A DNA stretch of 64,000 nt from Chlamydiota bacterium (GTDB taxonomy: Bacteria; Chlamydiota; Chlamydiia; Chlamydiales; Rhabdochlamydiaceae). Positions 1 through 64,000 of the stretch are shown here, in pieces. Location of the stretch: positions 174 through 64,173 of the forward strand of contig QIGB01000011.1 of the NCBI GenBank assembly GCA_003228815.1, written 5' to 3'. The notes beneath the pieces are model-generated. The model worked only from the letters and a program-made list of their open reading frames with translations, made no database searches and was not told the DNA's origin. How positions within the stretch are numbered: position 1 is the first letter of the stretch; each line of letters begins with the position of its first letter. The translations under genes and the position numbers were made by a program.

Positions 1-26
1 GTTCAGCAGCTCTTGCCGCAACTTTT

Positions 27-1328
27 GTGCTCTTTCCAGTCGCTGATGTGGTTGTAGTCTCTGCAATAGGAATATTTGGAGGCTTTTCTATCCTGATATC
101 TACAATGAGTTGGCTTTTTCTCAACTATGTCACTTGCGCCAAACATGACATTTCCCAACATTATTACCGTGAAGCTGAATGCATAGGTGGACGGTTGTAT
201 TATCGCGGCCATATCCCCATTCTTGAACTCGGCCCCGAAAATCCTGGCTGGGCACATGGCTATCTTTTGGGCTCTCATATTTTTCAATTAAGAAAAAATT
301 TGAATCTCGCCATCCATGGCATCCTCATGCAACCACGCGCCAATAAATTGTCGAAGACCCTTCATGAAATACGCCAACACATTCCGCATTCATATCAGAA
401 AGAAATGCAAGAACTTGCTGAAGGCTATAATTGCTGGGCAAAAGAAGCTGGCGTATCAACGTCGATGACTTCAGATGATGTGTTATTGATGCATCTCATC
501 GCTGATTCAAAACACTTTCATCCTAAAACAATAGAAAATACACTCGTAAGCGCCCCTTCCAAAGAGGGAGGGCTACTCGATGCTGTAGCTTGTACTTCCC
601 TTCTGCATCGAGACTCTAAAAATGGGATGCTCTTTGCAAGAAATATGGATTGGTGCCCATTCGGACAAGGAGGAGCTGCGAGCCTCGTTATAGTTTGGAA
701 AGAACAAGGTGTCGCTGCTCTAGGAGTTCCAGGAATGATTGGAGCGGTTACAGGGTGGAATCGCAGTCGGCTCACTGGTGCTATGAATGTCTGTCCAGGA
801 ACAACCAAAAGCATCCGCGGGATGCCTTCTATGTTGTTTAACCGCCACATTCTTGAGTCTTCGGATACAGTAGGAGATGTTAAAAGGCTGATCGAGAAAG
901 TCAGACCGCTTGGGCCTTATCATTTGACTATTGCTGATAAGCAAGGGGATGGAAGCTGCATCTCATTTTATCAAGATGAACAAGAAAAAGATCACATTCG
1001 ACATGCACGTAAAGAGGCAGAAAAACCTCTCCTAGTGGTTAATTGGAGATATCCTGAATGCAAAGGCGGCTCATTTAGCAGCGCAGGAAGGACTCAGCTT
1101 CTCACTCGATATTTTGAGCAAGCATCCAAAACCATTTCCCACGAAGAACTTGATTGGCGGGCATTGATGGCAAATGCCTTGAAACTAACACCTCTTGTCA
1201 ATTCATGGATCACCATGCACAGTTTGCTATTTGCCCCAGAAAAAGATGAAGTCTCGATGAGCTGGGATAATGGCTATGCTGCATCGATGCCAAAAGAGCA
1301 CATTTCAATGAGTGAAGTTTTCGTTTAA
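27..1328 (+). CDS. Peptidase C45 / acyl-CoA:6-aminopenicillanic-acid acyltransferase-like Ntn hydrolase with an N-terminal hydrophobic segment; the true 5' end may lie upstream of the window
   Basis: 433-aa ORF. Blocks AVACTSLL (candidate autoprocessing Cys), FARNMDW, GMIGAVTGWN, PSMLFNRHILE and YHLTIADKQGD fit the C45 family pattern as I recall it. N-terminal VVVVSAIGIFGGFSILISTM looks like a TM helix. Confidence 0.55.
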   Translation: MLFPVADVVVVSAIGIFGGFSILISTMSWLFLNYVTCAKHDISQHYYREAECIGGRLYYRGHIPILELGPENPGWAHGYLLGSHIFQLRKNLNLAIHGILMQPRANKLSKTLHEIRQHIPHSYQKEMQELAEGYNCWAKEAGVSTSMTSDDVLLMHLIADSKHFHPKTIENTLVSAPSKEGGLLDAVACTSLLHRDSKNGMLFARNMDWCPFGQGGAASLVIVWKEQGVAALGVPGMIGAVTGWNRSRLTGAMNVCPGTTKSIRGMPSMLFNRHILESSDTVGDVKRLIEKVRPLGPYHLTIADKQGDGSCISFYQDEQEKDHIRHARKEAEKPLLVVNWRYPECKGGSFSSAGRTQLLTRYFEQASKTISHEELDWRALMANALKLTPLVNSWITMHSLLFAPEKDEVSMSWDNGYAASMPKEHISMSEVFV

Positions 1329-1346
1329 AATTTTTATTGTGAAGAA

Positions 1347-1420
1347 TAGCGGTAGTCGGACTTGAACCAACGACCTTCGGATTATGATTCCGCTGCTCTA
1401 ACCAACTGAGCTATACCGCC
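1347..1420 (-). tRNA. tRNA-Met (CAU), elongator type; a lysidine-modified tRNA-Ile2 cannot be excluded
   Basis: Reverse complement reads GGCGGTA-TA-GCTC..GAGC, anticodon loop ATCATAA (CAT), T arm GTTGG-TTCAAGT-CCGAC, acceptor TACCGCT. Cloverleaf folds by hand; no encoded CCA. Confidence 0.8.
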
Positions 1421-1475
1421 AAAGAAACTGTACCTAGTGAATCTTGTATCGTATTTTTTGGCAATGGAGATCGAT

Positions 1476-1548
1476 TAGCGGGGAGAGGATTCGAACCTCT
1501 GACCTTTGGGTTATGAGCCCAACGAGCTAACCACTGCTCCACCCCGCG
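1476..1548 (-). tRNA. Initiator tRNA-fMet (CAU)
   Basis: Reverse complement starts CGCGGGGTGGAGCAG. The anticodon arm TTGGG-CTCATAA-CCCAA has the three G:C pairs typical of initiators. Position 1:72 is unpaired (C1 vs U72). Near-identical in layout to E. coli tRNA-fMet; no encoded CCA. Confidence 0.85.
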
Positions 1549-1584
1549 ATAAAGTTAAGAGGTAAGGATAATCTAGAAGGTCTT

Positions 1585-1748
1585 TATACTCAAACAAAAT
1601 GAAAAATTGGTTTTTGACCGTATCGGTTTACCTTTCGCTTTTTCATCTACTCCTCGCTCCGTGTCCATGAACACTGCAGCTCGTCATATCTGAGAAAGCG
1701 AAGGAACCTCTTTGTCAAATTCCCAATTTTTCATTTTGTTTGAGTATA
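1585..1748. repeat. MITE-like hairpin element, family A copy 1 (164 bp)
   Basis: Perfect 26-bp terminal inverted repeat TATACTCAAACAAAATGAAAAATTGG (1585-1610 vs 1723-1748). About 80 percent identical by eye to the copy at 27004-27166. The right arm encodes the last 5 codons and the stop of waaA. Confidence 0.85.
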
Positions 1749-2921
1749 GCTCAAGAGATAAGGTTGTAAAGCTTCCCAGGTCGCTTCAAGTGGCTGAGAA
1801 CCACGAGCTGCAAGATCGGAGGCATTTTGCGCAAGGATTAAGGCTTTAGGGATTGCCTTTGAAAGGTCCTGATGAGGAGTTTGGATGCCTGCTTGGGCAT
1901 TGAGGACGAGATCCACAAGTTCTTTTTGAGTCTCCATATGGGGACCAAAAAGGACGGGAATTCCTGCTTGGATCGGTTCAAATATGTTGTGCCCACCCGT
2001 GCCGGGAAGGAAACTCCCCCCGACGATGGCAAGATCACTAAGTTGATAACAAATGTGGAGAATGCCCATTTGATCCACTAGTTGAACATTGGGATAGGGA
2101 TGTTTTTCGAGGAATTTTTTCACTTGGGCGAAACGCTCAGGTCGACGAGGGGCAAGGAGTACTTTGGCATCCTGAATATGAGGGAGAAGTATCTCTTCCT
2201 CCCCTTCATGCGTCGAACCGATGGTGATCACTCGATCTGTTGGAAGCAGGCCAAAATGATCTCGCCAAGTTTGCATCTCTTTTGGGGTGAGTTTTTGAGA
2301 AGGTATGGAGAGTTTGAGATTCCCCGTAATGGTGATTTTTTCTGGAGGTATATAGAGGGATTGAAAACGGGTTGCATATTCGGTGTTTTGGATACATAGT
2401 CGATCGATTTGAGCAAAGATACGTTTGGAAAATGATGGAAATTTGGCAAAACGAGCAGAAGAACGGGCGGAGATTTTTCCATTGAGAAGAACGACTTTGC
2501 CTTTTTGCTTTTTTACCTCGGAAATCAGGTTCAGCCAAAAATCACTCTCTGAAAGAAGTAAGAGATCGGGTTTGAGGCGAAAAACAAGTCGTCGCATGAT
2601 CCACGACAAATCGAGAGGGAGAAAGAAGTAGCCATCTGCATTTGGAAGGCTCCGTTTGGCTTCATTGTGTCCTGTTTTAGTGGTTGATGAGAGGAAGAAT
2701 GCGGCCGTTGGGTATTTCGTGCGAAGCCTTTCATAAATGGGGATCATCGCTTTTGTCTCCCCTACTGAGACCATGTGGATCCAAATGGAGGGAGTTTTGC
2801 TGGAAGGCTTGGGAAGTTGAAAGCCAAATCGTTGCAGACGGCTTCCCCGGTACTTTTTTTGGATGAGCCATTTGGGAATACAGTAAATAGCTCCAAGTAG
2901 AAGGCAAAAATCGTACAACAT
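1731..2921 (-). CDS. waaA: 3-deoxy-D-manno-octulosonic acid (Kdo) transferase
   Basis: 396-aa ORF. Has the HMVSVGE motif and C-terminal glycosyltransferase blocks (GGSF..GGHN..EP) typical of KdtA/WaaA/GseA. Its ATG directly follows the leuS stop (TAAATG). Confidence 0.85.
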   Translation of the reverse strand: MLYDFCLLLGAIYCIPKWLIQKKYRGSRLQRFGFQLPKPSSKTPSIWIHMVSVGETKAMIPIYERLRTKYPTAAFFLSSTTKTGHNEAKRSLPNADGYFFLPLDLSWIMRRLVFRLKPDLLLLSESDFWLNLISEVKKQKGKVVLLNGKISARSSARFAKFPSFSKRIFAQIDRLCIQNTEYATRFQSLYIPPEKITITGNLKLSIPSQKLTPKEMQTWRDHFGLLPTDRVITIGSTHEGEEEILLPHIQDAKVLLAPRRPERFAQVKKFLEKHPYPNVQLVDQMGILHICYQLSDLAIVGGSFLPGTGGHNIFEPIQAGIPVLFGPHMETQKELVDLVLNAQAGIQTPHQDLSKAIPKALILAQNASDLAARGSQPLEATWEALQPYLLSYTQTK

Positions 2922-5495
2922 TTAGGACTTCACAACGATGTTGAGCAATTTGTTGGGAACAAAGATCACTTTTTTGATTTCTCCTTCTAAATGTTTGGCA
3001 ATTTTGGGTTCTGCTTTTGCAAGAGAAAGGAGCTCTTCTTGGCTCTTGTCTTTGGGCAATTCCCAACTTCCTCGCAATTTTCCATTCACTTGAATCACAT
3101 AGGTTGTGCTCGTGTCGACAAGATATGTGGTGTCGACTTTGGGAAATGACATGTGGGTGAGGCTCTCAGTCTCTCCAAGATGTTCCCAAGCTTCTTCGGC
3201 CAAATGGGGTGCAAAAGGATAGAGAGCTTGGGTTGCCATTTTCTGCACACTTTTTGGATATGCTGGAAGAGATGTGAACGCATTCATAAATTCCATCATT
3301 TTTGCAATCGCTGTATTGAAATGCAGACCCTCGATATCTTTTTCAACGCCATGAATCAAGCGATGGCCTAATTTCAGAGCTTCTTCACTTTCTTCTTCGG
3401 TCGCTTTCTCGGAAAAGATCATTTCATAAAAACGGTTGAGAAAGCGTCGGCAGCCATGAATGGCATCGCTATTCCAGAGTTTTTCTTTTTCAAAGGGGGC
3501 CATGAACATCTCATAAAGGCGCAGAGAATCAGCTCCATAATCTTCGACGATTTCATCAGGAGTGACTCCATTGAGCTTTGATTTCGACATTTTTTCGATT
3601 TGCATGTGCACTTTTTGGCCTGTTCCCATTTGAAAGTAGGCGCCATCCTTTTCTTCTACTTCTTCTGCAGGAACATAGCCTCCCCGAGGAAGTTTATAGG
3701 ATCTTGCAGTGACAAGGCCTTGATTGCGCAAAGTTTGGAAGGGCTCAGTGGTCGAGACGAGACCGCAATCATGAAGAACTTTATGCCAGAAACGCGCATA
3801 GAGAAGGTGAAGAACAGCATGTTCTACTCCCCCTACGTACATGTCGATGGGCAACCAGTATTTTTCCTTTTCTGCATCCCAAGCTTCCTTGTCATTGTGT
3901 GGATCGAGAAAGCGTAAGTAATACCAGCACGATCCAGCCCATTGGGGCATGGTGTTGACTTCTCTTTTTGCTGATTTCCCCGTTTTGGGATCGGTGATAT
4001 TGACCCAATCTGGCACACGTGCAAGCGGGCTATCTCCGTTTTCTGTTGGCTTGAAGTCGATCAGTTCGGGAGGGCAAAGAGGGAGTTCACTCTGATCTAG
4101 AACCCGCTTCGTTCCATCTTCAAAATGGAGGATGGGAAAAGGCTCTCCCCAATAGCGTTGCCGAGAAAAAAGCCAATCGCGGAGCTTATATGTGATTGTC
4201 CGCTCGCCATTGCCCGTTTTTTCCAGCCAATCAGACATTTTTTCCTTGGCGACTTCGAAGGTATCGTTATTGATATCGAGCTCATCATTTTTACTGTTGC
4301 AGATCACGCCAGATGCCATCCACCATTTTTTCCCTGCAAGAACATCTCTTCGGACGGTTTCGGGAGTTTGTCCTTCTGGAATGAGATCGGGATTGTTTTC
4401 AACATCTGGGTCGACGATCGGAAGGACGGGCAGGTCAAAAATATTGACAAATTCAAAGTCCCTTTCGTCTCCGCTGGGAACACCCATCACAGCCCCTGTT
4501 CCATAGCCCATGAGGACATAATCAGCGACCCATATGGGAACTTGTTGTTGATTGGCAGGATTGATCACATAGCCTCCTGTCCAAACTCCCGTCTTTTCTT
4601 TTGCAAGATCGGTCCTCTGTAGATCGCTTTTTCCAGCCGCTTTTTTCTTGTAATCGTCTACAAGGGCTTTTTGCTCTGTTGTCGTCACCTGGTCAACGAG
4701 AGGATGTTCTGGAGAGAGGACAAGAAAGGTAGTCCCAAAAAGGGTATCGTGGCGAGTTGTGAAGACAGTGATTTTTTCCTGAGAACCGACGATAGAAAAA
4801 TGGATTTTGGCTCCTTTGCTCTTTCCAATCCAATTTCTCTGGAGACGCTTGAGATGGTCCGGCCAGTTGAGAAGGTCAAGATCATCGAGGAGTTGTTCTG
4901 CATAGGCGGTGATCTTGAGGACCCACTGACGTAAGGGGCGCCGCTCAACGGGATAGCCTCCCTCTTTAGAGACTCCTTCTTCGACCTCTTCATTTGCGAG
5001 AACAGTTCCGAGCGCAGGGCAATAATTCACAAGCATTTCCGCTTCATAGGCAAGCCCCTTTTCATAGAGCTTGGTAAAAATCCACTGGGTCCACTTGAAG
5101 TATTTGGGATCGCTAGTGGCCATTTCGCGGTTCCAATCGTAGCTGAGGCCTAAGGATTTGAGCTGTCGTCGGTAGGTAGCGATGTTTTTCTTCGTTGTGA
5201 CTTCTGGGTGGGTCCCTGTTCGGATCGCATACTGCTCAGCAGGGAGGCCAAAACTATCCCAGCCCATGGGATGGAGGACATTATACCCCTTCTGTCTCTT
5301 GTAACGCGCGAGAATATCCGTAGCTGTATATCCCGTCACATGGCCCACATGAAGGCCTGCCCCAGAGGGGTAGGGAAACATATCGAGGATGTAGTATTTT
5401 GGTTTCGCATGATCCACTTCGCATTTGAACATCTGGCGATCTTCCCAAATCTTTTGCCATTTTTGTTCAATCCGCTGGTGATCGTATTTACTCAT
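2922..5495 (-). CDS. leuS: Leucyl-tRNA synthetase
   Basis: Has class I HIGH-type (HVGH) and KMSKS motifs plus many LeuS-specific blocks. Start set at the ATG giving MSKYDHQRIEQKWQ, with GGAG 8 nt upstream; the ORF-track start at 5552 is an upstream extension. Confidence 0.95.
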   Translation of the reverse strand: MSKYDHQRIEQKWQKIWEDRQMFKCEVDHAKPKYYILDMFPYPSGAGLHVGHVTGYTATDILARYKRQKGYNVLHPMGWDSFGLPAEQYAIRTGTHPEVTTKKNIATYRRQLKSLGLSYDWNREMATSDPKYFKWTQWIFTKLYEKGLAYEAEMLVNYCPALGTVLANEEVEEGVSKEGGYPVERRPLRQWVLKITAYAEQLLDDLDLLNWPDHLKRLQRNWIGKSKGAKIHFSIVGSQEKITVFTTRHDTLFGTTFLVLSPEHPLVDQVTTTEQKALVDDYKKKAAGKSDLQRTDLAKEKTGVWTGGYVINPANQQQVPIWVADYVLMGYGTGAVMGVPSGDERDFEFVNIFDLPVLPIVDPDVENNPDLIPEGQTPETVRRDVLAGKKWWMASGVICNSKNDELDINNDTFEVAKEKMSDWLEKTGNGERTITYKLRDWLFSRQRYWGEPFPILHFEDGTKRVLDQSELPLCPPELIDFKPTENGDSPLARVPDWVNITDPKTGKSAKREVNTMPQWAGSCWYYLRFLDPHNDKEAWDAEKEKYWLPIDMYVGGVEHAVLHLLYARFWHKVLHDCGLVSTTEPFQTLRNQGLVTARSYKLPRGGYVPAEEVEEKDGAYFQMGTGQKVHMQIEKMSKSKLNGVTPDEIVEDYGADSLRLYEMFMAPFEKEKLWNSDAIHGCRRFLNRFYEMIFSEKATEEESEEALKLGHRLIHGVEKDIEGLHFNTAIAKMMEFMNAFTSLPAYPKSVQKMATQALYPFAPHLAEEAWEHLGETESLTHMSFPKVDTTYLVDTSTTYVIQVNGKLRGSWELPKDKSQEELLSLAKAEPKIAKHLEGEIKKVIFVPNKLLNIVVKS

Positions 5496-5552
5496 ATTCA
5501 TAACTCCAAAAACCGATTTCAATCTAACTCGATCAAGTTTAACCCATTCCAT

Positions 5553-5594
5553 AGATATAAGCTAGGGGCCCTTAGATATAAGCTAGGGGCCCTT
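5553..5594. repeat. Perfect tandem duplication of a 21-bp unit (AGATATAAGCTAGGGGCCCTT x2) in the leuS / 5673-CDS divergent intergenic region
   Basis: Direct reading: 5553-5573 is identical to 5574-5594. Each unit carries the palindrome GGGGCCC. Confidence 0.9.
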
Positions 5595-5672
5595 GTCAAA
5601 AAATACTTCAAGACATATAGTAATAAACTAGGCAAGAAAAAATTTTCTAGAAATTGATTTTCAAAGGATATT

Positions 5673-7058
5673 ATGGCTGAAATTGCAACATTTCGAAAAA
5701 ACAAGATTGAATTAACGGAATATGACTGCTCTAAAGACATTCATAACCGTGTTTTGATGGCAAAATTTTCTCCATTAGATGTCGAAATTCTCGAGGAAAT
5801 CCTCTATAGCTCTCTCCGCATACCTGTTTCTGTCCTTCAGAAGAATCTCGATATTGAGGAAACAGCCCTTTCCCCTACTTTGGATCGCCTCACGAAAACG
5901 GGGCTATTTAAGGTAGTCGCCGATCACGTTCTCGTCGATAAAGAAATGCGCAAATACTACGAATTGCAGATTCTTAAATTCGAAGAAGATTTTAAACCGG
6001 GAATGGAATATCTGCAGGGATTGCTTCGCAAAGTCCCTATTCACGTTCTCCCCAATTGGTATTCTATTTCTCGTACTTCCAATAACATCTTTGAATCCAT
6101 CGTCGAAAAACATCTGGCAACACCCCTGATTTTTCAGCGATATCTGATGGAACTGAATCTTTCAGATCCAGTGCAAAAAGGGATACTCAACGCCGTCTAT
6201 CAATCCCCCAATTATGAAGTCGATGCTGCGGATATGATCAAAAAGTTTGATCTTTCGCAAGCAGAGTTTGAAGAGCATATGCTCTTTCTCGAATTTAGTT
6301 TCGCCTGTTGCATCAAATTTGCGAGAGAAAAGAAAAGTTTTAAGCAGATCATTTCTCCTTTTCATGAATGGCAAGAATATCTCTGCCATGTACGCGACAC
6401 AGAGCCTGCTTCGATCATCGATGAAGAAAAAGTCCAGCGGGTGAAAGAGAATGATTTTGCCCTCGTTGAAGAAATGAGCGCCATCCTTGAGCTTGCGAAA
6501 AATAAACCCATTACGAAAGCCATTATCCCCTCTTTGCTAAAACAATATCCAGAATTTGATGAAGAAGAATTTTCCTACTACGTTGAGAAGCTTTGCGCCC
6601 TCAATTTAGCCGATCAAGAAAGACAGCAAACAGTGTGTACAAGTGACTCGCTCGCATGGCTCAAAATGGATTTGACCGATCGCGCACTTTACCTCTATCG
6701 CCACCCCCTAAATTACCTCGAAGATCCCGATCTTCCTGAAGAACTTTGCCAACACCGGATGCTGCGAGAAGCAGAAAAATGTTTGAGTCGCACTGTCAAT
6801 ACGGGTTGGGTTTTTCTTGATGACTTTATCAAAGCCATTTTCATTCCTCTGAAAGAAGAACATATGATCAAATTGGTTCGCCAAGGCAGAACATGGAAAT
6901 ATCAGCTTCCAGAGTATTCTGAAAAGGAAATCTCCTTTTTTAAAGCTGTGATTCAAAATTGGCTTTTTGAGTTGGGTATCACAGCTCTTGGCACGGTAGC
7001 GGGGCGCGAATGTTTTACCCTAACCCCCTTTGGCCAGGGACTGTTTGGCGATGACTAA
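5673..7058 (+). CDS. Conserved hypothetical protein (461 aa), possibly with winged-helix-like repeats
   Basis: Long uninterrupted ORF with protein-like composition, and its stop overlaps the smpB start by 8 nt. I do not recognise a family. Confidence 0.6.
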   Translation: MAEIATFRKNKIELTEYDCSKDIHNRVLMAKFSPLDVEILEEILYSSLRIPVSVLQKNLDIEETALSPTLDRLTKTGLFKVVADHVLVDKEMRKYYELQILKFEEDFKPGMEYLQGLLRKVPIHVLPNWYSISRTSNNIFESIVEKHLATPLIFQRYLMELNLSDPVQKGILNAVYQSPNYEVDAADMIKKFDLSQAEFEEHMLFLEFSFACCIKFAREKKSFKQIISPFHEWQEYLCHVRDTEPASIIDEEKVQRVKENDFALVEEMSAILELAKNKPITKAIIPSLLKQYPEFDEEEFSYYVEKLCALNLADQERQQTVCTSDSLAWLKMDLTDRALYLYRHPLNYLEDPDLPEELCQHRMLREAEKCLSRTVNTGWVFLDDFIKAIFIPLKEEHMIKLVRQGRTWKYQLPEYSEKEISFFKAVIQNWLFELGITALGTVAGRECFTLTPFGQGLFGDD

Positions 7059-7509
7059 ACACAAAGATCTCGTATCCAATCGCAAAGCATTCCACGATTA
7101 TGAGATTCTCGATACCTTTGAGGCCGGCATTTCCTTGATGGGCTCGGAAGTGAAATCACTGCGGGCTAATCAAGGGAGTTTGCAAGATGCCTATGTGCTC
7201 ATCTCCGATCACGATGTCATCCTCAAAAATGCTTCTATTGCTCCCTACTCACAAGCAGCCATGTTTGGCCATGAGGAGAGACGCGCTCGAAAGCTTCTTT
7301 TGCATAAACGAGAAATCGACAAACTTCTCAAAGCAACGCAAGATAAAGGGATTGCTCTGATTCCCCTCGCAATTTATACCAAGGGTGGCTTCATCAAAGT
7401 CAAAATTGGTGTTGCCCGTGGAAAAAGGGCCTACGACAAGCGCGCTGCAATCAAAGAAAAAGAACAGAAGCGGGCAATAGACAGAGCCATGAAGCAATTT
7501 AACCCGTAA
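7051..7509 (+). CDS. smpB: SsrA-binding protein SmpB
   Basis: NRKAFHDYEILDTFEAGISLMGSEVKSLR and the basic C-terminal tail are the classic SmpB signature. Start set at ATG 7051; the track start at 7030 is a TTG extension. Confidence 0.9.
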   Translation: MTKHKDLVSNRKAFHDYEILDTFEAGISLMGSEVKSLRANQGSLQDAYVLISDHDVILKNASIAPYSQAAMFGHEERRARKLLLHKREIDKLLKATQDKGIALIPLAIYTKGGFIKVKIGVARGKRAYDKRAAIKEKEQKRAIDRAMKQFNP

Positions 7510-7532
7510 CTGCTACCTTATCCCCGCATAAG

Positions 7533-7632
7533 AAGTTCTTTTAAGAATGCAGTTTTGGGGATGAGCGGCGAATGCAACTCCAAAGAGTTGGATGAGCCGA
7601 GAAGCTCCAAAGATGCGCTCTTAAAAGAACTT
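7533..7632. repeat. Short palindromic element (about 100 bp) downstream of smpB
   Basis: 14-bp inverted repeat AAGTTCTTTTAAGA (7533-7546) vs TCTTAAAAGAACTT (7619-7632). The interior resembles the interiors of the longer hairpin elements. Confidence 0.4.
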
Positions 7633-7888
7633 ATTGGAGGGCTAAATGGTTTTTTATGAGAGTTTGGTTCATCTATGGAAAGGACAAAATATTTTGATTT
7701 TTCACAATAGCTTCAGGCAATCTTTCACATCTTTTCCTTCCCAGATATCTACTGATATCTGCCCAGAAAAATTTGCAAAATCTTACCTAAATCTAATATG
7801 GAAAATCAAAAGATAAGGTGGCAGTCACGGGTTTAAGTAAAATCTCTAGAAAGATTCAAAAAGAATGCTCTCAGATCATGAAACGTCA

Positions 7889-7917
7889 TTGACGAAAGGG
7901 AACTTTTTCGCTATGTT
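7889..7917 (+). promoter_or_regulatory. Candidate sigma70-type promoter for dnaN
   Basis: TTGACG (7889-7894), 17-nt spacer, TATGTT (7912-7917), 25 nt upstream of the dnaN ATG. Confidence 0.35.
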
Positions 7918-7941
7918 AAGACCTTACAAGCGAGGTAAGCA

Positions 7942-9042
7942 ATGAAAGTACAACTGAAGCGTTTTGATTTTGCGAAACTAATCGGCAAAATTCAAAGTAT
8001 TGTCCCTACAAAACCATCGATCCCAATTTTAGCCAATGTCCTTCTCGAAGCTGATAATGGACAAATCATCATCAGCGCAACCGATCTAACAGTAAGTATG
8101 CGCGTTTTTGGTGAGGCAAACGTGACAAAATCTGGTGCAATAACTCTTCCTGCTCGCCGCCTATTTCAACTTACGCGTGAGTTGACTACTCCAGACATTG
8201 AAATTGAAATGACATCACCTGAGGTGGCTGAAGTCCGCTCAGGAACTTCTGATTTCCGCATTCAGGGAATGCACAAGAGCGAATTCCCCGCACTTTCCGA
8301 CCTCTCTGAAGGCTATCAACTCCTCTTCAAATCAGAAATGCTCAAAGATATGCTCATACGCACAGCTTTTGCCGCTGCAAAAGATGATTCGCGCCAAGTT
8401 CTCAATGGAATTCTCATGCAGAAGGCCAGTTCTCTCGCCACTTTTGTCGGAACAGATGGAAAGCGTCTAGCCCGCAATCAAATGGATGTCGAAACCGATT
8501 CTCAGGATGCCGGTTCGTACATCATTCCTCTTAAAGCGGTCGATGAAGTAGTCAAACTGCTCGATGAAAAAGATGAAGATGCCAAGCTCATCCTCATGCC
8601 AGAGAAAATCGCCATCGAAGTATCAGGCTGCCTTTTGATCACAAAACTCCTGTCTGGCCAATATCCAGAAGTCTCTCGTGTGGTCCCGCAAAAATCTGAA
8701 AGCACCATCACCTTGCATCGCGATGAACTGATTGCTTTATTGCGTCAAGTGGCTCTATTTACGTCTGAAGGGAGCAATTCCGTCCAGTTTACATTCTCTG
8801 ATGGAGCACTGCAACTGACAGCAACTTCGGGTGAGATTGGAGAGGGAAAAGTAAGCATGCCGGTCAATTACAGCGGCCCCAAGCTCGAGATTGCCTTCAA
8901 TCCTCACTATTTCTTGGATATTTTACGGCATTGCAAGGATGAAACCGTGCAATTTGATGTTTCAGATTCCTACAATCCAGGCCTCATCACAGACTCGTCC
9001 AAGGCCGAGTTCGTCATCATGCCTATGCGGCTCGAGGCTTGA
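7942..9042 (+). CDS. dnaN: DNA polymerase III beta sliding clamp
   Basis: 366 aa. Typical DnaN start (MKVQLKRFDF..IVPTKPSIPILANVLLEA) and a three-domain length. Confidence 0.9.
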   Translation: MKVQLKRFDFAKLIGKIQSIVPTKPSIPILANVLLEADNGQIIISATDLTVSMRVFGEANVTKSGAITLPARRLFQLTRELTTPDIEIEMTSPEVAEVRSGTSDFRIQGMHKSEFPALSDLSEGYQLLFKSEMLKDMLIRTAFAAAKDDSRQVLNGILMQKASSLATFVGTDGKRLARNQMDVETDSQDAGSYIIPLKAVDEVVKLLDEKDEDAKLILMPEKIAIEVSGCLLITKLLSGQYPEVSRVVPQKSESTITLHRDELIALLRQVALFTSEGSNSVQFTFSDGALQLTATSGEIGEGKVSMPVNYSGPKLEIAFNPHYFLDILRHCKDETVQFDVSDSYNPGLITDSSKAEFVIMPMRLEA

Positions 9043-9067
9043 ATAAAATAAATTTTTCATCCATACT
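9039..9067 (+). promoter_or_regulatory. Candidate promoter of OTU paralogue 1
   Basis: TTGAAT, 17-nt spacer, CATACT. The ATCCATACTGC block (9059-9069) is repeated upstream of paralogue 2. Confidence 0.35.
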
Positions 9068-9094
9068 GCTTACCATTTCTTCATGGGAGCATGT

Positions 9095-17507: not shown

Positions 17508-18026
17508 ATGGAAAACAAAAAAATTAGTCGAAAAATAAATTTTCGCTTTGCATTTGCTAAATCATCTCAATGGTCGCTGATACATCAATGGTTGGAACAA
17601 AAACACATCAAAGACTGGCTCCACGGAGAAGGACTTCAAAACACTCTGAATGGGTTGGAAAAATTTTTTCATGGGACATCCAACACTACCTACTGGATCA
17701 GCTACGATAAAGAGATCCCTTTTGCCTTTCTGATTACTTCTCCAGAAGGAGATGATGCAATTACCTTGGATTTGTTTATCTGCGATCTAAATTATTTAGG
17801 AAAAGGACTCGCAGTGCCGATGATTCAGGAATTTTTGATCAACCAGTTTCCGAATGTAAAAAAGGTTATGATAGATCCTGAAGCGAGCAATGAGCGAGCT
17901 ATCCATGTATACCAGAAAGTTGGGTTTAAGATTGTTGGGGAGTTCAATGCCAGCTGGCATCCCGTGCCCCACTACCAAATGGAGCTTTATATGAAAGACC
18001 TTTTGGACGCAAAAAAACGAGAATAG
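17508..18026 (+). CDS. GNAT-family N-acetyltransferase, AAC(6')-like
   Basis: GKGLAVPMIQEFL...IDPEASNERAIHVYQKVGFKIVGEF is the acetyl-CoA binding core and resembles the AAC(6')-Ib TDPSPSNLRAIRCYEKAGF block. Confidence 0.7.
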   Translation: MENKKISRKINFRFAFAKSSQWSLIHQWLEQKHIKDWLHGEGLQNTLNGLEKFFHGTSNTTYWISYDKEIPFAFLITSPEGDDAITLDLFICDLNYLGKGLAVPMIQEFLINQFPNVKKVMIDPEASNERAIHVYQKVGFKIVGEFNASWHPVPHYQMELYMKDLLDAKKRE

Positions 18027-18133
18027 TAACTCAACTTGTCCATCGATGGTGAACAAATAAGTCCATGCGCTTTAAGCCAAGACATTCGTCGTGAACGTGA
18101 TCAATTGAGAAAAAAGGCAAAATATGGGTCTAA

Positions 18134-18292
18134 GAGTCTGTCTGTGAATTGCTTTTACCAGAGGGAACAAAGATTTTTTCCTTGGAAGATTTTCTGGAAA
18201 CCGGAGCGAGCTTTGATAAGCTCGTTGAAGAAAGGCTTCCAAGGGAAAAAGATTGTTTCCAATCCTGGTGAAATGAATTCACAGACAGACTC
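18134..18292. repeat. MITE-like hairpin element (159 bp), related to family B
   Basis: Perfect 17-bp TIR GAGTCTGTCTGTGAATT (18134-18150 vs 18276-18292), flanked by TAA on both sides. Has a nested internal palindrome (TTTTTCCTTGGAAG / CTTCCAAGGGAAAAA). Confidence 0.8.
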
Positions 18293-18328
18293 TAAAGCCA
18301 AGAGCCTTGACCAACCCGATGGAGGAAG

Positions 18329-18622
18329 ATGATTACTGTTATCGAAACCATAAAGGCCACCCAAGGAAAGGTAGATGAATTGAAAAAAGCTTTACTTAAG
18401 CTTGTTCCTATCAGTCGAAATGCTAAAGGATGTTTGCAATATAATCTTCTTGAGCCAGTTGACCAAGGTGATGAATTCCTTGTTCTCATGCGCTGGGAAA
18501 AACTGACCGATCTTCGAAGGCATGAGTCTTCAGATGATATTGCGGAGTTTGTGCGGAAATATGAAAAAATTCTTTATGACGAGGTAAAGGTAACTGAGTG
18601 GAAGGAGCTGCCTGTTCGATAA
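18329..18622 (+). CDS. Antibiotic biosynthesis monooxygenase (ABM) domain protein, YgiN-like
   Basis: 97 aa. The pattern ITVIETIKA..G..DELKKAL..LV..SRNAKGCLQYNL....D...F.V...W is typical of the ABM ferredoxin-like fold. Confidence 0.65.
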   Translation: MITVIETIKATQGKVDELKKALLKLVPISRNAKGCLQYNLLEPVDQGDEFLVLMRWEKLTDLRRHESSDDIAEFVRKYEKILYDEVKVTEWKELPVR

Positions 18623-18659
18623 TCATAGCGCCTATTTATTGAATTTGCAAAACAACCTC

Positions 18660-20240
18660 TTAGGAGATGTGTTTGAAGTATGCAGCCCCTAATGGGAAGC
18701 CTTTCTCATCAATCGGTTTATTCGAACGCTTTGCAGAAAATTGATCGATCATTTTCAGAGCGAGGACTTTTCCCAGCTGCACGCCCTCTTGATCAAAAGA
18801 ATTGATGTTCCAGATAAAGCCCTGAAAAGCCACTTTGTGCTCATAGTAGGCCAAAATCATGCCCAGAGTATAAGGATCAAGGCGACTTCCAAGCAAAATC
18901 CGATTCGGACGATTGCCCCGAAAATCCTTGTTAGGATTTTCACTCTTCTGCCCAGTTGCCAGACCAATCGACTGAGCAATGAGATTCGAAAGGAGCTTTT
19001 CCTGACAACTAGATTCCTTAAAAACCACATCGGCATTGTATTGGCTATTGATGAAGCCAATAAATTCAAGAGGAACGACCGTTGTCCCCTGATGAATCAG
19101 CTGATAGAAAGAATGTTGGCCATTGGTTCCCGGCTCACCCCAAATGATAGGTCCCGTTTCAAATTCGACAGGTTGTCCTGACTTGTCGATATGTTTTCCA
19201 TTCGACTCCATATCTAGCTGCTGCAGATGGGCAGGAAAACGAGAAAGAGCCTGCGAATAAGGAATGATGGCAACTGTCGGAAGACCCAAGAAATTCCGAT
19301 TCCAAATTCCCAACAAAGCAGATAACAAAGGCAAATTTTTTCCGGGATCCTCTGTCTTGGCAAGCTTATCCATAGAAGAGGCGCCATGTAAAAAATCGAG
19401 AAAGCGATCCATTCCAAAAGCAAAGGCCAGAGTCACTCCCCCAACCATCGATGTCACAGAATAGCGACCACCCACGTAGTCCCAAATATAGAAAGAAGCC
19501 AGATAACGGCTTGGGTCATCCATAGGACTTCCCTTGCCTGTGACAGCCACAAGATGATTTTGAGGATTTAGCCCCGCTTTTTTGAGTTTCTCCACAATGT
19601 AGGCTTCATTCGTGAGGGTTTCAAGGGTACTGCCTGATTTAGAGACTACAACAAAAAGAGTCTTGGAAAGATCTACCTGTTCAAGAACAGCAGCCGCATC
19701 ATCGGGATCGACGTTGGAAATGAAATGCACGTTGCGATCAGGCTTTTGAAAAGCTTTTAGACCGAGGTAAATGGCTCTTGGACCCAAATCTGAACCCCCA
19801 ATGCCTATTTGGACCAGGTCGGTATAACGATCTCCAGTCTCCTCAAAAAACTTTTTTAATTTTTCACATTCCTCATAGGCCAAATCGGTAGCTTCTTTCG
19901 CTTTAGTACGCTCTTCTCTCTGATCAAAAAAGTCGCGCATGGCCGTATGCAAAACAGCTCGATTTTCACTTTCTACACCGTTGATCTTGTTGATCGTTTC
20001 GCCCGCTTGCATCGAGTGCATTTTTTCTACAGCTTTCGTTTCTTTAGCAAGCTGAAAAAGAGCCTCTAGAACAAGTTTATCAACCCTTTCGGTGGCGTAA
20101 AAAAGTTTTAGCCCACAGCCTTCTGCAATCATCTGATCAATTCTCTTAGGATTCAGTTCTCCTTTCGCGGTCAAATCAATGGGATTTTCAGAAAGTTCTT
20201 TGAGTCTGCTATAGGCAGAAAGTTCTGTGAATTTGTTCAT
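18660..20240 (-). CDS. pgi: Glucose-6-phosphate isomerase
   Basis: 526 aa. Blocks IGIGGSDLGP, VVSKSGSTLET, GGRYS, ESNGK and GTNGQHSFYQLIHQG are PGI signatures. Confidence 0.95.
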   Translation of the reverse strand: MNKFTELSAYSRLKELSENPIDLTAKGELNPKRIDQMIAEGCGLKLFYATERVDKLVLEALFQLAKETKAVEKMHSMQAGETINKINGVESENRAVLHTAMRDFFDQREERTKAKEATDLAYEECEKLKKFFEETGDRYTDLVQIGIGGSDLGPRAIYLGLKAFQKPDRNVHFISNVDPDDAAAVLEQVDLSKTLFVVVSKSGSTLETLTNEAYIVEKLKKAGLNPQNHLVAVTGKGSPMDDPSRYLASFYIWDYVGGRYSVTSMVGGVTLAFAFGMDRFLDFLHGASSMDKLAKTEDPGKNLPLLSALLGIWNRNFLGLPTVAIIPYSQALSRFPAHLQQLDMESNGKHIDKSGQPVEFETGPIIWGEPGTNGQHSFYQLIHQGTTVVPLEFIGFINSQYNADVVFKESSCQEKLLSNLIAQSIGLATGQKSENPNKDFRGNRPNRILLGSRLDPYTLGMILAYYEHKVAFQGFIWNINSFDQEGVQLGKVLALKMIDQFSAKRSNKPIDEKGFPLGAAYFKHIS

Positions 20241-20309
20241 ACCCCCAAAATGACATAGTCAAGATTTTTTGAACATCTTGTTTTAAAAGTCACTAGAAAA
20301 TACACTATG

Positions 20310-20466
20310 AGACCGTTGCGAAACTGCTTTCGCCGGAGGGATTTTGAATTTTTTGGATTAATCGTCCTTGGAATGCAGAGCAAGCTCATAGGGAGCTTGT
20401 GTAGCATGAAAGGTCGATTTAGCCGAAAAAGGCTCCAAGACGGAGGAATGAGTCACGCAACGGTCT
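20310..20466. repeat. MITE-like hairpin element (157 bp) flanked by a 7-bp direct repeat
   Basis: TIR AGACCGTTGCG (20310-20320) vs CGCAACGGTCT (20456-20466). CACTATG sits immediately outside both ends (20303-20309 and 20467-20473). The element ends 14 nt before tRNA-Pro. Confidence 0.7.
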
Positions 20467-20480
20467 CACTATGTACTCAT

Positions 20481-20555
20481 CGGAGTATAGCGCAGCTTGG
20501 CTAGCGCAACTGCTTTGGGAGCAGTGGGTCGGGGGTTCAAATCCCTCTACTCCGA
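20481..20555 (+). tRNA. tRNA-Pro (UGG)
   Basis: CGGAGTA-TA-GCGC...; anticodon arm ACTGC-TTTGGGA-GCAGT gives anticodon TGG; T loop GTTCAAATC; acceptor TACTCCG plus discriminator A; no CCA. Confidence 0.85.
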
Positions 20556-20563
20556 CTGAAGGG

Positions 20564-21301
20564 TCAAGTCGAAAGACTTGGCCCTGATTTTTTCTGTGAC
20601 AAAACAAATTGCATATAGAAAAATTTCCTTTCTTTTTCTCGCCATAAATTTTCGAACCAAGAATGTCCATAATCTTCCCACTGTTGTACATAGTAGGGCT
20701 TGGGAAAACAAGTTTTCCATTTTTCATGGGCAAGCATCACCTCGATCATCTGCGCACTATAAGCCGCATCATCCGTTGCATAGATCGCTTTGCCCCCCGT
20801 TTTGATCGCATCAGCAAGTTCATCCACAAAAGATTTTTGAATGAGACGGTGCTTTGCATGTCGATCTTTTGGCCAAGGATCAGGAAAATTCACATAGACC
20901 TCATCAACAGAATTTTTCGGCAGGTAATATTTTGTGAAAGTCTGTGCCTCTCCACATACAATGAGCAGATTTTTGACTGACAAATTGTGCATCTTGGACC
21001 AGATCTTGCGGACCCGATTAAATTGCATTTCCACAGCAATCCAAAATTGAGAAGGATTTTCCTGTGCTTTCAGAATGACCCAGTCCCCATTGCCTGAGCA
21101 ATATTCGATGCAGATAGGCCCCTCTTTTGGGAAAAGACCTTTTGGAACCTCCCATTTTTCATGCTGGTCATAATATTGTGGGACGATGAGAACACCCTCG
21201 TAGAGCATGGGTTTTCTCTCTTCCCAAGTGAAAGGAAATTTTAAGTGTTTTGGGCGCATGAGAAGACAATTATACCTTTCGGAATAGAATTTGTTGAACA
21301 A
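20564..21301 (-). CDS. trmB: tRNA (guanine-N7)-methyltransferase
   Basis: IEYCSGNGDW (SAM-binding) and VNFPDPWPKDRHAKHRL are the TrmB signature. Confidence 0.85.
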   Translation of the reverse strand: MFNKFYSERYNCLLMRPKHLKFPFTWEERKPMLYEGVLIVPQYYDQHEKWEVPKGLFPKEGPICIEYCSGNGDWVILKAQENPSQFWIAVEMQFNRVRKIWSKMHNLSVKNLLIVCGEAQTFTKYYLPKNSVDEVYVNFPDPWPKDRHAKHRLIQKSFVDELADAIKTGGKAIYATDDAAYSAQMIEVMLAHEKWKTCFPKPYYVQQWEDYGHSWFENLWREKERKFFYMQFVLSQKKSGPSLST

Positions 21302-21359
21302 TTTCTACTCGAATTGTTAAGGTAAAAATTTCAATGGTACCTACCCAAAGAGGATCATC

Positions 21360-22409
21360 ATGAGATGGATCAGCTTAGTGATAATGAATCTGCTCTGCTT
21401 TGCAAGCCTTCAGGCTCTCGATTTTGACGAAGCCTTTGAAACTGAAGAAATGCTCACACTCGACAGTGAAATCGAGGCCTTGCTCGAAGAAGAAGGATTT
21501 GAACAGCCCGAGCTCACTCCACAAATTGGAGTCAGAAATTATGATGAGCTAGATGAAATCTTCAGTGATGAAGCATTTTTAGAGCCAGAGATCGAAATAC
21601 GAAAAACCCCCCTCCCGATCAAAAGCAATCAGCAAAAATTAGAAGTAAAAGAAGCGGAAAGTGATTCCATCGCAGTAGAAGTCGACAAAATGATCGCTGA
21701 AGAAGAACCCATGGTCGTTGCCAACGCTCCTTTGATAGATACCATCAAAGAAGAAGCTACCAAAACAGTTCAAGCCATCGAGATCAATATTCGGCAAGTT
21801 TTTTCCGGCTCTCCGATTATCTATTCTATTCTTTTCCTACTTTCTGCGATTTCTGTTTGTGTTTGGCTCTACAGCATGTTCACCATTCGATCCGTTGAAT
21901 TCTTACCCCCGAAACTCATCAAAGATTTGCGCACCAAATTGATCAGCAACAAATTTGATGAAGCACTCGATCTCTGCGTGAAGCAGAAACACTTTTTCTG
22001 CAAAATGCTCGCTTCCGGAATCCTTGCTCGCAGACACGGACTTAATGTGATGGTCGACACGATGAAATCAGAAGGAAAGAGAAGCACCATCTCCTTCTGG
22101 CAAAGGATCAACATCTTGAATGAAGTCGCAATCATCGCCCCCATGCTTGGCCTTTTAGGAACCGTTCTCGGAATGTTTTATGCTTTCTATGATCTCAATC
22201 GCTCCATCGAAAGCGTATCCTTGCTCTTTGATGGATTGGGAATTTCTGTAGGAACCACCGTAGCCGGACTAATCGTTGCCATTTTGGCCATGATCCTCTA
22301 TTCCGTTGCGAAATATCGCCTCGTCCGCATTCTGGCAAATGTGGAGAACGAAGCGCATACCTTTGCAACCTTAATCGATGTGCGTGGCCCCAATTACTTG
22401 GAGAAATAA
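21360..22409 (+). CDS. tolQ: MotA/TolQ/ExbB proton-channel family protein with a long acidic N-terminal extension
   Basis: The C-terminal approx 200 aa has three TM segments and the block APMLGLLGTVLGM..F. The N-terminal approx 140 aa has a signal-like leader followed by a Glu/Asp-rich region. Confidence 0.8.
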   Translation: MRWISLVIMNLLCFASLQALDFDEAFETEEMLTLDSEIEALLEEEGFEQPELTPQIGVRNYDELDEIFSDEAFLEPEIEIRKTPLPIKSNQQKLEVKEAESDSIAVEVDKMIAEEEPMVVANAPLIDTIKEEATKTVQAIEINIRQVFSGSPIIYSILFLLSAISVCVWLYSMFTIRSVEFLPPKLIKDLRTKLISNKFDEALDLCVKQKHFFCKMLASGILARRHGLNVMVDTMKSEGKRSTISFWQRINILNEVAIIAPMLGLLGTVLGMFYAFYDLNRSIESVSLLFDGLGISVGTTVAGLIVAILAMILYSVAKYRLVRILANVENEAHTFATLIDVRGPNYLEK

Positions 22410-22410
22410 A

Positions 22411-22878
22411 ATGAGCGCCATGATTCCCGATGATGAAATCAAGATCCGAAGGAGTCTCAATCTCGCTCCGATGGTCGATTTTCTTTTTCTCATTTTAGCG
22501 GTCTTTGCCATATTGGCCGTGACCAGAACAGCCCTATACGATAGTGAAGTCAATCTCGTCAAAATGGATAGCAAGACCCCTCCTCCCACAATGGCAGATG
22601 CACAATCTGGTCACACCGTTTTATTGAGCATCAACAATAAGGGGCAATACAAATGGGTCACTGAGTTCAACGAGTTTCTTCTCGATGGAACCACAGCCGT
22701 CAAACATGAACTTCTCAAACAACAAGAGCTAGGCCTTTTGCCCGAAGACAAATCCAAAACGAAAGTCCTCCTCCATATCGATAAGAGCGCCAATTGGGAA
22801 TCCATCGCCACTGTGATATTTGCGATCAAAGAAATGGGCTATCAAATCAGCCCCGTTTACACTCCAGATAGCTCTTGA
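22411..22878 (+). CDS. tolR: ExbD/TolR biopolymer transport protein
   Basis: LNLAPMVDFLFLILAVF is the ExbD/TolR TM signature. ATG lies 1 nt after the tolQ stop, with GGAGA upstream. Confidence 0.85.
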   Translation: MSAMIPDDEIKIRRSLNLAPMVDFLFLILAVFAILAVTRTALYDSEVNLVKMDSKTPPPTMADAQSGHTVLLSINNKGQYKWVTEFNEFLLDGTTAVKHELLKQQELGLLPEDKSKTKVLLHIDKSANWESIATVIFAIKEMGYQISPVYTPDSS

Positions 22879-22920
22879 AAAATATGACATTTCTCGTTAT
22901 GCTGAATTGCTATATTTTAT

Positions 22921-23001
22921 GCCCAGGTGGTGAAATGGCAGACACGCCAGATTTAGGATCTGGTGCCGAAAGGCGTGGAGGTTCGAGTCCTCTCCTGGGC
23001 A
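22921..23001 (+). tRNA. tRNA-Leu (UAG)
   Basis: GCCCAGG-TG-GTGAAATGGCAGACAC; anticodon arm CCAGA-TTTAGGA-TCTGG gives anticodon TAG; long variable arm; T arm GGAGG-TTCGAGT-CCTCT; acceptor CCTGGGC plus A. Confidence 0.85.
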
Positions 23002-23111
23002 AACAGGAAGCCTCAAAAGTGAAATACCAACTGAATTCCACAGAAAAACGACCCAAAATTCTCTAAATATGGAACGTTTAAGAAAAAACGTCCCAAACTT
23101 GAGACATTTAT

Positions 23112-23471
23112 TTAAAAAAGTTTGCTTCCGATCTTTGCATTGGCTTCAGGAGAAATGAACGTGGCTTCACCACTTTCAGCCTTGGGAAATTGAACACCGA
23201 GAATCAGCACTTCTGAAACGACATCGCCAATTTGTCTTGGGGAAAAATTCAAGACTCCGAGAACTAAGCGATCTTTGAGCTTCTCGGGATTGTGCTGGGT
23301 AAATCGTCCAATACTCGTCTTGATCCCAAATTTTCCAAAGTCTACTTTCATTCGATAGGAACGCTTAGGTGCTGATGGCTCTTCTATGACTTCAAGTACA
23401 CGACCCACACGGATTTCTAACAAATCAAAGGTGTCTTCCTTTTCAACGATAGGTTTTATTTCTTTAAGCAT
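23112..23471 (-). CDS. tRNA-binding domain protein (CsaA / EMAP-II-like OB fold)
   Basis: LLEIRVGRVLEV.E.P.A.K.SY.MKVDFG....TS.G.....P..L....VLGVLNF.PRQIG...SEVLILGV matches the CsaA/Trbp111 pattern. Confidence 0.75.
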   Translation of the reverse strand: MLKEIKPIVEKEDTFDLLEIRVGRVLEVIEEPSAPKRSYRMKVDFGKFGIKTSIGRFTQHNPEKLKDRLVLGVLNFSPRQIGDVVSEVLILGVQFPKAESGEATFISPEANAKIGSKLF

Positions 23472-23541
23472 TATCTACCTCCAAGAGAGAGAAAAAAGAT
23501 ATAGATTTTTCAAGTTTAAGACAAGTAAGAAGGCGGAGGTT

Positions 23542-24603
23542 TTATTTCACGCCTTTGAGGAAAACTCTCATTTTATCGACCGAAAAGAAAAGAAGCCCCA
23601 ATTGAAAGCGAGATAAATAGTGAGAAAGATGGCGAGAAAGAAATGGTTTCATATTGTTCTGTTCAGGATTAAATTCCTCTTTATGTGCTTGATAATATTC
23701 ATCGAAATAGGGTTGATAGACATTTTGCCAAAGAAGATAAGCTGTAGTGGCTCCTGTAATCGTCCTAAGCGCAAAAGTATGTCCTGGAAGCAAGCATTCC
23801 ACAGCCCTTTCAAGATATGAATAGGCGAACAATCCCAATCCAGTTTTTAAAACAGCTCGATCGATTATAGGAACGATAAAGTCCAAAGTAGAATTTGCAG
23901 AATTACATACAACAGTTTTCCGAATCTCCGTTTCACGTTTCTCAATAACTTTGATCGCAACATCCGAAAATCCCTGTTTAACATTTTCTCGTGCATTACG
24001 AATAATATCTCGTAAATATTTAAATACTTCGAATTGTGGATTCGCAGTGATATATTGAAAAAACAGATCTAAAATGCGTATTGCATAATCAACAAGGGCA
24101 AGAGCCACTCCTTTTATTTTCAAACGAACTGAATTCAAGAAAATGACCAGTCTTCCTTTAGATTGCGTCGCTTGCTTCATATAATTGTCAAAAGATACGT
24201 TTTTCATGAAGACCTTCAAGCTTATGGGAAGCTGAGCAATCTGATTGGCCTCTTTCACCCAATCATAAAGATGTTGACCAATAGAAATACAAGATTGATC
24301 GATAAAATGGAGATAGGGATTTTGTGTTGGTTTGCGTTTAGCCATCCAAAGAGAGAGATCCTCGATCTTTTTGCCACAGTAGAGAAGCGTTTCGGTTGAA
24401 AAGGGATCTTCCCATAGATTCTCCTCATATGGTTTTAGACGCATGACAAAACTTGCACAAATTCGACTCAAAAGAGGGCCATTGCTTATATATTTCGATT
24501 TCAAATATGGAATCGCCTTCTTAGAGAAATCATCACTAAGGATGTTGAGAAAATTATTTCCTCGGTCCAAAAATGTAAGAAATGACTGTTTAGTTTCGAG
24601 CAT
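23542..24603 (-). CDS. Hypothetical protein (353 aa), paralogue of 24750-25889
   Basis: Long ORF that aligns by eye with its neighbour (WEDPFSTETLL / WNDPISTERML; FDEYYQAHKEEFNPE / FYEDYDENFNPE). No family recognised. Confidence 0.6.
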   Translation of the reverse strand: MLETKQSFLTFLDRGNNFLNILSDDFSKKAIPYLKSKYISNGPLLSRICASFVMRLKPYEENLWEDPFSTETLLYCGKKIEDLSLWMAKRKPTQNPYLHFIDQSCISIGQHLYDWVKEANQIAQLPISLKVFMKNVSFDNYMKQATQSKGRLVIFLNSVRLKIKGVALALVDYAIRILDLFFQYITANPQFEVFKYLRDIIRNARENVKQGFSDVAIKVIEKRETEIRKTVVCNSANSTLDFIVPIIDRAVLKTGLGLFAYSYLERAVECLLPGHTFALRTITGATTAYLLWQNVYQPYFDEYYQAHKEEFNPEQNNMKPFLSRHLSHYLSRFQLGLLFFSVDKMRVFLKGVK

Positions 24604-24749
24604 CTTTATTCTTTATTAATATAATATACTAAAAGCTCCATTATACTATATTAATGTATTTAGAAACAATGGCTTAAAATTAGTTGTTTACAACCCAAGA
24701 TGATTTCCCTCTTTTTTTCTATGAAAAAGCGAATAGTAATTTGAGTTGT

Positions 24750-25889
24750 TTATACGAATTTTTTCTTGAGACGAGAAACGATTGCCCCAAAATTCTTCTT
24801 GTCGAAAAGACTGCGAATCTCAAACATCGTTGACGCTTCTGGATTAAAATTTTCATCATAATCCTCATAAAACCCTTGAAGCGTAGGAGTCATACAGCGC
24901 ACCCATAAATAGGCACCTGCTATTGTGAGAACCTTGGGAAGGACTTGAACGACTACAGGCGGAAGGTCATGAGCCCCAGTAAAATGCGTATATGCATGTT
25001 TTGCAAGGAGATAAGTCCCCGCTCCAATACAGACTTTTAAACCGGAGCTAACACCAAATCTAATCGTTTGACGAGCAGCGACTTCCGTTACTTTAGCCAC
25101 CACTTGATCTCGGATTTTTTCTTCTCCTGATTCAATTACCTTATGAACTACTTTTTGAACTACCTTCTGAACTTTATCTAACAGAGAGTTATGAAGCCTC
25201 TCACGAGCTTTTTCCAAGAGATCTGAAAGTTTTACAAGCCCCTTCTCGACAAGTGGCATATATTGAAGGGGTATTCGAACAGCACAAATAATGCGTTGGA
25301 TTAGGGCTAAAATGGCAATTTTGACTCTTGCGGTTCCCCTTTTTATCCACATCCAAGCTCTTCCAGCTAAAGAGGTTGGTTTCTCCTCTCGATTAGGAAC
25401 TTCAACTTCAGCTTCAACTACAACGGGAGGATGGAGATAATCTCGCAATCCTTTAGGAATACTTAAAAGGGCATTGAGGTCTTTTGCCACGATATAGGCG
25501 TGACGAGAGGCAGAAATGAGTGCCCTATCCAGATAATAGAAGAAAGGCAGAGATATGGGCTTTCTAACCGCATTGACTCTTGCCTTTGCCTGCACCCAGT
25601 GGCCAATTTCGAGCATCCTCTCTGTCGAAATAGGGTCATTCCAGAGCGCCTCCAGCCTTGAACTAATTCTAGTAGAGAAAAAACGCGTGATTTTTATAGC
25701 TGCCTTTCCCATGGGCTGGTAAGTAGTCGGTTTCATAAGAAAGTTTGTTATGCGACAAGAGAGGGGGTAAATGATGCGGTTTTCCGGATTTAAATAAGAG
25801 GCGTTTTCCCTTCGAATTTGATTGTTATCCTGAAATTCTTGGTATTTTCCCCAAAGACCTCTATAATAATCGACATTATGAACACTCAT
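24750..25889 (-). CDS. Hypothetical protein (379 aa), paralogue of 23542-24603
   Basis: Long ORF with the same block order as its neighbour. It has moderately hydrophobic paired segments near the C-terminus. Confidence 0.6.
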   Translation of the reverse strand: MSVHNVDYYRGLWGKYQEFQDNNQIRRENASYLNPENRIIYPLSCRITNFLMKPTTYQPMGKAAIKITRFFSTRISSRLEALWNDPISTERMLEIGHWVQAKARVNAVRKPISLPFFYYLDRALISASRHAYIVAKDLNALLSIPKGLRDYLHPPVVVEAEVEVPNREEKPTSLAGRAWMWIKRGTARVKIAILALIQRIICAVRIPLQYMPLVEKGLVKLSDLLEKARERLHNSLLDKVQKVVQKVVHKVIESGEEKIRDQVVAKVTEVAARQTIRFGVSSGLKVCIGAGTYLLAKHAYTHFTGAHDLPPVVVQVLPKVLTIAGAYLWVRCMTPTLQGFYEDYDENFNPEASTMFEIRSLFDKKNFGAIVSRLKKKFV

Positions 25890-25948
25890 AACGAAGCATT
25901 ATATATTCTAACCAACTAATTGTAAATTAATTAAAATTTTTAATAACC

Positions 25949-25984
25949 AAAAAAAATAAAAAACACCTGCCAAAAGGCAGGTGT
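25949..25984 (-). terminator. Rho-independent terminator downstream of the 26015-26644 gene
   Basis: On the minus strand: ACACCTGCC-TTTT-GGCAGGTGT (9-bp GC-rich stem) followed by TTTTTATTTTTTTT. Confidence 0.8.
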
Positions 25985-26014
25985 CTTGTACAAGCAGAAT
26001 GAAAAGTCGCTAGC

Positions 26015-26644
26015 TTATTTCTTGTTCAATTCCTTGATTTCATCCAAGTTGCATTCGATTTCAGATTTCATAACGAAGAATTCAGAAGCAAATTTAGTCT
26101 TCTCATCTAAGTCTTTAGTTGAAATAAAACGTCCTTGCATTTCCATCATCTCGTTTTGAATATGAACGTTGCGTGTTTCGAGTTCATTGATTCTCTTGAT
26201 ACGCTCTTCGTTTTTGAGATAGATCTTTAAAATCTCACCTGTATTTCGAGCAATGATGATTTTTCGATGCTCGATATCAGCTAAAATTACAAGAGGATCG
26301 CAGCAATCTACAACTTCTTCTTCTTTAGCTGAGATCTCTCTTTGCAAGTGATCGTTTTCTTCTTGAAGCTCGCGAACTCTTTGAACGCTTGGGCCTTGAA
26401 GATTCAATCGATCGTGACCAGCATAAAACTGAGCACGGTCGCCAGCAGAGAAATTCTGAGTGGTATTAGCAGCGCTGTTAGGGCTGAGTTTTGCACTTTC
26501 AGCGAGAATTGCTTCCATCTCATTTTTGATTTCTTCTTGTTTTCTTCCTTGAACAACAGGAGCTTTAACTTGCGTCTTAGACGCTTTTCTATTATCGCCT
26601 CCGCTGTTAGAGTTTGCACGTGCAGGCATAAATTTTTCCTCCAT
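26015..26644 (-). CDS. Coiled-coil protein (209 aa; possibly starting at the second ATG, 26629)
   Basis: Heptad-like, Glu/Lys-rich sequence after a disordered Ser/Asn/Gly-rich N-terminus. GGAGGA lies 7 nt upstream of ATG 26629, and a terminator follows the gene. Confidence 0.6.
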   Translation of the reverse strand: MEEKFMPARANSNSGGDNRKASKTQVKAPVVQGRKQEEIKNEMEAILAESAKLSPNSAANTTQNFSAGDRAQFYAGHDRLNLQGPSVQRVRELQEENDHLQREISAKEEEVVDCCDPLVILADIEHRKIIIARNTGEILKIYLKNEERIKRINELETRNVHIQNEMMEMQGRFISTKDLDEKTKFASEFFVMKSEIECNLDEIKELNKK

Positions 26645-26805
26645 AAATATATATATTCGACGGTTCCATCATGGTAAGATGCTTCCAACATTCAGATGGT
26701 TTTTATTCCTTACCTATAATCTCATTCTAATAAATAAAAATTAAAATTGTCAAATTAATATTGTTTAATAATTTCCGTCTTTAAAAACTAAATAGTTAGG
26801 AAAAA

Positions 26806-26988
26806 TTATTTTTTTCTTTTCCTGTTATCAGACCTAGACCTCCCCTTCTTTTTAGGGATTTTAGCTCCCGATCGCCTCGCCTCGCCTAGAGCAATCGCTA
26901 TAGCTTGTTTTTGAGGGCGACCTGATTTGACAAGCTCTCGGATATTTTCACTGATGACTTCTCTTGATTTCCCCTTCTTGAGCGGCAT
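26806..26988 (-). CDS. Small basic protein (60 aa), DUF6496-like by eye
   Basis: The [28 protein letters not shown] block matches a small conserved bacterial family (..K.RKQAIAI.LS.AR..G..) as I recall it. Confidence 0.5.
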
Positions 26989-27003
26989 TTTTTTTTACTC
27001 CTT

Positions 27004-27166
27004 TATACCGAAACAAAATAAAAAATTGGTTTTTGACTGCATCGGTGTTTCTACTGCTTTGCCATCTACTCCTCGCTCCGTGTCTATGACCACTGCAGCT
27101 CGCACATATGAAAAACCAGTAGAACCTCTTTGTCAAATTCCTAATTTTTCATTTTGTTTCGGTATA
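27004..27166. repeat. MITE-like hairpin element, family A copy 2 (163 bp)
   Basis: TIR TATACCGAAACAAAATAAAAAATTGG (27004-27029) vs an imperfect complement at 27140-27166. The interior shares CATCTACTCCTCGCTCCGTGTC...CACTGCAGCTCG...GAACCTCTTTGTCAAATTC with copy 1. Confidence 0.85.
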
Positions 27167-27220
27167 ATCCCTGAAATGCTATAATTATGAATTAATCACA
27201 ATGATAGATTGAGGCATTAA

Positions 27221-28630
27221 ATGAAGAGACTTCTTTATTCTTTCTTAATTTTTCTTCTCTGTGGGATTCCCCTAACTGTCCGAGCAAATGAAAGCAAAGA
27301 TCCACAACCAGTTGTCATTATCGGTAGTGGCGTTGGAGCGCTCACATCAGCCGTTTATTTACAACGCGCTGGAGTCAATACCCTTGTGATAGAGGGAGAA
27401 AATCCTGGAGGCGCCATTACGCAGTCTCCTAATGTCCAAAATTGGCCAGGCGAACTCGAAATCAATGGCCAAATATTGGTTGAGAAGATCCGCAAGCAAG
27501 CAGAAGAAAATGGAGCTAAGTTTGTTTCACAAGAGGTCATTGCTGTCGATTTTACGAAACGCCCATTTATCATCACGATGAGAGATGTCTACGATCATGA
27601 GAAAATGCAGACCATAGAGGCAAAATCATGCATCATCGCAATGGGATCGATGCCCAAACTTCTTGGAATTCCAGGAGAATCTGGCGATGGTGGCTACTGG
27701 ACTCGCGGAGTCTATAGCTGTGCTGTATGTGATGGAGCCCTCTATAGAGGAAAAAATGTCGCTGTGATCGGAGGTGGAGATGCCGCGATTTTAGAAGCCG
27801 ATTACCTCTCCAACATTGCAAAAAAGGTCTACGTGATCCTCCGCTCAGATCAATTCCGGACAATCGAAATTCTGCGAAAAAATGCATTGATCAAAAAACC
27901 CAACGTCGAGGTTCTCTATAACACCAAAATCGATCAGATTACCGGAAATGGTCAAAATGTGACCCATCTCAATCTCTCAACAAAAAATGACCTGCCCATT
28001 GATGGAGTTTTTGTATCGATTGGAGCCAACCCAAATTCAGAAATCTTTAAACATCAACTCGATTTAGATGAAAATGGCTACATTCGGCTCAAACAAGATC
28101 AGCTGACCTCCGTTCCTGGAGTCTTTGCCATTGGAGACATTGTCGATCCCCATTATAAACAGGCCATTTCTGCTGCAGGACATGGAGCAACAGCAGCTCT
28201 CCAAGTAGAGAGATACCTATCTGGCCTGCCAAAGGAAGAATTCCAGCCAAAATCTACGCAAAAAATCGCACAAAAGACATCTGGAAAAACGCTCTCTGCA
28301 CGTGTAAATGAGATTTCCAATACAGATGAGTTTTATCGTGCCATCGGGCAAAACGACACCCCTTTACTCGTCGAGTTTTATTCCCCTACCTGTGGCCCCT
28401 GTAAACAACTCAGTCCAAAGCTCGATCAAGCAGCGGACAACTATCAAGGCAAAATCCGCTTTATAAAAGTGGACGTTACCAAATTTTCTGATCTTGCCAA
28501 TAGCTATAATGTCTACGGAGTTCCCACAGCAATGATTTTTGACAACCAAGGGAAAGTAGTCAAAAGAGCTTCTGGACTAGAGAAAATCAGTAAGATTCTA
28601 ATAAATTTAGACAAATATACTTCAAAATAA
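27221..28630 (+). CDS. trxB: Thioredoxin reductase-thioredoxin fusion protein with a predicted N-terminal signal peptide or anchor
   Basis: IIGSGVGALTSAVY (FAD), CAVCDG (redox-active disulfide), GGGDAA (NADPH), GDIVD, then C-terminal EFYSPTCGPCKQL (Trx CGPC). The N-terminus MKRLLYSFLIFLLCGIPLTVRA-NE is signal-like. Confidence 0.85.
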   Translation: MKRLLYSFLIFLLCGIPLTVRANESKDPQPVVIIGSGVGALTSAVYLQRAGVNTLVIEGENPGGAITQSPNVQNWPGELEINGQILVEKIRKQAEENGAKFVSQEVIAVDFTKRPFIITMRDVYDHEKMQTIEAKSCIIAMGSMPKLLGIPGESGDGGYWTRGVYSCAVCDGALYRGKNVAVIGGGDAAILEADYLSNIAKKVYVILRSDQFRTIEILRKNALIKKPNVEVLYNTKIDQITGNGQNVTHLNLSTKNDLPIDGVFVSIGANPNSEIFKHQLDLDENGYIRLKQDQLTSVPGVFAIGDIVDPHYKQAISAAGHGATAALQVERYLSGLPKEEFQPKSTQKIAQKTSGKTLSARVNEISNTDEFYRAIGQNDTPLLVEFYSPTCGPCKQLSPKLDQAADNYQGKIRFIKVDVTKFSDLANSYNVYGVPTAMIFDNQGKVVKRASGLEKISKILINLDKYTSK

Positions 28631-28660
28631 GTTTTCAAATCGCTATGATTTCATAGATAT

Positions 28661-29062
28661 ATGCAATGTCCCTGTCATAGTGGTTTATCCTATCCAGAAT
28701 GCTGTGAGCCTTATCATATTGGGAAACAGCTGCCTGAATCGGCCCTTCAATTGATGCGCTCGCGTTATAGCGCTTATGCCACAAAAAATGCCGATTACAT
28801 CATAGAGACAACACACCCTGAAAATTCTTCTTATTCTGCAAATCGAGATGATTGGAAGGAATCCGTTCTCTTCTTTTGTAATCGAACATCTTTTCGAGGT
28901 CTGAAAATCATCGAAGTACTTGAAGGTACTCAGGAATCCTTCGTCACTTTTTTTGCCCATCTTTTTCAAAATGGCGACGATGTTTCTTTTCAAGAGACGA
29001 GTCATTTTTATAAAGTGGGAGATCGTTGGCTTTACCATTCAGGAACTCCTGAACGCCCTTAA
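28661..29062 (+). CDS. ychJ: YchJ-family (UPF0225) SEC-C motif protein
   Basis: The CPCHSGLSYPECCEPYH SEC-C metal-binding motif followed by LMRSRYSAY is diagnostic of the YchJ family. Confidence 0.8.
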   Translation: MQCPCHSGLSYPECCEPYHIGKQLPESALQLMRSRYSAYATKNADYIIETTHPENSSYSANRDDWKESVLFFCNRTSFRGLKIIEVLEGTQESFVTFFAHLFQNGDDVSFQETSHFYKVGDRWLYHSGTPERP

Positions 29063-29178
29063 AAGTTATTCTCGAACTGAATTTTCTACATTTGAAAATT
29101 TTTCCTTTTCATTTTTTTTAGGTTCGTGCTAAACTTCTTACCAGGAATTTTAGGAACCAAATAACAAAGAGAAAGGAG

Positions 29179-30021
29179 ATGAAAAAAGCACTTGTTAGAA
29201 CACTTTTCACCTGCTTTGCCTTAGTTGCAATTGCAAGTAACGCAGAAGAGGATGTCCAAAATGAGGACGTCCAAAATACCGAAGAAAATGTGGTGGTCGA
29301 TTCTCGTCCACTATCCCGCGAAAAAAAGAAAATCATGGAAAAAAATCGGAAAGCTGAAAGTGAAGTGGCAGATGCCGTATCAGAAGAAGAAGATTCTGTC
29401 GAAGTCAGCAGCCTGATCATTCCTATCAAAGACAAGGAGTATATTGCTCTGGCGTCAAATCAAATGAATCATACAGCCATATCCATTTCCCCCTCCCTTT
29501 TCCATTGGATCGACAATTTTCCACAAGACAATATCATCAAGACAGAAGATGGAGCCGAATGGATTTTTGACAATAGTAATAACTACCTTCTTCGGACCTG
29601 GCACTTAGGAGATACCATTGTGATTACTCCTAAAGGACGCTGGTTATGGGGATCGAACTATTCCTATGTCATGACAAACAAAGACTTAGGAACATCGATC
29701 GATGTGAATCTCTTTCTGGGACCTGTAGCATTTGGAAACTACAGCACCTGGATCGTTGGAATCGATAAGAATCTTGGACAAATTTACCTCCTCAATGGCC
29801 AAGGAGAAAGAACTGTCTGGGAAGTCTCCAATGTGGATCTCTATCTCTTTCAAGATTGGGAAGTCAACGACACCTTGATTGTTGGGCAAAATGATAGCTG
29901 GCTTTGGTGGTTTTCTTCCTATAACCACATCATCCTCAATGTCAATATGAACCACAATGTTCGGGCTAGACAAATGTCTTCAAATCCTAACTATATCAGC
30001 GCAATTGGAATGAGAGGTTAA
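29179..30021 (+). CDS. Secreted hypothetical protein (280 aa) with an internal duplication
   Basis: Signal peptide MKKALVRTLFTCFALVAIASNA, then an acidic region, then two similar modules (TWHLGDTIVITPKGRWLWGSNYSYV / QDWEVNDTLIVGQNDSWLWWFSSYNHI). Confidence 0.6.
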   Translation: MKKALVRTLFTCFALVAIASNAEEDVQNEDVQNTEENVVVDSRPLSREKKKIMEKNRKAESEVADAVSEEEDSVEVSSLIIPIKDKEYIALASNQMNHTAISISPSLFHWIDNFPQDNIIKTEDGAEWIFDNSNNYLLRTWHLGDTIVITPKGRWLWGSNYSYVMTNKDLGTSIDVNLFLGPVAFGNYSTWIVGIDKNLGQIYLLNGQGERTVWEVSNVDLYLFQDWEVNDTLIVGQNDSWLWWFSSYNHIILNVNMNHNVRARQMSSNPNYISAIGMRG

Positions 30022-30023
30022 TT

Positions 30024-30785
30024 ATGCAGCTTGAGATTTCAGAAGCTGGCAAACGTGCCGCAGAACAATTAGAACCACTGCAAGCCAAAGAATTTGGCGG
30101 ATGCAACGAACCTCACAATGATGTTGGTGTGACAATTTTAAAAATATTAACCATCATCGGAGGGATCTTCTTTGCGATGTTATCTGCAACAAGCCTTCCT
30201 CCTGAGATGGCTTTCATTTGCATCACTCTAATTGCAATCACTGTCGCTACACTCGTTACTGGAGCAGAAAAAATCGTTGCGATTTTCCCAAGAGGGATTT
30301 GGGTTTGGGGAAGTGGCGAAAGGCATCCTCCAGTTGTTATCCGTGATTCCCGTCCGCCCCCTTCTCGCTGGACATGGTATAATCCCGGCACCTGGGGAGG
30401 AAGAACTTCTTCAGGAGGTAGCGGGCATTCCGTCTATACAGGTAGAGGTGGGGACAGCGGAGGACATTCTGTTCACCCAAGTTCAGGCGGATCAGGGAGT
30501 AGCCCTAGCTCAGGCGGAGGTAATAGCGCCGTAGGCAGTGGGCATTCTAGCTCTAGAGGAAACGCCGCCACAACCGGAGGATATAGCGCCGTAGGCGGAG
30601 GACATAGCGCCTCTCCTATCGTTGGAGGCACTCCTGGTAATGTGGCTTCAGGCGGGGGACATCACACCTCTCCTATCGTTGGAGGCACTCCTGGTAATGT
30701 TAGCGTCGGCAGTGGACTACACGATCGGAGCCCTACGACACCTACAGGAAATGTTGTACCAGGCAGTGGCCGTAGCAGAAAATGA
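30024..30785 (+). CDS. Membrane protein with a bilobed hydrophobic domain and a Gly/Ser/His-rich repetitive tail (Inc-like candidate)
   Basis: Two adjacent hydrophobic stretches (ILKILTIIGGIFFAMLSATSL-PPE-MAFICITLIAITVATLVTGA), then a low-complexity tail with repeated SPIVGGTPGNV units. Confidence 0.6.
   Translation: MQLEISEAGKRAAEQLEPLQAKEFGGCNEPHNDVGVTILKILTIIGGIFFAMLSATSLPPEMAFICITLIAITVATLVTGAEKIVAIFPRGIWVWGSGERHPPVVIRDSRPPPSRWTWYNPGTWGGRTSSGGSGHSVYTGRGGDSGGHSVHPSSGGSGSSPSSGGGNSAVGSGHSSSRGNAATTGGYSAVGGGHSASPIVGGTPGNVASGGGHHTSPIVGGTPGNVSVGSGLHDRSPTTPTGNVVPGSGRSRK
30598..30711 (+). repeat. Two tandem 57-bp units inside the 30024-30785 CDS
   Basis: The 34-bp core CCTCTCCTATCGTTGGAGGCACTCCTGGTAATGT is identical at 30610-30643 and 30667-30700. 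Confidence 0.9.
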
Positions 30786-31780
30786 CAACACCTGCTGTTG
30801 GAAATAGCACTCTTTTCCAGGAGACATTTACTACACAGGAACAAAATCCCTCCGATTTCGGAGGGATTTTTTATGCTATTATCCTTTCAGATCCTGAAAG
30901 CGATCCCTATGATGTTGCGGAAGAATTGCTCCTATGTGATGAAATCGTTTTTCAGTTGTGTTCCATTGATGACTACCAAGAAATCAAACGAGAATTTACT
31001 GATTTACTGAATCAGCAGGGAAAGTCCAATGAGGAAAAAGTTTTCTTTTTGAATGCGTTATATTTAACCTATGTCGAGGCACTTAATGCAAGCTTCGTAC
31101 GAGAAGAATTCAATCATCTCATTGATCATTTTGATTCATTGTCCCGTCTGGCTCAGCCCATTAATATCAAACGGATGCATCGGCAATTCCGAAGAATTGA
31201 CGTGGGAAAACAACGGGAATATTTGGCACAAATCCAAACACTGCAACCCTTCCTCGATCGATTGTATTGTCAAAAGTTATTGATGCTAGCCAAGACACTA
31301 ACCATCTTAGGAGAAATTGACGAAAACTGTTTCTTTAGACTAATACTTTTTTTTAAGAATGTCCAAGGCATAAAAGCATGGATCCTCGGAGCTTCTGAAT
31401 ACAATCCCCATCTTTTTGTCTCCCCTTCCGCACAACCAGAAGAACAGGAAAATTCGGTACCTGAGATTTTTAGTCTCCATGCATCACAGTTATTGGAAGC
31501 CTCTGGAGAACTGTTTTTGGAAAAATTTGTCCCACAAGATTTTGAAGCAGCCATAGATGGCCATACAAGGGCGATCCACTTTTGGGATCAGGCTTTTGCA
31601 CATGAGGATTTTGATTGGATGGATCTCGTTTGGGCCCTAGCTTCCGAATTTTCCGAAGAAGAAAAGGATACCCTTCTCGCACAACTGTCTGGACATCAAG
31701 AAACTCTTTTCTCATGCATGGATTTGGATGAATCCATAAGAGAACCTGTGCAGAACATAGAAAAAGCCCATATGCGTTAA
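30782..31780 (+). CDS. Hypothetical acidic helical protein (332 aa)
   Basis: Long ORF whose ATG overlaps the upstream stop (ATGA at 30782-30785). No family recognised. Confidence 0.55.
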   Translation: MTTPAVGNSTLFQETFTTQEQNPSDFGGIFYAIILSDPESDPYDVAEELLLCDEIVFQLCSIDDYQEIKREFTDLLNQQGKSNEEKVFFLNALYLTYVEALNASFVREEFNHLIDHFDSLSRLAQPINIKRMHRQFRRIDVGKQREYLAQIQTLQPFLDRLYCQKLLMLAKTLTILGEIDENCFFRLILFFKNVQGIKAWILGASEYNPHLFVSPSAQPEEQENSVPEIFSLHASQLLEASGELFLEKFVPQDFEAAIDGHTRAIHFWDQAFAHEDFDWMDLVWALASEFSEEEKDTLLAQLSGHQETLFSCMDLDESIREPVQNIEKAHMR

Positions 31781-31840
31781 CTCTGCAAAGTAGCACTCCA
31801 TGCTAAAATGGCGACTCTAGCACTTAACAGTCTAGAAAGC

Positions 31841-33082
31841 CTAAGAAGATATTTGCGTGAAAAGCAGTAACGTTTCCATTTCCTCTCTTGTGAGCCCCCC
31901 ATGAGCGGCATGAAAATTCTGCTCAAAAAGATTTTTCTCATACCACCATACCGCTTCTCCTTTATAGGGAAGAATCACGAGATTTCCCACTCTGGATAAA
32001 AAATTTTGCGAAGGAGAATTGGGCCCAAAAAACCCATCCGCAATGAGCTTTTCTGTGGGATATACCTCTGCTTTGCCTTCAAGAAAATGGGAAAGGATCT
32101 CTGTCAATTCTTCTAGACATTCGGGGCGTACATGAAGAAAGAAATCGCGCGGGGAACCTGCAGGGACAAGGGGTTTATTTCTTCTGCCAAAAAGAAGATG
32201 TTTTTCAATATTGGGAACTTTTTTGTTGAGGTAATAGGTCTTTTCAGGACTAACCTCTGTCATCCCATGGTCTGCTGTGATTAATAGGGCTGTTTTGGGT
32301 GGCAGTCTTGCATAAAACTCCTCAATATCAGAGAAAATCCCTTCAATGCATTGGACAAATTCTGGTGTGTGAATTCCCATTCGATGACCGATGGCATCAA
32401 TTTCCCCATAGTAGAAATAACAATAGGTTTTGGACTTCAAGCTGGAAAGAATCTGTGCTAAGCCTTGTTTGGGAGAGTGATATCCATGGATCTTTGCACC
32501 GGCTAAAACTGTTTGAGAATAAGGGGAATTTGCAATAGAAGCTGGCTGAAAAGCATGAGACTGTATACCCAATCCTTCCAGTTTTTGATAGAGAGTCTCG
32601 GTTGGATAGAGTTCTTTGGGATCGAGTGGGAGGGTATTATGTTTTCTTTCCCCTGCATAGTTGAATGGAAGAGGAGCAATGATGTCATCGAGCTTGGGTT
32701 CATAAAGAAACCACTCATAAAGCCCCGATTTGTTAGGCGGCAAACCCGTGTTGATGCAGGTAACATGCGCTGCAGTTGTCGAGGGAAACATGCTGGTGAT
32801 TTTTGAAACGATCCCCTCATTTGCGAGCTTTTGCAAAATCGGAAGGCTGCTTTTGTATTTTTCAAAAAATTCCCAGCCAAATCCATCTATGAAAAGAAGG
32901 ATGACGTGATCGTAAGTACCGGACTGTATGGTATCGCTGGGAAGCCCTTTTTCCTCATTGGAAAAGAGGGAGACAATCGTCTGGGGAATATTGGAAAAAC
33001 AGTAACTGGAATAAAGAGGACGGCAAAAGTTTTTTGAAAATTTTGCATTTTTTACTTCTTCAAGTGATTTTTCGTTTATCAT
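31841..33082 (-). CDS. Alkaline-phosphatase superfamily enzyme (type I phosphodiesterase / nucleotide pyrophosphatase family)
   Basis: Metal-ligand blocks ILLFIDGFGWEF, MFPSTTAAHVTCINTG (nucleophile Thr), GEIDAIGHRMG and LITADHGM are typical of PF01663-type enzymes. Confidence 0.75.
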   Translation of the reverse strand: MINEKSLEEVKNAKFSKNFCRPLYSSYCFSNIPQTIVSLFSNEEKGLPSDTIQSGTYDHVILLFIDGFGWEFFEKYKSSLPILQKLANEGIVSKITSMFPSTTAAHVTCINTGLPPNKSGLYEWFLYEPKLDDIIAPLPFNYAGERKHNTLPLDPKELYPTETLYQKLEGLGIQSHAFQPASIANSPYSQTVLAGAKIHGYHSPKQGLAQILSSLKSKTYCYFYYGEIDAIGHRMGIHTPEFVQCIEGIFSDIEEFYARLPPKTALLITADHGMTEVSPEKTYYLNKKVPNIEKHLLFGRRNKPLVPAGSPRDFFLHVRPECLEELTEILSHFLEGKAEVYPTEKLIADGFFGPNSPSQNFLSRVGNLVILPYKGEAVWWYEKNLFEQNFHAAHGGLTREEMETLLLFTQISS

Positions 33083-33111
33083 TTATGCTCTATCCAGTAG
33101 AATTTTAGCCT

Positions 33112-34518
33112 ATGAAAGCGAAAATCCCAAAAATTCCCAAAGCTATAAGTGTTTTCACTCTTGCCATGATCAACGTAGCAGCCGTTAGCAGCGTGAAGAA
33201 CTGGCCCTTCACAGCTGAGTTGGGGTTTTCGTCGATGTTCTATTTTATTTTAGCGGCGCTTGTCTTTTTTTTCCCTGTTTCCTTAGTCTCTGCCGAACTT
33301 GCTACAGGATGGCCTAAGCGCGGCGGGGTGTATCTCTGGGTTAAAGAAGCTTTTGGACCAAAGTGGGGATTTTTAGCCGTTTGGTTACAGTGGATTGAGA
33401 ATATTGTTTGGTATCCCACTGTACTTTCTTTTGCAGCTGGAACGGTTGCTTATCTCGTCAATCCCAATCTCGCCAACAGTACGATCTATACGATTGTGAT
33501 GGTTCTACTCATTTTTTGGGGAGCTACGATTGCCAACTTCTTTGGAATGAAAACTTCGGGTTGGTTTAGTGATATGGGAGCCATTTGCGGAACATTGATC
33601 CCAGGAACCATAATCATCTTACTCGGTGGTTATTGGCTCATTGAAGGAGCTCCTCTTCAAATCGATTTTTCTATGGATGCGTTTCTCCCTGATTTTAGCT
33701 TGTCAAGCATGGTCCTTTTCACAGGAGTTCTCCTCACTTTTGCAGGGATTGAAATGTCAGCAGTGCATGCCTTGGATGTACGCAACCCACAAAAAGATTA
33801 TCCAAAAGCAATTCTCCTTTCTGCTATTTTGATTTTGTCACTATCCATTTTGGGAGTCCTGGCCATTGCGATCGTTGTCCCCCAGAAGGACATCAGCCTT
33901 ACGGCTGGCACGATGCAGGCTTTTACGATATTTTTGAGTAAATACAATCTCAAAGCCCTCATCCCATTCGTCGCCATTCTCATGGCTGCAGGACTATTTG
34001 GGTCTGTCTGTACCTGGATCATTGGCCCAACAAAAGGTCTATTGGCTGCAGGACAAGAAGGAAATCTTCCACCCGTTTTTCACAAAACGAATCGCCATCA
34101 AGCCCCTGTTGCTCTCATGATTGCGCAAGGGATCATCGCTTCCGCCCTTTGCCTGATGTTTTTCTTAATGCCTACCATCAGCTCAGGATTTTGGATTTTG
34201 ACCGTTCTTGTGGCCCAACTCTATCTCGTCATGTATGTTCTCGTTTTAATTGCAGCGCTCCGATTGCGCTATAGCCAACCCAAACATAAGCGTCCCTACA
34301 AAGTTCCTGGTGGCAACGTAGGTATGTGGGTGGTTTGTGGACTCGGTATTCTCTCAGGTGTTTTTGCTCTTTTGATTGGCTATATCCCTCCAGATCAATT
34401 CGAAATAGGCAACAAAACCTTTTACACCGGTTTCTTAATTTGCGGAACCGTTCTTGGGTGTATCGCCCCTTTCATCATCCTTCTTTTTAAAAAACCAGAC
34501 TGGAAAGCCAAAGATTAG
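33112..34518 (+). CDS. APC-superfamily amino acid transporter (GadC/YjeM-like)
   Basis: 468 aa with about 12 TM segments. The N-terminal block LAMINVAAVSSVKNWP...AELATGWPKRGGVYLWVKEAFG is typical of the glutamate:GABA antiporter-like subfamily. Confidence 0.8.
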   Translation: MKAKIPKIPKAISVFTLAMINVAAVSSVKNWPFTAELGFSSMFYFILAALVFFFPVSLVSAELATGWPKRGGVYLWVKEAFGPKWGFLAVWLQWIENIVWYPTVLSFAAGTVAYLVNPNLANSTIYTIVMVLLIFWGATIANFFGMKTSGWFSDMGAICGTLIPGTIIILLGGYWLIEGAPLQIDFSMDAFLPDFSLSSMVLFTGVLLTFAGIEMSAVHALDVRNPQKDYPKAILLSAILILSLSILGVLAIAIVVPQKDISLTAGTMQAFTIFLSKYNLKALIPFVAILMAAGLFGSVCTWIIGPTKGLLAAGQEGNLPPVFHKTNRHQAPVALMIAQGIIASALCLMFFLMPTISSGFWILTVLVAQLYLVMYVLVLIAALRLRYSQPKHKRPYKVPGGNVGMWVVCGLGILSGVFALLIGYIPPDQFEIGNKTFYTGFLICGTVLGCIAPFIILLFKKPDWKAKD

Positions 34519-34521
34519 ACA

Positions 34522-35508
34522 CTAGAGCAGGAGCCACCAGGTTGAGAGGCCTAGATAGATCAAGGTAGTCATCACATCGGCTAGCATCAAGACAACAGGC
34601 CCGGCTGCAACTTTAGGATCGAGTTTTCTGGAATGCAAAATGAGCGGAATGGCAGCTCCAATCGTTCCTGAAATCATAACAGAAAGGATGATAGAGGCTG
34701 TAATGGCAACTGCCGGATACGGTCCCTGACCCCAAAGCAATGAAATTCCTCCAACAATGATCCCACACGTCAACCCAAGCAAAAAGACCATTTTCCATTC
34801 ATTAAAGAGCCTGTAAAACAGGCGTTTCTTTGAAATTTTAGGGCGACTGAGAAACTGCAGACTATACGTCATCGATTGCATCGAGATCGACTCGCTTAAA
34901 GTGAGAACCAGTGGGATGAACATCGCAAGCAGAATCACTTCAAGGAGAACAATCTCAAATACCCGAGAAATCACCGCACAGGCAATCCCCCCAATCATAT
35001 TGCAAAAAAGCCAAGGCATCCGCGTTCGGTACGTAAGCCATGCAGAAGCAGTCTTCCCCTCCTCAAGTGTGAGACCTAAAACTTGAAAGAGATCCGTATG
35101 ACTATGACGAGCTTTGGCAACATCAACAGCTTCTTCGAGATAGAGTTGCACATCGATGATCCCAATCAATCGATTTTCTTCATCGACAACAGGAATCGCG
35201 AGAAGACGATGGGATGTTAAAATTTCTATGGCCTCTTGCAGAGTATGATTAGCTGAAATGGAAATGACATGCTCTTCGAGAATTTCATGAATTTTTTTTT
35301 CGGGAGGGCTTAGAAGCAGGCTTCTTGTGGACACAACTCCTTTGAGGTGCATGTCACTATCCACGACATAAAAGTAAAAAATTTTCTCCTTAATTTGCTG
35401 GCGACGAATATTGACAAGGGCATCCTCAACGGTCTGATCGACCTTGACAATCGTGTGAACAGGAGCAATAAAATCGCCTACTCGGCGCTGAAGATCATTT
35501 TTACTCAT
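34522..35508 (-). CDS. mgtE: Short MgtE-type magnesium transporter (CBS pair plus MgtE membrane domain, no MgtE_N domain)
   Basis: Has two CBS-like repeats, then five TM segments with PLVLTLSESI..Q and the GTIGAAIPLIL..LK.DPAVAAGP..T...D block. Confidence 0.75.
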   Translation of the reverse strand: MSKNDLQRRVGDFIAPVHTIVKVDQTVEDALVNIRRQQIKEKIFYFYVVDSDMHLKGVVSTRSLLLSPPEKKIHEILEEHVISISANHTLQEAIEILTSHRLLAIPVVDEENRLIGIIDVQLYLEEAVDVAKARHSHTDLFQVLGLTLEEGKTASAWLTYRTRMPWLFCNMIGGIACAVISRVFEIVLLEVILLAMFIPLVLTLSESISMQSMTYSLQFLSRPKISKKRLFYRLFNEWKMVFLLGLTCGIIVGGISLLWGQGPYPAVAITASIILSVMISGTIGAAIPLILHSRKLDPKVAAGPVVLMLADVMTTLIYLGLSTWWLLL

Positions 35509-35542
35509 AGAATTTATATATTTGCTATATAATCGATCTACG

Positions 35543-36301
35543 ATGACAAAACAAACAAAAACTTCATGGGAATCGTCCGCTTCATGGTATGACGAAACCG
35601 TAGGTGAGAAAGGACACTATTACCACGAACATGTGATTCTGCCCAAACTCTTGCAATTGATCGATCTCAAAAAGAGGGATGCTAAAATCTTAGATCTTGC
35701 CTGTGGCCAGGGAATTCTTGCGAGAGCTCTTCCCAAACATGTCAAATATGTGGGCATCGATCTCGCTAAATCACTCATCCGCCTTGCAAAAAGTTATGCA
35801 AAAAATCCACTCCATACTTTCTTGGAACTGGATGCGACCAAAAAACTCCCTCTTCCCAAGAAAGAATTCTCTGTTGCGACGGTGATATTAGCATTGCAGA
35901 ATATCGAAGATCCAAGGCTTCTTTTAAAAAATGCTTTTCATCATCTCCAAGATGAAGGAAAACTTTTTCTTGTTCTCAACCACCCTTGCTTCCGGATTCC
36001 TCGCCAATCCCACTGGGGCATTGATGAGAAAAAAAAATTGCAATACCGCCGGATGGACTCCTATCTCTCGTTTCAAAAAATTCCGATTCAAATGCATCCA
36101 GGAAAACAGACGGAAATGACCTGGTCTTTCCATCATAGCCTTGCAGATTACAGCAAAATGCTCAGAGACGTAGGATTTACGATTTTGCAAATGGAAGAAT
36201 GGGTCTCTGATAAGAAGAGCCATGGTGCCAAAGCAAAAATGGAAAATCGAGCAAGGAGGGAATTTCCCCTCTTTCTGACTCTTGCATGTCAAAAAACCTG
36301 A
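35543..36301 (+). CDS. Class I SAM-dependent methyltransferase
   Basis: ILDLACGQGILARAL (motif I) followed by VGIDL. Start set at ATG 35543; the track start at 35522 is TTG. Confidence 0.7.
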   Translation: MTKQTKTSWESSASWYDETVGEKGHYYHEHVILPKLLQLIDLKKRDAKILDLACGQGILARALPKHVKYVGIDLAKSLIRLAKSYAKNPLHTFLELDATKKLPLPKKEFSVATVILALQNIEDPRLLLKNAFHHLQDEGKLFLVLNHPCFRIPRQSHWGIDEKKKLQYRRMDSYLSFQKIPIQMHPGKQTEMTWSFHHSLADYSKMLRDVGFTILQMEEWVSDKKSHGAKAKMENRARREFPLFLTLACQKT

Positions 36302-36343
36302 TTTTCATTCTCTTTCTCGGCTCTCTTTGCTATACTTGGAGCC

Positions 36344-38167
36344 ATGTGTGGGATTTTTGGACATATCGGCAAGGCTGATTCCATAAAAAAATGCTTGGCC
36401 GGACTCAAATTTCTCGAATATCGTGGATACGATTCGGCAGGAATTGCAGGCATTTTTGAAGACGAGCTCCTTTGTTTCAAAGAAAAGGGGAAACTCGGAG
36501 CTCTCAAACAAATTCTTGCTGATCAGTCTATCCCCTTCACAACAACGATCGGACATACAAGGTGGGCAACACATGGCGTTGCCAATGCTCGCAATGCACA
36601 TCCCCACTTTGATCAAAACAAAAATCTCGCTCTTGTTCACAATGGGATCCTCGAAAATTATCAAGATCTTCGCAAAATGCTAGAAAACAAAGGGGTCTTA
36701 TTTTCAACGGACACCGATACCGAAGTGATTGCCCAATTAATTGCATATTTATATAAAGGAGATCTAGTTAGGGCAGTCCGATCAGCTATTTCTTTGATGA
36801 AAGGTTTTTGGGCACTTGCCATCATCCACAAGAAACATCCCGATCATATCATTGTCACCCGTCTTGAAAACCCCTTAGTCGTTGGGCTCTCCAAAAAAAC
36901 CAAAGATGCCTACATCTCTTCAGACCCTTATGCTTTTCAAGAAAAAAAACTCGACCTCTTTTATCTCAAAAATCATGAAATTGGTGTCGTTTCAAATGAC
37001 TCTATCCAAATATTCGATCACAATGCGCGCAGCATAAAGCCAGCTCCAGAGCTCATAGAACTTCCTGAGATCGAAATTGACAAGGGAGGATTTCCCCACT
37101 TCATGCTGAAAGAAATTTTTGAACAGCCAAAAGCAATACAAAGCTCGATCCATAATCGTTTTGTGCTGGAGGAAGGGGACGCAGATTTTGAATTTTTTCA
37201 TCCAGCGCCAGGGCAATTCACAAATGTCCTCCTACTCGGCTGCGGCACCTCATGGCACGCTGGTTGTATTGCCGCTCTTCAATTTGAAGCTTTTGCAAAA
37301 CTCCCTGCTTCTGCAGAAATTGCCTCGGAATATCGGTATAAACAAACACAGATCGATCCCAAAACCCTTGTGATTGCCTTATCTCAATCCGGAGAGACAT
37401 TTGATACAATTGCTGCTGTCCGCAAGGCTCGAGAAGGCGGAGCAAAAGTTCTTGCGATTTGCAATATTCCCGGATCTACCTTGATGAGAGAAGCTGATTT
37501 TTGTATATCGCTCCGCGCTGGCCCAGAAATCAGCGTTTGTTCCACCAAAACCTACAATTGTCAACTGGCAGTTTTGGCCCTCCTCGCACTCAAAATGGGC
37601 AGGCTTGGTCCAATGACCCATGAAGTTGGTGGAACTTTTTTAAAAGAAATCATCCATCTTCCCAAAGTTGTGGAAGAAATACTCGATCAAGAAGAAACCC
37701 TGATCCACTTAGCACAAAAATATGCAGGGTTTTCCAACTGCTTTTTCATTGGGAGACAATATATGTTTCCCACAAGCCTAGAGGCAGCGCTCAAACTCAA
37801 AGAAATTAGCTACCAAAATGCATTTGCCTATCCCGCAGGAGAACTGAAACACGGTCCGATCGCTCTCATCGATCCAAACTGTCTCGTCATCGGAATGTGT
37901 GGGAATGCTGCCACCCACAACAAAATCCTCAGCAACTTGATGGAAGTTAAAGCGCGGAGCGGAAGGATTTTAGCCTTGGCACCATCTGATGCTCCTGGGA
38001 TCGCAGACATAGCTGATGATGTCCTTTGGATTCCCCCCATTGCCGATTCCCTTGCTTCTATCCCCTATTCCGTTGCAACACAACTCTTTGCTTATTATGT
38101 CGCAAAGGAGCGGGGATGCGATATCGATCAGCCCCGCAATCTCGCAAAGACGGTCACCGTGGAGTGA
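36344..38167 (+). CDS. glmS: Glutamine--fructose-6-phosphate aminotransferase
   Basis: MCGIFG N-terminal nucleophile, two SIS domains, and the C-terminal DQPRNLAKTVTVE ending. Confidence 0.95.
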   Translation: MCGIFGHIGKADSIKKCLAGLKFLEYRGYDSAGIAGIFEDELLCFKEKGKLGALKQILADQSIPFTTTIGHTRWATHGVANARNAHPHFDQNKNLALVHNGILENYQDLRKMLENKGVLFSTDTDTEVIAQLIAYLYKGDLVRAVRSAISLMKGFWALAIIHKKHPDHIIVTRLENPLVVGLSKKTKDAYISSDPYAFQEKKLDLFYLKNHEIGVVSNDSIQIFDHNARSIKPAPELIELPEIEIDKGGFPHFMLKEIFEQPKAIQSSIHNRFVLEEGDADFEFFHPAPGQFTNVLLLGCGTSWHAGCIAALQFEAFAKLPASAEIASEYRYKQTQIDPKTLVIALSQSGETFDTIAAVRKAREGGAKVLAICNIPGSTLMREADFCISLRAGPEISVCSTKTYNCQLAVLALLALKMGRLGPMTHEVGGTFLKEIIHLPKVVEEILDQEETLIHLAQKYAGFSNCFFIGRQYMFPTSLEAALKLKEISYQNAFAYPAGELKHGPIALIDPNCLVIGMCGNAATHNKILSNLMEVKARSGRILALAPSDAPGIADIADDVLWIPPIADSLASIPYSVATQLFAYYVAKERGCDIDQPRNLAKTVTVE

Positions 38168-38174
38168 TTCGCTT

Positions 38175-38201
38175 CCCAATCCTTCATTTTGTTTCGGTAT
38201 A
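38175..38201. repeat. Solo family-A terminal repeat immediately after the glmS stop
   Basis: CCCAATCCTTCATTTTGTTTCGGTATA closely matches the right arm of family A (CCCAATTTTTCATTTTGTTTGAGTATA). I found no partner left arm nearby. Confidence 0.6.
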
Positions 38202-38228
38202 TTTCTCACATTTGGTATGAAAAGGTAG

Positions 38229-39674
38229 ATGAAGTATCGGACGAAGCTTTACATTTCCTTAGTTGCCGTCGCTCTTGCAAGTATTTTGCTTGCGCTCCTC
38301 ATCTTCTCTACAGAAACAGAAAAACTCATTTTTCGTCTTCTCGAAAGCCGTTCCCTTTCCATCGTTTCAACATCAGCAGCACAAATCGATCCAGAGCTTG
38401 TCAAAAAAGGGAATGCGGCCAAAAATTTTGACGATCCCGACTATCTCGCTTTGCAAAAACTTCTTTGGAAAATCAAGGCTGCAAATCAAAGAAACGATAT
38501 ATATGTCTCGGACATTTATACCCTCTATTTCCCCTCCCAAAATAATGAACTCTTTTATGGCGTGGAAGCTGTAGCAACTCCTGAGGCTCCAGGTTCCATT
38601 TATATCGATAGCGACAAAGAAAACATCTTAAAAAACCGCAATAACCCTTACGTTGTCCCCAATTTTGTTTCTGATCAGTTTGGCCTTTGGCTCAGTGCTT
38701 TTGCCCCAATCAAAGACAAGGATGGATCGGTCATTGCCCTTCTCGGTGTTGATATCAATGCAAAGGATATTCACGTTCGCAGTCAGCAGTTGATCAAGTA
38801 TGCGATATGGGGACTGATCGGTTCTTTGGCTCTTTCGATTTTACTCGCCTATTTTCTCTCAAAGCGAGTCACTATGTCTCTTGATCACCTATGCGTTGTC
38901 GTAAAAGAAATTGGAGAAGGCAATTTTAAGGTGCGAGCTACGCTAGAAACAAAGGATGAATTTGGCGTCCTCTCGCATCAGATCAACCAAATGAGTATTG
39001 GACTGCAGCAGCGCGAAAGACTCAAAACGAGCTTTGCCCGCTATGTTTCCAAACATGTCATGGAAAAAATTCTCCATGCCGAAGCCCCACTAAAACTCGA
39101 AGGGGAAAGGCGCAAATTAACCATCCTATTTGCCGATATTCGCTCGTTTACTTTACTTGCAGAAAATCTCCCTCCAGAAGAAGTAGTTGGCCTATTAAAT
39201 GAATATTTTGAAGTGATGATCGAAGTGATTTTTGCCAACTACGGTACCCTTGATAAATTCATCGGGGATGGGTTTATGGCAGAATTTGGCGCCCCACTAG
39301 ATGATGCCAAACAGGAAATTCATGCAATACAAGCCGCCATCGAAATGCAAAAAGAACTAGTAAAGCTCTGCGACCGTTGGGAAAAAGAAAACAAACCCCG
39401 GATCCAAATGGGAATTGGGATCCATACAGGAGATGCAGTCGTGGGAAATATTGGGTCCGAGAGAAGAACAGAATACACAGCAATTGGCGATGCTGTCAAC
39501 GTGGCTTCGCGAATCGAGGAGGCGACCAAAATTCTGAAAAAGCCTATTCTCATCAGTGAAACCACCTATCTTGGCGCAAAAGACAAATTCTCTTTTGAAG
39601 ATCTTGGATTCATGACACTATCGGGGCGCAAAGAAAATATCAAAGTATTCACAACCGATACGGAGATAACATAA
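38229..39674 (+). CDS. Membrane-bound class III adenylate/guanylate cyclase with a periplasmic Cache-like sensor and HAMP domain
   Basis: N-terminal TM, extracytoplasmic region with GLWLSAFAPIKDKDGSVIALLGVDI (Cache-like), second TM, HAMP, then LTILFADIRSFT...KFIGDGFMAEFG...GIHTGDAVVGNIGS. Confidence 0.85.
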   Translation: MKYRTKLYISLVAVALASILLALLIFSTETEKLIFRLLESRSLSIVSTSAAQIDPELVKKGNAAKNFDDPDYLALQKLLWKIKAANQRNDIYVSDIYTLYFPSQNNELFYGVEAVATPEAPGSIYIDSDKENILKNRNNPYVVPNFVSDQFGLWLSAFAPIKDKDGSVIALLGVDINAKDIHVRSQQLIKYAIWGLIGSLALSILLAYFLSKRVTMSLDHLCVVVKEIGEGNFKVRATLETKDEFGVLSHQINQMSIGLQQRERLKTSFARYVSKHVMEKILHAEAPLKLEGERRKLTILFADIRSFTLLAENLPPEEVVGLLNEYFEVMIEVIFANYGTLDKFIGDGFMAEFGAPLDDAKQEIHAIQAAIEMQKELVKLCDRWEKENKPRIQMGIGIHTGDAVVGNIGSERRTEYTAIGDAVNVASRIEEATKILKKPILISETTYLGAKDKFSFEDLGFMTLSGRKENIKVFTTDTEIT

Positions 39675-39677
39675 ACA

Positions 39678-40241
39678 TTGGAAAACTCAAAGAGGCAAAA
39701 ACAGCTCGAAGAAAAGGCAAATCTGGAGACAAGAGAGATCTATAAAGGAAAAATCTTCTCAGTACGAAAGGATCGCTTACAATTTGACTCTCATTCTCTT
39801 CATGAATGGGATATCATTGAACATCGCGGAGGTGTGGCAATCATTCCTGTAAGCAAAAATGGAACCCTTTTTCTGATCCAACAGTGGCGACGTGCCATTG
39901 GAAAAATCATCTATGAGATTCCTGCAGGAAAATTAGATGAAGGGGAAACCCCCTTGCTCTGCGCGCAGAAAGAACTCCAAGAAGAAATTGGTTATCGTGC
40001 AAAAGAAATGATCCCTTTTGGAGGGCTCTATACAACACCAGGCTTCTGCACAGAATACATCCATTTTTTTATTGCAAAAGACTTAGAAGAAAATTCACTT
40101 AGCAAAGATATTCATGAGGCAATTGATGTCGTTGAAGTCTCTTTAAACGATGCATTAAACCTCATCGATTCCGAAGAAATCACTGATGCAAAAACGATCG
40201 CAGGACTTTTGCGATATCAAAGGTGGATCCATCATGCGTAA
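39678..40241 (+). CDS. nudF: NUDIX hydrolase, ADP-ribose pyrophosphatase-like (TTG start)
   Basis: Nudix box GKLDEGETPLLCAQKELQEEIGY. The YKGKIF...D....G.....E..EH.GGVAI layout is typical of NudF. Starts 3 nt after the cyclase stop. Confidence 0.75.
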   Translation: MENSKRQKQLEEKANLETREIYKGKIFSVRKDRLQFDSHSLHEWDIIEHRGGVAIIPVSKNGTLFLIQQWRRAIGKIIYEIPAGKLDEGETPLLCAQKELQEEIGYRAKEMIPFGGLYTTPGFCTEYIHFFIAKDLEENSLSKDIHEAIDVVEVSLNDALNLIDSEEITDAKTIAGLLRYQRWIHHA

Positions 40242-40899
40242 ATTTCTTTTCACAATTTTGTTTTTGGGCGTTTTTGCCTTTTTCCTCCCTCAGCTCGCTT
40301 CTTGGGGATGGGCAAAAAAACAAGTAGAAGCCCATCTAGCGAAACAGCTCGGAGGAGAAGTGCAAATTGAAAACCTCTCACTCAGTTGGTGGAAAACACA
40401 AAAGTGTCAAAAAGTCACCTGGACAGATACCCACAATGGCATTGTCCTTTTTGCCGATCAGGTATCTGTTCTCGCCGACCTTACCGATTGCATCCGTTTC
40501 AAAGAAAAACCTCTAGATGTCCTGGTAGAAGGGGCTACAATGAAATCAAAAGCCAATTTCCGCTTCATCAAAAAGCTCCGAAAAAAAGACCTGAACCTAC
40601 ATTTCTCTCCGATTGAAGCAAAAATTGAAAATGGAATCATCGCATTCAATCAGATAGAAATTGAAATCAACGAATCGATGAAAGTCGGGGCATGGGGAGA
40701 AATCGACTTTGCAAAACAACAGATGGATCTCACCCTTGGGCTTCCTCCCCAAACCATAAAAAAAATGTTCAAGGAGGCAAAAAACCTTCCCGATGATTTC
40801 CTTTTAGAGATCCCCATTTCCACAAAGCTCAATAGCAAAGCGCTAGAAAAAACCCTGATCGGCTTTTTTCTGAAAAATTATACCACTCTCAAAAAGTAA
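40234..40899 (+). CDS. Membrane-anchored hypothetical protein, mini AsmA-like by eye
   Basis: Signal/anchor MRKFLFTILFLGVFAFFLP, then LGGEVQIENLSLSWW resembling AsmA-family N-termini. The ATG overlaps the nudF stop. Confidence 0.5.
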   Translation: MRKFLFTILFLGVFAFFLPQLASWGWAKKQVEAHLAKQLGGEVQIENLSLSWWKTQKCQKVTWTDTHNGIVLFADQVSVLADLTDCIRFKEKPLDVLVEGATMKSKANFRFIKKLRKKDLNLHFSPIEAKIENGIIAFNQIEIEINESMKVGAWGEIDFAKQQMDLTLGLPPQTIKKMFKEAKNLPDDFLLEIPISTKLNSKALEKTLIGFFLKNYTTLKK

Positions 40900-40902
40900 A
40901 TC

Positions 40903-41085
40903 CCGCCCTTCAGGGCTTGTCATTACCCACAATTTTCTTCGCAGGGGAATGCGAGGCAAGAAGATGTGCAGATTTTAAGGCGAGGGAATAGTCGAATGCC
41001 TATTGCCAAGGAGCAAAACTGTACAGATTGAAGCCGTAGCACCCTGAAAGAAAAGATGTGGGTAATGACAAGCCCTTCAGGGCGG
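40903..41085. repeat. MITE-like hairpin element, family C (183 bp)
   Basis: 29-bp TIR CCGCCCTTCAGGGCTTGTCATTACCCACA (40903-40931) vs 41057-41085, matching 27/29 with the inner 20 bp perfect. Lies between two convergent gene ends. Confidence 0.8.
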
Positions 41086-41110
41086 AGTTCTCGATTTTTC
41101 GCGAATGGTA

Positions 41111-42169
41111 TTATGCTATAGTCACCTCGGGGCATAGATAAACGTTTTGGATGGCGCCGAGCAATTCAACCCCTTCTTTCAAAGGACGCTGGAATGCCTT
41201 CCTACCTGAAATGAGACCCATTCCACCGGCACGTTTGTTGATCACAGCGGTTTCCACAGCCTGCTGCAGGTCATTTTCTCCGGAAGCACCACCAGAATTG
41301 ATGAGTCCCACACGGCCCATGTAATCATTAATCACCTGATAACGGGTCAAATCAATGGGATGCTCGGTGCAAAGTTCGGTATACATTGCTTCGGTCTGCT
41401 TCCCAAAGTTGAGCATTTTAAAGCCGCCGTTGTTTTCTGGGAGTTTTTGCTTCACAATGTCAGCTTCTATCGTCGCTCCGAGGTGATTGCCCTGACCAGT
41501 CAGATCCGCTGCAACGTGATAATCGACTTTGGGGGTTTTGAACTCAGAATTGCGCAAATAACACCACAACACCGTCGTCATCCCCAATTCATGGGCCATT
41601 TGAAACGCCTTGCTGACCTCAACAATTTGTTTGCGGCTTTCCTCAGAACCAAAATAGATCGTCGCACCTACCGCCACACAGCCCATTTCATAGGCCTGTT
41701 TCATGGAAGCAAACATGATTTGATCATGAATATTGGGATAGCGAAGAAGTTCATTATGGTTGAACTTCAAAAGAAACGGAATTTTATGAGCATATTTACG
41801 AGCCATTATGCCGAGCACACCCAGAGTAGTGGCCACAGCATTGCATCCCCCCTCGATGGCGAGTTTGATAATATTTTCCGGGTCAAAATAGTCGGGATTT
41901 TTGGAAAAAGAAGCCCCTGCAGTGTGTTCAATCCCCTGATCAACCGGTAAAATTGAGAGATATCCTGTTCCCCCTAACCGTCCATGCCCAAGAAGCGTTT
42001 GGAGGCTACGAAGGACTCGAATATTACGATCAGAAGGACCAAAAATCCGATCGACCCAATCGGGACCTGGAATATGCAGTTTATCTTTGTGAATCGTTTT
42101 GCATTCATGCCCGAGCAAAAATTCGGCTTTGTCTTCTAGCATCTTTTGAATTTCGCTATATGAAACCAT
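41111..42169 (-). CDS. fbaB: Class I fructose-bisphosphate aldolase (DhnA/FbaB type)
   Basis: The [11 protein letters not shown]...GPDWVDRIF...[16 protein letters not shown] block matches E. coli FbaB/DhnA-type aldolases. Start at ATG 42169 with GGGAGA upstream. Confidence 0.85.
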
Positions 42170-42229
42170 ATGGATCTCCCTGTTTTTTCCGATTCTAAAA
42201 AATGAATTGTCAAATAGCAAGAAGATTAA

Positions 42230-42392
42230 GAGGGTGTATGCGAATTCATTCCCCCCGGTATAGGAGCTCTCTTTTTCCCTAGGAGAAGCTCTTCAAACTC
42301 CACAAACTCGATTTGAGTTTGCTCCGTTTGAAGAGCTTCTCCTAGGCAAAAATATTAGCTCCCCCCGAGGAAAGCAATTCGCATACACCCTC
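42230..42392. repeat. MITE-like hairpin element, family B copy 1 (163 bp)
   Basis: Perfect 17-bp TIR GAGGGTGTATGCGAATT (42230-42246 vs 42376-42392), flanked by TAA on both sides. Has a perfect nested 21-bp palindrome (42278-42298 vs 42326-42346). The right edge overlaps the rimO stop codon. Confidence 0.85.
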
Positions 42393-43780
42393 TAAGAAAT
42401 CACAGCTAAAGGCGAAAGTTTCCTTTTGGGAACTATTGGGCCCAATGCAGTTCCGATTAAATCATAATCGATGACATCAGTAATCTCTACTTCATGCAAC
42501 CGTCCCAATGATTCAACTGCGCGCGCATCATTGATGATCACCTGACCGTCCATATCGGGACATTGGCCATAAAAGCGGCCCTGCAGAAGAAATTCAGACT
42601 CAGGGTGGACGCTTTCGACCATCACCTCAAGAGTTTTTCCCACATACCCGCGATTGCGCGCAACTATGATTTCCATCTGCGTCTGCATGAGAATTTCATA
42701 ACGCCCCTGTTTGATTGTTTCGGGAAGTTGACCCGGCAACTTCGCAGCATGGGCACCTTCTTCAGGAGAAAAAGTAAAGACTCCAACATTGTCGAGAGGA
42801 TACTCTCGGATAAAAGAGACAAGCTCTTGAAATTGCTCATCAGTTTCCCCTGGAAAACCAACCATCAGACTCGTCCGGATCACACACTCAGGAATACGCG
42901 TGCGCAGCAGCTCATAAGTCTTGATAATATGATCTCGATTGGTTTTTCGCCGCATCCCCTTTAAGATCGCAGAGTTGATGTGTTGGATCGGCATATCCAG
43001 ATAAGGCAAAAGGCGCGGATCGCTATTGATGACATCTACAAGTTCATCCGTCACTTCATCAGGATAGAGATAGAGGAGTCGAATCCAATACTCCCCTTCC
43101 ACCTTGAGCATTTCCCGCAATAGTTTTTCGAGAGCCCCTTTTTCCTTTCGTTCCCTTCCATAATCTCCCAAATCCTGGGCAATCAGAATGATTTCATGCA
43201 CCCCTTGTGCAAGCAAACTTTTAAATTCATGGATGACTTGCTCCTGCGGCTTGCTTTTAAGGGGTCCCTTAATCGTCGGGATGATGCAAAAACTACACCG
43301 CTTCGCACATCCTTCAGCAATTTTGAGATAGGCATAATGCTTAGGTGTTGCCAATTGACGAGGAATCTCCCCCCACTGAAGATAGCTACGAGCAGAGGTG
43401 ATCTCTTCCCCAGTCTCGCTAGAGGCGAGCGCCTCGAGAATTTTTTCTAAATCACCAGGTCCTAGCATATAATGAATCTGAGGAAAGGTCTCTTTGAGGA
43501 TTTGGCTATGTTTTTGGACCATGCACCCGGCAACGATCACTTTCGCCTCCGGTTTCTTCAAGGCGAAAAGTTCTTCAATTGTATCGAGCGCTTCTTGGCG
43601 TGCTGATTCCAAAAACCCACAGGTATTGATGACGAGATAGTCTGCCTGCTCTTCATTTCCAGTCACTTCATAGCCAGATTTGAGGACAAGCCCTAGCAGA
43701 ATTTCGGTATCGACGAGATTCCTCGAGCACCCCAAGCTAGTAAAGTGAATTTTATTTCCATTTTGCAAAAGCTTTTCCAT
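42392..43780 (-). CDS. rimO: Radical-SAM methylthiotransferase, RimO-like (MiaB family)
   Basis: N-terminal SLGCSRNLVDTE...INTCGF, radical SAM box EGCAKRCSFCIIP, and a C-terminal TRAM-like domain. Confidence 0.75.
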   Translation of the reverse strand: MEKLLQNGNKIHFTSLGCSRNLVDTEILLGLVLKSGYEVTGNEEQADYLVINTCGFLESARQEALDTIEELFALKKPEAKVIVAGCMVQKHSQILKETFPQIHYMLGPGDLEKILEALASSETGEEITSARSYLQWGEIPRQLATPKHYAYLKIAEGCAKRCSFCIIPTIKGPLKSKPQEQVIHEFKSLLAQGVHEIILIAQDLGDYGRERKEKGALEKLLREMLKVEGEYWIRLLYLYPDEVTDELVDVINSDPRLLPYLDMPIQHINSAILKGMRRKTNRDHIIKTYELLRTRIPECVIRTSLMVGFPGETDEQFQELVSFIREYPLDNVGVFTFSPEEGAHAAKLPGQLPETIKQGRYEILMQTQMEIIVARNRGYVGKTLEVMVESVHPESEFLLQGRFYGQCPDMDGQVIINDARAVESLGRLHEVEITDVIDYDLIGTALGPIVPKRKLSPLAVIS

Positions 43781-43881
43781 AGGAAAATATCATAGCAGAA
43801 AGATAGGTTGCTGGCTACGTCTATGGATTCCATGTTTCATAAAAGAAAGAAATCCACTATCCTTTTGAGGTGGAGGTCTTC

Positions 43882-45474
43882 ATGAGATTGCTTATAACTC
43901 TTTGTCTTTTGGCAATTCTTGGAACTGGATGTCAAAAGAAAGTCCAACCAATTGATGAAAATCGCCAAGCCATTCGGCTCAATATCCATACAGAACCCCC
44001 TACTCTAGATGCTCGCAAGGCAACGGACACCTCTTCGATTGGCATCATCAATATGTGTTTCGAGGGGCTGATGAAGCGGGGTAGAGATCGCACGATCCAT
44101 CCAGCGATTTCTTATCACGTCGAAATCTCTGATGATAATCAGTTCTACACCTTTCATTTGCGCCCAGCAAAATGGTGGGATGATAAACCCGTGACCGCTT
44201 ACGATTTTGAACATACTTGGAGGACGATCCTCGACCCCCAATTCCCCTCTGGATTTGCCGAAGACCTTTATGTACTGAAAAACGCAAAAGCAGCAAAAAA
44301 TGGCAAAATTTCTGTTAATGAAATTGGAGTAAAAGCTCTCGATGCCAAGACCTTGAGGGTGGAGCTAGAGTATCCAGCCCCCTACTTTTTAGATCTCGTC
44401 GCCTCACATTCCTTTCTCGCTGTTCCTTCTCATATCACCAAGCTCTATCCTAAATGGGCAGATAATTGCGGGCCGAATTTTGTAGGAAATGGTCCTTATA
44501 AACTCAAAACTTGGAAACATCACAACTGCATCGAGCTTGTTAAAAATGAATATTATTGGGACCTAGATGTGGTCACGCTTGATGAAATTGACCTCAGTAT
44601 CATCGAAGACCCCAACACAGAACTCAATATGTTCGAATCGGGAGAGCTCGACTGGGCTGGATACCCTCTTTCCAATCTCCCTACTGATGCTTTGCAAGCC
44701 CTTTCACAAACAAATCGCCTCAAGACCTATCCACTATCTGGAACCTATTATTATATTTTTAATGTGAATCAACCCCCTTTCGATAATCTCAACATCCGCA
44801 AAGCCTTTTCCTATGCAATCGATCGCAAGGCAATCATAGATAATATCACACTCGCACACCAAACTCCTGCAACCAGTTTCATACCTCCGGCAATTTGGGA
44901 CGTACAATCCTATTTTGAAGACAACAACATCGAAGAAGCTCGCAAATTTTTTGAATTGGGTCTCGAGGAAATGGGTTGCAAACGGAAAAATTTTCCCAAA
45001 ATCACTCTCATTTATAACAGCTCCGAAGCGCATCACAAAATTGCCCAGGCAATTCAAGAACAGTGGTTCCAAGCCTTTGGCATTCGAGTGAAACTCGCGA
45101 ACGTAGAATGGAAAGTCTTTCTCAATGAACTAGCTCATAAGCAGTTTCAAGTGGCCCGCATGGGAGGGATTGCTGGGTATAATGATCCGATGTCATTTTT
45201 TGACCTCTATAAATACCCAAAAAGCCCGAATAACTATTCGGGATGGAGCAATCCTGAGTTTACAAGATTGATAGAAACCGCTGAGAGGTGTGTAGATCCT
45301 CAAGAAAGAGAAAAACTATTGCGAGATGCGGAATCAATCTTTATGTCGGAATTGCCCATATCACCTATTTATTACTATCAAGGAACATTCATCAAAAAAG
45401 AATACCTCAGAGGAGTAGAATTGACAGAATTCAGCGATGCTGATTTTAAATTTGCCTTCCTGGAATTGCAATGA
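43882..45474 (+). CDS. oppA: Oligopeptide ABC transporter substrate-binding lipoprotein (family 5 SBP)
   Basis: Lipobox LGTGC. Family-5 blocks (WWDDKPVTAYDF, YKLKTWKHHNCIELVKNEYYW). It heads the oppBCDF operon. Confidence 0.85.
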   Translation: MRLLITLCLLAILGTGCQKKVQPIDENRQAIRLNIHTEPPTLDARKATDTSSIGIINMCFEGLMKRGRDRTIHPAISYHVEISDDNQFYTFHLRPAKWWDDKPVTAYDFEHTWRTILDPQFPSGFAEDLYVLKNAKAAKNGKISVNEIGVKALDAKTLRVELEYPAPYFLDLVASHSFLAVPSHITKLYPKWADNCGPNFVGNGPYKLKTWKHHNCIELVKNEYYWDLDVVTLDEIDLSIIEDPNTELNMFESGELDWAGYPLSNLPTDALQALSQTNRLKTYPLSGTYYYIFNVNQPPFDNLNIRKAFSYAIDRKAIIDNITLAHQTPATSFIPPAIWDVQSYFEDNNIEEARKFFELGLEEMGCKRKNFPKITLIYNSSEAHHKIAQAIQEQWFQAFGIRVKLANVEWKVFLNELAHKQFQVARMGGIAGYNDPMSFFDLYKYPKSPNNYSGWSNPEFTRLIETAERCVDPQEREKLLRDAESIFMSELPISPIYYYQGTFIKKEYLRGVELTEFSDADFKFAFLELQ

Positions 45475-46406
45475 TTCGTTTTTTATGTAAAAAAATTCTC
45501 ATCCTTCTTTTATCGCTTTTTATGGTCGTGACCTTGACATTTGTCCTCATGCAAATCATCCCGGGAGATCCGTTTACGCAAGAAAAAGCAGTCCCCGAAG
45601 AAATACTCAAAGCCATGTATCATCACTATGGCCTTGATCAACCCTGGTATGTGCAATACGGACGGTACTTGAAAGGTTTGATCACCTGGGATCTTGGACC
45701 TTCTTTCAAATATCAAGGGAGAACCGTGACAGAAATCATCAGTGAAGGGTTCCCTGTTTCGATGACGCTAGGCTTTGAAGCCCTCATTCTATCTATTTTC
45801 TTTGGAGTAGGCCTCGGATGTATTGCTGCTCTCAAACATCTTAAATGGCAAGACCACTTTACTATGGTTTTCGCAGTGCTAGGAATTTCTGTTCCAAGCT
45901 TTATTTTGGCGACTTTTTTGCAATATCTCATCTCGATGAAACTCGATCTTCTTCCTGTAGCTAGATGGGGCTCTTTTGATCATTCGATTTTGCCGGCTAT
46001 TGCTCTTGCAGCTCTTCCCATGGCTTTTATCGCCCGCCTCACTCGCTCCAATATGGTCGAGATCATGCAACAAGATTACATCCAAACTGCAAAATCTAAA
46101 GGACTCAATTCCTTTCAAATTGTCTTTAGACATGCCCTTCGGAATGCACTCCTTCCCATCGTGACCTATTTAGGCCCTCTCACTACCGCCATTTTAACTG
46201 GAAGCTTTGCTGTCGAAAAAATTTTCGGAATACCGGGACTTGGGCAATGGTTTGTGATGAGTATCACAAATCGCGACTATACCGTGATCATGGGGACAAC
46301 CGTTTTTTACAGCGCCATATTGATGTTCTCCGTCTTTATGGTGGATGTCCTTTATTGCATTATTGATCCCCGCATACAGATCGTGGAGAGAAAGGTACAA
46401 CTATGA
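45471..46406 (+). CDS. oppB: Oligopeptide ABC transporter permease
   Basis: 311 aa, 6 TM, the EAA-loop region (YIQTAKSKGL....V..HALRNALLPIVT). ATGA overlap with oppA. Confidence 0.9.
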   Translation: MIRFLCKKILILLLSLFMVVTLTFVLMQIIPGDPFTQEKAVPEEILKAMYHHYGLDQPWYVQYGRYLKGLITWDLGPSFKYQGRTVTEIISEGFPVSMTLGFEALILSIFFGVGLGCIAALKHLKWQDHFTMVFAVLGISVPSFILATFLQYLISMKLDLLPVARWGSFDHSILPAIALAALPMAFIARLTRSNMVEIMQQDYIQTAKSKGLNSFQIVFRHALRNALLPIVTYLGPLTTAILTGSFAVEKIFGIPGLGQWFVMSITNRDYTVIMGTTVFYSAILMFSVFMVDVLYCIIDPRIQIVERKVQL

Positions 46407-47320
46407 CCCAGAAAACTGATACTCTGCTCGATTCCTTAACCCGCCTCTTCACGAATAAGAAAAATCCGCAACCTACGACTTATAATTACTGGCAAGAAAG
46501 CTGGCAAAGACTAAAGCAAAATCGGATGGCGATGCTGGGACTCTACGCTCTGATCTTTTTGGTCTTTTTTGCAATCGTTGGTCCCTTTCTCACACCCTAT
46601 ACCTATTACGAGACCCACCTTCATCTAAAAAACCAAGCTCCGTCGACCCAATTTTGGTTTGGTACCGATGAATTGGGACGAGACCTCTTCACTCGAGTGT
46701 GGTGGGGGGCTCGCATCTCTTTGCTGGTAGGCATTTCAGCCTCCCTCATCGACCTCATCTTCGGAGTCTTATTTGGCTCACTAGCTGCTTCGATTGGAGG
46801 AAAAGTTGATGAAATAATGATGCGAATTGCCGATATTCTCTATTCGATACCATATCTTCTCGTCGTCATCCTCCTAATGGTCGTCATCGGCTCAGGGATC
46901 ACAACAATCATCCTTGCCTTGACCCTTACCGGATGGATCAGCATGGCCCGAATTGTAAGAGGGCAAATTTTGCAACTCAAGCAGCTCGATTTTATCAAAG
47001 CAGCACAAGCAATGGGAGCATCGAGATTTCGAATCCTTTCTAGACATCTCATTCCGAATGCACTCGGTTCCATCATTGTGACAGTGACCCTAACAATACC
47101 AACCGCGATTTTTGCCGAAGCTTTTTTAAGTTTTCTCGGCCTAGGAGTACAAGCACCCATTGCAAGCTGGGGAACAATGGCCAATGATGGCCTACCAGCG
47201 TTGCGCTATTACCCATGGCGCCTCTTCTTCCCAGCGGGCTTCATCAGCCTAACGATGCTCAGTTTTAATCTCCTTGGCGATGGCCTGCGCGATGCATTCG
47301 ATCCGAGGTTGCGCGTATGA
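46403..47320 (+). CDS. oppC: Oligopeptide ABC transporter permease
   Basis: 305 aa, OppC-type N-terminal region and the FIKAAQAMGAS..RIL.RHLIPN block. 4-nt overlap with oppB. Confidence 0.9.
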   Translation: MTQKTDTLLDSLTRLFTNKKNPQPTTYNYWQESWQRLKQNRMAMLGLYALIFLVFFAIVGPFLTPYTYYETHLHLKNQAPSTQFWFGTDELGRDLFTRVWWGARISLLVGISASLIDLIFGVLFGSLAASIGGKVDEIMMRIADILYSIPYLLVVILLMVVIGSGITTIILALTLTGWISMARIVRGQILQLKQLDFIKAAQAMGASRFRILSRHLIPNALGSIIVTVTLTIPTAIFAEAFLSFLGLGVQAPIASWGTMANDGLPALRYYPWRLFFPAGFISLTMLSFNLLGDGLRDAFDPRLRV

Positions 47321-48351
47321 AAGAGCCCTTATTGGATGTTCATGATCTCCATGTCACTTTCAAAGTGCAAAAACAGCATGTGAAGGCCGTACAAGGCATT
47401 TCATTTTCTGTCTATCCCCAAGAAATCTTAGGAATCGTCGGAGAATCAGGATGTGGCAAAAGCGCCACAGCAAAAGCCCTTATCAAACTCCTCCCAAGCC
47501 ATTCTGCCTATATCTCCGGAAAAGTCCTCTTTCAGGGAGACAACCTTCTCCAGTACTCAGAATCCCAATTGCAGAAAGTACGCGGCAAAGACATTGGAAT
47601 GATCTTTCAAGATCCTATCACTTCTCTGAACCCAACCATGAAAATCGGTCAGCAAATCATTGAAGGCTATCTCCTCCATCACAAGAAAACAAAAATCTCC
47701 GAAGCCAAAAATTATGCAATTCGACTATTGGAACTAGTCGGTATCCCCCATGCGATTTCCCGTGTGAGAGAGTATCCCCATACCCTAAGTGGTGGGATGC
47801 GACAGAGAGTCATGATTGCGCTTGCCATTGCTGCTAAGCCAAAACTCATCATCGCTGATGAACCAACAACCGCACTGGATGTAACCATACAAGCACAAAT
47901 CCTCGATCTGATGCAACAGATCAAAACGAAAACAGGAACCAGTTTTATTCTGATCACCCATGACATGAGTGTAGTTGCCGGATATTGCGATCGAGTTCTT
48001 GTCATGTACTGTGGAAAGATAATTGAATCAGCCTCGGTAAATGAGATTTTTGCATCGCCAAAACATCCCTATACTAAAGGCCTTTTGAAATCCATTCCCC
48101 GTCTCGATATGCCCAAAAATGCCCCCCTCATTCCGATTGATGGATCTCCTCCAAATTTGACAGAGAAAATCACCGGATGTGCATTTTGCCCCCGATGCAA
48201 TGTCTCCTTACCTATTTGCATCGAGCAAACTCCCGAGCTCAAAGAATTAAAAAAAGGACATAAAGTTGCCTGCTGGAACACTGCCCCTAATCAAGATACA
48301 ACACTTAAAAAAATACTATCCACAAGAGCGGAAGACTGTCCGGTCGATTGA
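47317..48351 (+). CDS. oppD: Oligopeptide ABC transporter ATP-binding protein
   Basis: Walker A GESGCGKS, signature LSGGMRQR, Walker B LIIADEPTTALD, and the C-terminal oligopeptide/dipeptide domain. Confidence 0.9.
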   Translation: MKEPLLDVHDLHVTFKVQKQHVKAVQGISFSVYPQEILGIVGESGCGKSATAKALIKLLPSHSAYISGKVLFQGDNLLQYSESQLQKVRGKDIGMIFQDPITSLNPTMKIGQQIIEGYLLHHKKTKISEAKNYAIRLLELVGIPHAISRVREYPHTLSGGMRQRVMIALAIAAKPKLIIADEPTTALDVTIQAQILDLMQQIKTKTGTSFILITHDMSVVAGYCDRVLVMYCGKIIESASVNEIFASPKHPYTKGLLKSIPRLDMPKNAPLIPIDGSPPNLTEKITGCAFCPRCNVSLPICIEQTPELKELKKGHKVACWNTAPNQDTTLKKILSTRAEDCPVD

Positions 48352-49264
48352 TGATATCTCCTTGGAAATTTTCCCCGGAGAAACACTCGGCCTCGTCGGA
48401 GAAAGTGGATGTGGAAAATCCACCGTTGCTAGGTGCATTCTTGGACTGACCGACCCTTCTTCCGGAACAATTGAATACAAAGGAAAATCCATCACAAACA
48501 TGAAGCGAAAAGAGCTCAAAGCCTTTCGCAATGAAACAGGGATGATTTTCCAAGACCCTTATGCTTCACTCAATCCGAGAATGACAGCTGGGGATATCAT
48601 TGCAGAACCCCTAGAGATTCATAAATTCCTCAACAAATCCGAAAGAAAAATGCGCATCGAAGAACTCCTTCACCTAGTCGGCCTGCAAAAAGAAAGCTCT
48701 TCTCTTTTTCCTCATGAATTCAGCGGAGGGCAAAAACAGCGGATTGGAATTGCAAGAGCTCTTGCCATGAATCCCGGTCTCATCATTTGTGACGAACCCA
48801 TTTCAGCATTGGATGTTTCCGTCCAAGCACAAATCATCAATCTGCTCAAAAAACTGCAAAGAGAAATGGGTCTCACCTACCTTTTCATTGCCCATGATTT
48901 GCGCATCGTCAAATACCTCTCCGATCGAGTTGCTGTGATGTATTTAGGGCAGATTATGGAACTTGCCCCTTCAGAAAAGTTATACAACAACCCCTTGCAT
49001 CCATATACCCAAGCCCTTCTCGCCGCAATTCCGATTCCGGACCCCGCGATTGAAAAAAAACGCAATCGCATCGTTCTCCATGGAGAAATTCCAAGCCCCT
49101 ATAATCCCCCAAAAGGCTGTCCCTTTGCGACCCGCTGTCCTCATGCTACTCCTACATGCCACCATGTCCGTCCCGAGCTCAAAGAAATCATTCCTGAGCA
49201 CTGGGCCGCCTGCCACCTCCTTCCAGGAGATTTCAAAAAAGGATTTCTGAAAAAAAATACCTAG
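48266..49264 (+). CDS. oppF: Oligopeptide ABC transporter ATP-binding protein (probable TTG start, 86-nt overlap with oppD)
   Basis: Walker A GESGCGKST, FSGGQKQR, LIICDEPISALD. There is no in-frame ATG before the conserved N-terminal beta strand (IKIQHLKKYY). Confidence 0.85.
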   Translation: MPAGTLPLIKIQHLKKYYPQERKTVRSIDDISLEIFPGETLGLVGESGCGKSTVARCILGLTDPSSGTIEYKGKSITNMKRKELKAFRNETGMIFQDPYASLNPRMTAGDIIAEPLEIHKFLNKSERKMRIEELLHLVGLQKESSSLFPHEFSGGQKQRIGIARALAMNPGLIICDEPISALDVSVQAQIINLLKKLQREMGLTYLFIAHDLRIVKYLSDRVAVMYLGQIMELAPSEKLYNNPLHPYTQALLAAIPIPDPAIEKKRNRIVLHGEIPSPYNPPKGCPFATRCPHATPTCHHVRPELKEIIPEHWAACHLLPGDFKKGFLKKNT

Positions 49265-49277
49265 ATCAATCTCAAAG

Positions 49278-50243
49278 CTACATTTGCTCAAGGCTTGAGA
49301 TGAATTGATTGCTCTTGGCTGCATCCAAAGGAATCAAAGGGGGACGAACATAATGCCAAGCGGGCCCTCTCTTATTTTCCATCCAAGATTTAAAAGCTGG
49401 AATGAAAGGATATTCTTTCAAGACCTGGAAAAAAAACTCAATCTCCCTGGGGTTTGCGCAGTTTGCAGATTTCCCCTTTGCAAAAAGAGAACAAATCAGT
49501 TCGGGAAAAAGATTTGCAAGCCCACAAATCGATCCTGAAGCTCCATAATTGACAGCCTCAATGATGTGCGTTTCTTTTCCGACAAAAACCATAAAATCTG
49601 GAAAAGCATCGATCACTTTTTTGGCAAAAGCAAGGTTTCCTTCGCTTTCCTTGATCCCGATCACAATGTCTGGAAACTCCAAGCGCAAAGCTTCGATAAT
49701 CTCTAAGGCAATTGGAACACCGCTGTATTGAGGAATATGATATAAAAGAATTCTCAAGTTTGGATCAGCAACTCTTCGAATGATCTCCCGATAGAACGCA
49801 ATCACTCCCTCTTCTTGAATATTTTTAAAAAAACTGGGTGGAGCTACGAGAAGAGCTGCGCAATCACATTTTATAGCGGCTCGGGCTAAATCTACCGTTT
49901 CCTGGATATTAGCTCCCCCATTACCCAGAATGATTTTTTGAGGGTCAAAGCCTTCGTCTATCACCTCTTCTAAAACATCAATTCGCTCTTTCACAGAAAA
50001 GGAAGGCCCTTCTCCTGTAGTGCCAAAAAGAACAATACCTTTGCATCCTCTTTGTACTAGATCGAAACAATGCTGTACGAGCTGGTGAGAATCACAGCTT
50101 AAATCTGAATGCATGGGAGTGAGTGCGGCTGCATAAATGCCATCATCTAGATGATTCAGTGAATGTGACGATTCATTAAGTTGGTTATTCGACATAAGAA
50201 ATTGAGTTGAAAGAATAATGACAAGAAGCAATAAAAAGCGCAA
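49278..50243 (-). CDS. dapA: Dihydrodipicolinate synthase / N-acetylneuraminate lyase family (class I aldolase); start ambiguous (TTG 50243 or ATG 50195)
   Basis: GIVLFGTTGEGPSFSVKER, YHIPQYSG and IGIKESEG (Schiff-base Lys) are DapA-family blocks. The longest form adds a hydrophobic leader. Confidence 0.75.
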   Translation of the reverse strand: MRFLLLLVIILSTQFLMSNNQLNESSHSLNHLDDGIYAAALTPMHSDLSCDSHQLVQHCFDLVQRGCKGIVLFGTTGEGPSFSVKERIDVLEEVIDEGFDPQKIILGNGGANIQETVDLARAAIKCDCAALLVAPPSFFKNIQEEGVIAFYREIIRRVADPNLRILLYHIPQYSGVPIALEIIEALRLEFPDIVIGIKESEGNLAFAKKVIDAFPDFMVFVGKETHIIEAVNYGASGSICGLANLFPELICSLFAKGKSANCANPREIEFFFQVLKEYPFIPAFKSWMENKRGPAWHYVRPPLIPLDAAKSNQFISSLEQM

Positions 50244-50286
50244 ATTCTTTCTCCTTATTCCAAATCAGTAGAAGATTGACTTTAGC

Positions 50287-50439
50287 ACCCAAGTTGCTAC
50301 CCCATATTTCCTCTATGAAAGCTGCACTACCCATCTACTTCGCTTCGCTCGTCGCCAAGGTGTTCACAACTTGGCTTCCTCTCAAATCTTGTAGCTGGCC
50401 AGTTCGCTTTTTCATTGAGAAAAAGAGGGTAACTTGGGT
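50287..50439. repeat. Degenerate hairpin element (about 153 bp)
   Basis: Weak TIR ACCCAAGTT (50287-50295) vs AACTTGGGT (50431-50439). The interior motif CCATCTACTTCGCTTCGCTCGTC resembles the family A interior (TCATCTACTCCTCGCTCCGTGTC). Confidence 0.4.
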
Positions 50440-50502
50440 TTTATCATAAAATATGGTATGATTTATGTCATCTTGCTCATCAACCTACCCAAGGAGTAAA
50501 GA

Positions 50503-51027
50503 ATGAAAATAAAAAAAATATTCTGTTTAGCAATTTTACTTTCATCCTCTTTTTTTCAATTACATGGAGAAGAAATTCCCATCACCCTAGAAAAAGAAAA
50601 AGTAGATATCCATGATCGCTACGGGTATTTCACATATGGTTTTGGACTTCCTGGAATATTTGGTTTAAATCTCGGGATGCGAAATCAACACAATCATCAT
50701 GGCTTTGAATACGGGGTAGGAGTCGTCCCCTTGATTTTTGTCTATGAGATACATGCCTTTACTAGTTATTTGTATTATCCCTCCCCTTCGCTTGAATCCC
50801 AATTCTATTTTGGCTTAGGTCTTAGAGGAGGTTATGCAAATTTAACGAATAATAAGTGGGAAAAAGGGGAAGGTTATGCTGCTCCGGGAATGATTTTTGG
50901 AAAAAGCTATCACACAAAAGAGGAAAGTTCCCGCTTTTTCCAAGTTGCTTTCTCGCCTGCAGCTTTTGCAAAAAAGAAAGTTCGATTTGCCCCTTCAATC
51001 AACGTCTCATATGGATATTGTTTTTAA
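50503..51027 (+). CDS. Small outer-membrane beta-barrel-like protein (174 aa)
   Basis: Signal peptide MKIKKIFCLAILLSSSFFQLHG, alternating Gly/aromatic-rich strands, and a C-terminal aromatic residue (..SYGYCF). Confidence 0.6.
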   Translation: MKIKKIFCLAILLSSSFFQLHGEEIPITLEKEKVDIHDRYGYFTYGFGLPGIFGLNLGMRNQHNHHGFEYGVGVVPLIFVYEIHAFTSYLYYPSPSLESQFYFGLGLRGGYANLTNNKWEKGEGYAAPGMIFGKSYHTKEESSRFFQVAFSPAAFAKKKVRFAPSINVSYGYCF

Positions 51028-51191
51028 GAGGGTATATACGAATTCATTCCACCGGCATGGGAGCTCTCTTTTTCCCTAGGCGAAGCTCTTCAAACTCCAC
51101 AAACTCGATTTGAGTTTGCTCCGTTTTCCAGAGCATTCTCCTAGGAAAAAATATTAGCTCCTCCCGATGAAAGCAATTCGCATACACCCTC
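51028..51191. repeat. MITE-like hairpin element, family B copy 2 (164 bp)
   Basis: TIR GAGGGTATATACGAATT vs AATTCGCATACACCCTC (2 mismatches), flanked by TAA on both sides. The left TAA is the stop of the 50503 CDS, and the right edge overlaps the stop of the 51191-53074 CDS. Collinear with copy 1. Confidence 0.85.
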
Positions 51192-53074
51192 TAAGGGATT
51201 TGAGTATAGCTTGAAGTGACAAAGACTCGACAGGGAGACTGGCGCAAGATTCTCTCTGTGATCACGCCTAGCCCTGCATGAGGATCTTCCTTAGACTTCA
51301 TCGCTCCTAGAACAAGCAAATCAAATTCTTGGTCCTTTAAGAACTGAAGGATCGAATGCTCAATTTGCCGAGCCCTTAGAATTTTTGTCTCGATCTCTAC
51401 TCCAAATTCCCTAGCGATGGCTTCAGCCCTTTGCAATACAGATTCTCCAATGAGATATCGATAGGGCATAGGAGATGCGAGAGGCAATGAATAGGGCACC
51501 TGAATAAAGTGTACTGCTGTCACCTTGGCTCGATGCACTTTTGCAATTTCACAGGCCATCTGTACTGTTTCCGTCTCAGGCCCTCCCTTTGTGGGAACGA
51601 GAATATTTTTAATTTCAATAGGTTGAAAACCGGGAACTTTGACTTTTTCTACCTTGACTTGTGCTGTGGGAGCAATTTTTTTCCTTCTTCTGTAAAGAAA
51701 ATACATCAGTAATCCAAAACCCATCCAGGCAAACCCGAGATAGCGACCGTCAGGCTTTGTCACGACGACAAGAATCCAAACTGCAAAAGTAGAAAGAGCC
51801 CCAACGATTGCCGTCAAAGGCAAAGACACGTCCCTTGAAATCTTGATGTTTAAGGGAGCTTTGAAAGGACGTTCCAAATGCGGCTGTTTGATGCGCAGGA
51901 CAATCAGAGAGAGATGAGCAGAACAGAAAGCAAGCATAGCACCAAAGTTATAGAGATCTGCCAAAAAATGGAGTTTTCCGCGACTCCAAATAATCACAAG
52001 GGCTGCAAAAACTGCAAAAATAGCGAGCGGAACAATCGGAGTGCGATATTTCTTGTGTGTCCGATAGAAAAAACGGGGCAACTGATAGTATTCACCCATA
52101 TTAAAAGACAGTCGAGAAGCTCCCATCAGTCCCGCATTGCCAGCCACAAATAAAAGCGCTGCAGCAAGAACCCCCACCCAAGGAGCCAAAAATTTCCCGC
52201 CAAAAGGGAGATTGTTGACAATCCCCAAAATGGGATTATCCATATATTTTGTTCCTAGCTCTTGAGGAGTCATGAGAGAAAGCCCAATAATCGAAATCGC
52301 TAAATACATGACGATCAAAACACTCATCACCATCATGACTGCACGGGGAAGCGTTTTCACTGGGCGTTTAGTCTCAGAGCCCAAATTGGCAAGAGATTCG
52401 ATTCCTGTATAAGCTACCATAGCCATTGCAGTTCCTTTGAGGAAACTTTCCCATGTAGGCGACCAATTTGCTTGCACACCAATTTTCATCTTCTCAAAAA
52501 CTGCTGCTATATCGATTCCCCCTACAAGAGCAAGGACAAGAATCAGTACCTGCATAAAAAGAGCAATCCCAGTAAGGACCATACTAATACGAGTAGAATG
52601 TTGGACCCCAAAATAATTGATGATAAAGAGAACGCCTATGATTCCGACAGAAATACCTAAATGAACAAAAACATTTCTCGTCCCCTCATAAAAAAAAGAG
52701 AGATACGGCAAAATCGAAAAAATCGAAATGGCAATCGTCACGATAAAATCGAGCAAAAGTCCCCATCCAGCAATGAAAGACACAAGGTCATTGAAAGCAA
52801 GACGAGCAAAACTTGCTGAACCGCCAGAAATCTTTGTCATCGCGGTCATCTCTGCATAAGTTAAACACGTACAAACAAAAACCAATCCGGCGAGAAGAAG
52901 AGAAATCGGAGCTGCACCTAAAGAAAATAACGCAGTGATTCCAAGAGCATAAAAAATGGACGACCCAAGATCTCCATAGGCAACAGCAAAAAGATCCGCT
53001 ACACCAAGCGTACGACTTAAGTGTTCTCTTTCTAGTCGGGCAATGCTGCCTCGTTTTTCATCGGCCATGCCCAC
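51191..53074 (-). CDS. APC-family amino acid permease fused to a C-terminal universal stress protein (Usp) domain
   Basis: About 12 TM segments with an N-terminal APC block (DLFAVAYGDLGSSIFYALG). The C-terminal approx 140 aa follows the Usp pattern (ILVPT.G.....Q.A...A.......V.....LLVLG....). Confidence 0.8.
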   Translation of the reverse strand: MGMADEKRGSIARLEREHLSRTLGVADLFAVAYGDLGSSIFYALGITALFSLGAAPISLLLAGLVFVCTCLTYAEMTAMTKISGGSASFARLAFNDLVSFIAGWGLLLDFIVTIAISIFSILPYLSFFYEGTRNVFVHLGISVGIIGVLFIINYFGVQHSTRISMVLTGIALFMQVLILVLALVGGIDIAAVFEKMKIGVQANWSPTWESFLKGTAMAMVAYTGIESLANLGSETKRPVKTLPRAVMMVMSVLIVMYLAISIIGLSLMTPQELGTKYMDNPILGIVNNLPFGGKFLAPWVGVLAAALLFVAGNAGLMGASRLSFNMGEYYQLPRFFYRTHKKYRTPIVPLAIFAVFAALVIIWSRGKLHFLADLYNFGAMLAFCSAHLSLIVLRIKQPHLERPFKAPLNIKISRDVSLPLTAIVGALSTFAVWILVVVTKPDGRYLGFAWMGFGLLMYFLYRRRKKIAPTAQVKVEKVKVPGFQPIEIKNILVPTKGGPETETVQMACEIAKVHRAKVTAVHFIQVPYSLPLASPMPYRYLIGESVLQRAEAIAREFGVEIETKILRARQIEHSILQFLKDQEFDLLVLGAMKSKEDPHAGLGVITERILRQSPCRVFVTSSYTQIP

Positions 53075-53106
53075 TGTATTAGATTAATTGGAATTTGGGG
53101 ACAAGA

Positions 53107-53283
53107 TTATTTTCGCTGGCGATATTTGGGGCAATCTTTGTTTAAACAAAATTTTTGCGATGCTGGATAAGCTAGTCCACAAGCTGAACACCACCACATC
53201 TCAGCCGAATTGACTCTTGGCTGAGCAGGACCTGCAAAAACAGGTGTAGACACGAATGCGATGAGAAGAAAAATGATCATCAT
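53107..53283 (-). CDS. Small secreted Cys-rich (zinc-ribbon-like) protein, 58 aa
   Basis: Perfect AGGAGG 7 nt upstream of ATG 53283. Signal peptide MMIIFLLIAFVSTPVFA-GP, then CSAC...13 aa...CLNKDC. The 137-aa track ORF is an upstream extension. Confidence 0.6.
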   Translation of the reverse strand: MMIIFLLIAFVSTPVFAGPAQPRVNSAEMWWCSACGLAYPASQKFCLNKDCPKYRQRK

Positions 53284-53335
53284 CAATAACCTCCTAAGGC
53301 AACCTACAATTGTTGAAAACCTTATTAAGTTTCTT

Positions 53336-53484
53336 ATACCAATAAATAAATGTACAAAAGCACGAGAGATTTTTGAGAAAAAAATGCATTTGGAAATCGC
53401 AGCTAACTTTTGTAAGTTTGCAAGATAGAAAATGTATTTTTGGCCAAAAAGATCCGTAGATTTTGTACATTTATTTATCGGTAT
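53336..53484. repeat. MITE-like hairpin element, family F (149 bp)
   Basis: TIR ATACCAATAAATAAATGTACAAAA (53336-53359) vs 53461-53484, matching 23/24. It shares the TATACCAAT terminus with the element at 56206. Confidence 0.8.
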
Positions 53485-53637
53485 TGGTATTATCCCTTTG
53501 GGAGAATCTTGAAAAGACAATTTTCATGAATCCAATTTTAAAGCTAATTTTATCTTTTTGATGCTGAGATTTTACCACTTCAGAATGTGATTGTCCATGT
53601 AAAAAAGCCTCTTGGACACCTTTGTAGAGGACAAAAA

Positions 53638-55437
53638 TCAAACAGTCACATCTGCGCCGCAGCGGAAGCCATAGGTCCCGTTCATGACGCCAGGATTGTT
53701 GCGATGTCGATGGGAGCAGCGCATATCTTCTTTGAGGCTTTTCCAACAGCCTCCACGCAAGACTCGATATACACCTTGTGCAGGTCCTTTAGGATTTTCG
53801 GGCTCTTGCATAGAAGTCTCATAATAGTGGTACCCATACCAATCCAGACACCACTCATAAACATTACCGCTCAAATCATAGAGACCGTATACATTAGTAG
53901 GATAGCTCATCACAGCAGTGGTATCAGAGCTAAAGAAGTTTGCCTCTGAGCGCTCTAAATCATCGCCTGTTGGATATTGCACTCCTTCTCGACCTCCATA
54001 GGCAGCAATTTCCCATTCAGCTTCGGTAGGAAGACGTTTTCCAACCCATTTGGCATAGGCCATGGCGCCATACCAACTCACACCAACGACAGGATGTTTG
54101 CTATAACCCGATTCAATGACAAGTTTTCCACTATCTTTTCGAATGCGAGAATCTCTAAGGCGAATGATGTCATTGTTATTGGCATCTTTTTCTCCTCCCA
54201 TTGCCATCAAAAATCGGACAAATTGCTCATTTGTGACAGGATGAACATCGATAGCAAAAGATTTAAGATGTACCGCATGCCGCGGCATTTCATCACGCGC
54301 TCCATTATTACTTCCCCGAAGAAAAGTTGCCCCTTCAACGACAATCATTTCAGTCAAAAGAGGTTTAATCTCTTTCAACTCGGTCTTTTTAGGAGTGTAA
54401 ATGGCAACAGTTTTGTCCGTTTGAAAGACAGCCGCAGGATCCGGTTCATATTCGGGCCTTTTGATTTCTTGAGGCTGGATTTTCGGACGAAGACTTCTCT
54501 CTCCAGGCATCATTTCTTCCAGAATTTCGGATAAAAGTAGCGGCCTTTTCTCGGGATCAACATTGAGGCAGTGTTTGATGATTGCATCCCAATCTCTTTC
54601 TAATTCCAGGTTGCATTCAGAAGGCATGGGAAAAAATCCTTCTGGAAACTGTCCCACAAGCAGTCGATACAGCATAATGCCAAAAGAATAGATATCGGCT
54701 TTGACATCTGCATCTCGATTTGATCCGATTTGTCCTTTCTGCTCAGGGGCTAAGAAAGCGTAATATTGATAGAAAGAATCATGCAACATTTCAACATTTC
54801 CTTCCCCTTCTCCATACATCTCAAGAGACATGTCCCCCTCTTCAAAACCCGCTGCAAAGGCCATCATTTCCCATAGAATGCGATAACTGCGAGAGAGAAC
54901 AGCTCCCATTCCCACAATCCTTGAAAGCCCAAAATCACTCACCATGACTTCGAGCGCACCTTCCGTTTCTCGCAACAAGATATTATTCAATTTCAATCCT
55001 CGATGAGCCAAAGGTTCATCATGGATATTTTTTTGATGAGCATAATCAAGCGCTGCTGCGACCTGCTGTGCAATTTGATAAATCTCTTCTTCTGGAGGGC
55101 TTTTTTTCTTTTCGAGATAGTGGGCTAAATTCATTGTCTCCCCCTTGGTATTCAGAAGACAATCCGATACAAGAAAGAACCGCTTCCCATCGGAGGAAAC
55201 ATTGTGCAATTTGACAATATTTGGATGATCAAGTGTCCCTAAAAGGGCTACCTCTTTTTCAAAACGCTCGATAAAATTTTCGTGCTCTGAAAGCTCCCCA
55301 GGAAGAACCTTTAAAACATGATGCTTCTTGAGAAAACGATGCTTGGCAAGATAAACCTTCCCCATCATTCCCTGACCAATCTCTTTCAGCACGTCATAAT
55401 CCCCAAGAATTTGAGTCTGAATTCCTTGTGTTTTCAT
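53638..55437 (-). CDS. pkn1: Ser/Thr protein kinase fused to a C-terminal FGE-sulfatase (formylglycine-generating enzyme-like) domain, Pkn1-type
   Basis: Kinase motifs GQGMMGKVY, HVLKVL (Lys), HRGLKLNNILL, VSDFGLS, LAPE. C-terminal blocks HPVVGVSWYGAMAYAKWVGKRLPTEAEWE, RVLRGGCWKS and GFRC are typical of the FGE/SUMF1 fold. Confidence 0.85.
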   Translation of the reverse strand: MKTQGIQTQILGDYDVLKEIGQGMMGKVYLAKHRFLKKHHVLKVLPGELSEHENFIERFEKEVALLGTLDHPNIVKLHNVSSDGKRFFLVSDCLLNTKGETMNLAHYLEKKKSPPEEEIYQIAQQVAAALDYAHQKNIHDEPLAHRGLKLNNILLRETEGALEVMVSDFGLSRIVGMGAVLSRSYRILWEMMAFAAGFEEGDMSLEMYGEGEGNVEMLHDSFYQYYAFLAPEQKGQIGSNRDADVKADIYSFGIMLYRLLVGQFPEGFFPMPSECNLELERDWDAIIKHCLNVDPEKRPLLLSEILEEMMPGERSLRPKIQPQEIKRPEYEPDPAAVFQTDKTVAIYTPKKTELKEIKPLLTEMIVVEGATFLRGSNNGARDEMPRHAVHLKSFAIDVHPVTNEQFVRFLMAMGGEKDANNNDIIRLRDSRIRKDSGKLVIESGYSKHPVVGVSWYGAMAYAKWVGKRLPTEAEWEIAAYGGREGVQYPTGDDLERSEANFFSSDTTAVMSYPTNVYGLYDLSGNVYEWCLDWYGYHYYETSMQEPENPKGPAQGVYRVLRGGCWKSLKEDMRCSHRHRNNPGVMNGTYGFRCGADVTV

Positions 55438-55503
55438 GATCTATCTCCTTCTAAAATTGAATACTTTGATGGTGAACTTTTCATGGTTTTTTCTCAAGAG
55501 CAT

Positions 55504-55512
55504 TGGTATAAT
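55504..55512 (+). promoter_or_regulatory. Extended -10 promoter element for the 55541 CDS
   Basis: TGGTATAAT (TGnTATAAT consensus) 29 nt upstream of the ATG, with an AGGAGG Shine-Dalgarno between them. Confidence 0.4.
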
Positions 55513-55540
55513 AGATCTCCTATCTACCAGGAGGTAGAAA

Positions 55541-56233
55541 ATGGCATGGAAACGCTCTTCTGAAAAGCTCATCGAAAGGTTTACTGAATTTCTCAAAAAT
55601 TTTCCCGATGGGGAATTGCGCAAGACGTTTGGATATCCTTGCTGCTTTGTAAAAGGAAATATGTGTACAGGCCTGCATGAAGAAAACTGGATCGTAAGAC
55701 TTTCTGAAGAAGATCGCATGGAATTGATGAAAATCCATGGAGCCAAGCCCTTTGAACCGATGAAAGGAAGGATCATGCGCGAATATCTCGCGCTTCCCCC
55801 AGCTATTCAAAAAGAGACGAATAGAAATGACTTGGCACTTATCTGCCATTCCAAAGGAGGACTTGTCGGTTCTTATTTTGCGACCCACTTAGCAGAAACA
55901 AATACACGCATTACGGATGTGATCACCATTGGATCTCCCTTAGCCGGAACGCCTCTCGCCACTTTAGGCCCAGGATACGATGCCCACGAAATGAGAACTG
56001 ACTCCAAGTTTCATCAAGAGTTGCGTAAAAAAATGAAAGAGCGTCAAGAAATTCGATTCTCGCATATTGCTTCTGCGGTCGATGATATTGTCCCCCTATC
56101 TTCTGCTCTAGGGAAAAATCCGTCTCGGCAATTAGTATTGAACGATATGGGACATGTGGGCCTTCTCTTTTCTTCACGCGTTGCCAATCAGATTTGTCGC
56201 TGGTTATACCAATCCCACGAAATAAAGTCATAA
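55541..56233 (+). CDS. Chimeric ORF: TfoX_N-like domain fused to the C-terminal two-thirds of an alpha/beta hydrolase (lipase-like)
   Basis: Residues approx 1-95 resemble TfoX N-terminal domains (RKTFGYPCCFVKGNMCTGLHEENWIVRLSEEDR...). The rest carries CHSKGG (nucleophile elbow), DDIVP and GHVGLL, but no upstream oxyanion-hole strands. The last 9 codons lie in a repeat arm. Confidence 0.55.
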   Translation: MAWKRSSEKLIERFTEFLKNFPDGELRKTFGYPCCFVKGNMCTGLHEENWIVRLSEEDRMELMKIHGAKPFEPMKGRIMREYLALPPAIQKETNRNDLALICHSKGGLVGSYFATHLAETNTRITDVITIGSPLAGTPLATLGPGYDAHEMRTDSKFHQELRKKMKERQEIRFSHIASAVDDIVPLSSALGKNPSRQLVLNDMGHVGLLFSSRVANQICRWLYQSHEIKS

Positions 56234-56366
56234 AGAGCACAATAGATTTTGCCGAAATTCGAGCCTGGAGCTCGAAGGCAACTTCAAGAAGTTGTCGAGA
56301 GCGAAGGCGAAGAATTGCAGGCAAAAGATGTCTGCAATTTATGACTTTATTTCGTGGGATTGGTAT
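56206..56366. repeat. MITE-like hairpin element, family D (161 bp)
   Basis: Perfect 29-bp TIR ATACCAATCCCACGAAATAAAGTCATAAA (56206-56234 vs 56338-56366). The left arm encodes the C-terminus and stop of the 55541 CDS. Confidence 0.85.
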
Positions 56367-56382
56367 TACATGACTAAAAGAG

Positions 56383-58422
56383 TTATAAATTCTCGATGGC
56401 TTCTAAGATCTGATCCATATCGGTCATAGGTGGTTCACAATGCGTCCCCCGACAAATGTGAACGGTTGTTTTGCCATCCATACAATTTTGCTGAGCAATA
56501 TTGGGAAGATTGAGACTTTCATCGCCAGGATATTTCCAGACAATAAATGCATGAGGACAAAAAAGGCCTCCAAGTGCCTTCTTCAATTCCTTTTCATTGG
56601 TCCGATTTTCATCTAGGGCAATCACAACGAATGGGGCCTCTTTATCATAGTAGCGCTGCAAGGTAATGAGATGATAACAAGCTCCTGGAGGAAATGCTTC
56701 GATGAACGTTTTGGCTGCTTTTAAAATATCCTCAGCCTGGGCAAGGTATTTTTGTTCTTGGGTCAATTGATGAAGACGCAAAAGATTTTCACAATGCACA
56801 GCGTTGCCTGAAGGTTCTGCTCCGTCATAGAATTCACATTTGCGAATGAGTAAGTATTTGTCTTCCCTCGTCTGATAAAATGCACCATCCTCTGCTTTAA
56901 AATCTATTTCCAAAATATCTGTGAGCTCCCTCGCCCAGTGAAGATAAGAGGAGCCTGCCCCGACTTCAAAGAGTGTGAGAAGAGCACGGATCAAAAAGGC
57001 ATGGTCATCAAGTCCAGCTGCAAAACGAGCATCCCCTTCTCGATAGCGTCTGAGTAGTTTTCCATCTTTCCAGAGATTTTGCGCAATCCAATCGGCTGTC
57101 TTCTGCGCCGCTTCTAAATAAGGACCCTCTTGAAAACAAAATCCCGCGCGAGCCAACACATCGATCATCAGACCATTCCACGAGGTAATGATCTTATCAT
57201 CTTTAAAGGGCTTCGTTCTTTCTCTTCTTTTTACCAAAAGCTTCTCTTTCATCTTTTGGATGGTACTGTGCAATTTCTCTTCTTCTAATCCTACGATTGC
57301 TGCAAATTCTTTTGATTCTAGGGGGACATGGAGGACATTTTTTCCTTCAAAATTCCCTTCCTCGGTCACGCCAAAGTAACGACAGAATATGTCTCCATCT
57401 CCTGGCCCCAAGACTTCAAAAATCTCATCTTGCGTCCACAAATAGAATTTTCCTTCTAGCCCTTCTGAATCGGCATCCTCAGCGGAAAAGAAGCCCTCTC
57501 CCTGCAGTTCATTCAGCGCATAATCAAGAGTTTGTCTGCTAATCTGCCCAAAGAATGGTTTTTTGGTGTATTTGTACATTTCGAGATAGGTCTTTGCCAA
57601 AATCGCGTTGTCATAGAGCATTTTTTCAAAATGGGGAAGATGCCATTTCTCATCGATGCAGTACCTGGAAAAGCCGCCGCCAAGATGATCATAAATGCCA
57701 CCCCGAGCCATCATCTGCAAAGTCAGCTCAATGTAAAACAGCGATCGGCTATCTTTATTGGCTTTGGAATATTGCAACAGAAAATCGGCCTGATATCCCA
57801 AAGGAAATTTGGGCTCTCCTTTGATTCCTCCATAGACGGGATCGGCAATATCAAAGAGCATTTGCACTGCATTTTGCAGATCGTCTTCACTAGGAAGATC
57901 CATTCCAGTGGTTTTGGCCGACGTCTCGAAAAGTTCGACGATTTTATCTGCCTGCTCAGTGAGTAGCGCCCGTTCATCACTGTTCCAAAGCATTTGAATT
58001 TGTGTGACGAATTGATCCATTCCAATGAGTCCCTTATTCGCTCTGGAAGGAAGATAGGTCACCGCAAAAAAGGGTTTTAAATCTGGGGTAAGGACGAGAT
58101 TGAGCGGCCAACCTCCTGCAGAAGACATGAGCGCCTGAGCAAATTCCATGTAGATGCTATCTACTTCGGGATGTTCTTCGCGATCGACCTTAATGTTGAT
58201 GAAGGTATCATTCATGAGCTGGGCGATTTCAGAATTTTCGAAAGTCTCCTTTTCCATAACGTGACACCAATGACAAGTCGCATACCCAATCGAGAGAAAA
58301 ATGGGTTTGTCTTCGGTCCTTGCCTTTTCAAACGCTTCATCCCCCCAGGGATACCAGTCAACAGGGTTATCAGCGTGTTGTAAAAGATACGGAGATTTTT
58401 CATCTTTGAGACGATTCGTCAT
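56383..58422 (-). CDS. Thioredoxin-domain protein of the YyaL/DUF255 (SPATA20-like) family
   Basis: [55 protein letters not shown] is the family signature, followed by a six-hairpin glycosidase-like region. ATG 58422 overlaps the upstream stop (ATGA). Confidence 0.85.
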
Positions 58423-58826
58423 AAAAGTCCTACTGCTTTGGCAAAATAATATGTAATCACAATGGCCGCAGCAATCCCCCCTGCCCAGAGGAGATTGGGA
58501 AGCCATTTCATCCCGCCGCTAAGACTCGAACGCATTTCTAAAGTCCCGATTCCATAGTTAAAATCGTGATGGAGTCCACGCATGCGAAACACCCTGGGAT
58601 ATTCCTTCATGATTCCCTCAACATCCAGCTGCAAAAAACTGGCATACTGTTTAATGAATCCCAAAGCATAAACCCCTGCAAGAAACTCGTTGATCGTGCC
58701 TTCCTCAATAGCCTGAATAAAGCTAGTTCGAATCGAAGTGGAATTTTCCACTTCTCTCAAAGTAAATTGCATTTCTTCTCGTTTCTTTCGAAATTTTTCC
58801 CCAAGCTCCTTTAATTCTCCGCTCAT
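58419..58826 (-). CDS. rodZ: RodZ-like helix-turn-helix membrane protein
   Basis: [36 protein letters not shown]...[14 protein letters not shown] matches the RodZ N-terminal HTH, and there is a C-terminal TM. Start set at ATG 58826. Confidence 0.7.
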
Positions 58827-58920
58827 ATTTTTCCCCTTTTCCAATCAAATTAAAGTATTCCTACTTTAATGATCTATCAATACTTGTCAATTTTTTCTCT
58901 TCGTGGGAGAATGGGGATCT

Positions 58921-59808
58921 ATGAATTCTTTCGTAACAAAAATCGACCTAGCTCTAGCTGAAAAAATCAAAACTGACCTTCTCGATCAGGGATTTGAATT
59001 TTCTACTCCCCCTTATACTGTCTTTTCCGCGAAAAAAAAGGGGGTCTCGTGCACCCTTTATACTTCGGGAAAACTGATGGTACAGGGAAAAGAAAAAAAT
59101 GATTTCATCACGTTTTATCTAGAACCAGAAATATTGAAAGAGCTCTCCTTTTCCTATCCAGAGAGTATGATTGACATGACTCCGCGCATTGGGATCGATG
59201 AAGCGGGAAAAGGCGATTTTTTTGGCCCCTTATGCGTTGCAGGCATCTTTGCAAATGAAGAGAGCTGCAAAAAACTCCTCGATATGGGTGTCCGTGATAG
59301 CAAGAGGATGAATGACAAAGCCATTATTACTCTAGCCTCAGAAATCAGAAGCATTTTCCCCCATAGCATTGTCCGACTCTTTCCCACCAAATACAATGAG
59401 CTCTATCAAAACTTCAAAAATCTCAATAGTCTTTTGGCTTGGGGCCATAGCACAGCCATTGAAGAATTAGTGAATGCGACCAACTGCAAAACGGTCATCA
59501 TCGATCAATTTGCAAGCGAGCATGTGGTGGAAAATGCTCTCAAAAGAAAAGGCCTAGAGTTATCTCTCACACAACGTCACTATGGAGAAGAAGACCCTGT
59601 CGTAGCTGGAGCTTCTCTTCTTGCCAGGGCAGCATTTGTGGAAGGAATCGAAAGCTTGAGTAAGATGATCGACATGCCGCTGCCAAAAGGGGCCAGTTCC
59701 GGGGTGATTGCTGCCGGGAAAAAAATCGTGCAAAAACATGGGAAAGAGATGCTGGAAAAGGTGGGAAAATTGCATTTCAAAACCTACGAGGCCATTCTCA
59801 ATGCTTAA
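58921..59808 (+). CDS. rnhC: Ribonuclease HIII
   Basis: N-terminal TBP-like domain (..CTLYTSGKLMVQGK), then the RNase HII/HIII core GIDEAGKGDFFGPLCVAG...DSK. Length and layout fit RNase HIII. Confidence 0.85.
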   Translation: MNSFVTKIDLALAEKIKTDLLDQGFEFSTPPYTVFSAKKKGVSCTLYTSGKLMVQGKEKNDFITFYLEPEILKELSFSYPESMIDMTPRIGIDEAGKGDFFGPLCVAGIFANEESCKKLLDMGVRDSKRMNDKAIITLASEIRSIFPHSIVRLFPTKYNELYQNFKNLNSLLAWGHSTAIEELVNATNCKTVIIDQFASEHVVENALKRKGLELSLTQRHYGEEDPVVAGASLLARAAFVEGIESLSKMIDMPLPKGASSGVIAAGKKIVQKHGKEMLEKVGKLHFKTYEAILNA

Positions 59809-61402
59809 AACCCTTATCTTGAAAAATCTCGTCCTCATCGAGAAGGCCGAAATCGATTTTGAGAAAGGATTTACAATCATCACCGGTGAGACGGGAGCAG
59901 GGAAAACAGCCCTGATCGAAGGGCTCCGCCTGATTTTAGGAGAGAGAGCCGATGCAAGCAAAGTTCGCAAAGGGTGTGAAAAGGCCTTCATCCAAGCCGC
60001 TTTTGCAATTACCCCCTCCCCTTCCCTTCATAAGCTTTTGGATCAAGCAGGTCTTTCCTTTTTAGAAGAAGAAGAAGAATTCATCCTCACAAGAGAAATT
60101 AGCGCCGCAGGAAAAAGTAGGGCCTATGCATGTGGACAAATGGTCGCCGCATCGTTTCTTCAGCAAATTGCCCCATATCTTATTGATTTTGTTGGGCAAC
60201 ATGCCCAGATCATTCTCAAAAATGCTGATCGGCAACGAGAACTCCTCGATCTCTACGCCGATGTAGATTTTTCTTCTTTTCTCAATTACTGGGAGACAGA
60301 AAAACAACTCCAGAGAGACCTTAAGAACTTACAGATAGAAAAAGCCCAAAGTGAGCAAAGACAAGAAGAGCTAGAAGAGCAAATTCAGGAACTTAAACGA
60401 GCAGATTTGAAAGAAGAAGAGGAAGAGAGCTCTCTTTTTGAAGAATATACCCTCCAAGCAAATGCGCAGGAGCTTTTGAGCAAATCTTCTCAAGCATTAG
60501 AAGGAATTGAAAAGGCGAGACAAAGCTCTGCATCTGTCCAAAATATTCTGCAAGAAATGGAGAAATTCACTTCGGAGTTAAAAGAGCCCCATAAAATCGC
60601 AAAGGAAGCCCAGATCTTCTTTGAAGAATTGCAGCTATCGCTCCAAAGCTTCTCTGCAAAGCTAGATATGAGCCCAGATCGCCTCATCTTTTTCGAAGAA
60701 AGACTAAAGACTCTCGATCACCTCAAGAAAAAATATGGTGAAAACCCACTTTTACGGCTCCAAGAGCTCGAAAAAGAGCTTGAAACAGCTGGAACCCTTG
60801 ATGAAAGAGAAGAGGCCCTAAAACAAGTCCTATTGACAGCGAAAGGGGATACGGCCAAAGCGACTCATCTTATCCATGAAAAACGGGCGATAGGGGCCCA
60901 AGATCTTCAGCAAAAACTGTCAATAGCCCTTAGAAAACTCAATATCGGAGCAGCAGAAGTACAAATCCATGTTTTGCCAACACAGAGAACCAAGACGGGA
61001 GAAGATGAAATCATCTTTTATCTTCGCGCCAATAAGGGAGAACAAATCACTGCTGTGAAAGAGAGTTCAAGTGGAGGAGAGCTTTCTCGACTGCTCTTTG
61101 TTCTAAAACTAGCTCTCGCAAATAAAAGCAAGCCCCCCACGATGATTTTCGATGAAATCGATGCCAACGTTGGAGGGAAGACGGCTACTCTCATTGGAGA
61201 AGAGTTGAAAGAATTAGGACAAAAACGACAAGTACTCTGCGTCACCCACTTTCCCCAAGTGGCCCGCCAGGGGGATCACCACATCTGCGTCTCGAAAAGA
61301 GAAAATCAAGAGCGGACAGAAGGACAAATCACAACGCTCTCAAAAAAAGAGCGTGAGCAGGAACTCCTCCGAATGCTTGGAGGAACTATGTCAGCAGTGT
61401 AA
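59801..61402 (+). CDS. recN: DNA repair protein RecN
   Basis: MLKTLILKNLVLIEKAEIDFEKGFTIITGETGAGKTALIEGL, a long coiled coil, and C-terminal SGGELSRLLF...FDEIDANVGG. The ATG overlaps the rnhC stop region. Confidence 0.9.
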   Translation: MLKTLILKNLVLIEKAEIDFEKGFTIITGETGAGKTALIEGLRLILGERADASKVRKGCEKAFIQAAFAITPSPSLHKLLDQAGLSFLEEEEEFILTREISAAGKSRAYACGQMVAASFLQQIAPYLIDFVGQHAQIILKNADRQRELLDLYADVDFSSFLNYWETEKQLQRDLKNLQIEKAQSEQRQEELEEQIQELKRADLKEEEEESSLFEEYTLQANAQELLSKSSQALEGIEKARQSSASVQNILQEMEKFTSELKEPHKIAKEAQIFFEELQLSLQSFSAKLDMSPDRLIFFEERLKTLDHLKKKYGENPLLRLQELEKELETAGTLDEREEALKQVLLTAKGDTAKATHLIHEKRAIGAQDLQQKLSIALRKLNIGAAEVQIHVLPTQRTKTGEDEIIFYLRANKGEQITAVKESSSGGELSRLLFVLKLALANKSKPPTMIFDEIDANVGGKTATLIGEELKELGQKRQVLCVTHFPQVARQGDHHICVSKRENQERTEGQITTLSKKEREQELLRMLGGTMSAV

Positions 61403-61403
61403 A

Positions 61404-61631
61404 TTATTGACAGCTGTCGTGTTCGCCGTCAGAAGGTTTAGACTCCCTATCGCCTTTATACATAGAATCCTGACCATTCTGATAACGACCTTGCTTCTGC
61501 TCTTTGCCGTTGACCTTGCCATTTCTTTGGCCGTTCTTCATTACGGCATTGTCATTTTTCCCACATCCTGTCATCACAGCTAGTGATCCAACGATGGTAG
61601 CTAAAACTAACCTTTGCAAATCCTTTTTCAT
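61404..61631 (-). CDS. Small lipoprotein (75 aa)
   Basis: Signal peptide with lipobox LAVMTGC, followed by a Gly/Asn/Lys/Gln-rich disordered tail. Its stop lies 1 nt from the recN stop (convergent). Confidence 0.55.
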   Translation of the reverse strand: MKKDLQRLVLATIVGSLAVMTGCGKNDNAVMKNGQRNGKVNGKEQKQGRYQNGQDSMYKGDRESKPSDGEHDSCQ

Positions 61632-61640
61632 CTTTCTACC

Positions 61641-62213
61641 TTACTTGTTAAACTTAAATGAATCGACGAAGTAGTTGTATCCCCCTTCGTCATAATTTTG
61701 TACCTCACACTCCATTGCCATCAAAAAGAGTTGATTCTTGACCATGATTGCCCTTCCTTTGAAATAGATCCCTCCAGTACGGATAAAGAAATCAAGTGCT
61801 GGCTTACCATCTACGAGGAGCATATCGGCAAAAAGGAGCTGATTACCGGGATTATTTGCGAGAATCCCATTCAAAAAACCCTCAAGAGATGCCTGAGCAA
61901 GCGATTGGTCAACAAATTCAGGATACTCAGCAATCAAGAGCATATAAACACTTTTTTTATCTTGGCTCGAGATGTAGGCATCGTATTTCAGATCATATCC
62001 CTCGTCAGGAACATTCATTTTTTCAGAGATATGTTCAGGACTTTCTGGAAATTTCAGTGTGCATTTTCCGACAACGGAATGGAATTCCTTCCATTCAACA
62101 TTTTTGACAATTGTGATTTCAGACTCTTCATAGGACTGCTGCAGGTCTGCCTTTGCAGGAATAAATGGAGCACAAAGCGCCGCCAGTGAAAACATCATTA
62201 GTCCCTTCTTCAT
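61641..62213 (-). CDS. Secreted hypothetical protein (190 aa)
   Basis: Start at ATG 62213 (AGGGGAAG upstream) gives signal peptide MKKGLMMFSLAALCAPFIPAKA. The track ORF start at 62318 is an extension overlapping the upstream gene. Confidence 0.6.
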   Translation of the reverse strand: MKKGLMMFSLAALCAPFIPAKADLQQSYEESEITIVKNVEWKEFHSVVGKCTLKFPESPEHISEKMNVPDEGYDLKYDAYISSQDKKSVYMLLIAEYPEFVDQSLAQASLEGFLNGILANNPGNQLLFADMLLVDGKPALDFFIRTGGIYFKGRAIMVKNQLFLMAMECEVQNYDEGGYNYFVDSFKFNK

Positions 62214-62253
62214 ATTGTTCTTCCCCTTTTTAAAACAGTATATTAGTTCTTTA

Positions 62254-62898
62254 TTATGCTCCAAGCATCCCATTGCCAACCCAAAAGAGCCATGTAACAG
62301 CCCAAATGAGAATTCCAATCATGAAGAATGGAATTAAGACATTGAGAACCCCTTTCCAAGCGGAAAATCCCTGAACTTCCCCAAGGCCTTTAACAAGAAT
62401 GATAAAGGACCAAATCGCAATCACAGATTGTACAAAAAGCGCTCCAGTAAGAAGCATCTGCTCTTCTCCAGCAAATTTCATTTCATCGAATTCACCCAGA
62501 AATAGCTTATCTTTGAAGTTATAAATGAGAATTGCCCAGATGATGATTGCTACGATATTGGGTACATTGGACCAGGAAACAGCAGCTCGTACTGGATAAT
62601 AGCTCGCTTTTCCTCCGATCCACTTTCCTGTCCAGTAAGTCAGACCGCTAGCGATTGTGAGTCCGAGCATCCCCACGAATGTAGCGAGTACAAGAGCGGC
62701 AATCACAATCCCAACGGTGGTGAAAGTTTCTCCCGTTGAGAGGTTTTGCGCCATATGCAGGAGCATTGGAAGTCCGTAAAGAAAAGAGAGGATCACGAAC
62801 CGGTATTTCGGATCGAATTTGGTAATATTGCTGATCGTCTCTCTTGGTTTTATCCAAATGTGCGTCCATGGATTCACTCCTAAGGTTTTTTTTGCCAT
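62254..62898 (-). CDS. Yip1-domain integral membrane protein
   Basis: Five TM segments after the conserved N-terminal block NPWTHIWIKPRETI..I.....Y.F..L....G, as in YIP1-family/DUF1282-type proteins. Confidence 0.6.
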   Translation of the reverse strand: MAKKTLGVNPWTHIWIKPRETISNITKFDPKYRFVILSFLYGLPMLLHMAQNLSTGETFTTVGIVIAALVLATFVGMLGLTIASGLTYWTGKWIGGKASYYPVRAAVSWSNVPNIVAIIIWAILIYNFKDKLFLGEFDEMKFAGEEQMLLTGALFVQSVIAIWSFIILVKGLGEVQGFSAWKGVLNVLIPFFMIGILIWAVTWLFWVGNGMLGA

Positions 62899-63074
62899 TG
62901 CAAGCCTCCGAAACTCTACCTCTAGTTAAATTTATTCTATATCGAACAATTTAACTGTTCAAGACAATTAGCAATAAAAAACACTCGAATAATGTAATCA
63001 ACTTAAAACAAATCAGATTGAATGAAATTTAAGAATAGAAATATTAAGACTCGATCAAGAAAACGCCTATGGGA

Positions 63075-63368
63075 CTATTCGTCTTCTCGGTCAATAGCTG
63101 GGATATAACAGATGTCTTCTTCATCTTCCTCATCCTCATCTTCGACAATCTCCTGCTCTGTCGAATATGTGGAAGTGAAGAAGTTGAGGGGATGAGCGAG
63201 GAGTATAACTGGAAAAATCCACATGAGAATACTATACACAATACATGAGCAGAGAATCAATGAATCCTTGAGCAAAAAAATGAACCACCCGCTTCGCTCG
63301 AGATCGCAGAGAACACAGAGGAGATTCTCTCTTTGGTCTCTGTGCGCACTTTTAGGATGCCGCAACAT
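63075..63368 (-). CDS. Hypothetical small membrane protein with an acidic C-terminal tail (97 aa)
   Basis: Two hydrophobic segments then EIVEDEDEEDEEDI. Its start overlaps the 3' end of the C58-like gene by 17 nt. Weak support. Confidence 0.35.
   Translation of the reverse strand: MLRHPKSAHRDQRENLLCVLCDLERSGWFIFLLKDSLILCSCIVYSILMWIFPVILLAHPLNFFTSTYSTEQEIVEDEDEEDEEDICYIPAIDREDE

Positions 63369-64000: not shown

Follow-up and report, generated by a model that had tools for sequence, protein, structure and literature searches.

The window (the whole stretch of 64,000 nucleotides analysed here) carries tightly packed chlamydial genes, among them waaA, smpB, dnaN, recF, pgi, a tRNA-Pro gene, glmS and deoC, and in the gaps between them lie hairpin elements of 106-230 nt, together with two solo arms and a 1246-bp insert (Table 1). 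The elements make up about one third of the intergenic DNA of the window and occur in all types of gap. The elements listed in an earlier note, written from the letters alone, were all recovered, with coordinates that agree exactly or to a few bases, including a solo arm of family A (reported near 38175-38201 and now located at 38173-38201). The nested 21-bp palindrome described there (42278-42298 / 42326-42346) is perfect. That list lacked the candidate w3, outer C, the solo w2-type arm and the 1246-bp insert.

Table 1. Hairpin elements and related pieces in the window; z is the folding-energy score against dinucleotide shuffles.
Feature	Position	Strand	Description	z
A1	1585..1748	+	TA-TAC...GTA-TA; 26-nt perfect terminal repeat	-12.0
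w1	7530..7635	.	106-nt hairpin, 20 nt downstream of smpB; 51-nt arms, 75% complementary	-9.7
w3	7689..7814	.	candidate weak AT-rich 126-nt hairpin, smpB/dnaN; 61-nt arms, 72% complementary	-5.0
1246-bp insert	17414..18659	+	B-type ends GAGGGTGTTTATAAATTGC and, reverse complement, GAGGTTGTTTTGCAAATTC; flanks TCA and TTA	
B-like	18134..18292	-	nested in 1246-bp insert; flanks TAA/TAA; 29-nt terminal repeat	-12.5
E	20309..20467	-	distant B-superfamily member, GAGACC...GGTCTC	-8.7
solo w2-type arm	24688..24740	-	83% identity to w2 right arm	
A2	27004..27166	+	divergent promoter gap, small DUF6496-like gene / thioredoxin-reductase gene	-8.9
solo A right arm	38173..38201	+	between glmS and adenylate/guanylate cyclase gene; 90% identity to A right arm	
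outer C	40881..41110	+	TACC...GGTA ends; flanks TTA at 40878-40880 and 41111-41113	-9.3 (whole C)
inner C	40903..41085		different family from, and enclosed by, outer C	-11.2
B1	42230..42392	+	family B; flanks TAA/TAA	-16.1
w2	50287..50439	+	decayed; ACCCAAGTTGC... terminal repeats; divergent gap	-3.8
B2	51028..51191	+	family B; fills the whole gap between two convergent genes	-7.8
F	53336..53484	+	TACCAAT...; downstream of protein-kinase gene; 48-nt arms	-9.8
D	56205..56367	+	TACCAATCCC...; 24/24 terminal bases complementary; between convergent genes	-15.2

A detector based on sliding-window folding energy caught the G+C-rich elements and missed the AT-rich ones, and we therefore adopted detection by inverted repeats. 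This gave nine inverted-repeat loci in the window compared with 0-2 in ten block shuffles, and the same settings applied to 63.5 kb of syntenic sequence of three relatives yielded no inverted repeats of 22 nt or longer. The terminal inverted repeats have arms of 25-58 nt that are 74-100% complementary, with all 24 terminal bases paired in A1, in D and in a copy from L066. Folding energies lie between -50 and -95 kcal/mol (z = -7.8 to -16.1 against dinucleotide shuffles), w1 and w2 being the weaker candidates (Table 1).

All the elements fall below the ~300 bp that bounds MITEs, and the only reading frames within them, other than the final codons of adjacent genes, are those expected by chance. 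A domain scan of most, not all, of the window's ORFs found no transposase domain, in agreement with the earlier note. There was no match to the elements in Rfam, even at relaxed thresholds, and a literature search found no description of such elements in Chlamydiae, which bears out the view that they are not a described family. In 6 of 11 families the motif AGATTTT / AAAATCT is present at a distance of 35-45 nt from the element ends, an occurrence that was not significant after correction for 1222 k-mers. The sequences are not unique to these loci, as many copies are present at unrelated loci of other chlamydial assemblies, with about 25 for B and 2-4 each for A, E, w2 and inner C. No second copy of D, F, w1 or w3 was found in the DNA searched, and viral contigs scanned for the elements gave chance AT-rich matches only.

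Presence or absence at orthologous sites could be read for five of the insertions. The site of A2 is cleanly empty in L019, which reads CTCCTTTTATTTCC where the window has CTCCTT-TA-element-TA-ATCCC, and at the solo A arm about 30 nt are absent in relatives. At C, deoC and its neighbour overlap by 31 nt in L014, L016 and L018 with nothing between them. The site of E is empty in L019 and L020, in both of which recF and pgi overlap tail-to-tail at the position of the 1246-bp insert. Such clean empty sites speak against the idea that the hairpins are immobile resident structures that arose where they now stand (as terminators, small-RNA genes or regulatory RNAs), as do the variable duplications identical on both sides of each copy, the occurrence of the same families at unrelated loci in other genomes, one copy lying inside a transposase ORF, and the lack of an Rfam match. 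An origin in place would suit the many elements that adjoin gene ends, the very strong folding energies and the single-copy state of w1 and w3. The evidence from A, B, C and E contradicts it; it applies at most to w1 and w3 and, as an account of the hairpins, is very improbable.

Placement relative to genes is where the earlier description has to be amended: its elements, coordinates and palindrome are real, but not its statement that nearly all lie at gene 3' ends, since a 3' end adjoins 11 of the 14 pieces, when the available gaps by themselves would predict 82%. Three pieces are in convergent, eight in same-direction and three in divergent (5'-5') gaps, the numbers of available gaps being 11, 34 and 10, respectively. 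Both E and A2 are in promoter regions, E lying between the pgi start and the tRNA-Pro gene within the tRNA promoter region. Several genes end inside elements, namely waaA, recF, a 237-aa ORF at 40186-40899 and a hydrolase-like ORF. The right arm of A1 contains the last six codons and the stop of waaA (1731-2921, minus strand), and D contains the last nine codons of the upstream hydrolase-like ORF.

Family B elements are 160-166 nt long, geneless and self-complementary from end to end, with a conserved loop region and the termini GAGGGTGTATGCGAATT. B1 and B2 are 91.5% identical, and nhmmer matched B-like to the B profile (E-value 2.3e-22) and placed element E in the B superfamily (E-value 4.5e-12); a second copy of E, at 84% identity, lies at the unrelated locus L051:1392-1557. 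The further unique full copies of B (about 25) are in metagenome contigs, mostly SDBS/SDBT/SDBU/SDBV records, in which about half of the matches to the B pattern are chance matches within ordinary genes. One match of chance appearance proved to be an informative IS5 element (L049). Among 185,579 species genomes searched, the terminus pattern occurs in two Chlamydiae MAGs only, at 11 loci. A full-text literature search for the terminus string gave nothing relevant.

In 20 of 21 unique copies, B is flanked on both sides by an identical T-N-A (TTA in 11, TAA in 8 and TGA in 1), with C-TNA-G as the preferred target and GAG as the start of the element. Two subfamilies can be distinguished, within which copies from different loci share 93-98% identity. 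Tandem copies in L003, L006 and L010 have one TTA in common, and deletion derivatives of 42-77 nt retain both ends and the duplication. One spacer holds, in two species, opposite-orientation copies of different B subfamilies. B1 and L016:194-358 were considered as one old orthologous insertion and rejected as such, being opposite in orientation relative to deoC and of different subfamilies, with L016:194-358 showing 73% identity to B1 and 98% to a K1000 copy. Taken together, the duplications, empty sites, copies at unrelated loci, deletion derivatives, and tandem and nested copies support the earlier proposal of several families of non-autonomous MITE-like elements.

The insertion sites of B-type elements frequently overlap a stop codon. 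In B1, the stop codon of a miaB-like gene consists of the TA of the duplication and the first G of the element, and in B2 the TAA duplication supplies the stop codons of both convergent genes. Overall, 24% of B sides are at stop codons against 2% of all T-N-A sites, an enrichment that is only about twofold relative to the 13% roughly estimated for tolerated sites (intergenic plus stop codons). We therefore treat it as target preference combined with purifying selection, not as homing. Insertions would survive solely where genes stay unbroken. The B targets TAA and TGA, and their complements, often overlap stop codons, and an insertion at a stop would remake it, either through a duplication that is itself TAA or TGA or through TA plus the element's first G, giving TAG. 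Elements may therefore sit flush against genes, even between formerly overlapping ones, and in some cases an element would take the place of a gene's final codons.

The ends of B resemble those of IS5-family insertion sequences. A 1226-bp IS at L049:8483-9708 has the ends GAGGGTGTATACGAATTC and GAGGGTGTAGACGAAATC and a TCA/TCA duplication, and its product is an IS5-family transposase (DUF4096 + DDE_Tnp_1; NF033580, 183.7 bits). Ends of the form GAGGGTGTAGACAAAAT, with duplications of TA or TAA, are found in an ISPsy19-annotated IS and in a Massilia IS5. Over its terminal 17 nt, B agrees with the L049 IS at 16 of 17 positions and with the ISPsy19-annotated IS at about 13 of 17. The IS elements with B-matching ends come from other phyla (Pseudomonas, Massilia and the 69% G+C contig L049), and no IS5-type gene was found in about 0.6 Mb searched, much of it chlamydial, a sample biased towards MITE-bearing contigs and against assembly-breaking repeats. 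An IS3-type transposase adjoining a B end in L066 was rejected as a partner, being itself interrupted by an element of the TATAC type described below. For the IS1031 group of IS5, a three-nucleotide insertion site is described as typical (PMC2516522). Judged by its GAG start and its short A/T-rich T-N-A duplication, the B superfamily fits a derivative of the IS5 family. We infer that this first kind of element (B, B-like and E, with GAG...CTC termini and a duplicated 3-bp T-N-A target, the duplication being read from the B copies) was most likely moved in trans by an IS5-family DDE transposase that is encoded elsewhere in the genome or has been lost.

Both boundaries of the 1246-bp insert coincide exactly with the pgi stop codon TCA. 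Its B-type ends match at 13 of 19 positions and its flanking duplication at 2 of 3. It holds no transposase; its cargo genes, both assigned by Pfam, encode a GNAT acetyltransferase (17508-18026) and an ABM monooxygenase (18329-18622), with the B-like element between them. In these respects it resembles a mobile insertion cassette (MIC, for example MIC231 of Bacillus cereus), having IS-type inverted ends, a flanking TCA/TTA and passenger genes with no transposase. It differs from MICs in being a single instance, as no further one was found, and in that GNAT homologues elsewhere are in cassette arrays without B-type ends. Those arrays, which lie beside an integrase gene, were accordingly rejected as evidence for mobility of the unit, and because of them the insert is only a candidate mobile unit; an alternative is that several events in succession produced it. 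L010:2917-4462, considered as a second cargo-carrying element, turned out to be a full B copy and an independent 59-nt mini-copy flanking an HD-domain gene.

The elements A, D, F and outer C have the common termini TA-TAC(C)...GGTA-TA. Across these and the copies in L019, L053 and L066, the common features are confined to the outermost TATAC/GTATA and the general hairpin form. A1 and A2 are 83.5% identical, and A1 has a homologue at about L010:1323-1487 (74% identity over the blast match 1339-1467). The right TTA flank of outer C (41111-41113) is the stop codon of deoC, and an inner-C-like copy is present without the outer arms at L011:7706-7808. The TATAC-type element at L066:2829-2989 interrupts an IS3 transposase gene, in which removal of the element alone does not restore the OrfA frame and removal of the element together with one TA restores a 107-aa OrfA. 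This second kind of element would thus insert at TA, which is the habit of IS630/mariner-type, Correia and ERIC elements. Several copies have one imperfect flank, and since the TA is invariant it is not provable as a duplication and could belong to the element itself.

Between species, the subterminal arms of family A are completely different yet complementary, around a conserved core of 33 nt. Arm replacement of this sort is unusual for elements that are recognised via their terminal repeats and counts against a plain MITE reading. It could be accommodated if the TATAC-type elements were moved as single-stranded hairpins by a structure-recognising HUH/Y1 enzyme (IS200/IS605-type or REP-associated), with no DDE transposase reading the terminal repeats; the restriction of common sequence to TATAC/GTATA and the hairpin, and the invariant TA, would also suit such an enzyme. 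However, IS200/IS605 elements are without terminal inverted repeats and have short, subterminal hairpins, whereas complementarity here runs from end to end. Moreover, the left flanks of the TATAC-type copies are not one fixed tetranucleotide, and no HUH transposase was found in the scanned window ORFs. We regard this route as improbable.

The decayed element w2 is flanked by a direct repeat matching at 5 of 6 positions (TTTAGC / TTTATC). Its relatives are at L062:3779-3931, with flanks TTCTAA/TTCTAA, and in L077 and L053. We count it as a third kind of element, with a duplication of perhaps ~6 bp.

The arms of the B hairpins co-vary. The paired fraction in B is 94.9% of cells, and compensatory changes are seen in 20 of 50 pairs, values reached by none of 500 shuffles and far above slid-partner controls, in a set of sequences that are not independent of each other. 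The loop region and the asymmetric internal loops of B are invariant. These features, the family A core conserved between replaced and still-pairing arms, and the investment of one third of the intergenic DNA in a compact genome would all be explained if the hairpin of a mobile element were kept for the benefit of the host as RNA or DNA, for example by separating transcription units, stabilising 3' ends or offering a site for RNase III. On the other hand, there is no bias towards a type of gap. Sequence features lend no support to the terminator role suggested in the earlier note: no U-tract follows the long stems, as it would the G+C-rich stem of an intrinsic terminator, and within B copies the terminator consensus gave only two weak matches. 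Copies also decay (z = -7.8 for B2 against -16.1 for B1), solo arms and deletion derivatives exist, and close relatives have no such elements at the same sites. Selection on master copies for competence in transposition can also account for the co-variation. A host benefit, which would add to transposition and not replace it, is thus possible but on balance rather unlikely. We infer that compensatory change preserves the long stem in those lineages that are still transposing.

A further reading is that the elements are selected for structure and are not ordinary decaying MITEs, so that nothing counts but the outermost bases, a central core and arms that pair. Compensatory substitutions could then alter the arms freely, as in A and B, which would point to a folded single-strand or cruciform intermediate, or to a role of the hairpin at the level of the host between tightly packed genes, with insertion at stop codons as a safe harbour. 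We think this unlikely. If it were true, passenger genes such as those in the GNAT/ABM insert would offer a route of gene gain to an obligate intracellular lineage.

The co-varying arms, together with the intergenic position, abundance and palindromic form of the elements, also recall REP/REPIN-type repeats spread by a REP-associated tyrosine transposase (RAYT). REPs, as commonly understood and as described in part in PMC3733652, are units of 20-40 nt with a GTAG or CGTC head and no target duplication. The elements here differ in all three respects, being 150-230 nt long, starting with GAG or TATAC and having, in the B copies, T-N-A duplications that contradict such an origin for B. No domain of such a transposase was found in the scanned window ORFs, and this origin is extremely unlikely.

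Collectively, our data make it very probable that the hairpins are non-coding, non-autonomous miniature DNA transposons (MITEs) of at least three kinds that have spread through the intergenic DNA of one environmental Chlamydiae lineage, with B most likely moved by an IS5-type enzyme. MITEs are a known kind of element, here represented by families of which we found no description in Chlamydiae. Pathogenic chlamydiae are known to have highly stable genomes in which mobile DNA is almost absent, and the window shows a chlamydial lineage from the environment with a wide assortment of miniature transposons, which differs between close relatives. The elements rewrite the ends of genes, one lies in the promoter region of tRNA-Pro, and cargo genes are perhaps carried as well. 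The repeat families explain short MAG contigs that terminate in repeats, and they could serve as markers for typing strains or lineages. The B ends and an IS5-type transposase together provide a defined substrate for transposition tests in a group without genetic tools.

Among known systems, the closest to B are the IS5-family IS with GAGGGTGTA... ends (the ISPsy19-annotated IS, the Massilia IS5 and the L049 IS), which have the terminal 17 nt and the T-N-A or TA duplication in common with it; B differs from them in being geneless, 160-166 nt long and self-complementary throughout, with a conserved loop region. A TAA/TTA duplication is also the hallmark of the Tourist MITEs of eukaryotes, derived from IS5 or PIF/Harbinger. 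From IS200/IS605-derived palindrome-associated elements, B is set apart by its terminal repeats and variable duplications.

The analogy drawn earlier with the Correia elements of Neisseria and the ERIC/IRU elements of enterobacteria gains support from the evidence of mobility. Those are non-coding, intergenic hairpins of ~100-160 nt that insert at TA, have terminal inverted repeats and lack a known transposase, and the TATAC-type elements have their size, the TA and the TATA-start in common with them. Correia ends begin TATAG. We are aware of no sequence similarity to the Correia or ERIC consensus. The host phylum differs, and only the outermost 5-6 nt are common to the subfamilies here, whereas Correia and ERIC elements are conserved over their full length. 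Rickettsia palindromic elements (RPEs) are likewise palindromic, ~100-150 nt long, able to add codons to genes and proliferating in an obligate intracellular bacterium. RPEs typically lie in frame inside ORFs and have no clear duplications, in contrast to the elements described here, which are intergenic or at the very ends of genes and which in family B have clear duplications.

The hairpin elements listed in the earlier note were all recovered in the window. Their lengths are 106-230 nt, and their folds are hairpins that run almost from end to end, at -50 to -95 kcal/mol. Compared with dinucleotide shuffles, the main elements gave folding z scores of -7.8 to -16.1 and the weak candidate w1 gave -9.7, the weakest folders being w2 (-3.8) and w3 (-5.0), the latter a hairpin absent from the earlier list. 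The perfect 21-bp palindrome nested in B1 was also confirmed. Nine inverted-repeat loci were counted in the window versus 0-2 across ten block shuffles. The best control, a biological one, is the DNA of relatives: three loci of two relatives (L014; L018 and L020), 63.5 kb that is largely syntenic with the window, held no inverted repeats of at least 22 nt at the same settings. By the same count, loci of two other metagenome assemblies carry their own, different hairpins. The window sequence recurs in independent JGI and Logan assemblies, which rules out assembly artefacts as the source of the elements. Its genes (waaA-leuS, class I aldolase, oligopeptide transporter) point to an environmental Chlamydiae MAG, and the closest relatives are annotated as Chlamydiae or Simkaniaceae bacterium.

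Hairpin elements and associated features. Positions are in the window unless prefixed by L, which denotes other loci or contigs compared with it; the mark AG denotes AGATTTT and its complement AAAATCT.
Feature	Position	Family and ends	Remark
B1	42230-42392	B superfamily, GAG...CTC
B2	51028-51191	B superfamily
B-like	18134-18292	B superfamily	AG
E	20309-20467	B superfamily, more distant
A1	1585-1748	TATAC superfamily, TA|TAC(C)...GGTA|TA
A2	27004-27166	TATAC superfamily
Solo arm	38173-38201	TATAC superfamily
D	56205-56367	TATAC superfamily	AG
F	53336-53484	TATAC superfamily	AG
Outer C	40881-41110	TATAC superfamily	surrounds inner C
Inner C	40903-41085		AG
w1	7530-7635
w2	50287-50439	w2 family, ACCCAAGTTGC
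Solo arm	24688-24740	w2 family
w3	7689-7814
Short repeats resembling CCTCTTTTTTTCTATGAAAAAGCGAA	20583-20608, 24708-24733, 36467-36492, 50546-50571		at least the second is part of a w2-type arm remnant
Further AG carriers	L019:9481-9643, L066:2829-2989		second is TATAC-type
Additional hairpin, ~165 nt	L016:400-560		between a B copy and deoC; family not seen in the window
Tandem direct repeats (~125 nt) and very stable hairpin	L019:5650-5900 and 6160-6325	hairpin ends GAGGTTGTGAAAAAAT	relative's syntenic region; hairpin -99 kcal/mol per 180 nt
1246-bp insert	17414-18659	start GAGGGTGTTT, end AAACAACCTC	flanks TCA and TTA
GNAT acetyltransferase gene	17508-18026		in the 1246-bp insert
Tandem paralogues	9083-12751, 12835-16362		1222 and 1175 aa; 71-75% nucleotide identity
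ORF with 57-nt tandem duplication	30024-30785		duplication at 30593-30700 (51 nt aligned, 92% identical)
~4.3-kb segment	49278-53520		DHDPS-family gene, w2, 174-aa ORF, B2, amino-acid permease-Usp gene, F
IS5-family element, 1226 bp	L049:8483-9708	GAGGGTGTATACGAATTC and GAGGGTGTAGACGAAATC	duplication TCA/TCA

E joins the B superfamily by nhmmer (E = 4.5e-12), and further TATAC-superfamily copies lie in L010, L019, L053 and L066. Copies of the w2 family occur in L062, L077 and L053, and 6-bp direct repeats flank two members of the family. A shorter relative of inner C, lacking the outer arms, lies in L011, which makes inner C a separate, nested family. No second copy of w1 or w3, which are assigned to none of the families, was found among the DNA compared, and several families are known from one or two copies only. 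AGATTTT and its complement lie 35-45 nt from each end in six of 11 otherwise unrelated families; the motif loses significance once multiple testing is corrected for, and is suggestive of an internal module that the families may have in common.

MITEs with such properties are well known from other bacteria. The literature searched held no description of them in Chlamydiae and the elements had no Rfam match, in keeping with the earlier suggestion that they belong to no described family; their sequences are new families.

Their proposed MITE-like mobility is borne out by multi-locus copies, target duplications, empty sites and an interrupted gene. Of 185,579 species genomes only two, each a Chlamydiae MAG, have the B terminus pattern, at 11 loci, and a metagenome scan yielded about 25 more unique full copies. 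Within subfamilies the identity between copies at different loci is 93-98%, which points to recent spread. The flanking triplet is identical on both sides in 20 of 21 unique complete B copies (TTA 11, TAA 8, TGA 1), with a preferred target context of C-TNA-G; tandem copies have one TTA in common, and deletion derivatives of 42-77 nt retain both ends and the duplication. An empty site for C is seen in L014, L016 and L018, where deoC shares 31 nt with the gene converging on it; in the window a 230-nt element parts these genes, flanked by TTA, the right one being the deoC stop codon. Relative to L019 both A2 and E are clean insertions, E also relative to L020. The TATAC-type copy in L066 breaks orfA of an IS3-like element; removing the element and one TA (163 nt) gives an uninterrupted OrfA of 107 aa, whereas removing 161 nt does not. 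The spacer upstream of deoC holds B1 in the window and a B copy in L016, of opposite orientation and different subfamilies, and these are therefore independent insertions.

Larger gains were also seen. In L019 and L020 the tails of the recF and pgi genes overlap, and in the window exactly 1246 bp, carrying a GNAT gene, the B-like element and an ABM gene, is inserted at the pgi stop codon. This single instance looks like a mobile insertion cassette. Homologues of the GNAT protein share 70-83% amino-acid identity (78-82% at the nucleotide level in the three loci examined), some being annotated as Parachlamydiaceae, Rhabdochlamydia or Alphaproteobacteria; the one in L082 lies within an array of small same-direction genes adjoining a phage-integrase-type gene, an integron-like arrangement. 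The tandem paralogues, without a Pfam match, separate dnaN from recF, genes that lie side by side in the relative L020, implying a lineage-specific 7-kb gain and duplication. The ~4.3-kb segment separates a protein-kinase gene from an oligopeptide-transporter ATPase gene; in L018 the two genes converge directly on each other.

Across 23 aligned B copies 94.9% of cells are paired, and in 20 of 50 pairs both sides have changed (79 cells), although the copies are kin and such counts make independent events look more numerous than they are. None of 500 shuffles reached these values, and slid-partner controls gave 6-7 pairs. Hardly any variation is seen in the terminal 17 nt, the loop region or the asymmetric internal loops. 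A family A copy in L010 retains a 33-nt core and TTATAC/GTATA ends, with subterminal arms of wholly different sequence that are still complementary. Such covariation is what selection of master copies for the ability to fold would produce, and the fold may matter as DNA or as RNA.

Together the element pieces account for 1981 nt, or 3.1% of the window; of its 5.7 kb of intergenic DNA they make up about a third. The bias to gene 3' ends proposed in the earlier note is not real, as convergent, same-direction and divergent gaps are filled roughly according to their numbers. Insertion sites do often coincide with stop codons, and B elements show this best: 12 of 31 copies adjoin the stop codon of an ORF that has 80 or more codons. 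Counted by side the figure is 24%, versus 2% for T-N-A sites overall and roughly 13% for the tolerated ones. On B-type insertion a stop codon forms anew, being either TAA or TGA, or else TA joined to the first G in the element. The waaA and recF genes, a 237-aa ORF (40186-40899) and a hydrolase-like ORF end inside an element, and E lies between a -10-like box and tRNA-Pro. Classical terminator features are weak; that the elements help to form transcript ends is possible, if unsupported.

No transposase domain was present in the window ORFs scanned, as previously noted. Since no chlamydial IS5-type partner was found in the 0.6 Mb of sequence examined, the enzyme is one that we infer: judging from their termini, B elements would be moved by an IS5-family transposase. 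The complete IS in L049, a metagenome contig of 69% G+C, encodes such a transposase (DUF4096 and DDE_Tnp_1; NF033580 183.7 bits, cut-off 110). Its ends are nearly identical to those of the chlamydial B elements, indicating that the B-type terminus is conserved across very distant hosts. Plasmid-borne relatives of this IS, including one annotated as ISPsy19-family, have ends GAGGGTGTAGACAAAAT and flanks TA or TAA. By their match with these elements the B elements have IS5-type ends and an IS5-type duplication, and the IS1031 group is reported typically to use insertion sites of three nucleotides (PMC2516522).

Follow-up and report, generated by a model that had tools for sequence, protein, structure and literature searches.

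A palindromic MITE family in a chlamydial genome duplicates TAA or TTA target sites and frequently lies on stop codons

Introduction

Why do short palindromic elements in a chlamydial genome lie exactly on the stop codons of their neighbors, with TAA on either side? The question arises from a window of 64,000 nucleotides (the whole stretch of DNA analysed, C2:174-64173) in a 1.71-Mb draft genome consisting of 107 contigs with 43% G+C. A first-pass annotation of the window described three such elements, here called B1, B2, and G. It interpreted the flanking TAA as a target-site duplication of 3 bp (or of the dinucleotide TA), and it proposed that a preference for TAA targets explains why the elements land on stop codons and end up between convergent genes. 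MITEs in Chlamydiae were the subject of a full-text literature search, which found no paper describing them.

Results

Elements in the window and their junctions

The window contains three complete copies and one solo end, with the following features.

17414..17437, plus strand: solo end fragment of the same MITE family (GAGGGTGTTTATAAATTGCTTT), which supplies the stop of ORF 16289-17437 and the eight codons before it
18131..18133: left TAA duplication of G
18134..18292: MITE copy G, 159 bp, subfamily GAGTCTGTCTG, in the spacer of co-directional genes and off any stop codon
18293..18295: right TAA duplication of G
42227..42229: left TAA target-site duplication of B1
42230..42392: MITE copy B1, 163 bp, a near-perfect palindrome, with the rimO stop on one side and the promoter region of the aldolase on the other
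42393..42395: right TAA duplication of B1; on the minus strand, its TA and the terminal C of the element (42392) give the TAG of rimO
51025..51027, plus strand: left TAA duplication of B2, which doubles as the stop codon of ORF 50503-51027
51028..51191: MITE copy B2, 164 bp, with convergent genes on either side
51192..51194: right TAA duplication of B2; the permease/Usp gene takes its TAG stop from this repeat together with C51191

Reading the junctions confirmed that B1, B2, and G are each bracketed by TAA. With hyphens marking the boundaries, B1 (element 42230-42392) reads gat-TAA-GAGGGTGTATGCGAATTC...GAATTCGCATACACCCTC-TAA-gaaa, and B2 reads ttt-TAA-GAGGGTATATACGAATTC...GAATTCGCATACACCCTC-TAA-ggga, in which the left arm has two mismatches to the consensus. 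G (element 18134-18292) reads gtc-TAA-GAGTCTGTCTGTGAATTG...GAATTCACAGACAGACTC-TAA-agcc. A link between a 13-mer to the right of B2 and the ends of family A was considered and is probably due to chance.

The rimO gene (42392-43780, minus strand) encodes UPF0004, Radical_SAM, and TRAM domains. Its TAG stop is read from CTA at 42392-42394, which consists of the last C of the element and the TA of the repeat. A TAG built in the same way, at 51191-51193, ends the amino-acid permease/Usp gene (51191-53074, minus strand), and the left TAA of B2 is indeed the stop of the coding sequence that begins at 50503. The stop codons described in the first-pass annotation thus agree with the junctions. Its placement of both B copies between convergent genes applies to B2 only, because the gene across B1 from rimO, a DeoC-type aldolase (41111-42172), is also on the minus strand and B1 is flanked by co-directional genes. 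The aldolase has a promoter-like site just past the left end of B1.

Copy number and distribution of the family

B1, B2, and G belong to one palindromic MITE superfamily of 160-165 bp, with ends that are probably of the IS5-family type. End-to-end alignment of all copies gave this single superfamily, divided into three or more subfamilies (GAGGGTGTATGCGAATTC, GAGTCTGTCTGCGAATTC, and GAGGGTGTTTGCAAATTC), and identity among copies within a subfamily is only about 88-95%. The elements have terminal inverted repeats of 17-20 bp (GAGNNTGTNTGNGAATT paired with AATTCNCANACANNCTC). They are short and multi-copy, and at 160-165 bp they leave no room for a transposase gene; in several copies no reading frame is open from end to end. 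These are the features of MITEs.

The 1.71-Mb genome has approximately 45-50 copies and fragments. A profile built from 20 full-length copies gave 52 non-overlapping matches, a few of which represent a related family with different ends. The true copy number is higher, because several contigs stop inside a copy. The end motif GAGNNTGTNTRYRAATT occurs 50 times in this genome, compared with 0 times in a control in which the motif was read backwards, and the exact motif is absent from the genome outside the MITE copies. Three genomes of the same genus have 33, 18, and 4 occurrences, and 27 other relatives have approximately none.

The family is also present in at least five related MAGs. Chlamydial MAGs carrying it in public records are Candidatus Sacchlamyda saccharinae RhabSjap6, K1000_chlam_2, K1000_chlam_3, HKST-UBA11, and HK-STAS-VERR_A-6. 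Scans of public genome and metagenome contigs for the end motif returned pairs 147-165 bp apart, and nothing but MITE-sized spacings was found. The MITE family itself is undescribed; the kind of element and its mechanism are well known.

Target-site duplication

Collecting the copies and inspecting their flanks, as the first-pass annotation had proposed, showed that 3-bp repeats prevail. A perfect 3-bp direct repeat flanks 27 of the 30 full-length copies in this genome (TAA 14, TTA 11, TCA 2), and the chance of identical flanking trinucleotides is about 1 in 64. Relatives have a perfect 3-bp repeat at 18 of 19 copies (TTA 12, TAA 5, TGA 1). When this genome and its relatives are pooled, 45 of 49 full-length copies have a perfect 3-bp repeat (TAA 19, TTA 23, TCA 2, TGA 1), which means that TAA or TTA accounts for 42 of the 45 perfect duplications. 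Additional metagenome contigs have a 3-bp repeat at 19 of 22 copies.

In the target logo, oriented on TAA, 24 of 40 sites have C at position -1, and 34 of 40 have a purine (A or G) at position +1. The target is thus TNA with a flank preference, C-TAA-R, and is not strictly TAA. Head-to-tail pairs of elements were found in contig C36 and in several contigs of relatives; they have a lone TTA or TAA between the two elements and one on each outer side. The repeat is shared in this tandem layout (element-TTA-element-TTA), as expected if one element had inserted into the duplication beside another already in place.

Empty sites and orthologous genes

Empty sites allow the sequence before insertion to be read directly. 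Related genomes have a single TAA at the junction in two genes (7-8 congeneric species), and the 3-bp duplication is proven by these exact empty sites. The gene for LL-DAP aminotransferase carries a 165-bp copy and reads CCG CC-TAA-GAGACTG...CAGTCTC-TAA-AGAAAGA, and the orthologue reads CCA CCT AAA GAA AGG, a base-exact empty site with a single TAA. The resulting 56-residue insert is absent in eight relatives. The best PDB matches of the aminotransferase are 6oxm, 3qgu, 2z1z, and 3asa. The second gene encodes a secreted TPR/transglutaminase-like protein, in which a 165-bp copy lies directly after the signal peptide; it is absent in seven congeners, and one copy of its repeat has since mutated to TGA.

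At the B1 locus, rimO and the aldolase gene are adjacent in three congeners, and the spacer is 18-78 bp and free of the element. The insertions in the rimO spacer, the LL-DAP aminotransferase gene, and the TPR protein gene are all lineage-specific. Removing the element and one repeat from rimO gives GTG ATT TCT TAA with the same last residue; therefore, the original stop was TAA, and insertion turned it to TAG and left the protein unchanged. Orthologous RimO proteins from genomes without the element were compared at their C-termini (SPLAVIS here; SPLSLIT, SPLAIC, and SPLQLI in element-free orthologues), and they end within two residues of the reconstructed end. The first-pass annotation held that identical 3' ends in genomes lacking the element would argue against a duplication, but this expectation was misconceived, since the duplication model predicts the same last residue.

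There is no direct empty site for B2, where synteny of the left neighbor (ORF 50503-51027) is not conserved in congeners. The permease C-termini of congeners vary in length, and the permease described here falls inside their range. No polymorphic empty site that would point to current activity of the MITE was found; two public contigs encoding an identical RimO are filled or broken inside the element.

Two other explanations of the flanking bases were weighed against a 3-bp duplication. MITEs of the IS630/Tc1-mariner type, for example Correia or Stowaway-like elements, duplicate the dinucleotide TA, and the third base would then belong to the element. The first-pass annotation had raised this option; TA is present inside every TAA or TTA flank, and one copy (C13:9171-9373) contains a nested MITE of another kind, flanked by true TA. 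However, direct repeats of 2, 4, 5, or 6 bp fit no copy among the 30 full-length ones, of which 27 fit 3 bp, and with the boundary shifted by one base the two sides no longer agree (TA and AA). The two genes with empty sites also gained the element plus exactly 3 bp (168 nt, 56 codons), so a TA duplication fails and is almost certainly wrong. REP/RAYT and IS200/IS605-type elements recognize or carry flanking sequence that is not duplicated, and the flanking TAA or TTA could likewise be part of the element (an extension of the inverted repeat) or a fixed recognition sequence. The long hairpin resembles those elements, and no DDE transposase partner was found. Nevertheless, the flanks are always direct (TAA..TAA or TTA..TTA) and never inverted (TTA..TAA), and they are therefore not an extension of the terminal repeat; the trinucleotide differs among copies (TAA, TTA, TCA, TGA), and the empty sites retain one copy as ordinary coding sequence (CCT AAA). 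This explanation is highly improbable. A 3-bp target-site duplication with a preference for TAA, as first proposed, is upheld by 45 of 49 copies and by the two exact empty sites.

Stop codons and gene ends

Statistics on stop codons rest on genes called crudely from ORFs (1478 genes, 87% coding). The duplication overlaps the stop codon of a neighbor in 10 of 29 insertions (34%). The expectation from non-disruptive TAA/TTA sites is 10% (p ~4e-4), or 11% when sites are weighted by flank context. Barring sites in the 50-150 nt ahead of start codons lifts the null to 14-19% (p 0.004-0.03). Copies at a 3' end or no more than 35 nt after it number 19 of 29, compared with 23% expected (p ~1e-6). The sample behind this gene-end excess is 29 related insertions with crude gene calls.

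The proposal that a TAA preference explains landing on stop codons is therefore correct in part. The preference makes stop codons eligible, but it is insufficient alone (34% against the 10-19% expected). Selection for harmless positions, which are scarce in so compact a genome, probably accounts for most of the remaining excess, and some preference for gene ends may be left over after both effects. Whether purifying selection is sufficient, with no targeting of stops or gene ends past the TNA preference, is a closer matter, and we lean slightly toward it. The null expectation climbs and the p-value weakens once promoter-proximal sites are barred, and there is no orientation bias at 3' ends (10 copies in the same sense as the gene and 9 in the opposite sense). 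In the B1 spacer, the rimO stop lay about 9 nt from a -35-like box of the aldolase, so few other sites were available. Some excess is nonetheless seen under every null that was tried, and copies cluster within 35 nt of 3' ends.

Hairpin and in-frame copies

As RNA, B1 is predicted to form one hairpin (-113.6 kcal/mol, z = -15.8). Covariation was assessed in 16 copies of the subfamilies, in which 31 of 48 stem pairs have changed on both sides with pairing kept. Paired cells amount to 92.8%; shuffling lowers this to 78%, and sliding the partners lowers it to 33-49%. Rfam gave nothing above gathering scores, only sub-threshold matches to generic hairpins (miRNA precursor), and there is no T-run after the main stem.

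The modal length of the element is 165 bp, which together with the repeat gives 168 nt or 56 codons, and in several copies the T-AAG phase is open in at least one orientation. Inside genes, three 165-bp copies maintain an open frame; about 3 of 30 copies are intragenic, and most of the others lie at gene 3' ends. The three in-frame copies are found in the genes for LL-DAP aminotransferase and the secreted TPR protein and at the start of murG, where the copy lies nine codons into the gene and its end could supply an ATG. When the aminotransferase is modelled with AlphaFold, its fold is preserved (pTM 0.76). Residues 159-212 are placed with low confidence as a loop lying between a pair of strands, and the insert comes out as disordered, at pLDDT 23-36. 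No in-frame intragenic copies were found among approximately 35 copies in relatives.

These features raise the possibility that the element is kept for a function, either as a 3' hairpin that ends transcription or stabilizes mRNA or as a peptide-loop module. The whole stem is maintained by compensatory changes, the hairpin is very stable, copies cluster just after stop codons, and the three in-frame copies leave their genes open. The palindromy may instead serve transposition, either by giving each arm the same binding site or by way of a hairpin intermediate. Orientation bias and a T-run behind the main stem, as noted, are both lacking, and each insertion that was tested is missing from all congeners, so that none is conserved. 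A retained function is accordingly unlikely.

Search for a transposase

Within the IS5 family, the preferred target of the IS1031 group is 5'-TNA-3', and the repeat that it produces is exclusively 3 bp (PMC12016507). The MITE has the same kind of duplication, a 3-bp direct repeat with the consensus TNA. Its end shares 10 of 17 positions, including GA..CTGTCT, with the inverted repeat of ISLrh from Lacticaseibacillus rhamnosus (GAACCTGTCTAGTATCT; PMC12016507), and its first 8-9 nt are identical to those of the inverted repeat common to ISPg4 (IS5 family) and MITEPgRS (GAGACTGTTGCA; PMC4596501). Both counts come from by-eye comparison with two published repeats.

Domain searches for an autonomous partner used PF01609, PF13359, and PF13586 and covered this genome, 30 relatives, and two further carriers; none with MITE ends was found. 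DDE_Tnp_4 (PF13359), the Harbinger-type transposase domain, has 0 matches in the genome. PF13586 (DDE_Tnp_1_2/DUF4096 type) has none in the genome and none in four other carrier genomes. One truncated IS5-type gene (PF13586) was found in the relative G007, and it has different ends (GAACCTGTTCAAAA-TAA). The PF01609 matches look like IS4-, IS1380-, IS1634-, or ISAs1-type transposases from their sequences. Four PF01609 genes were searched for inverted repeats and none had MITE ends; the one clear pair was CTCTGTACTGGACAAAAA. Solo ends and the termini of resident insertion sequences were inspected as well, and no autonomous partner with MITE ends emerged. Overall, no cognate transposase flanked by MITE ends was found in the same and related genomes or in public genome and metagenome contigs, and the IS5 assignment therefore rests on the type of duplication and on partial end similarity. 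An autonomous copy could be unassembled, because most carriers are fragmented drafts whose contigs often break in repeats.

Discussion

Transposition in trans is the mechanism we propose for this family. These elements are hairpin MITEs that duplicate TAA or TTA, and it is likely that an IS5-family transposase of the IS1031/IS427 type moves them in trans and that stop codons serve as silent targets. From the ends and the duplications we infer a DDE-enzyme mechanism of the IS5 family. The transposase would bind the element ends, make a 3-nt staggered cut at TNA, and join the ends there, and gap repair would produce the duplication. The element starts with G and finishes with C. A TAA stop that is hit directly is kept as the retained TAA, and a stop hit one base aside becomes TA plus G, or TAG, so that insertions on stop codons are silent for the protein. 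With 87% of the genome coding by the crude gene set, stop codons make up a large share of the harmless TAA sites, and copies therefore pile up at gene 3' ends. Elements are also found at an out-of-frame TAA in a gene (xxT AAx), where a 165-bp copy adds exactly 56 codons open in that phase and leaves the gene intact.

A MITE family is now documented in environmental Chlamydiae, and it offers a clean case in which target preference and terminal bases together render insertion into stop codons silent. The finding is useful rather than surprising, because the element kind and mechanism are already well known. It matters for annotation: copies break assemblies, create spurious ORFs, change TAA stops to TAG, and place 56-residue loops in genuine enzymes, LL-DAP aminotransferase among them. 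With the in-frame copies, Rickettsia-like "selfish DNA inside genes" reaches a second obligate intracellular lineage.

Rickettsia palindromic elements (RPE) insert in frame in unrelated housekeeping genes and add a peptide (PMC10969869). The MITE resembles them in being a palindrome of about 150 bp in an obligate intracellular host with in-frame placement, a comparison made by description. Like RPE, it forms open inserts of 56 codons in LL-DAP aminotransferase and the TPR protein that are missing in orthologues. It differs from RPE in lying mostly at gene 3' ends and in having clear terminal inverted repeats and a TNA duplication. One reading would make the family more than a parasite in decay and the chlamydial counterpart of RPE, built for harmless insertion at stop codons or in frame, with a moving enzyme that is external or of an unrecognized type; we consider this quite unlikely. 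If it were true, the element would supply new protein loops, C-termini, and even start codons. Three features speak for this reading: the compensatory stem, the 56-codon length open in the T-AA phase in either orientation, and the re-targeting of resident duplications.

The preferred reading, an IS5-type MITE with a TNA target, places the family beside three known groups. The IS1031 and IS427 groups share the TNA target and the 3-bp repeat, and by eye their inverted repeats of about 17 bp resemble those of the MITE in opening with GA(A/G)NCTGTCT (GAACCTGTCTAGTATCT in ISLrh and GAGTCTGTCTGCGAATT in the MITE; PMC12016507); those elements are about 860 bp with a transposase gene, whereas the MITE is 160-165 bp, has none, and is wholly palindromic. 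The IS5-family MITEs of Porphyromonas gingivalis (MITEPgRS/MITE464 and BrickBuilt) have IS5-type ends of the ISPg4 kind that look similar (GAGACTGTTGCA, compared with GAGACTGTCTGCAAATT here), but BrickBuilt has irregular flanking repeats (2-5 bp), a minisatellite, a host from another phylum, and a different internal sequence (PMC4596501). PIF/Harbinger elements are relatives of IS5 with TWA duplications, and among them NuwaII prefers C-TNA-G (PMC4482050). Tourist-like MITEs and PIF/Harbinger elements (PHIS) thus resemble this family in their 3-bp TWA duplication (42 of 45 here) and in a target context close to C-TAA-R. They differ in having eukaryotic hosts and, in many cases, two ORFs, whereas the host of this MITE is a chlamydial bacterium.

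MITE sequence within and at the ends of genes

Outside the window, three protein genes in the same 1.71-Mb draft genome (G000; contigs numbered C) carry an open copy of the MITE, the palindromic element of copies B1, B2 and G, and within the window one gene ends in a fragment of it.

MITE-derived sequence in genes
C23:10348-10512 (locus L047): 165-bp copy, in frame, LL-diaminopimelate aminotransferase gene
C30:6391-6555 (locus L149): 165-bp copy, in frame, TPR/transglutaminase-like protein gene
C1:29634-29798 (locus L280): copy open in frame, murG
Window 17414-17437: solo 22-nt MITE end fragment, same family as B1, B2 and G

The copy adds 56 residues to the aminotransferase, an insert missing in eight relatives; in the structural model the added segment forms a disordered loop that links two strands. 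The insert in the TPR/transglutaminase-like protein lies immediately behind the signal peptide and does not occur in seven congeners; one of the repeat copies of this element has mutated from TAA to TGA. The murG copy is positioned nine codons past the conserved start, and the MITE end GGTGAAATGAATTC could instead supply a new start codon 10 codons ahead of the GGTGGH motif region. The solo fragment provides the last eight codons (SEGVYKLL) and the stop of the ORF at 16289-17437. Directly right of B2 (window 51195-51212), the 13-mer TTTGAGTATAGCT codes for part of the C-terminus of the amino-acid permease; at 1739-1751 the same 13-mer is the end of a family A element, a match that may be due to chance.

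Tandem, nested and duplicated copies

Tandem MITE pairs with one TTA or TAA between the elements
G000, C36:16902-17200
Related genome G005, loci L044 and L045
Related genome G007, locus L120

The MITE appears to re-target the duplication flanking a resident copy, the context of which (C|TWA) agrees with its target preference (C|TAA|R). At C13:9171-9373, a copy of the G-type subfamily holds another, different MITE nested within it, with ends TAGTGAATTAAATCTAAAATGATA and flanking TA. Two further copies (C38:7529-7693 and C38:9849-10013) are separated by 2.3 kb and have identical flanks; they seem to stem from a segmental duplication that took the MITE with it, rather than from two independent insertions.

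Related elements

Hairpins matched by the inner part of the profile built from 20 full-length MITE copies
C14:4253-4389
C37:18171-18307
C45:11644-11791
C47:4957-5093

The resemblance of this related hairpin family is confined to the inner profile, and its ends (cattgcat|AACT...) are unlike those of the MITE.

IS5-type remnant
G007, C110 (locus L032:259-648): truncated IS5-family transposase gene (DDE_Tnp_1_2), end GAACCTGTTCAAAA followed by TAA

The ends of this transposase remnant are not those of the MITE, and the gene is the sole IS5-type remnant detected in the genus.
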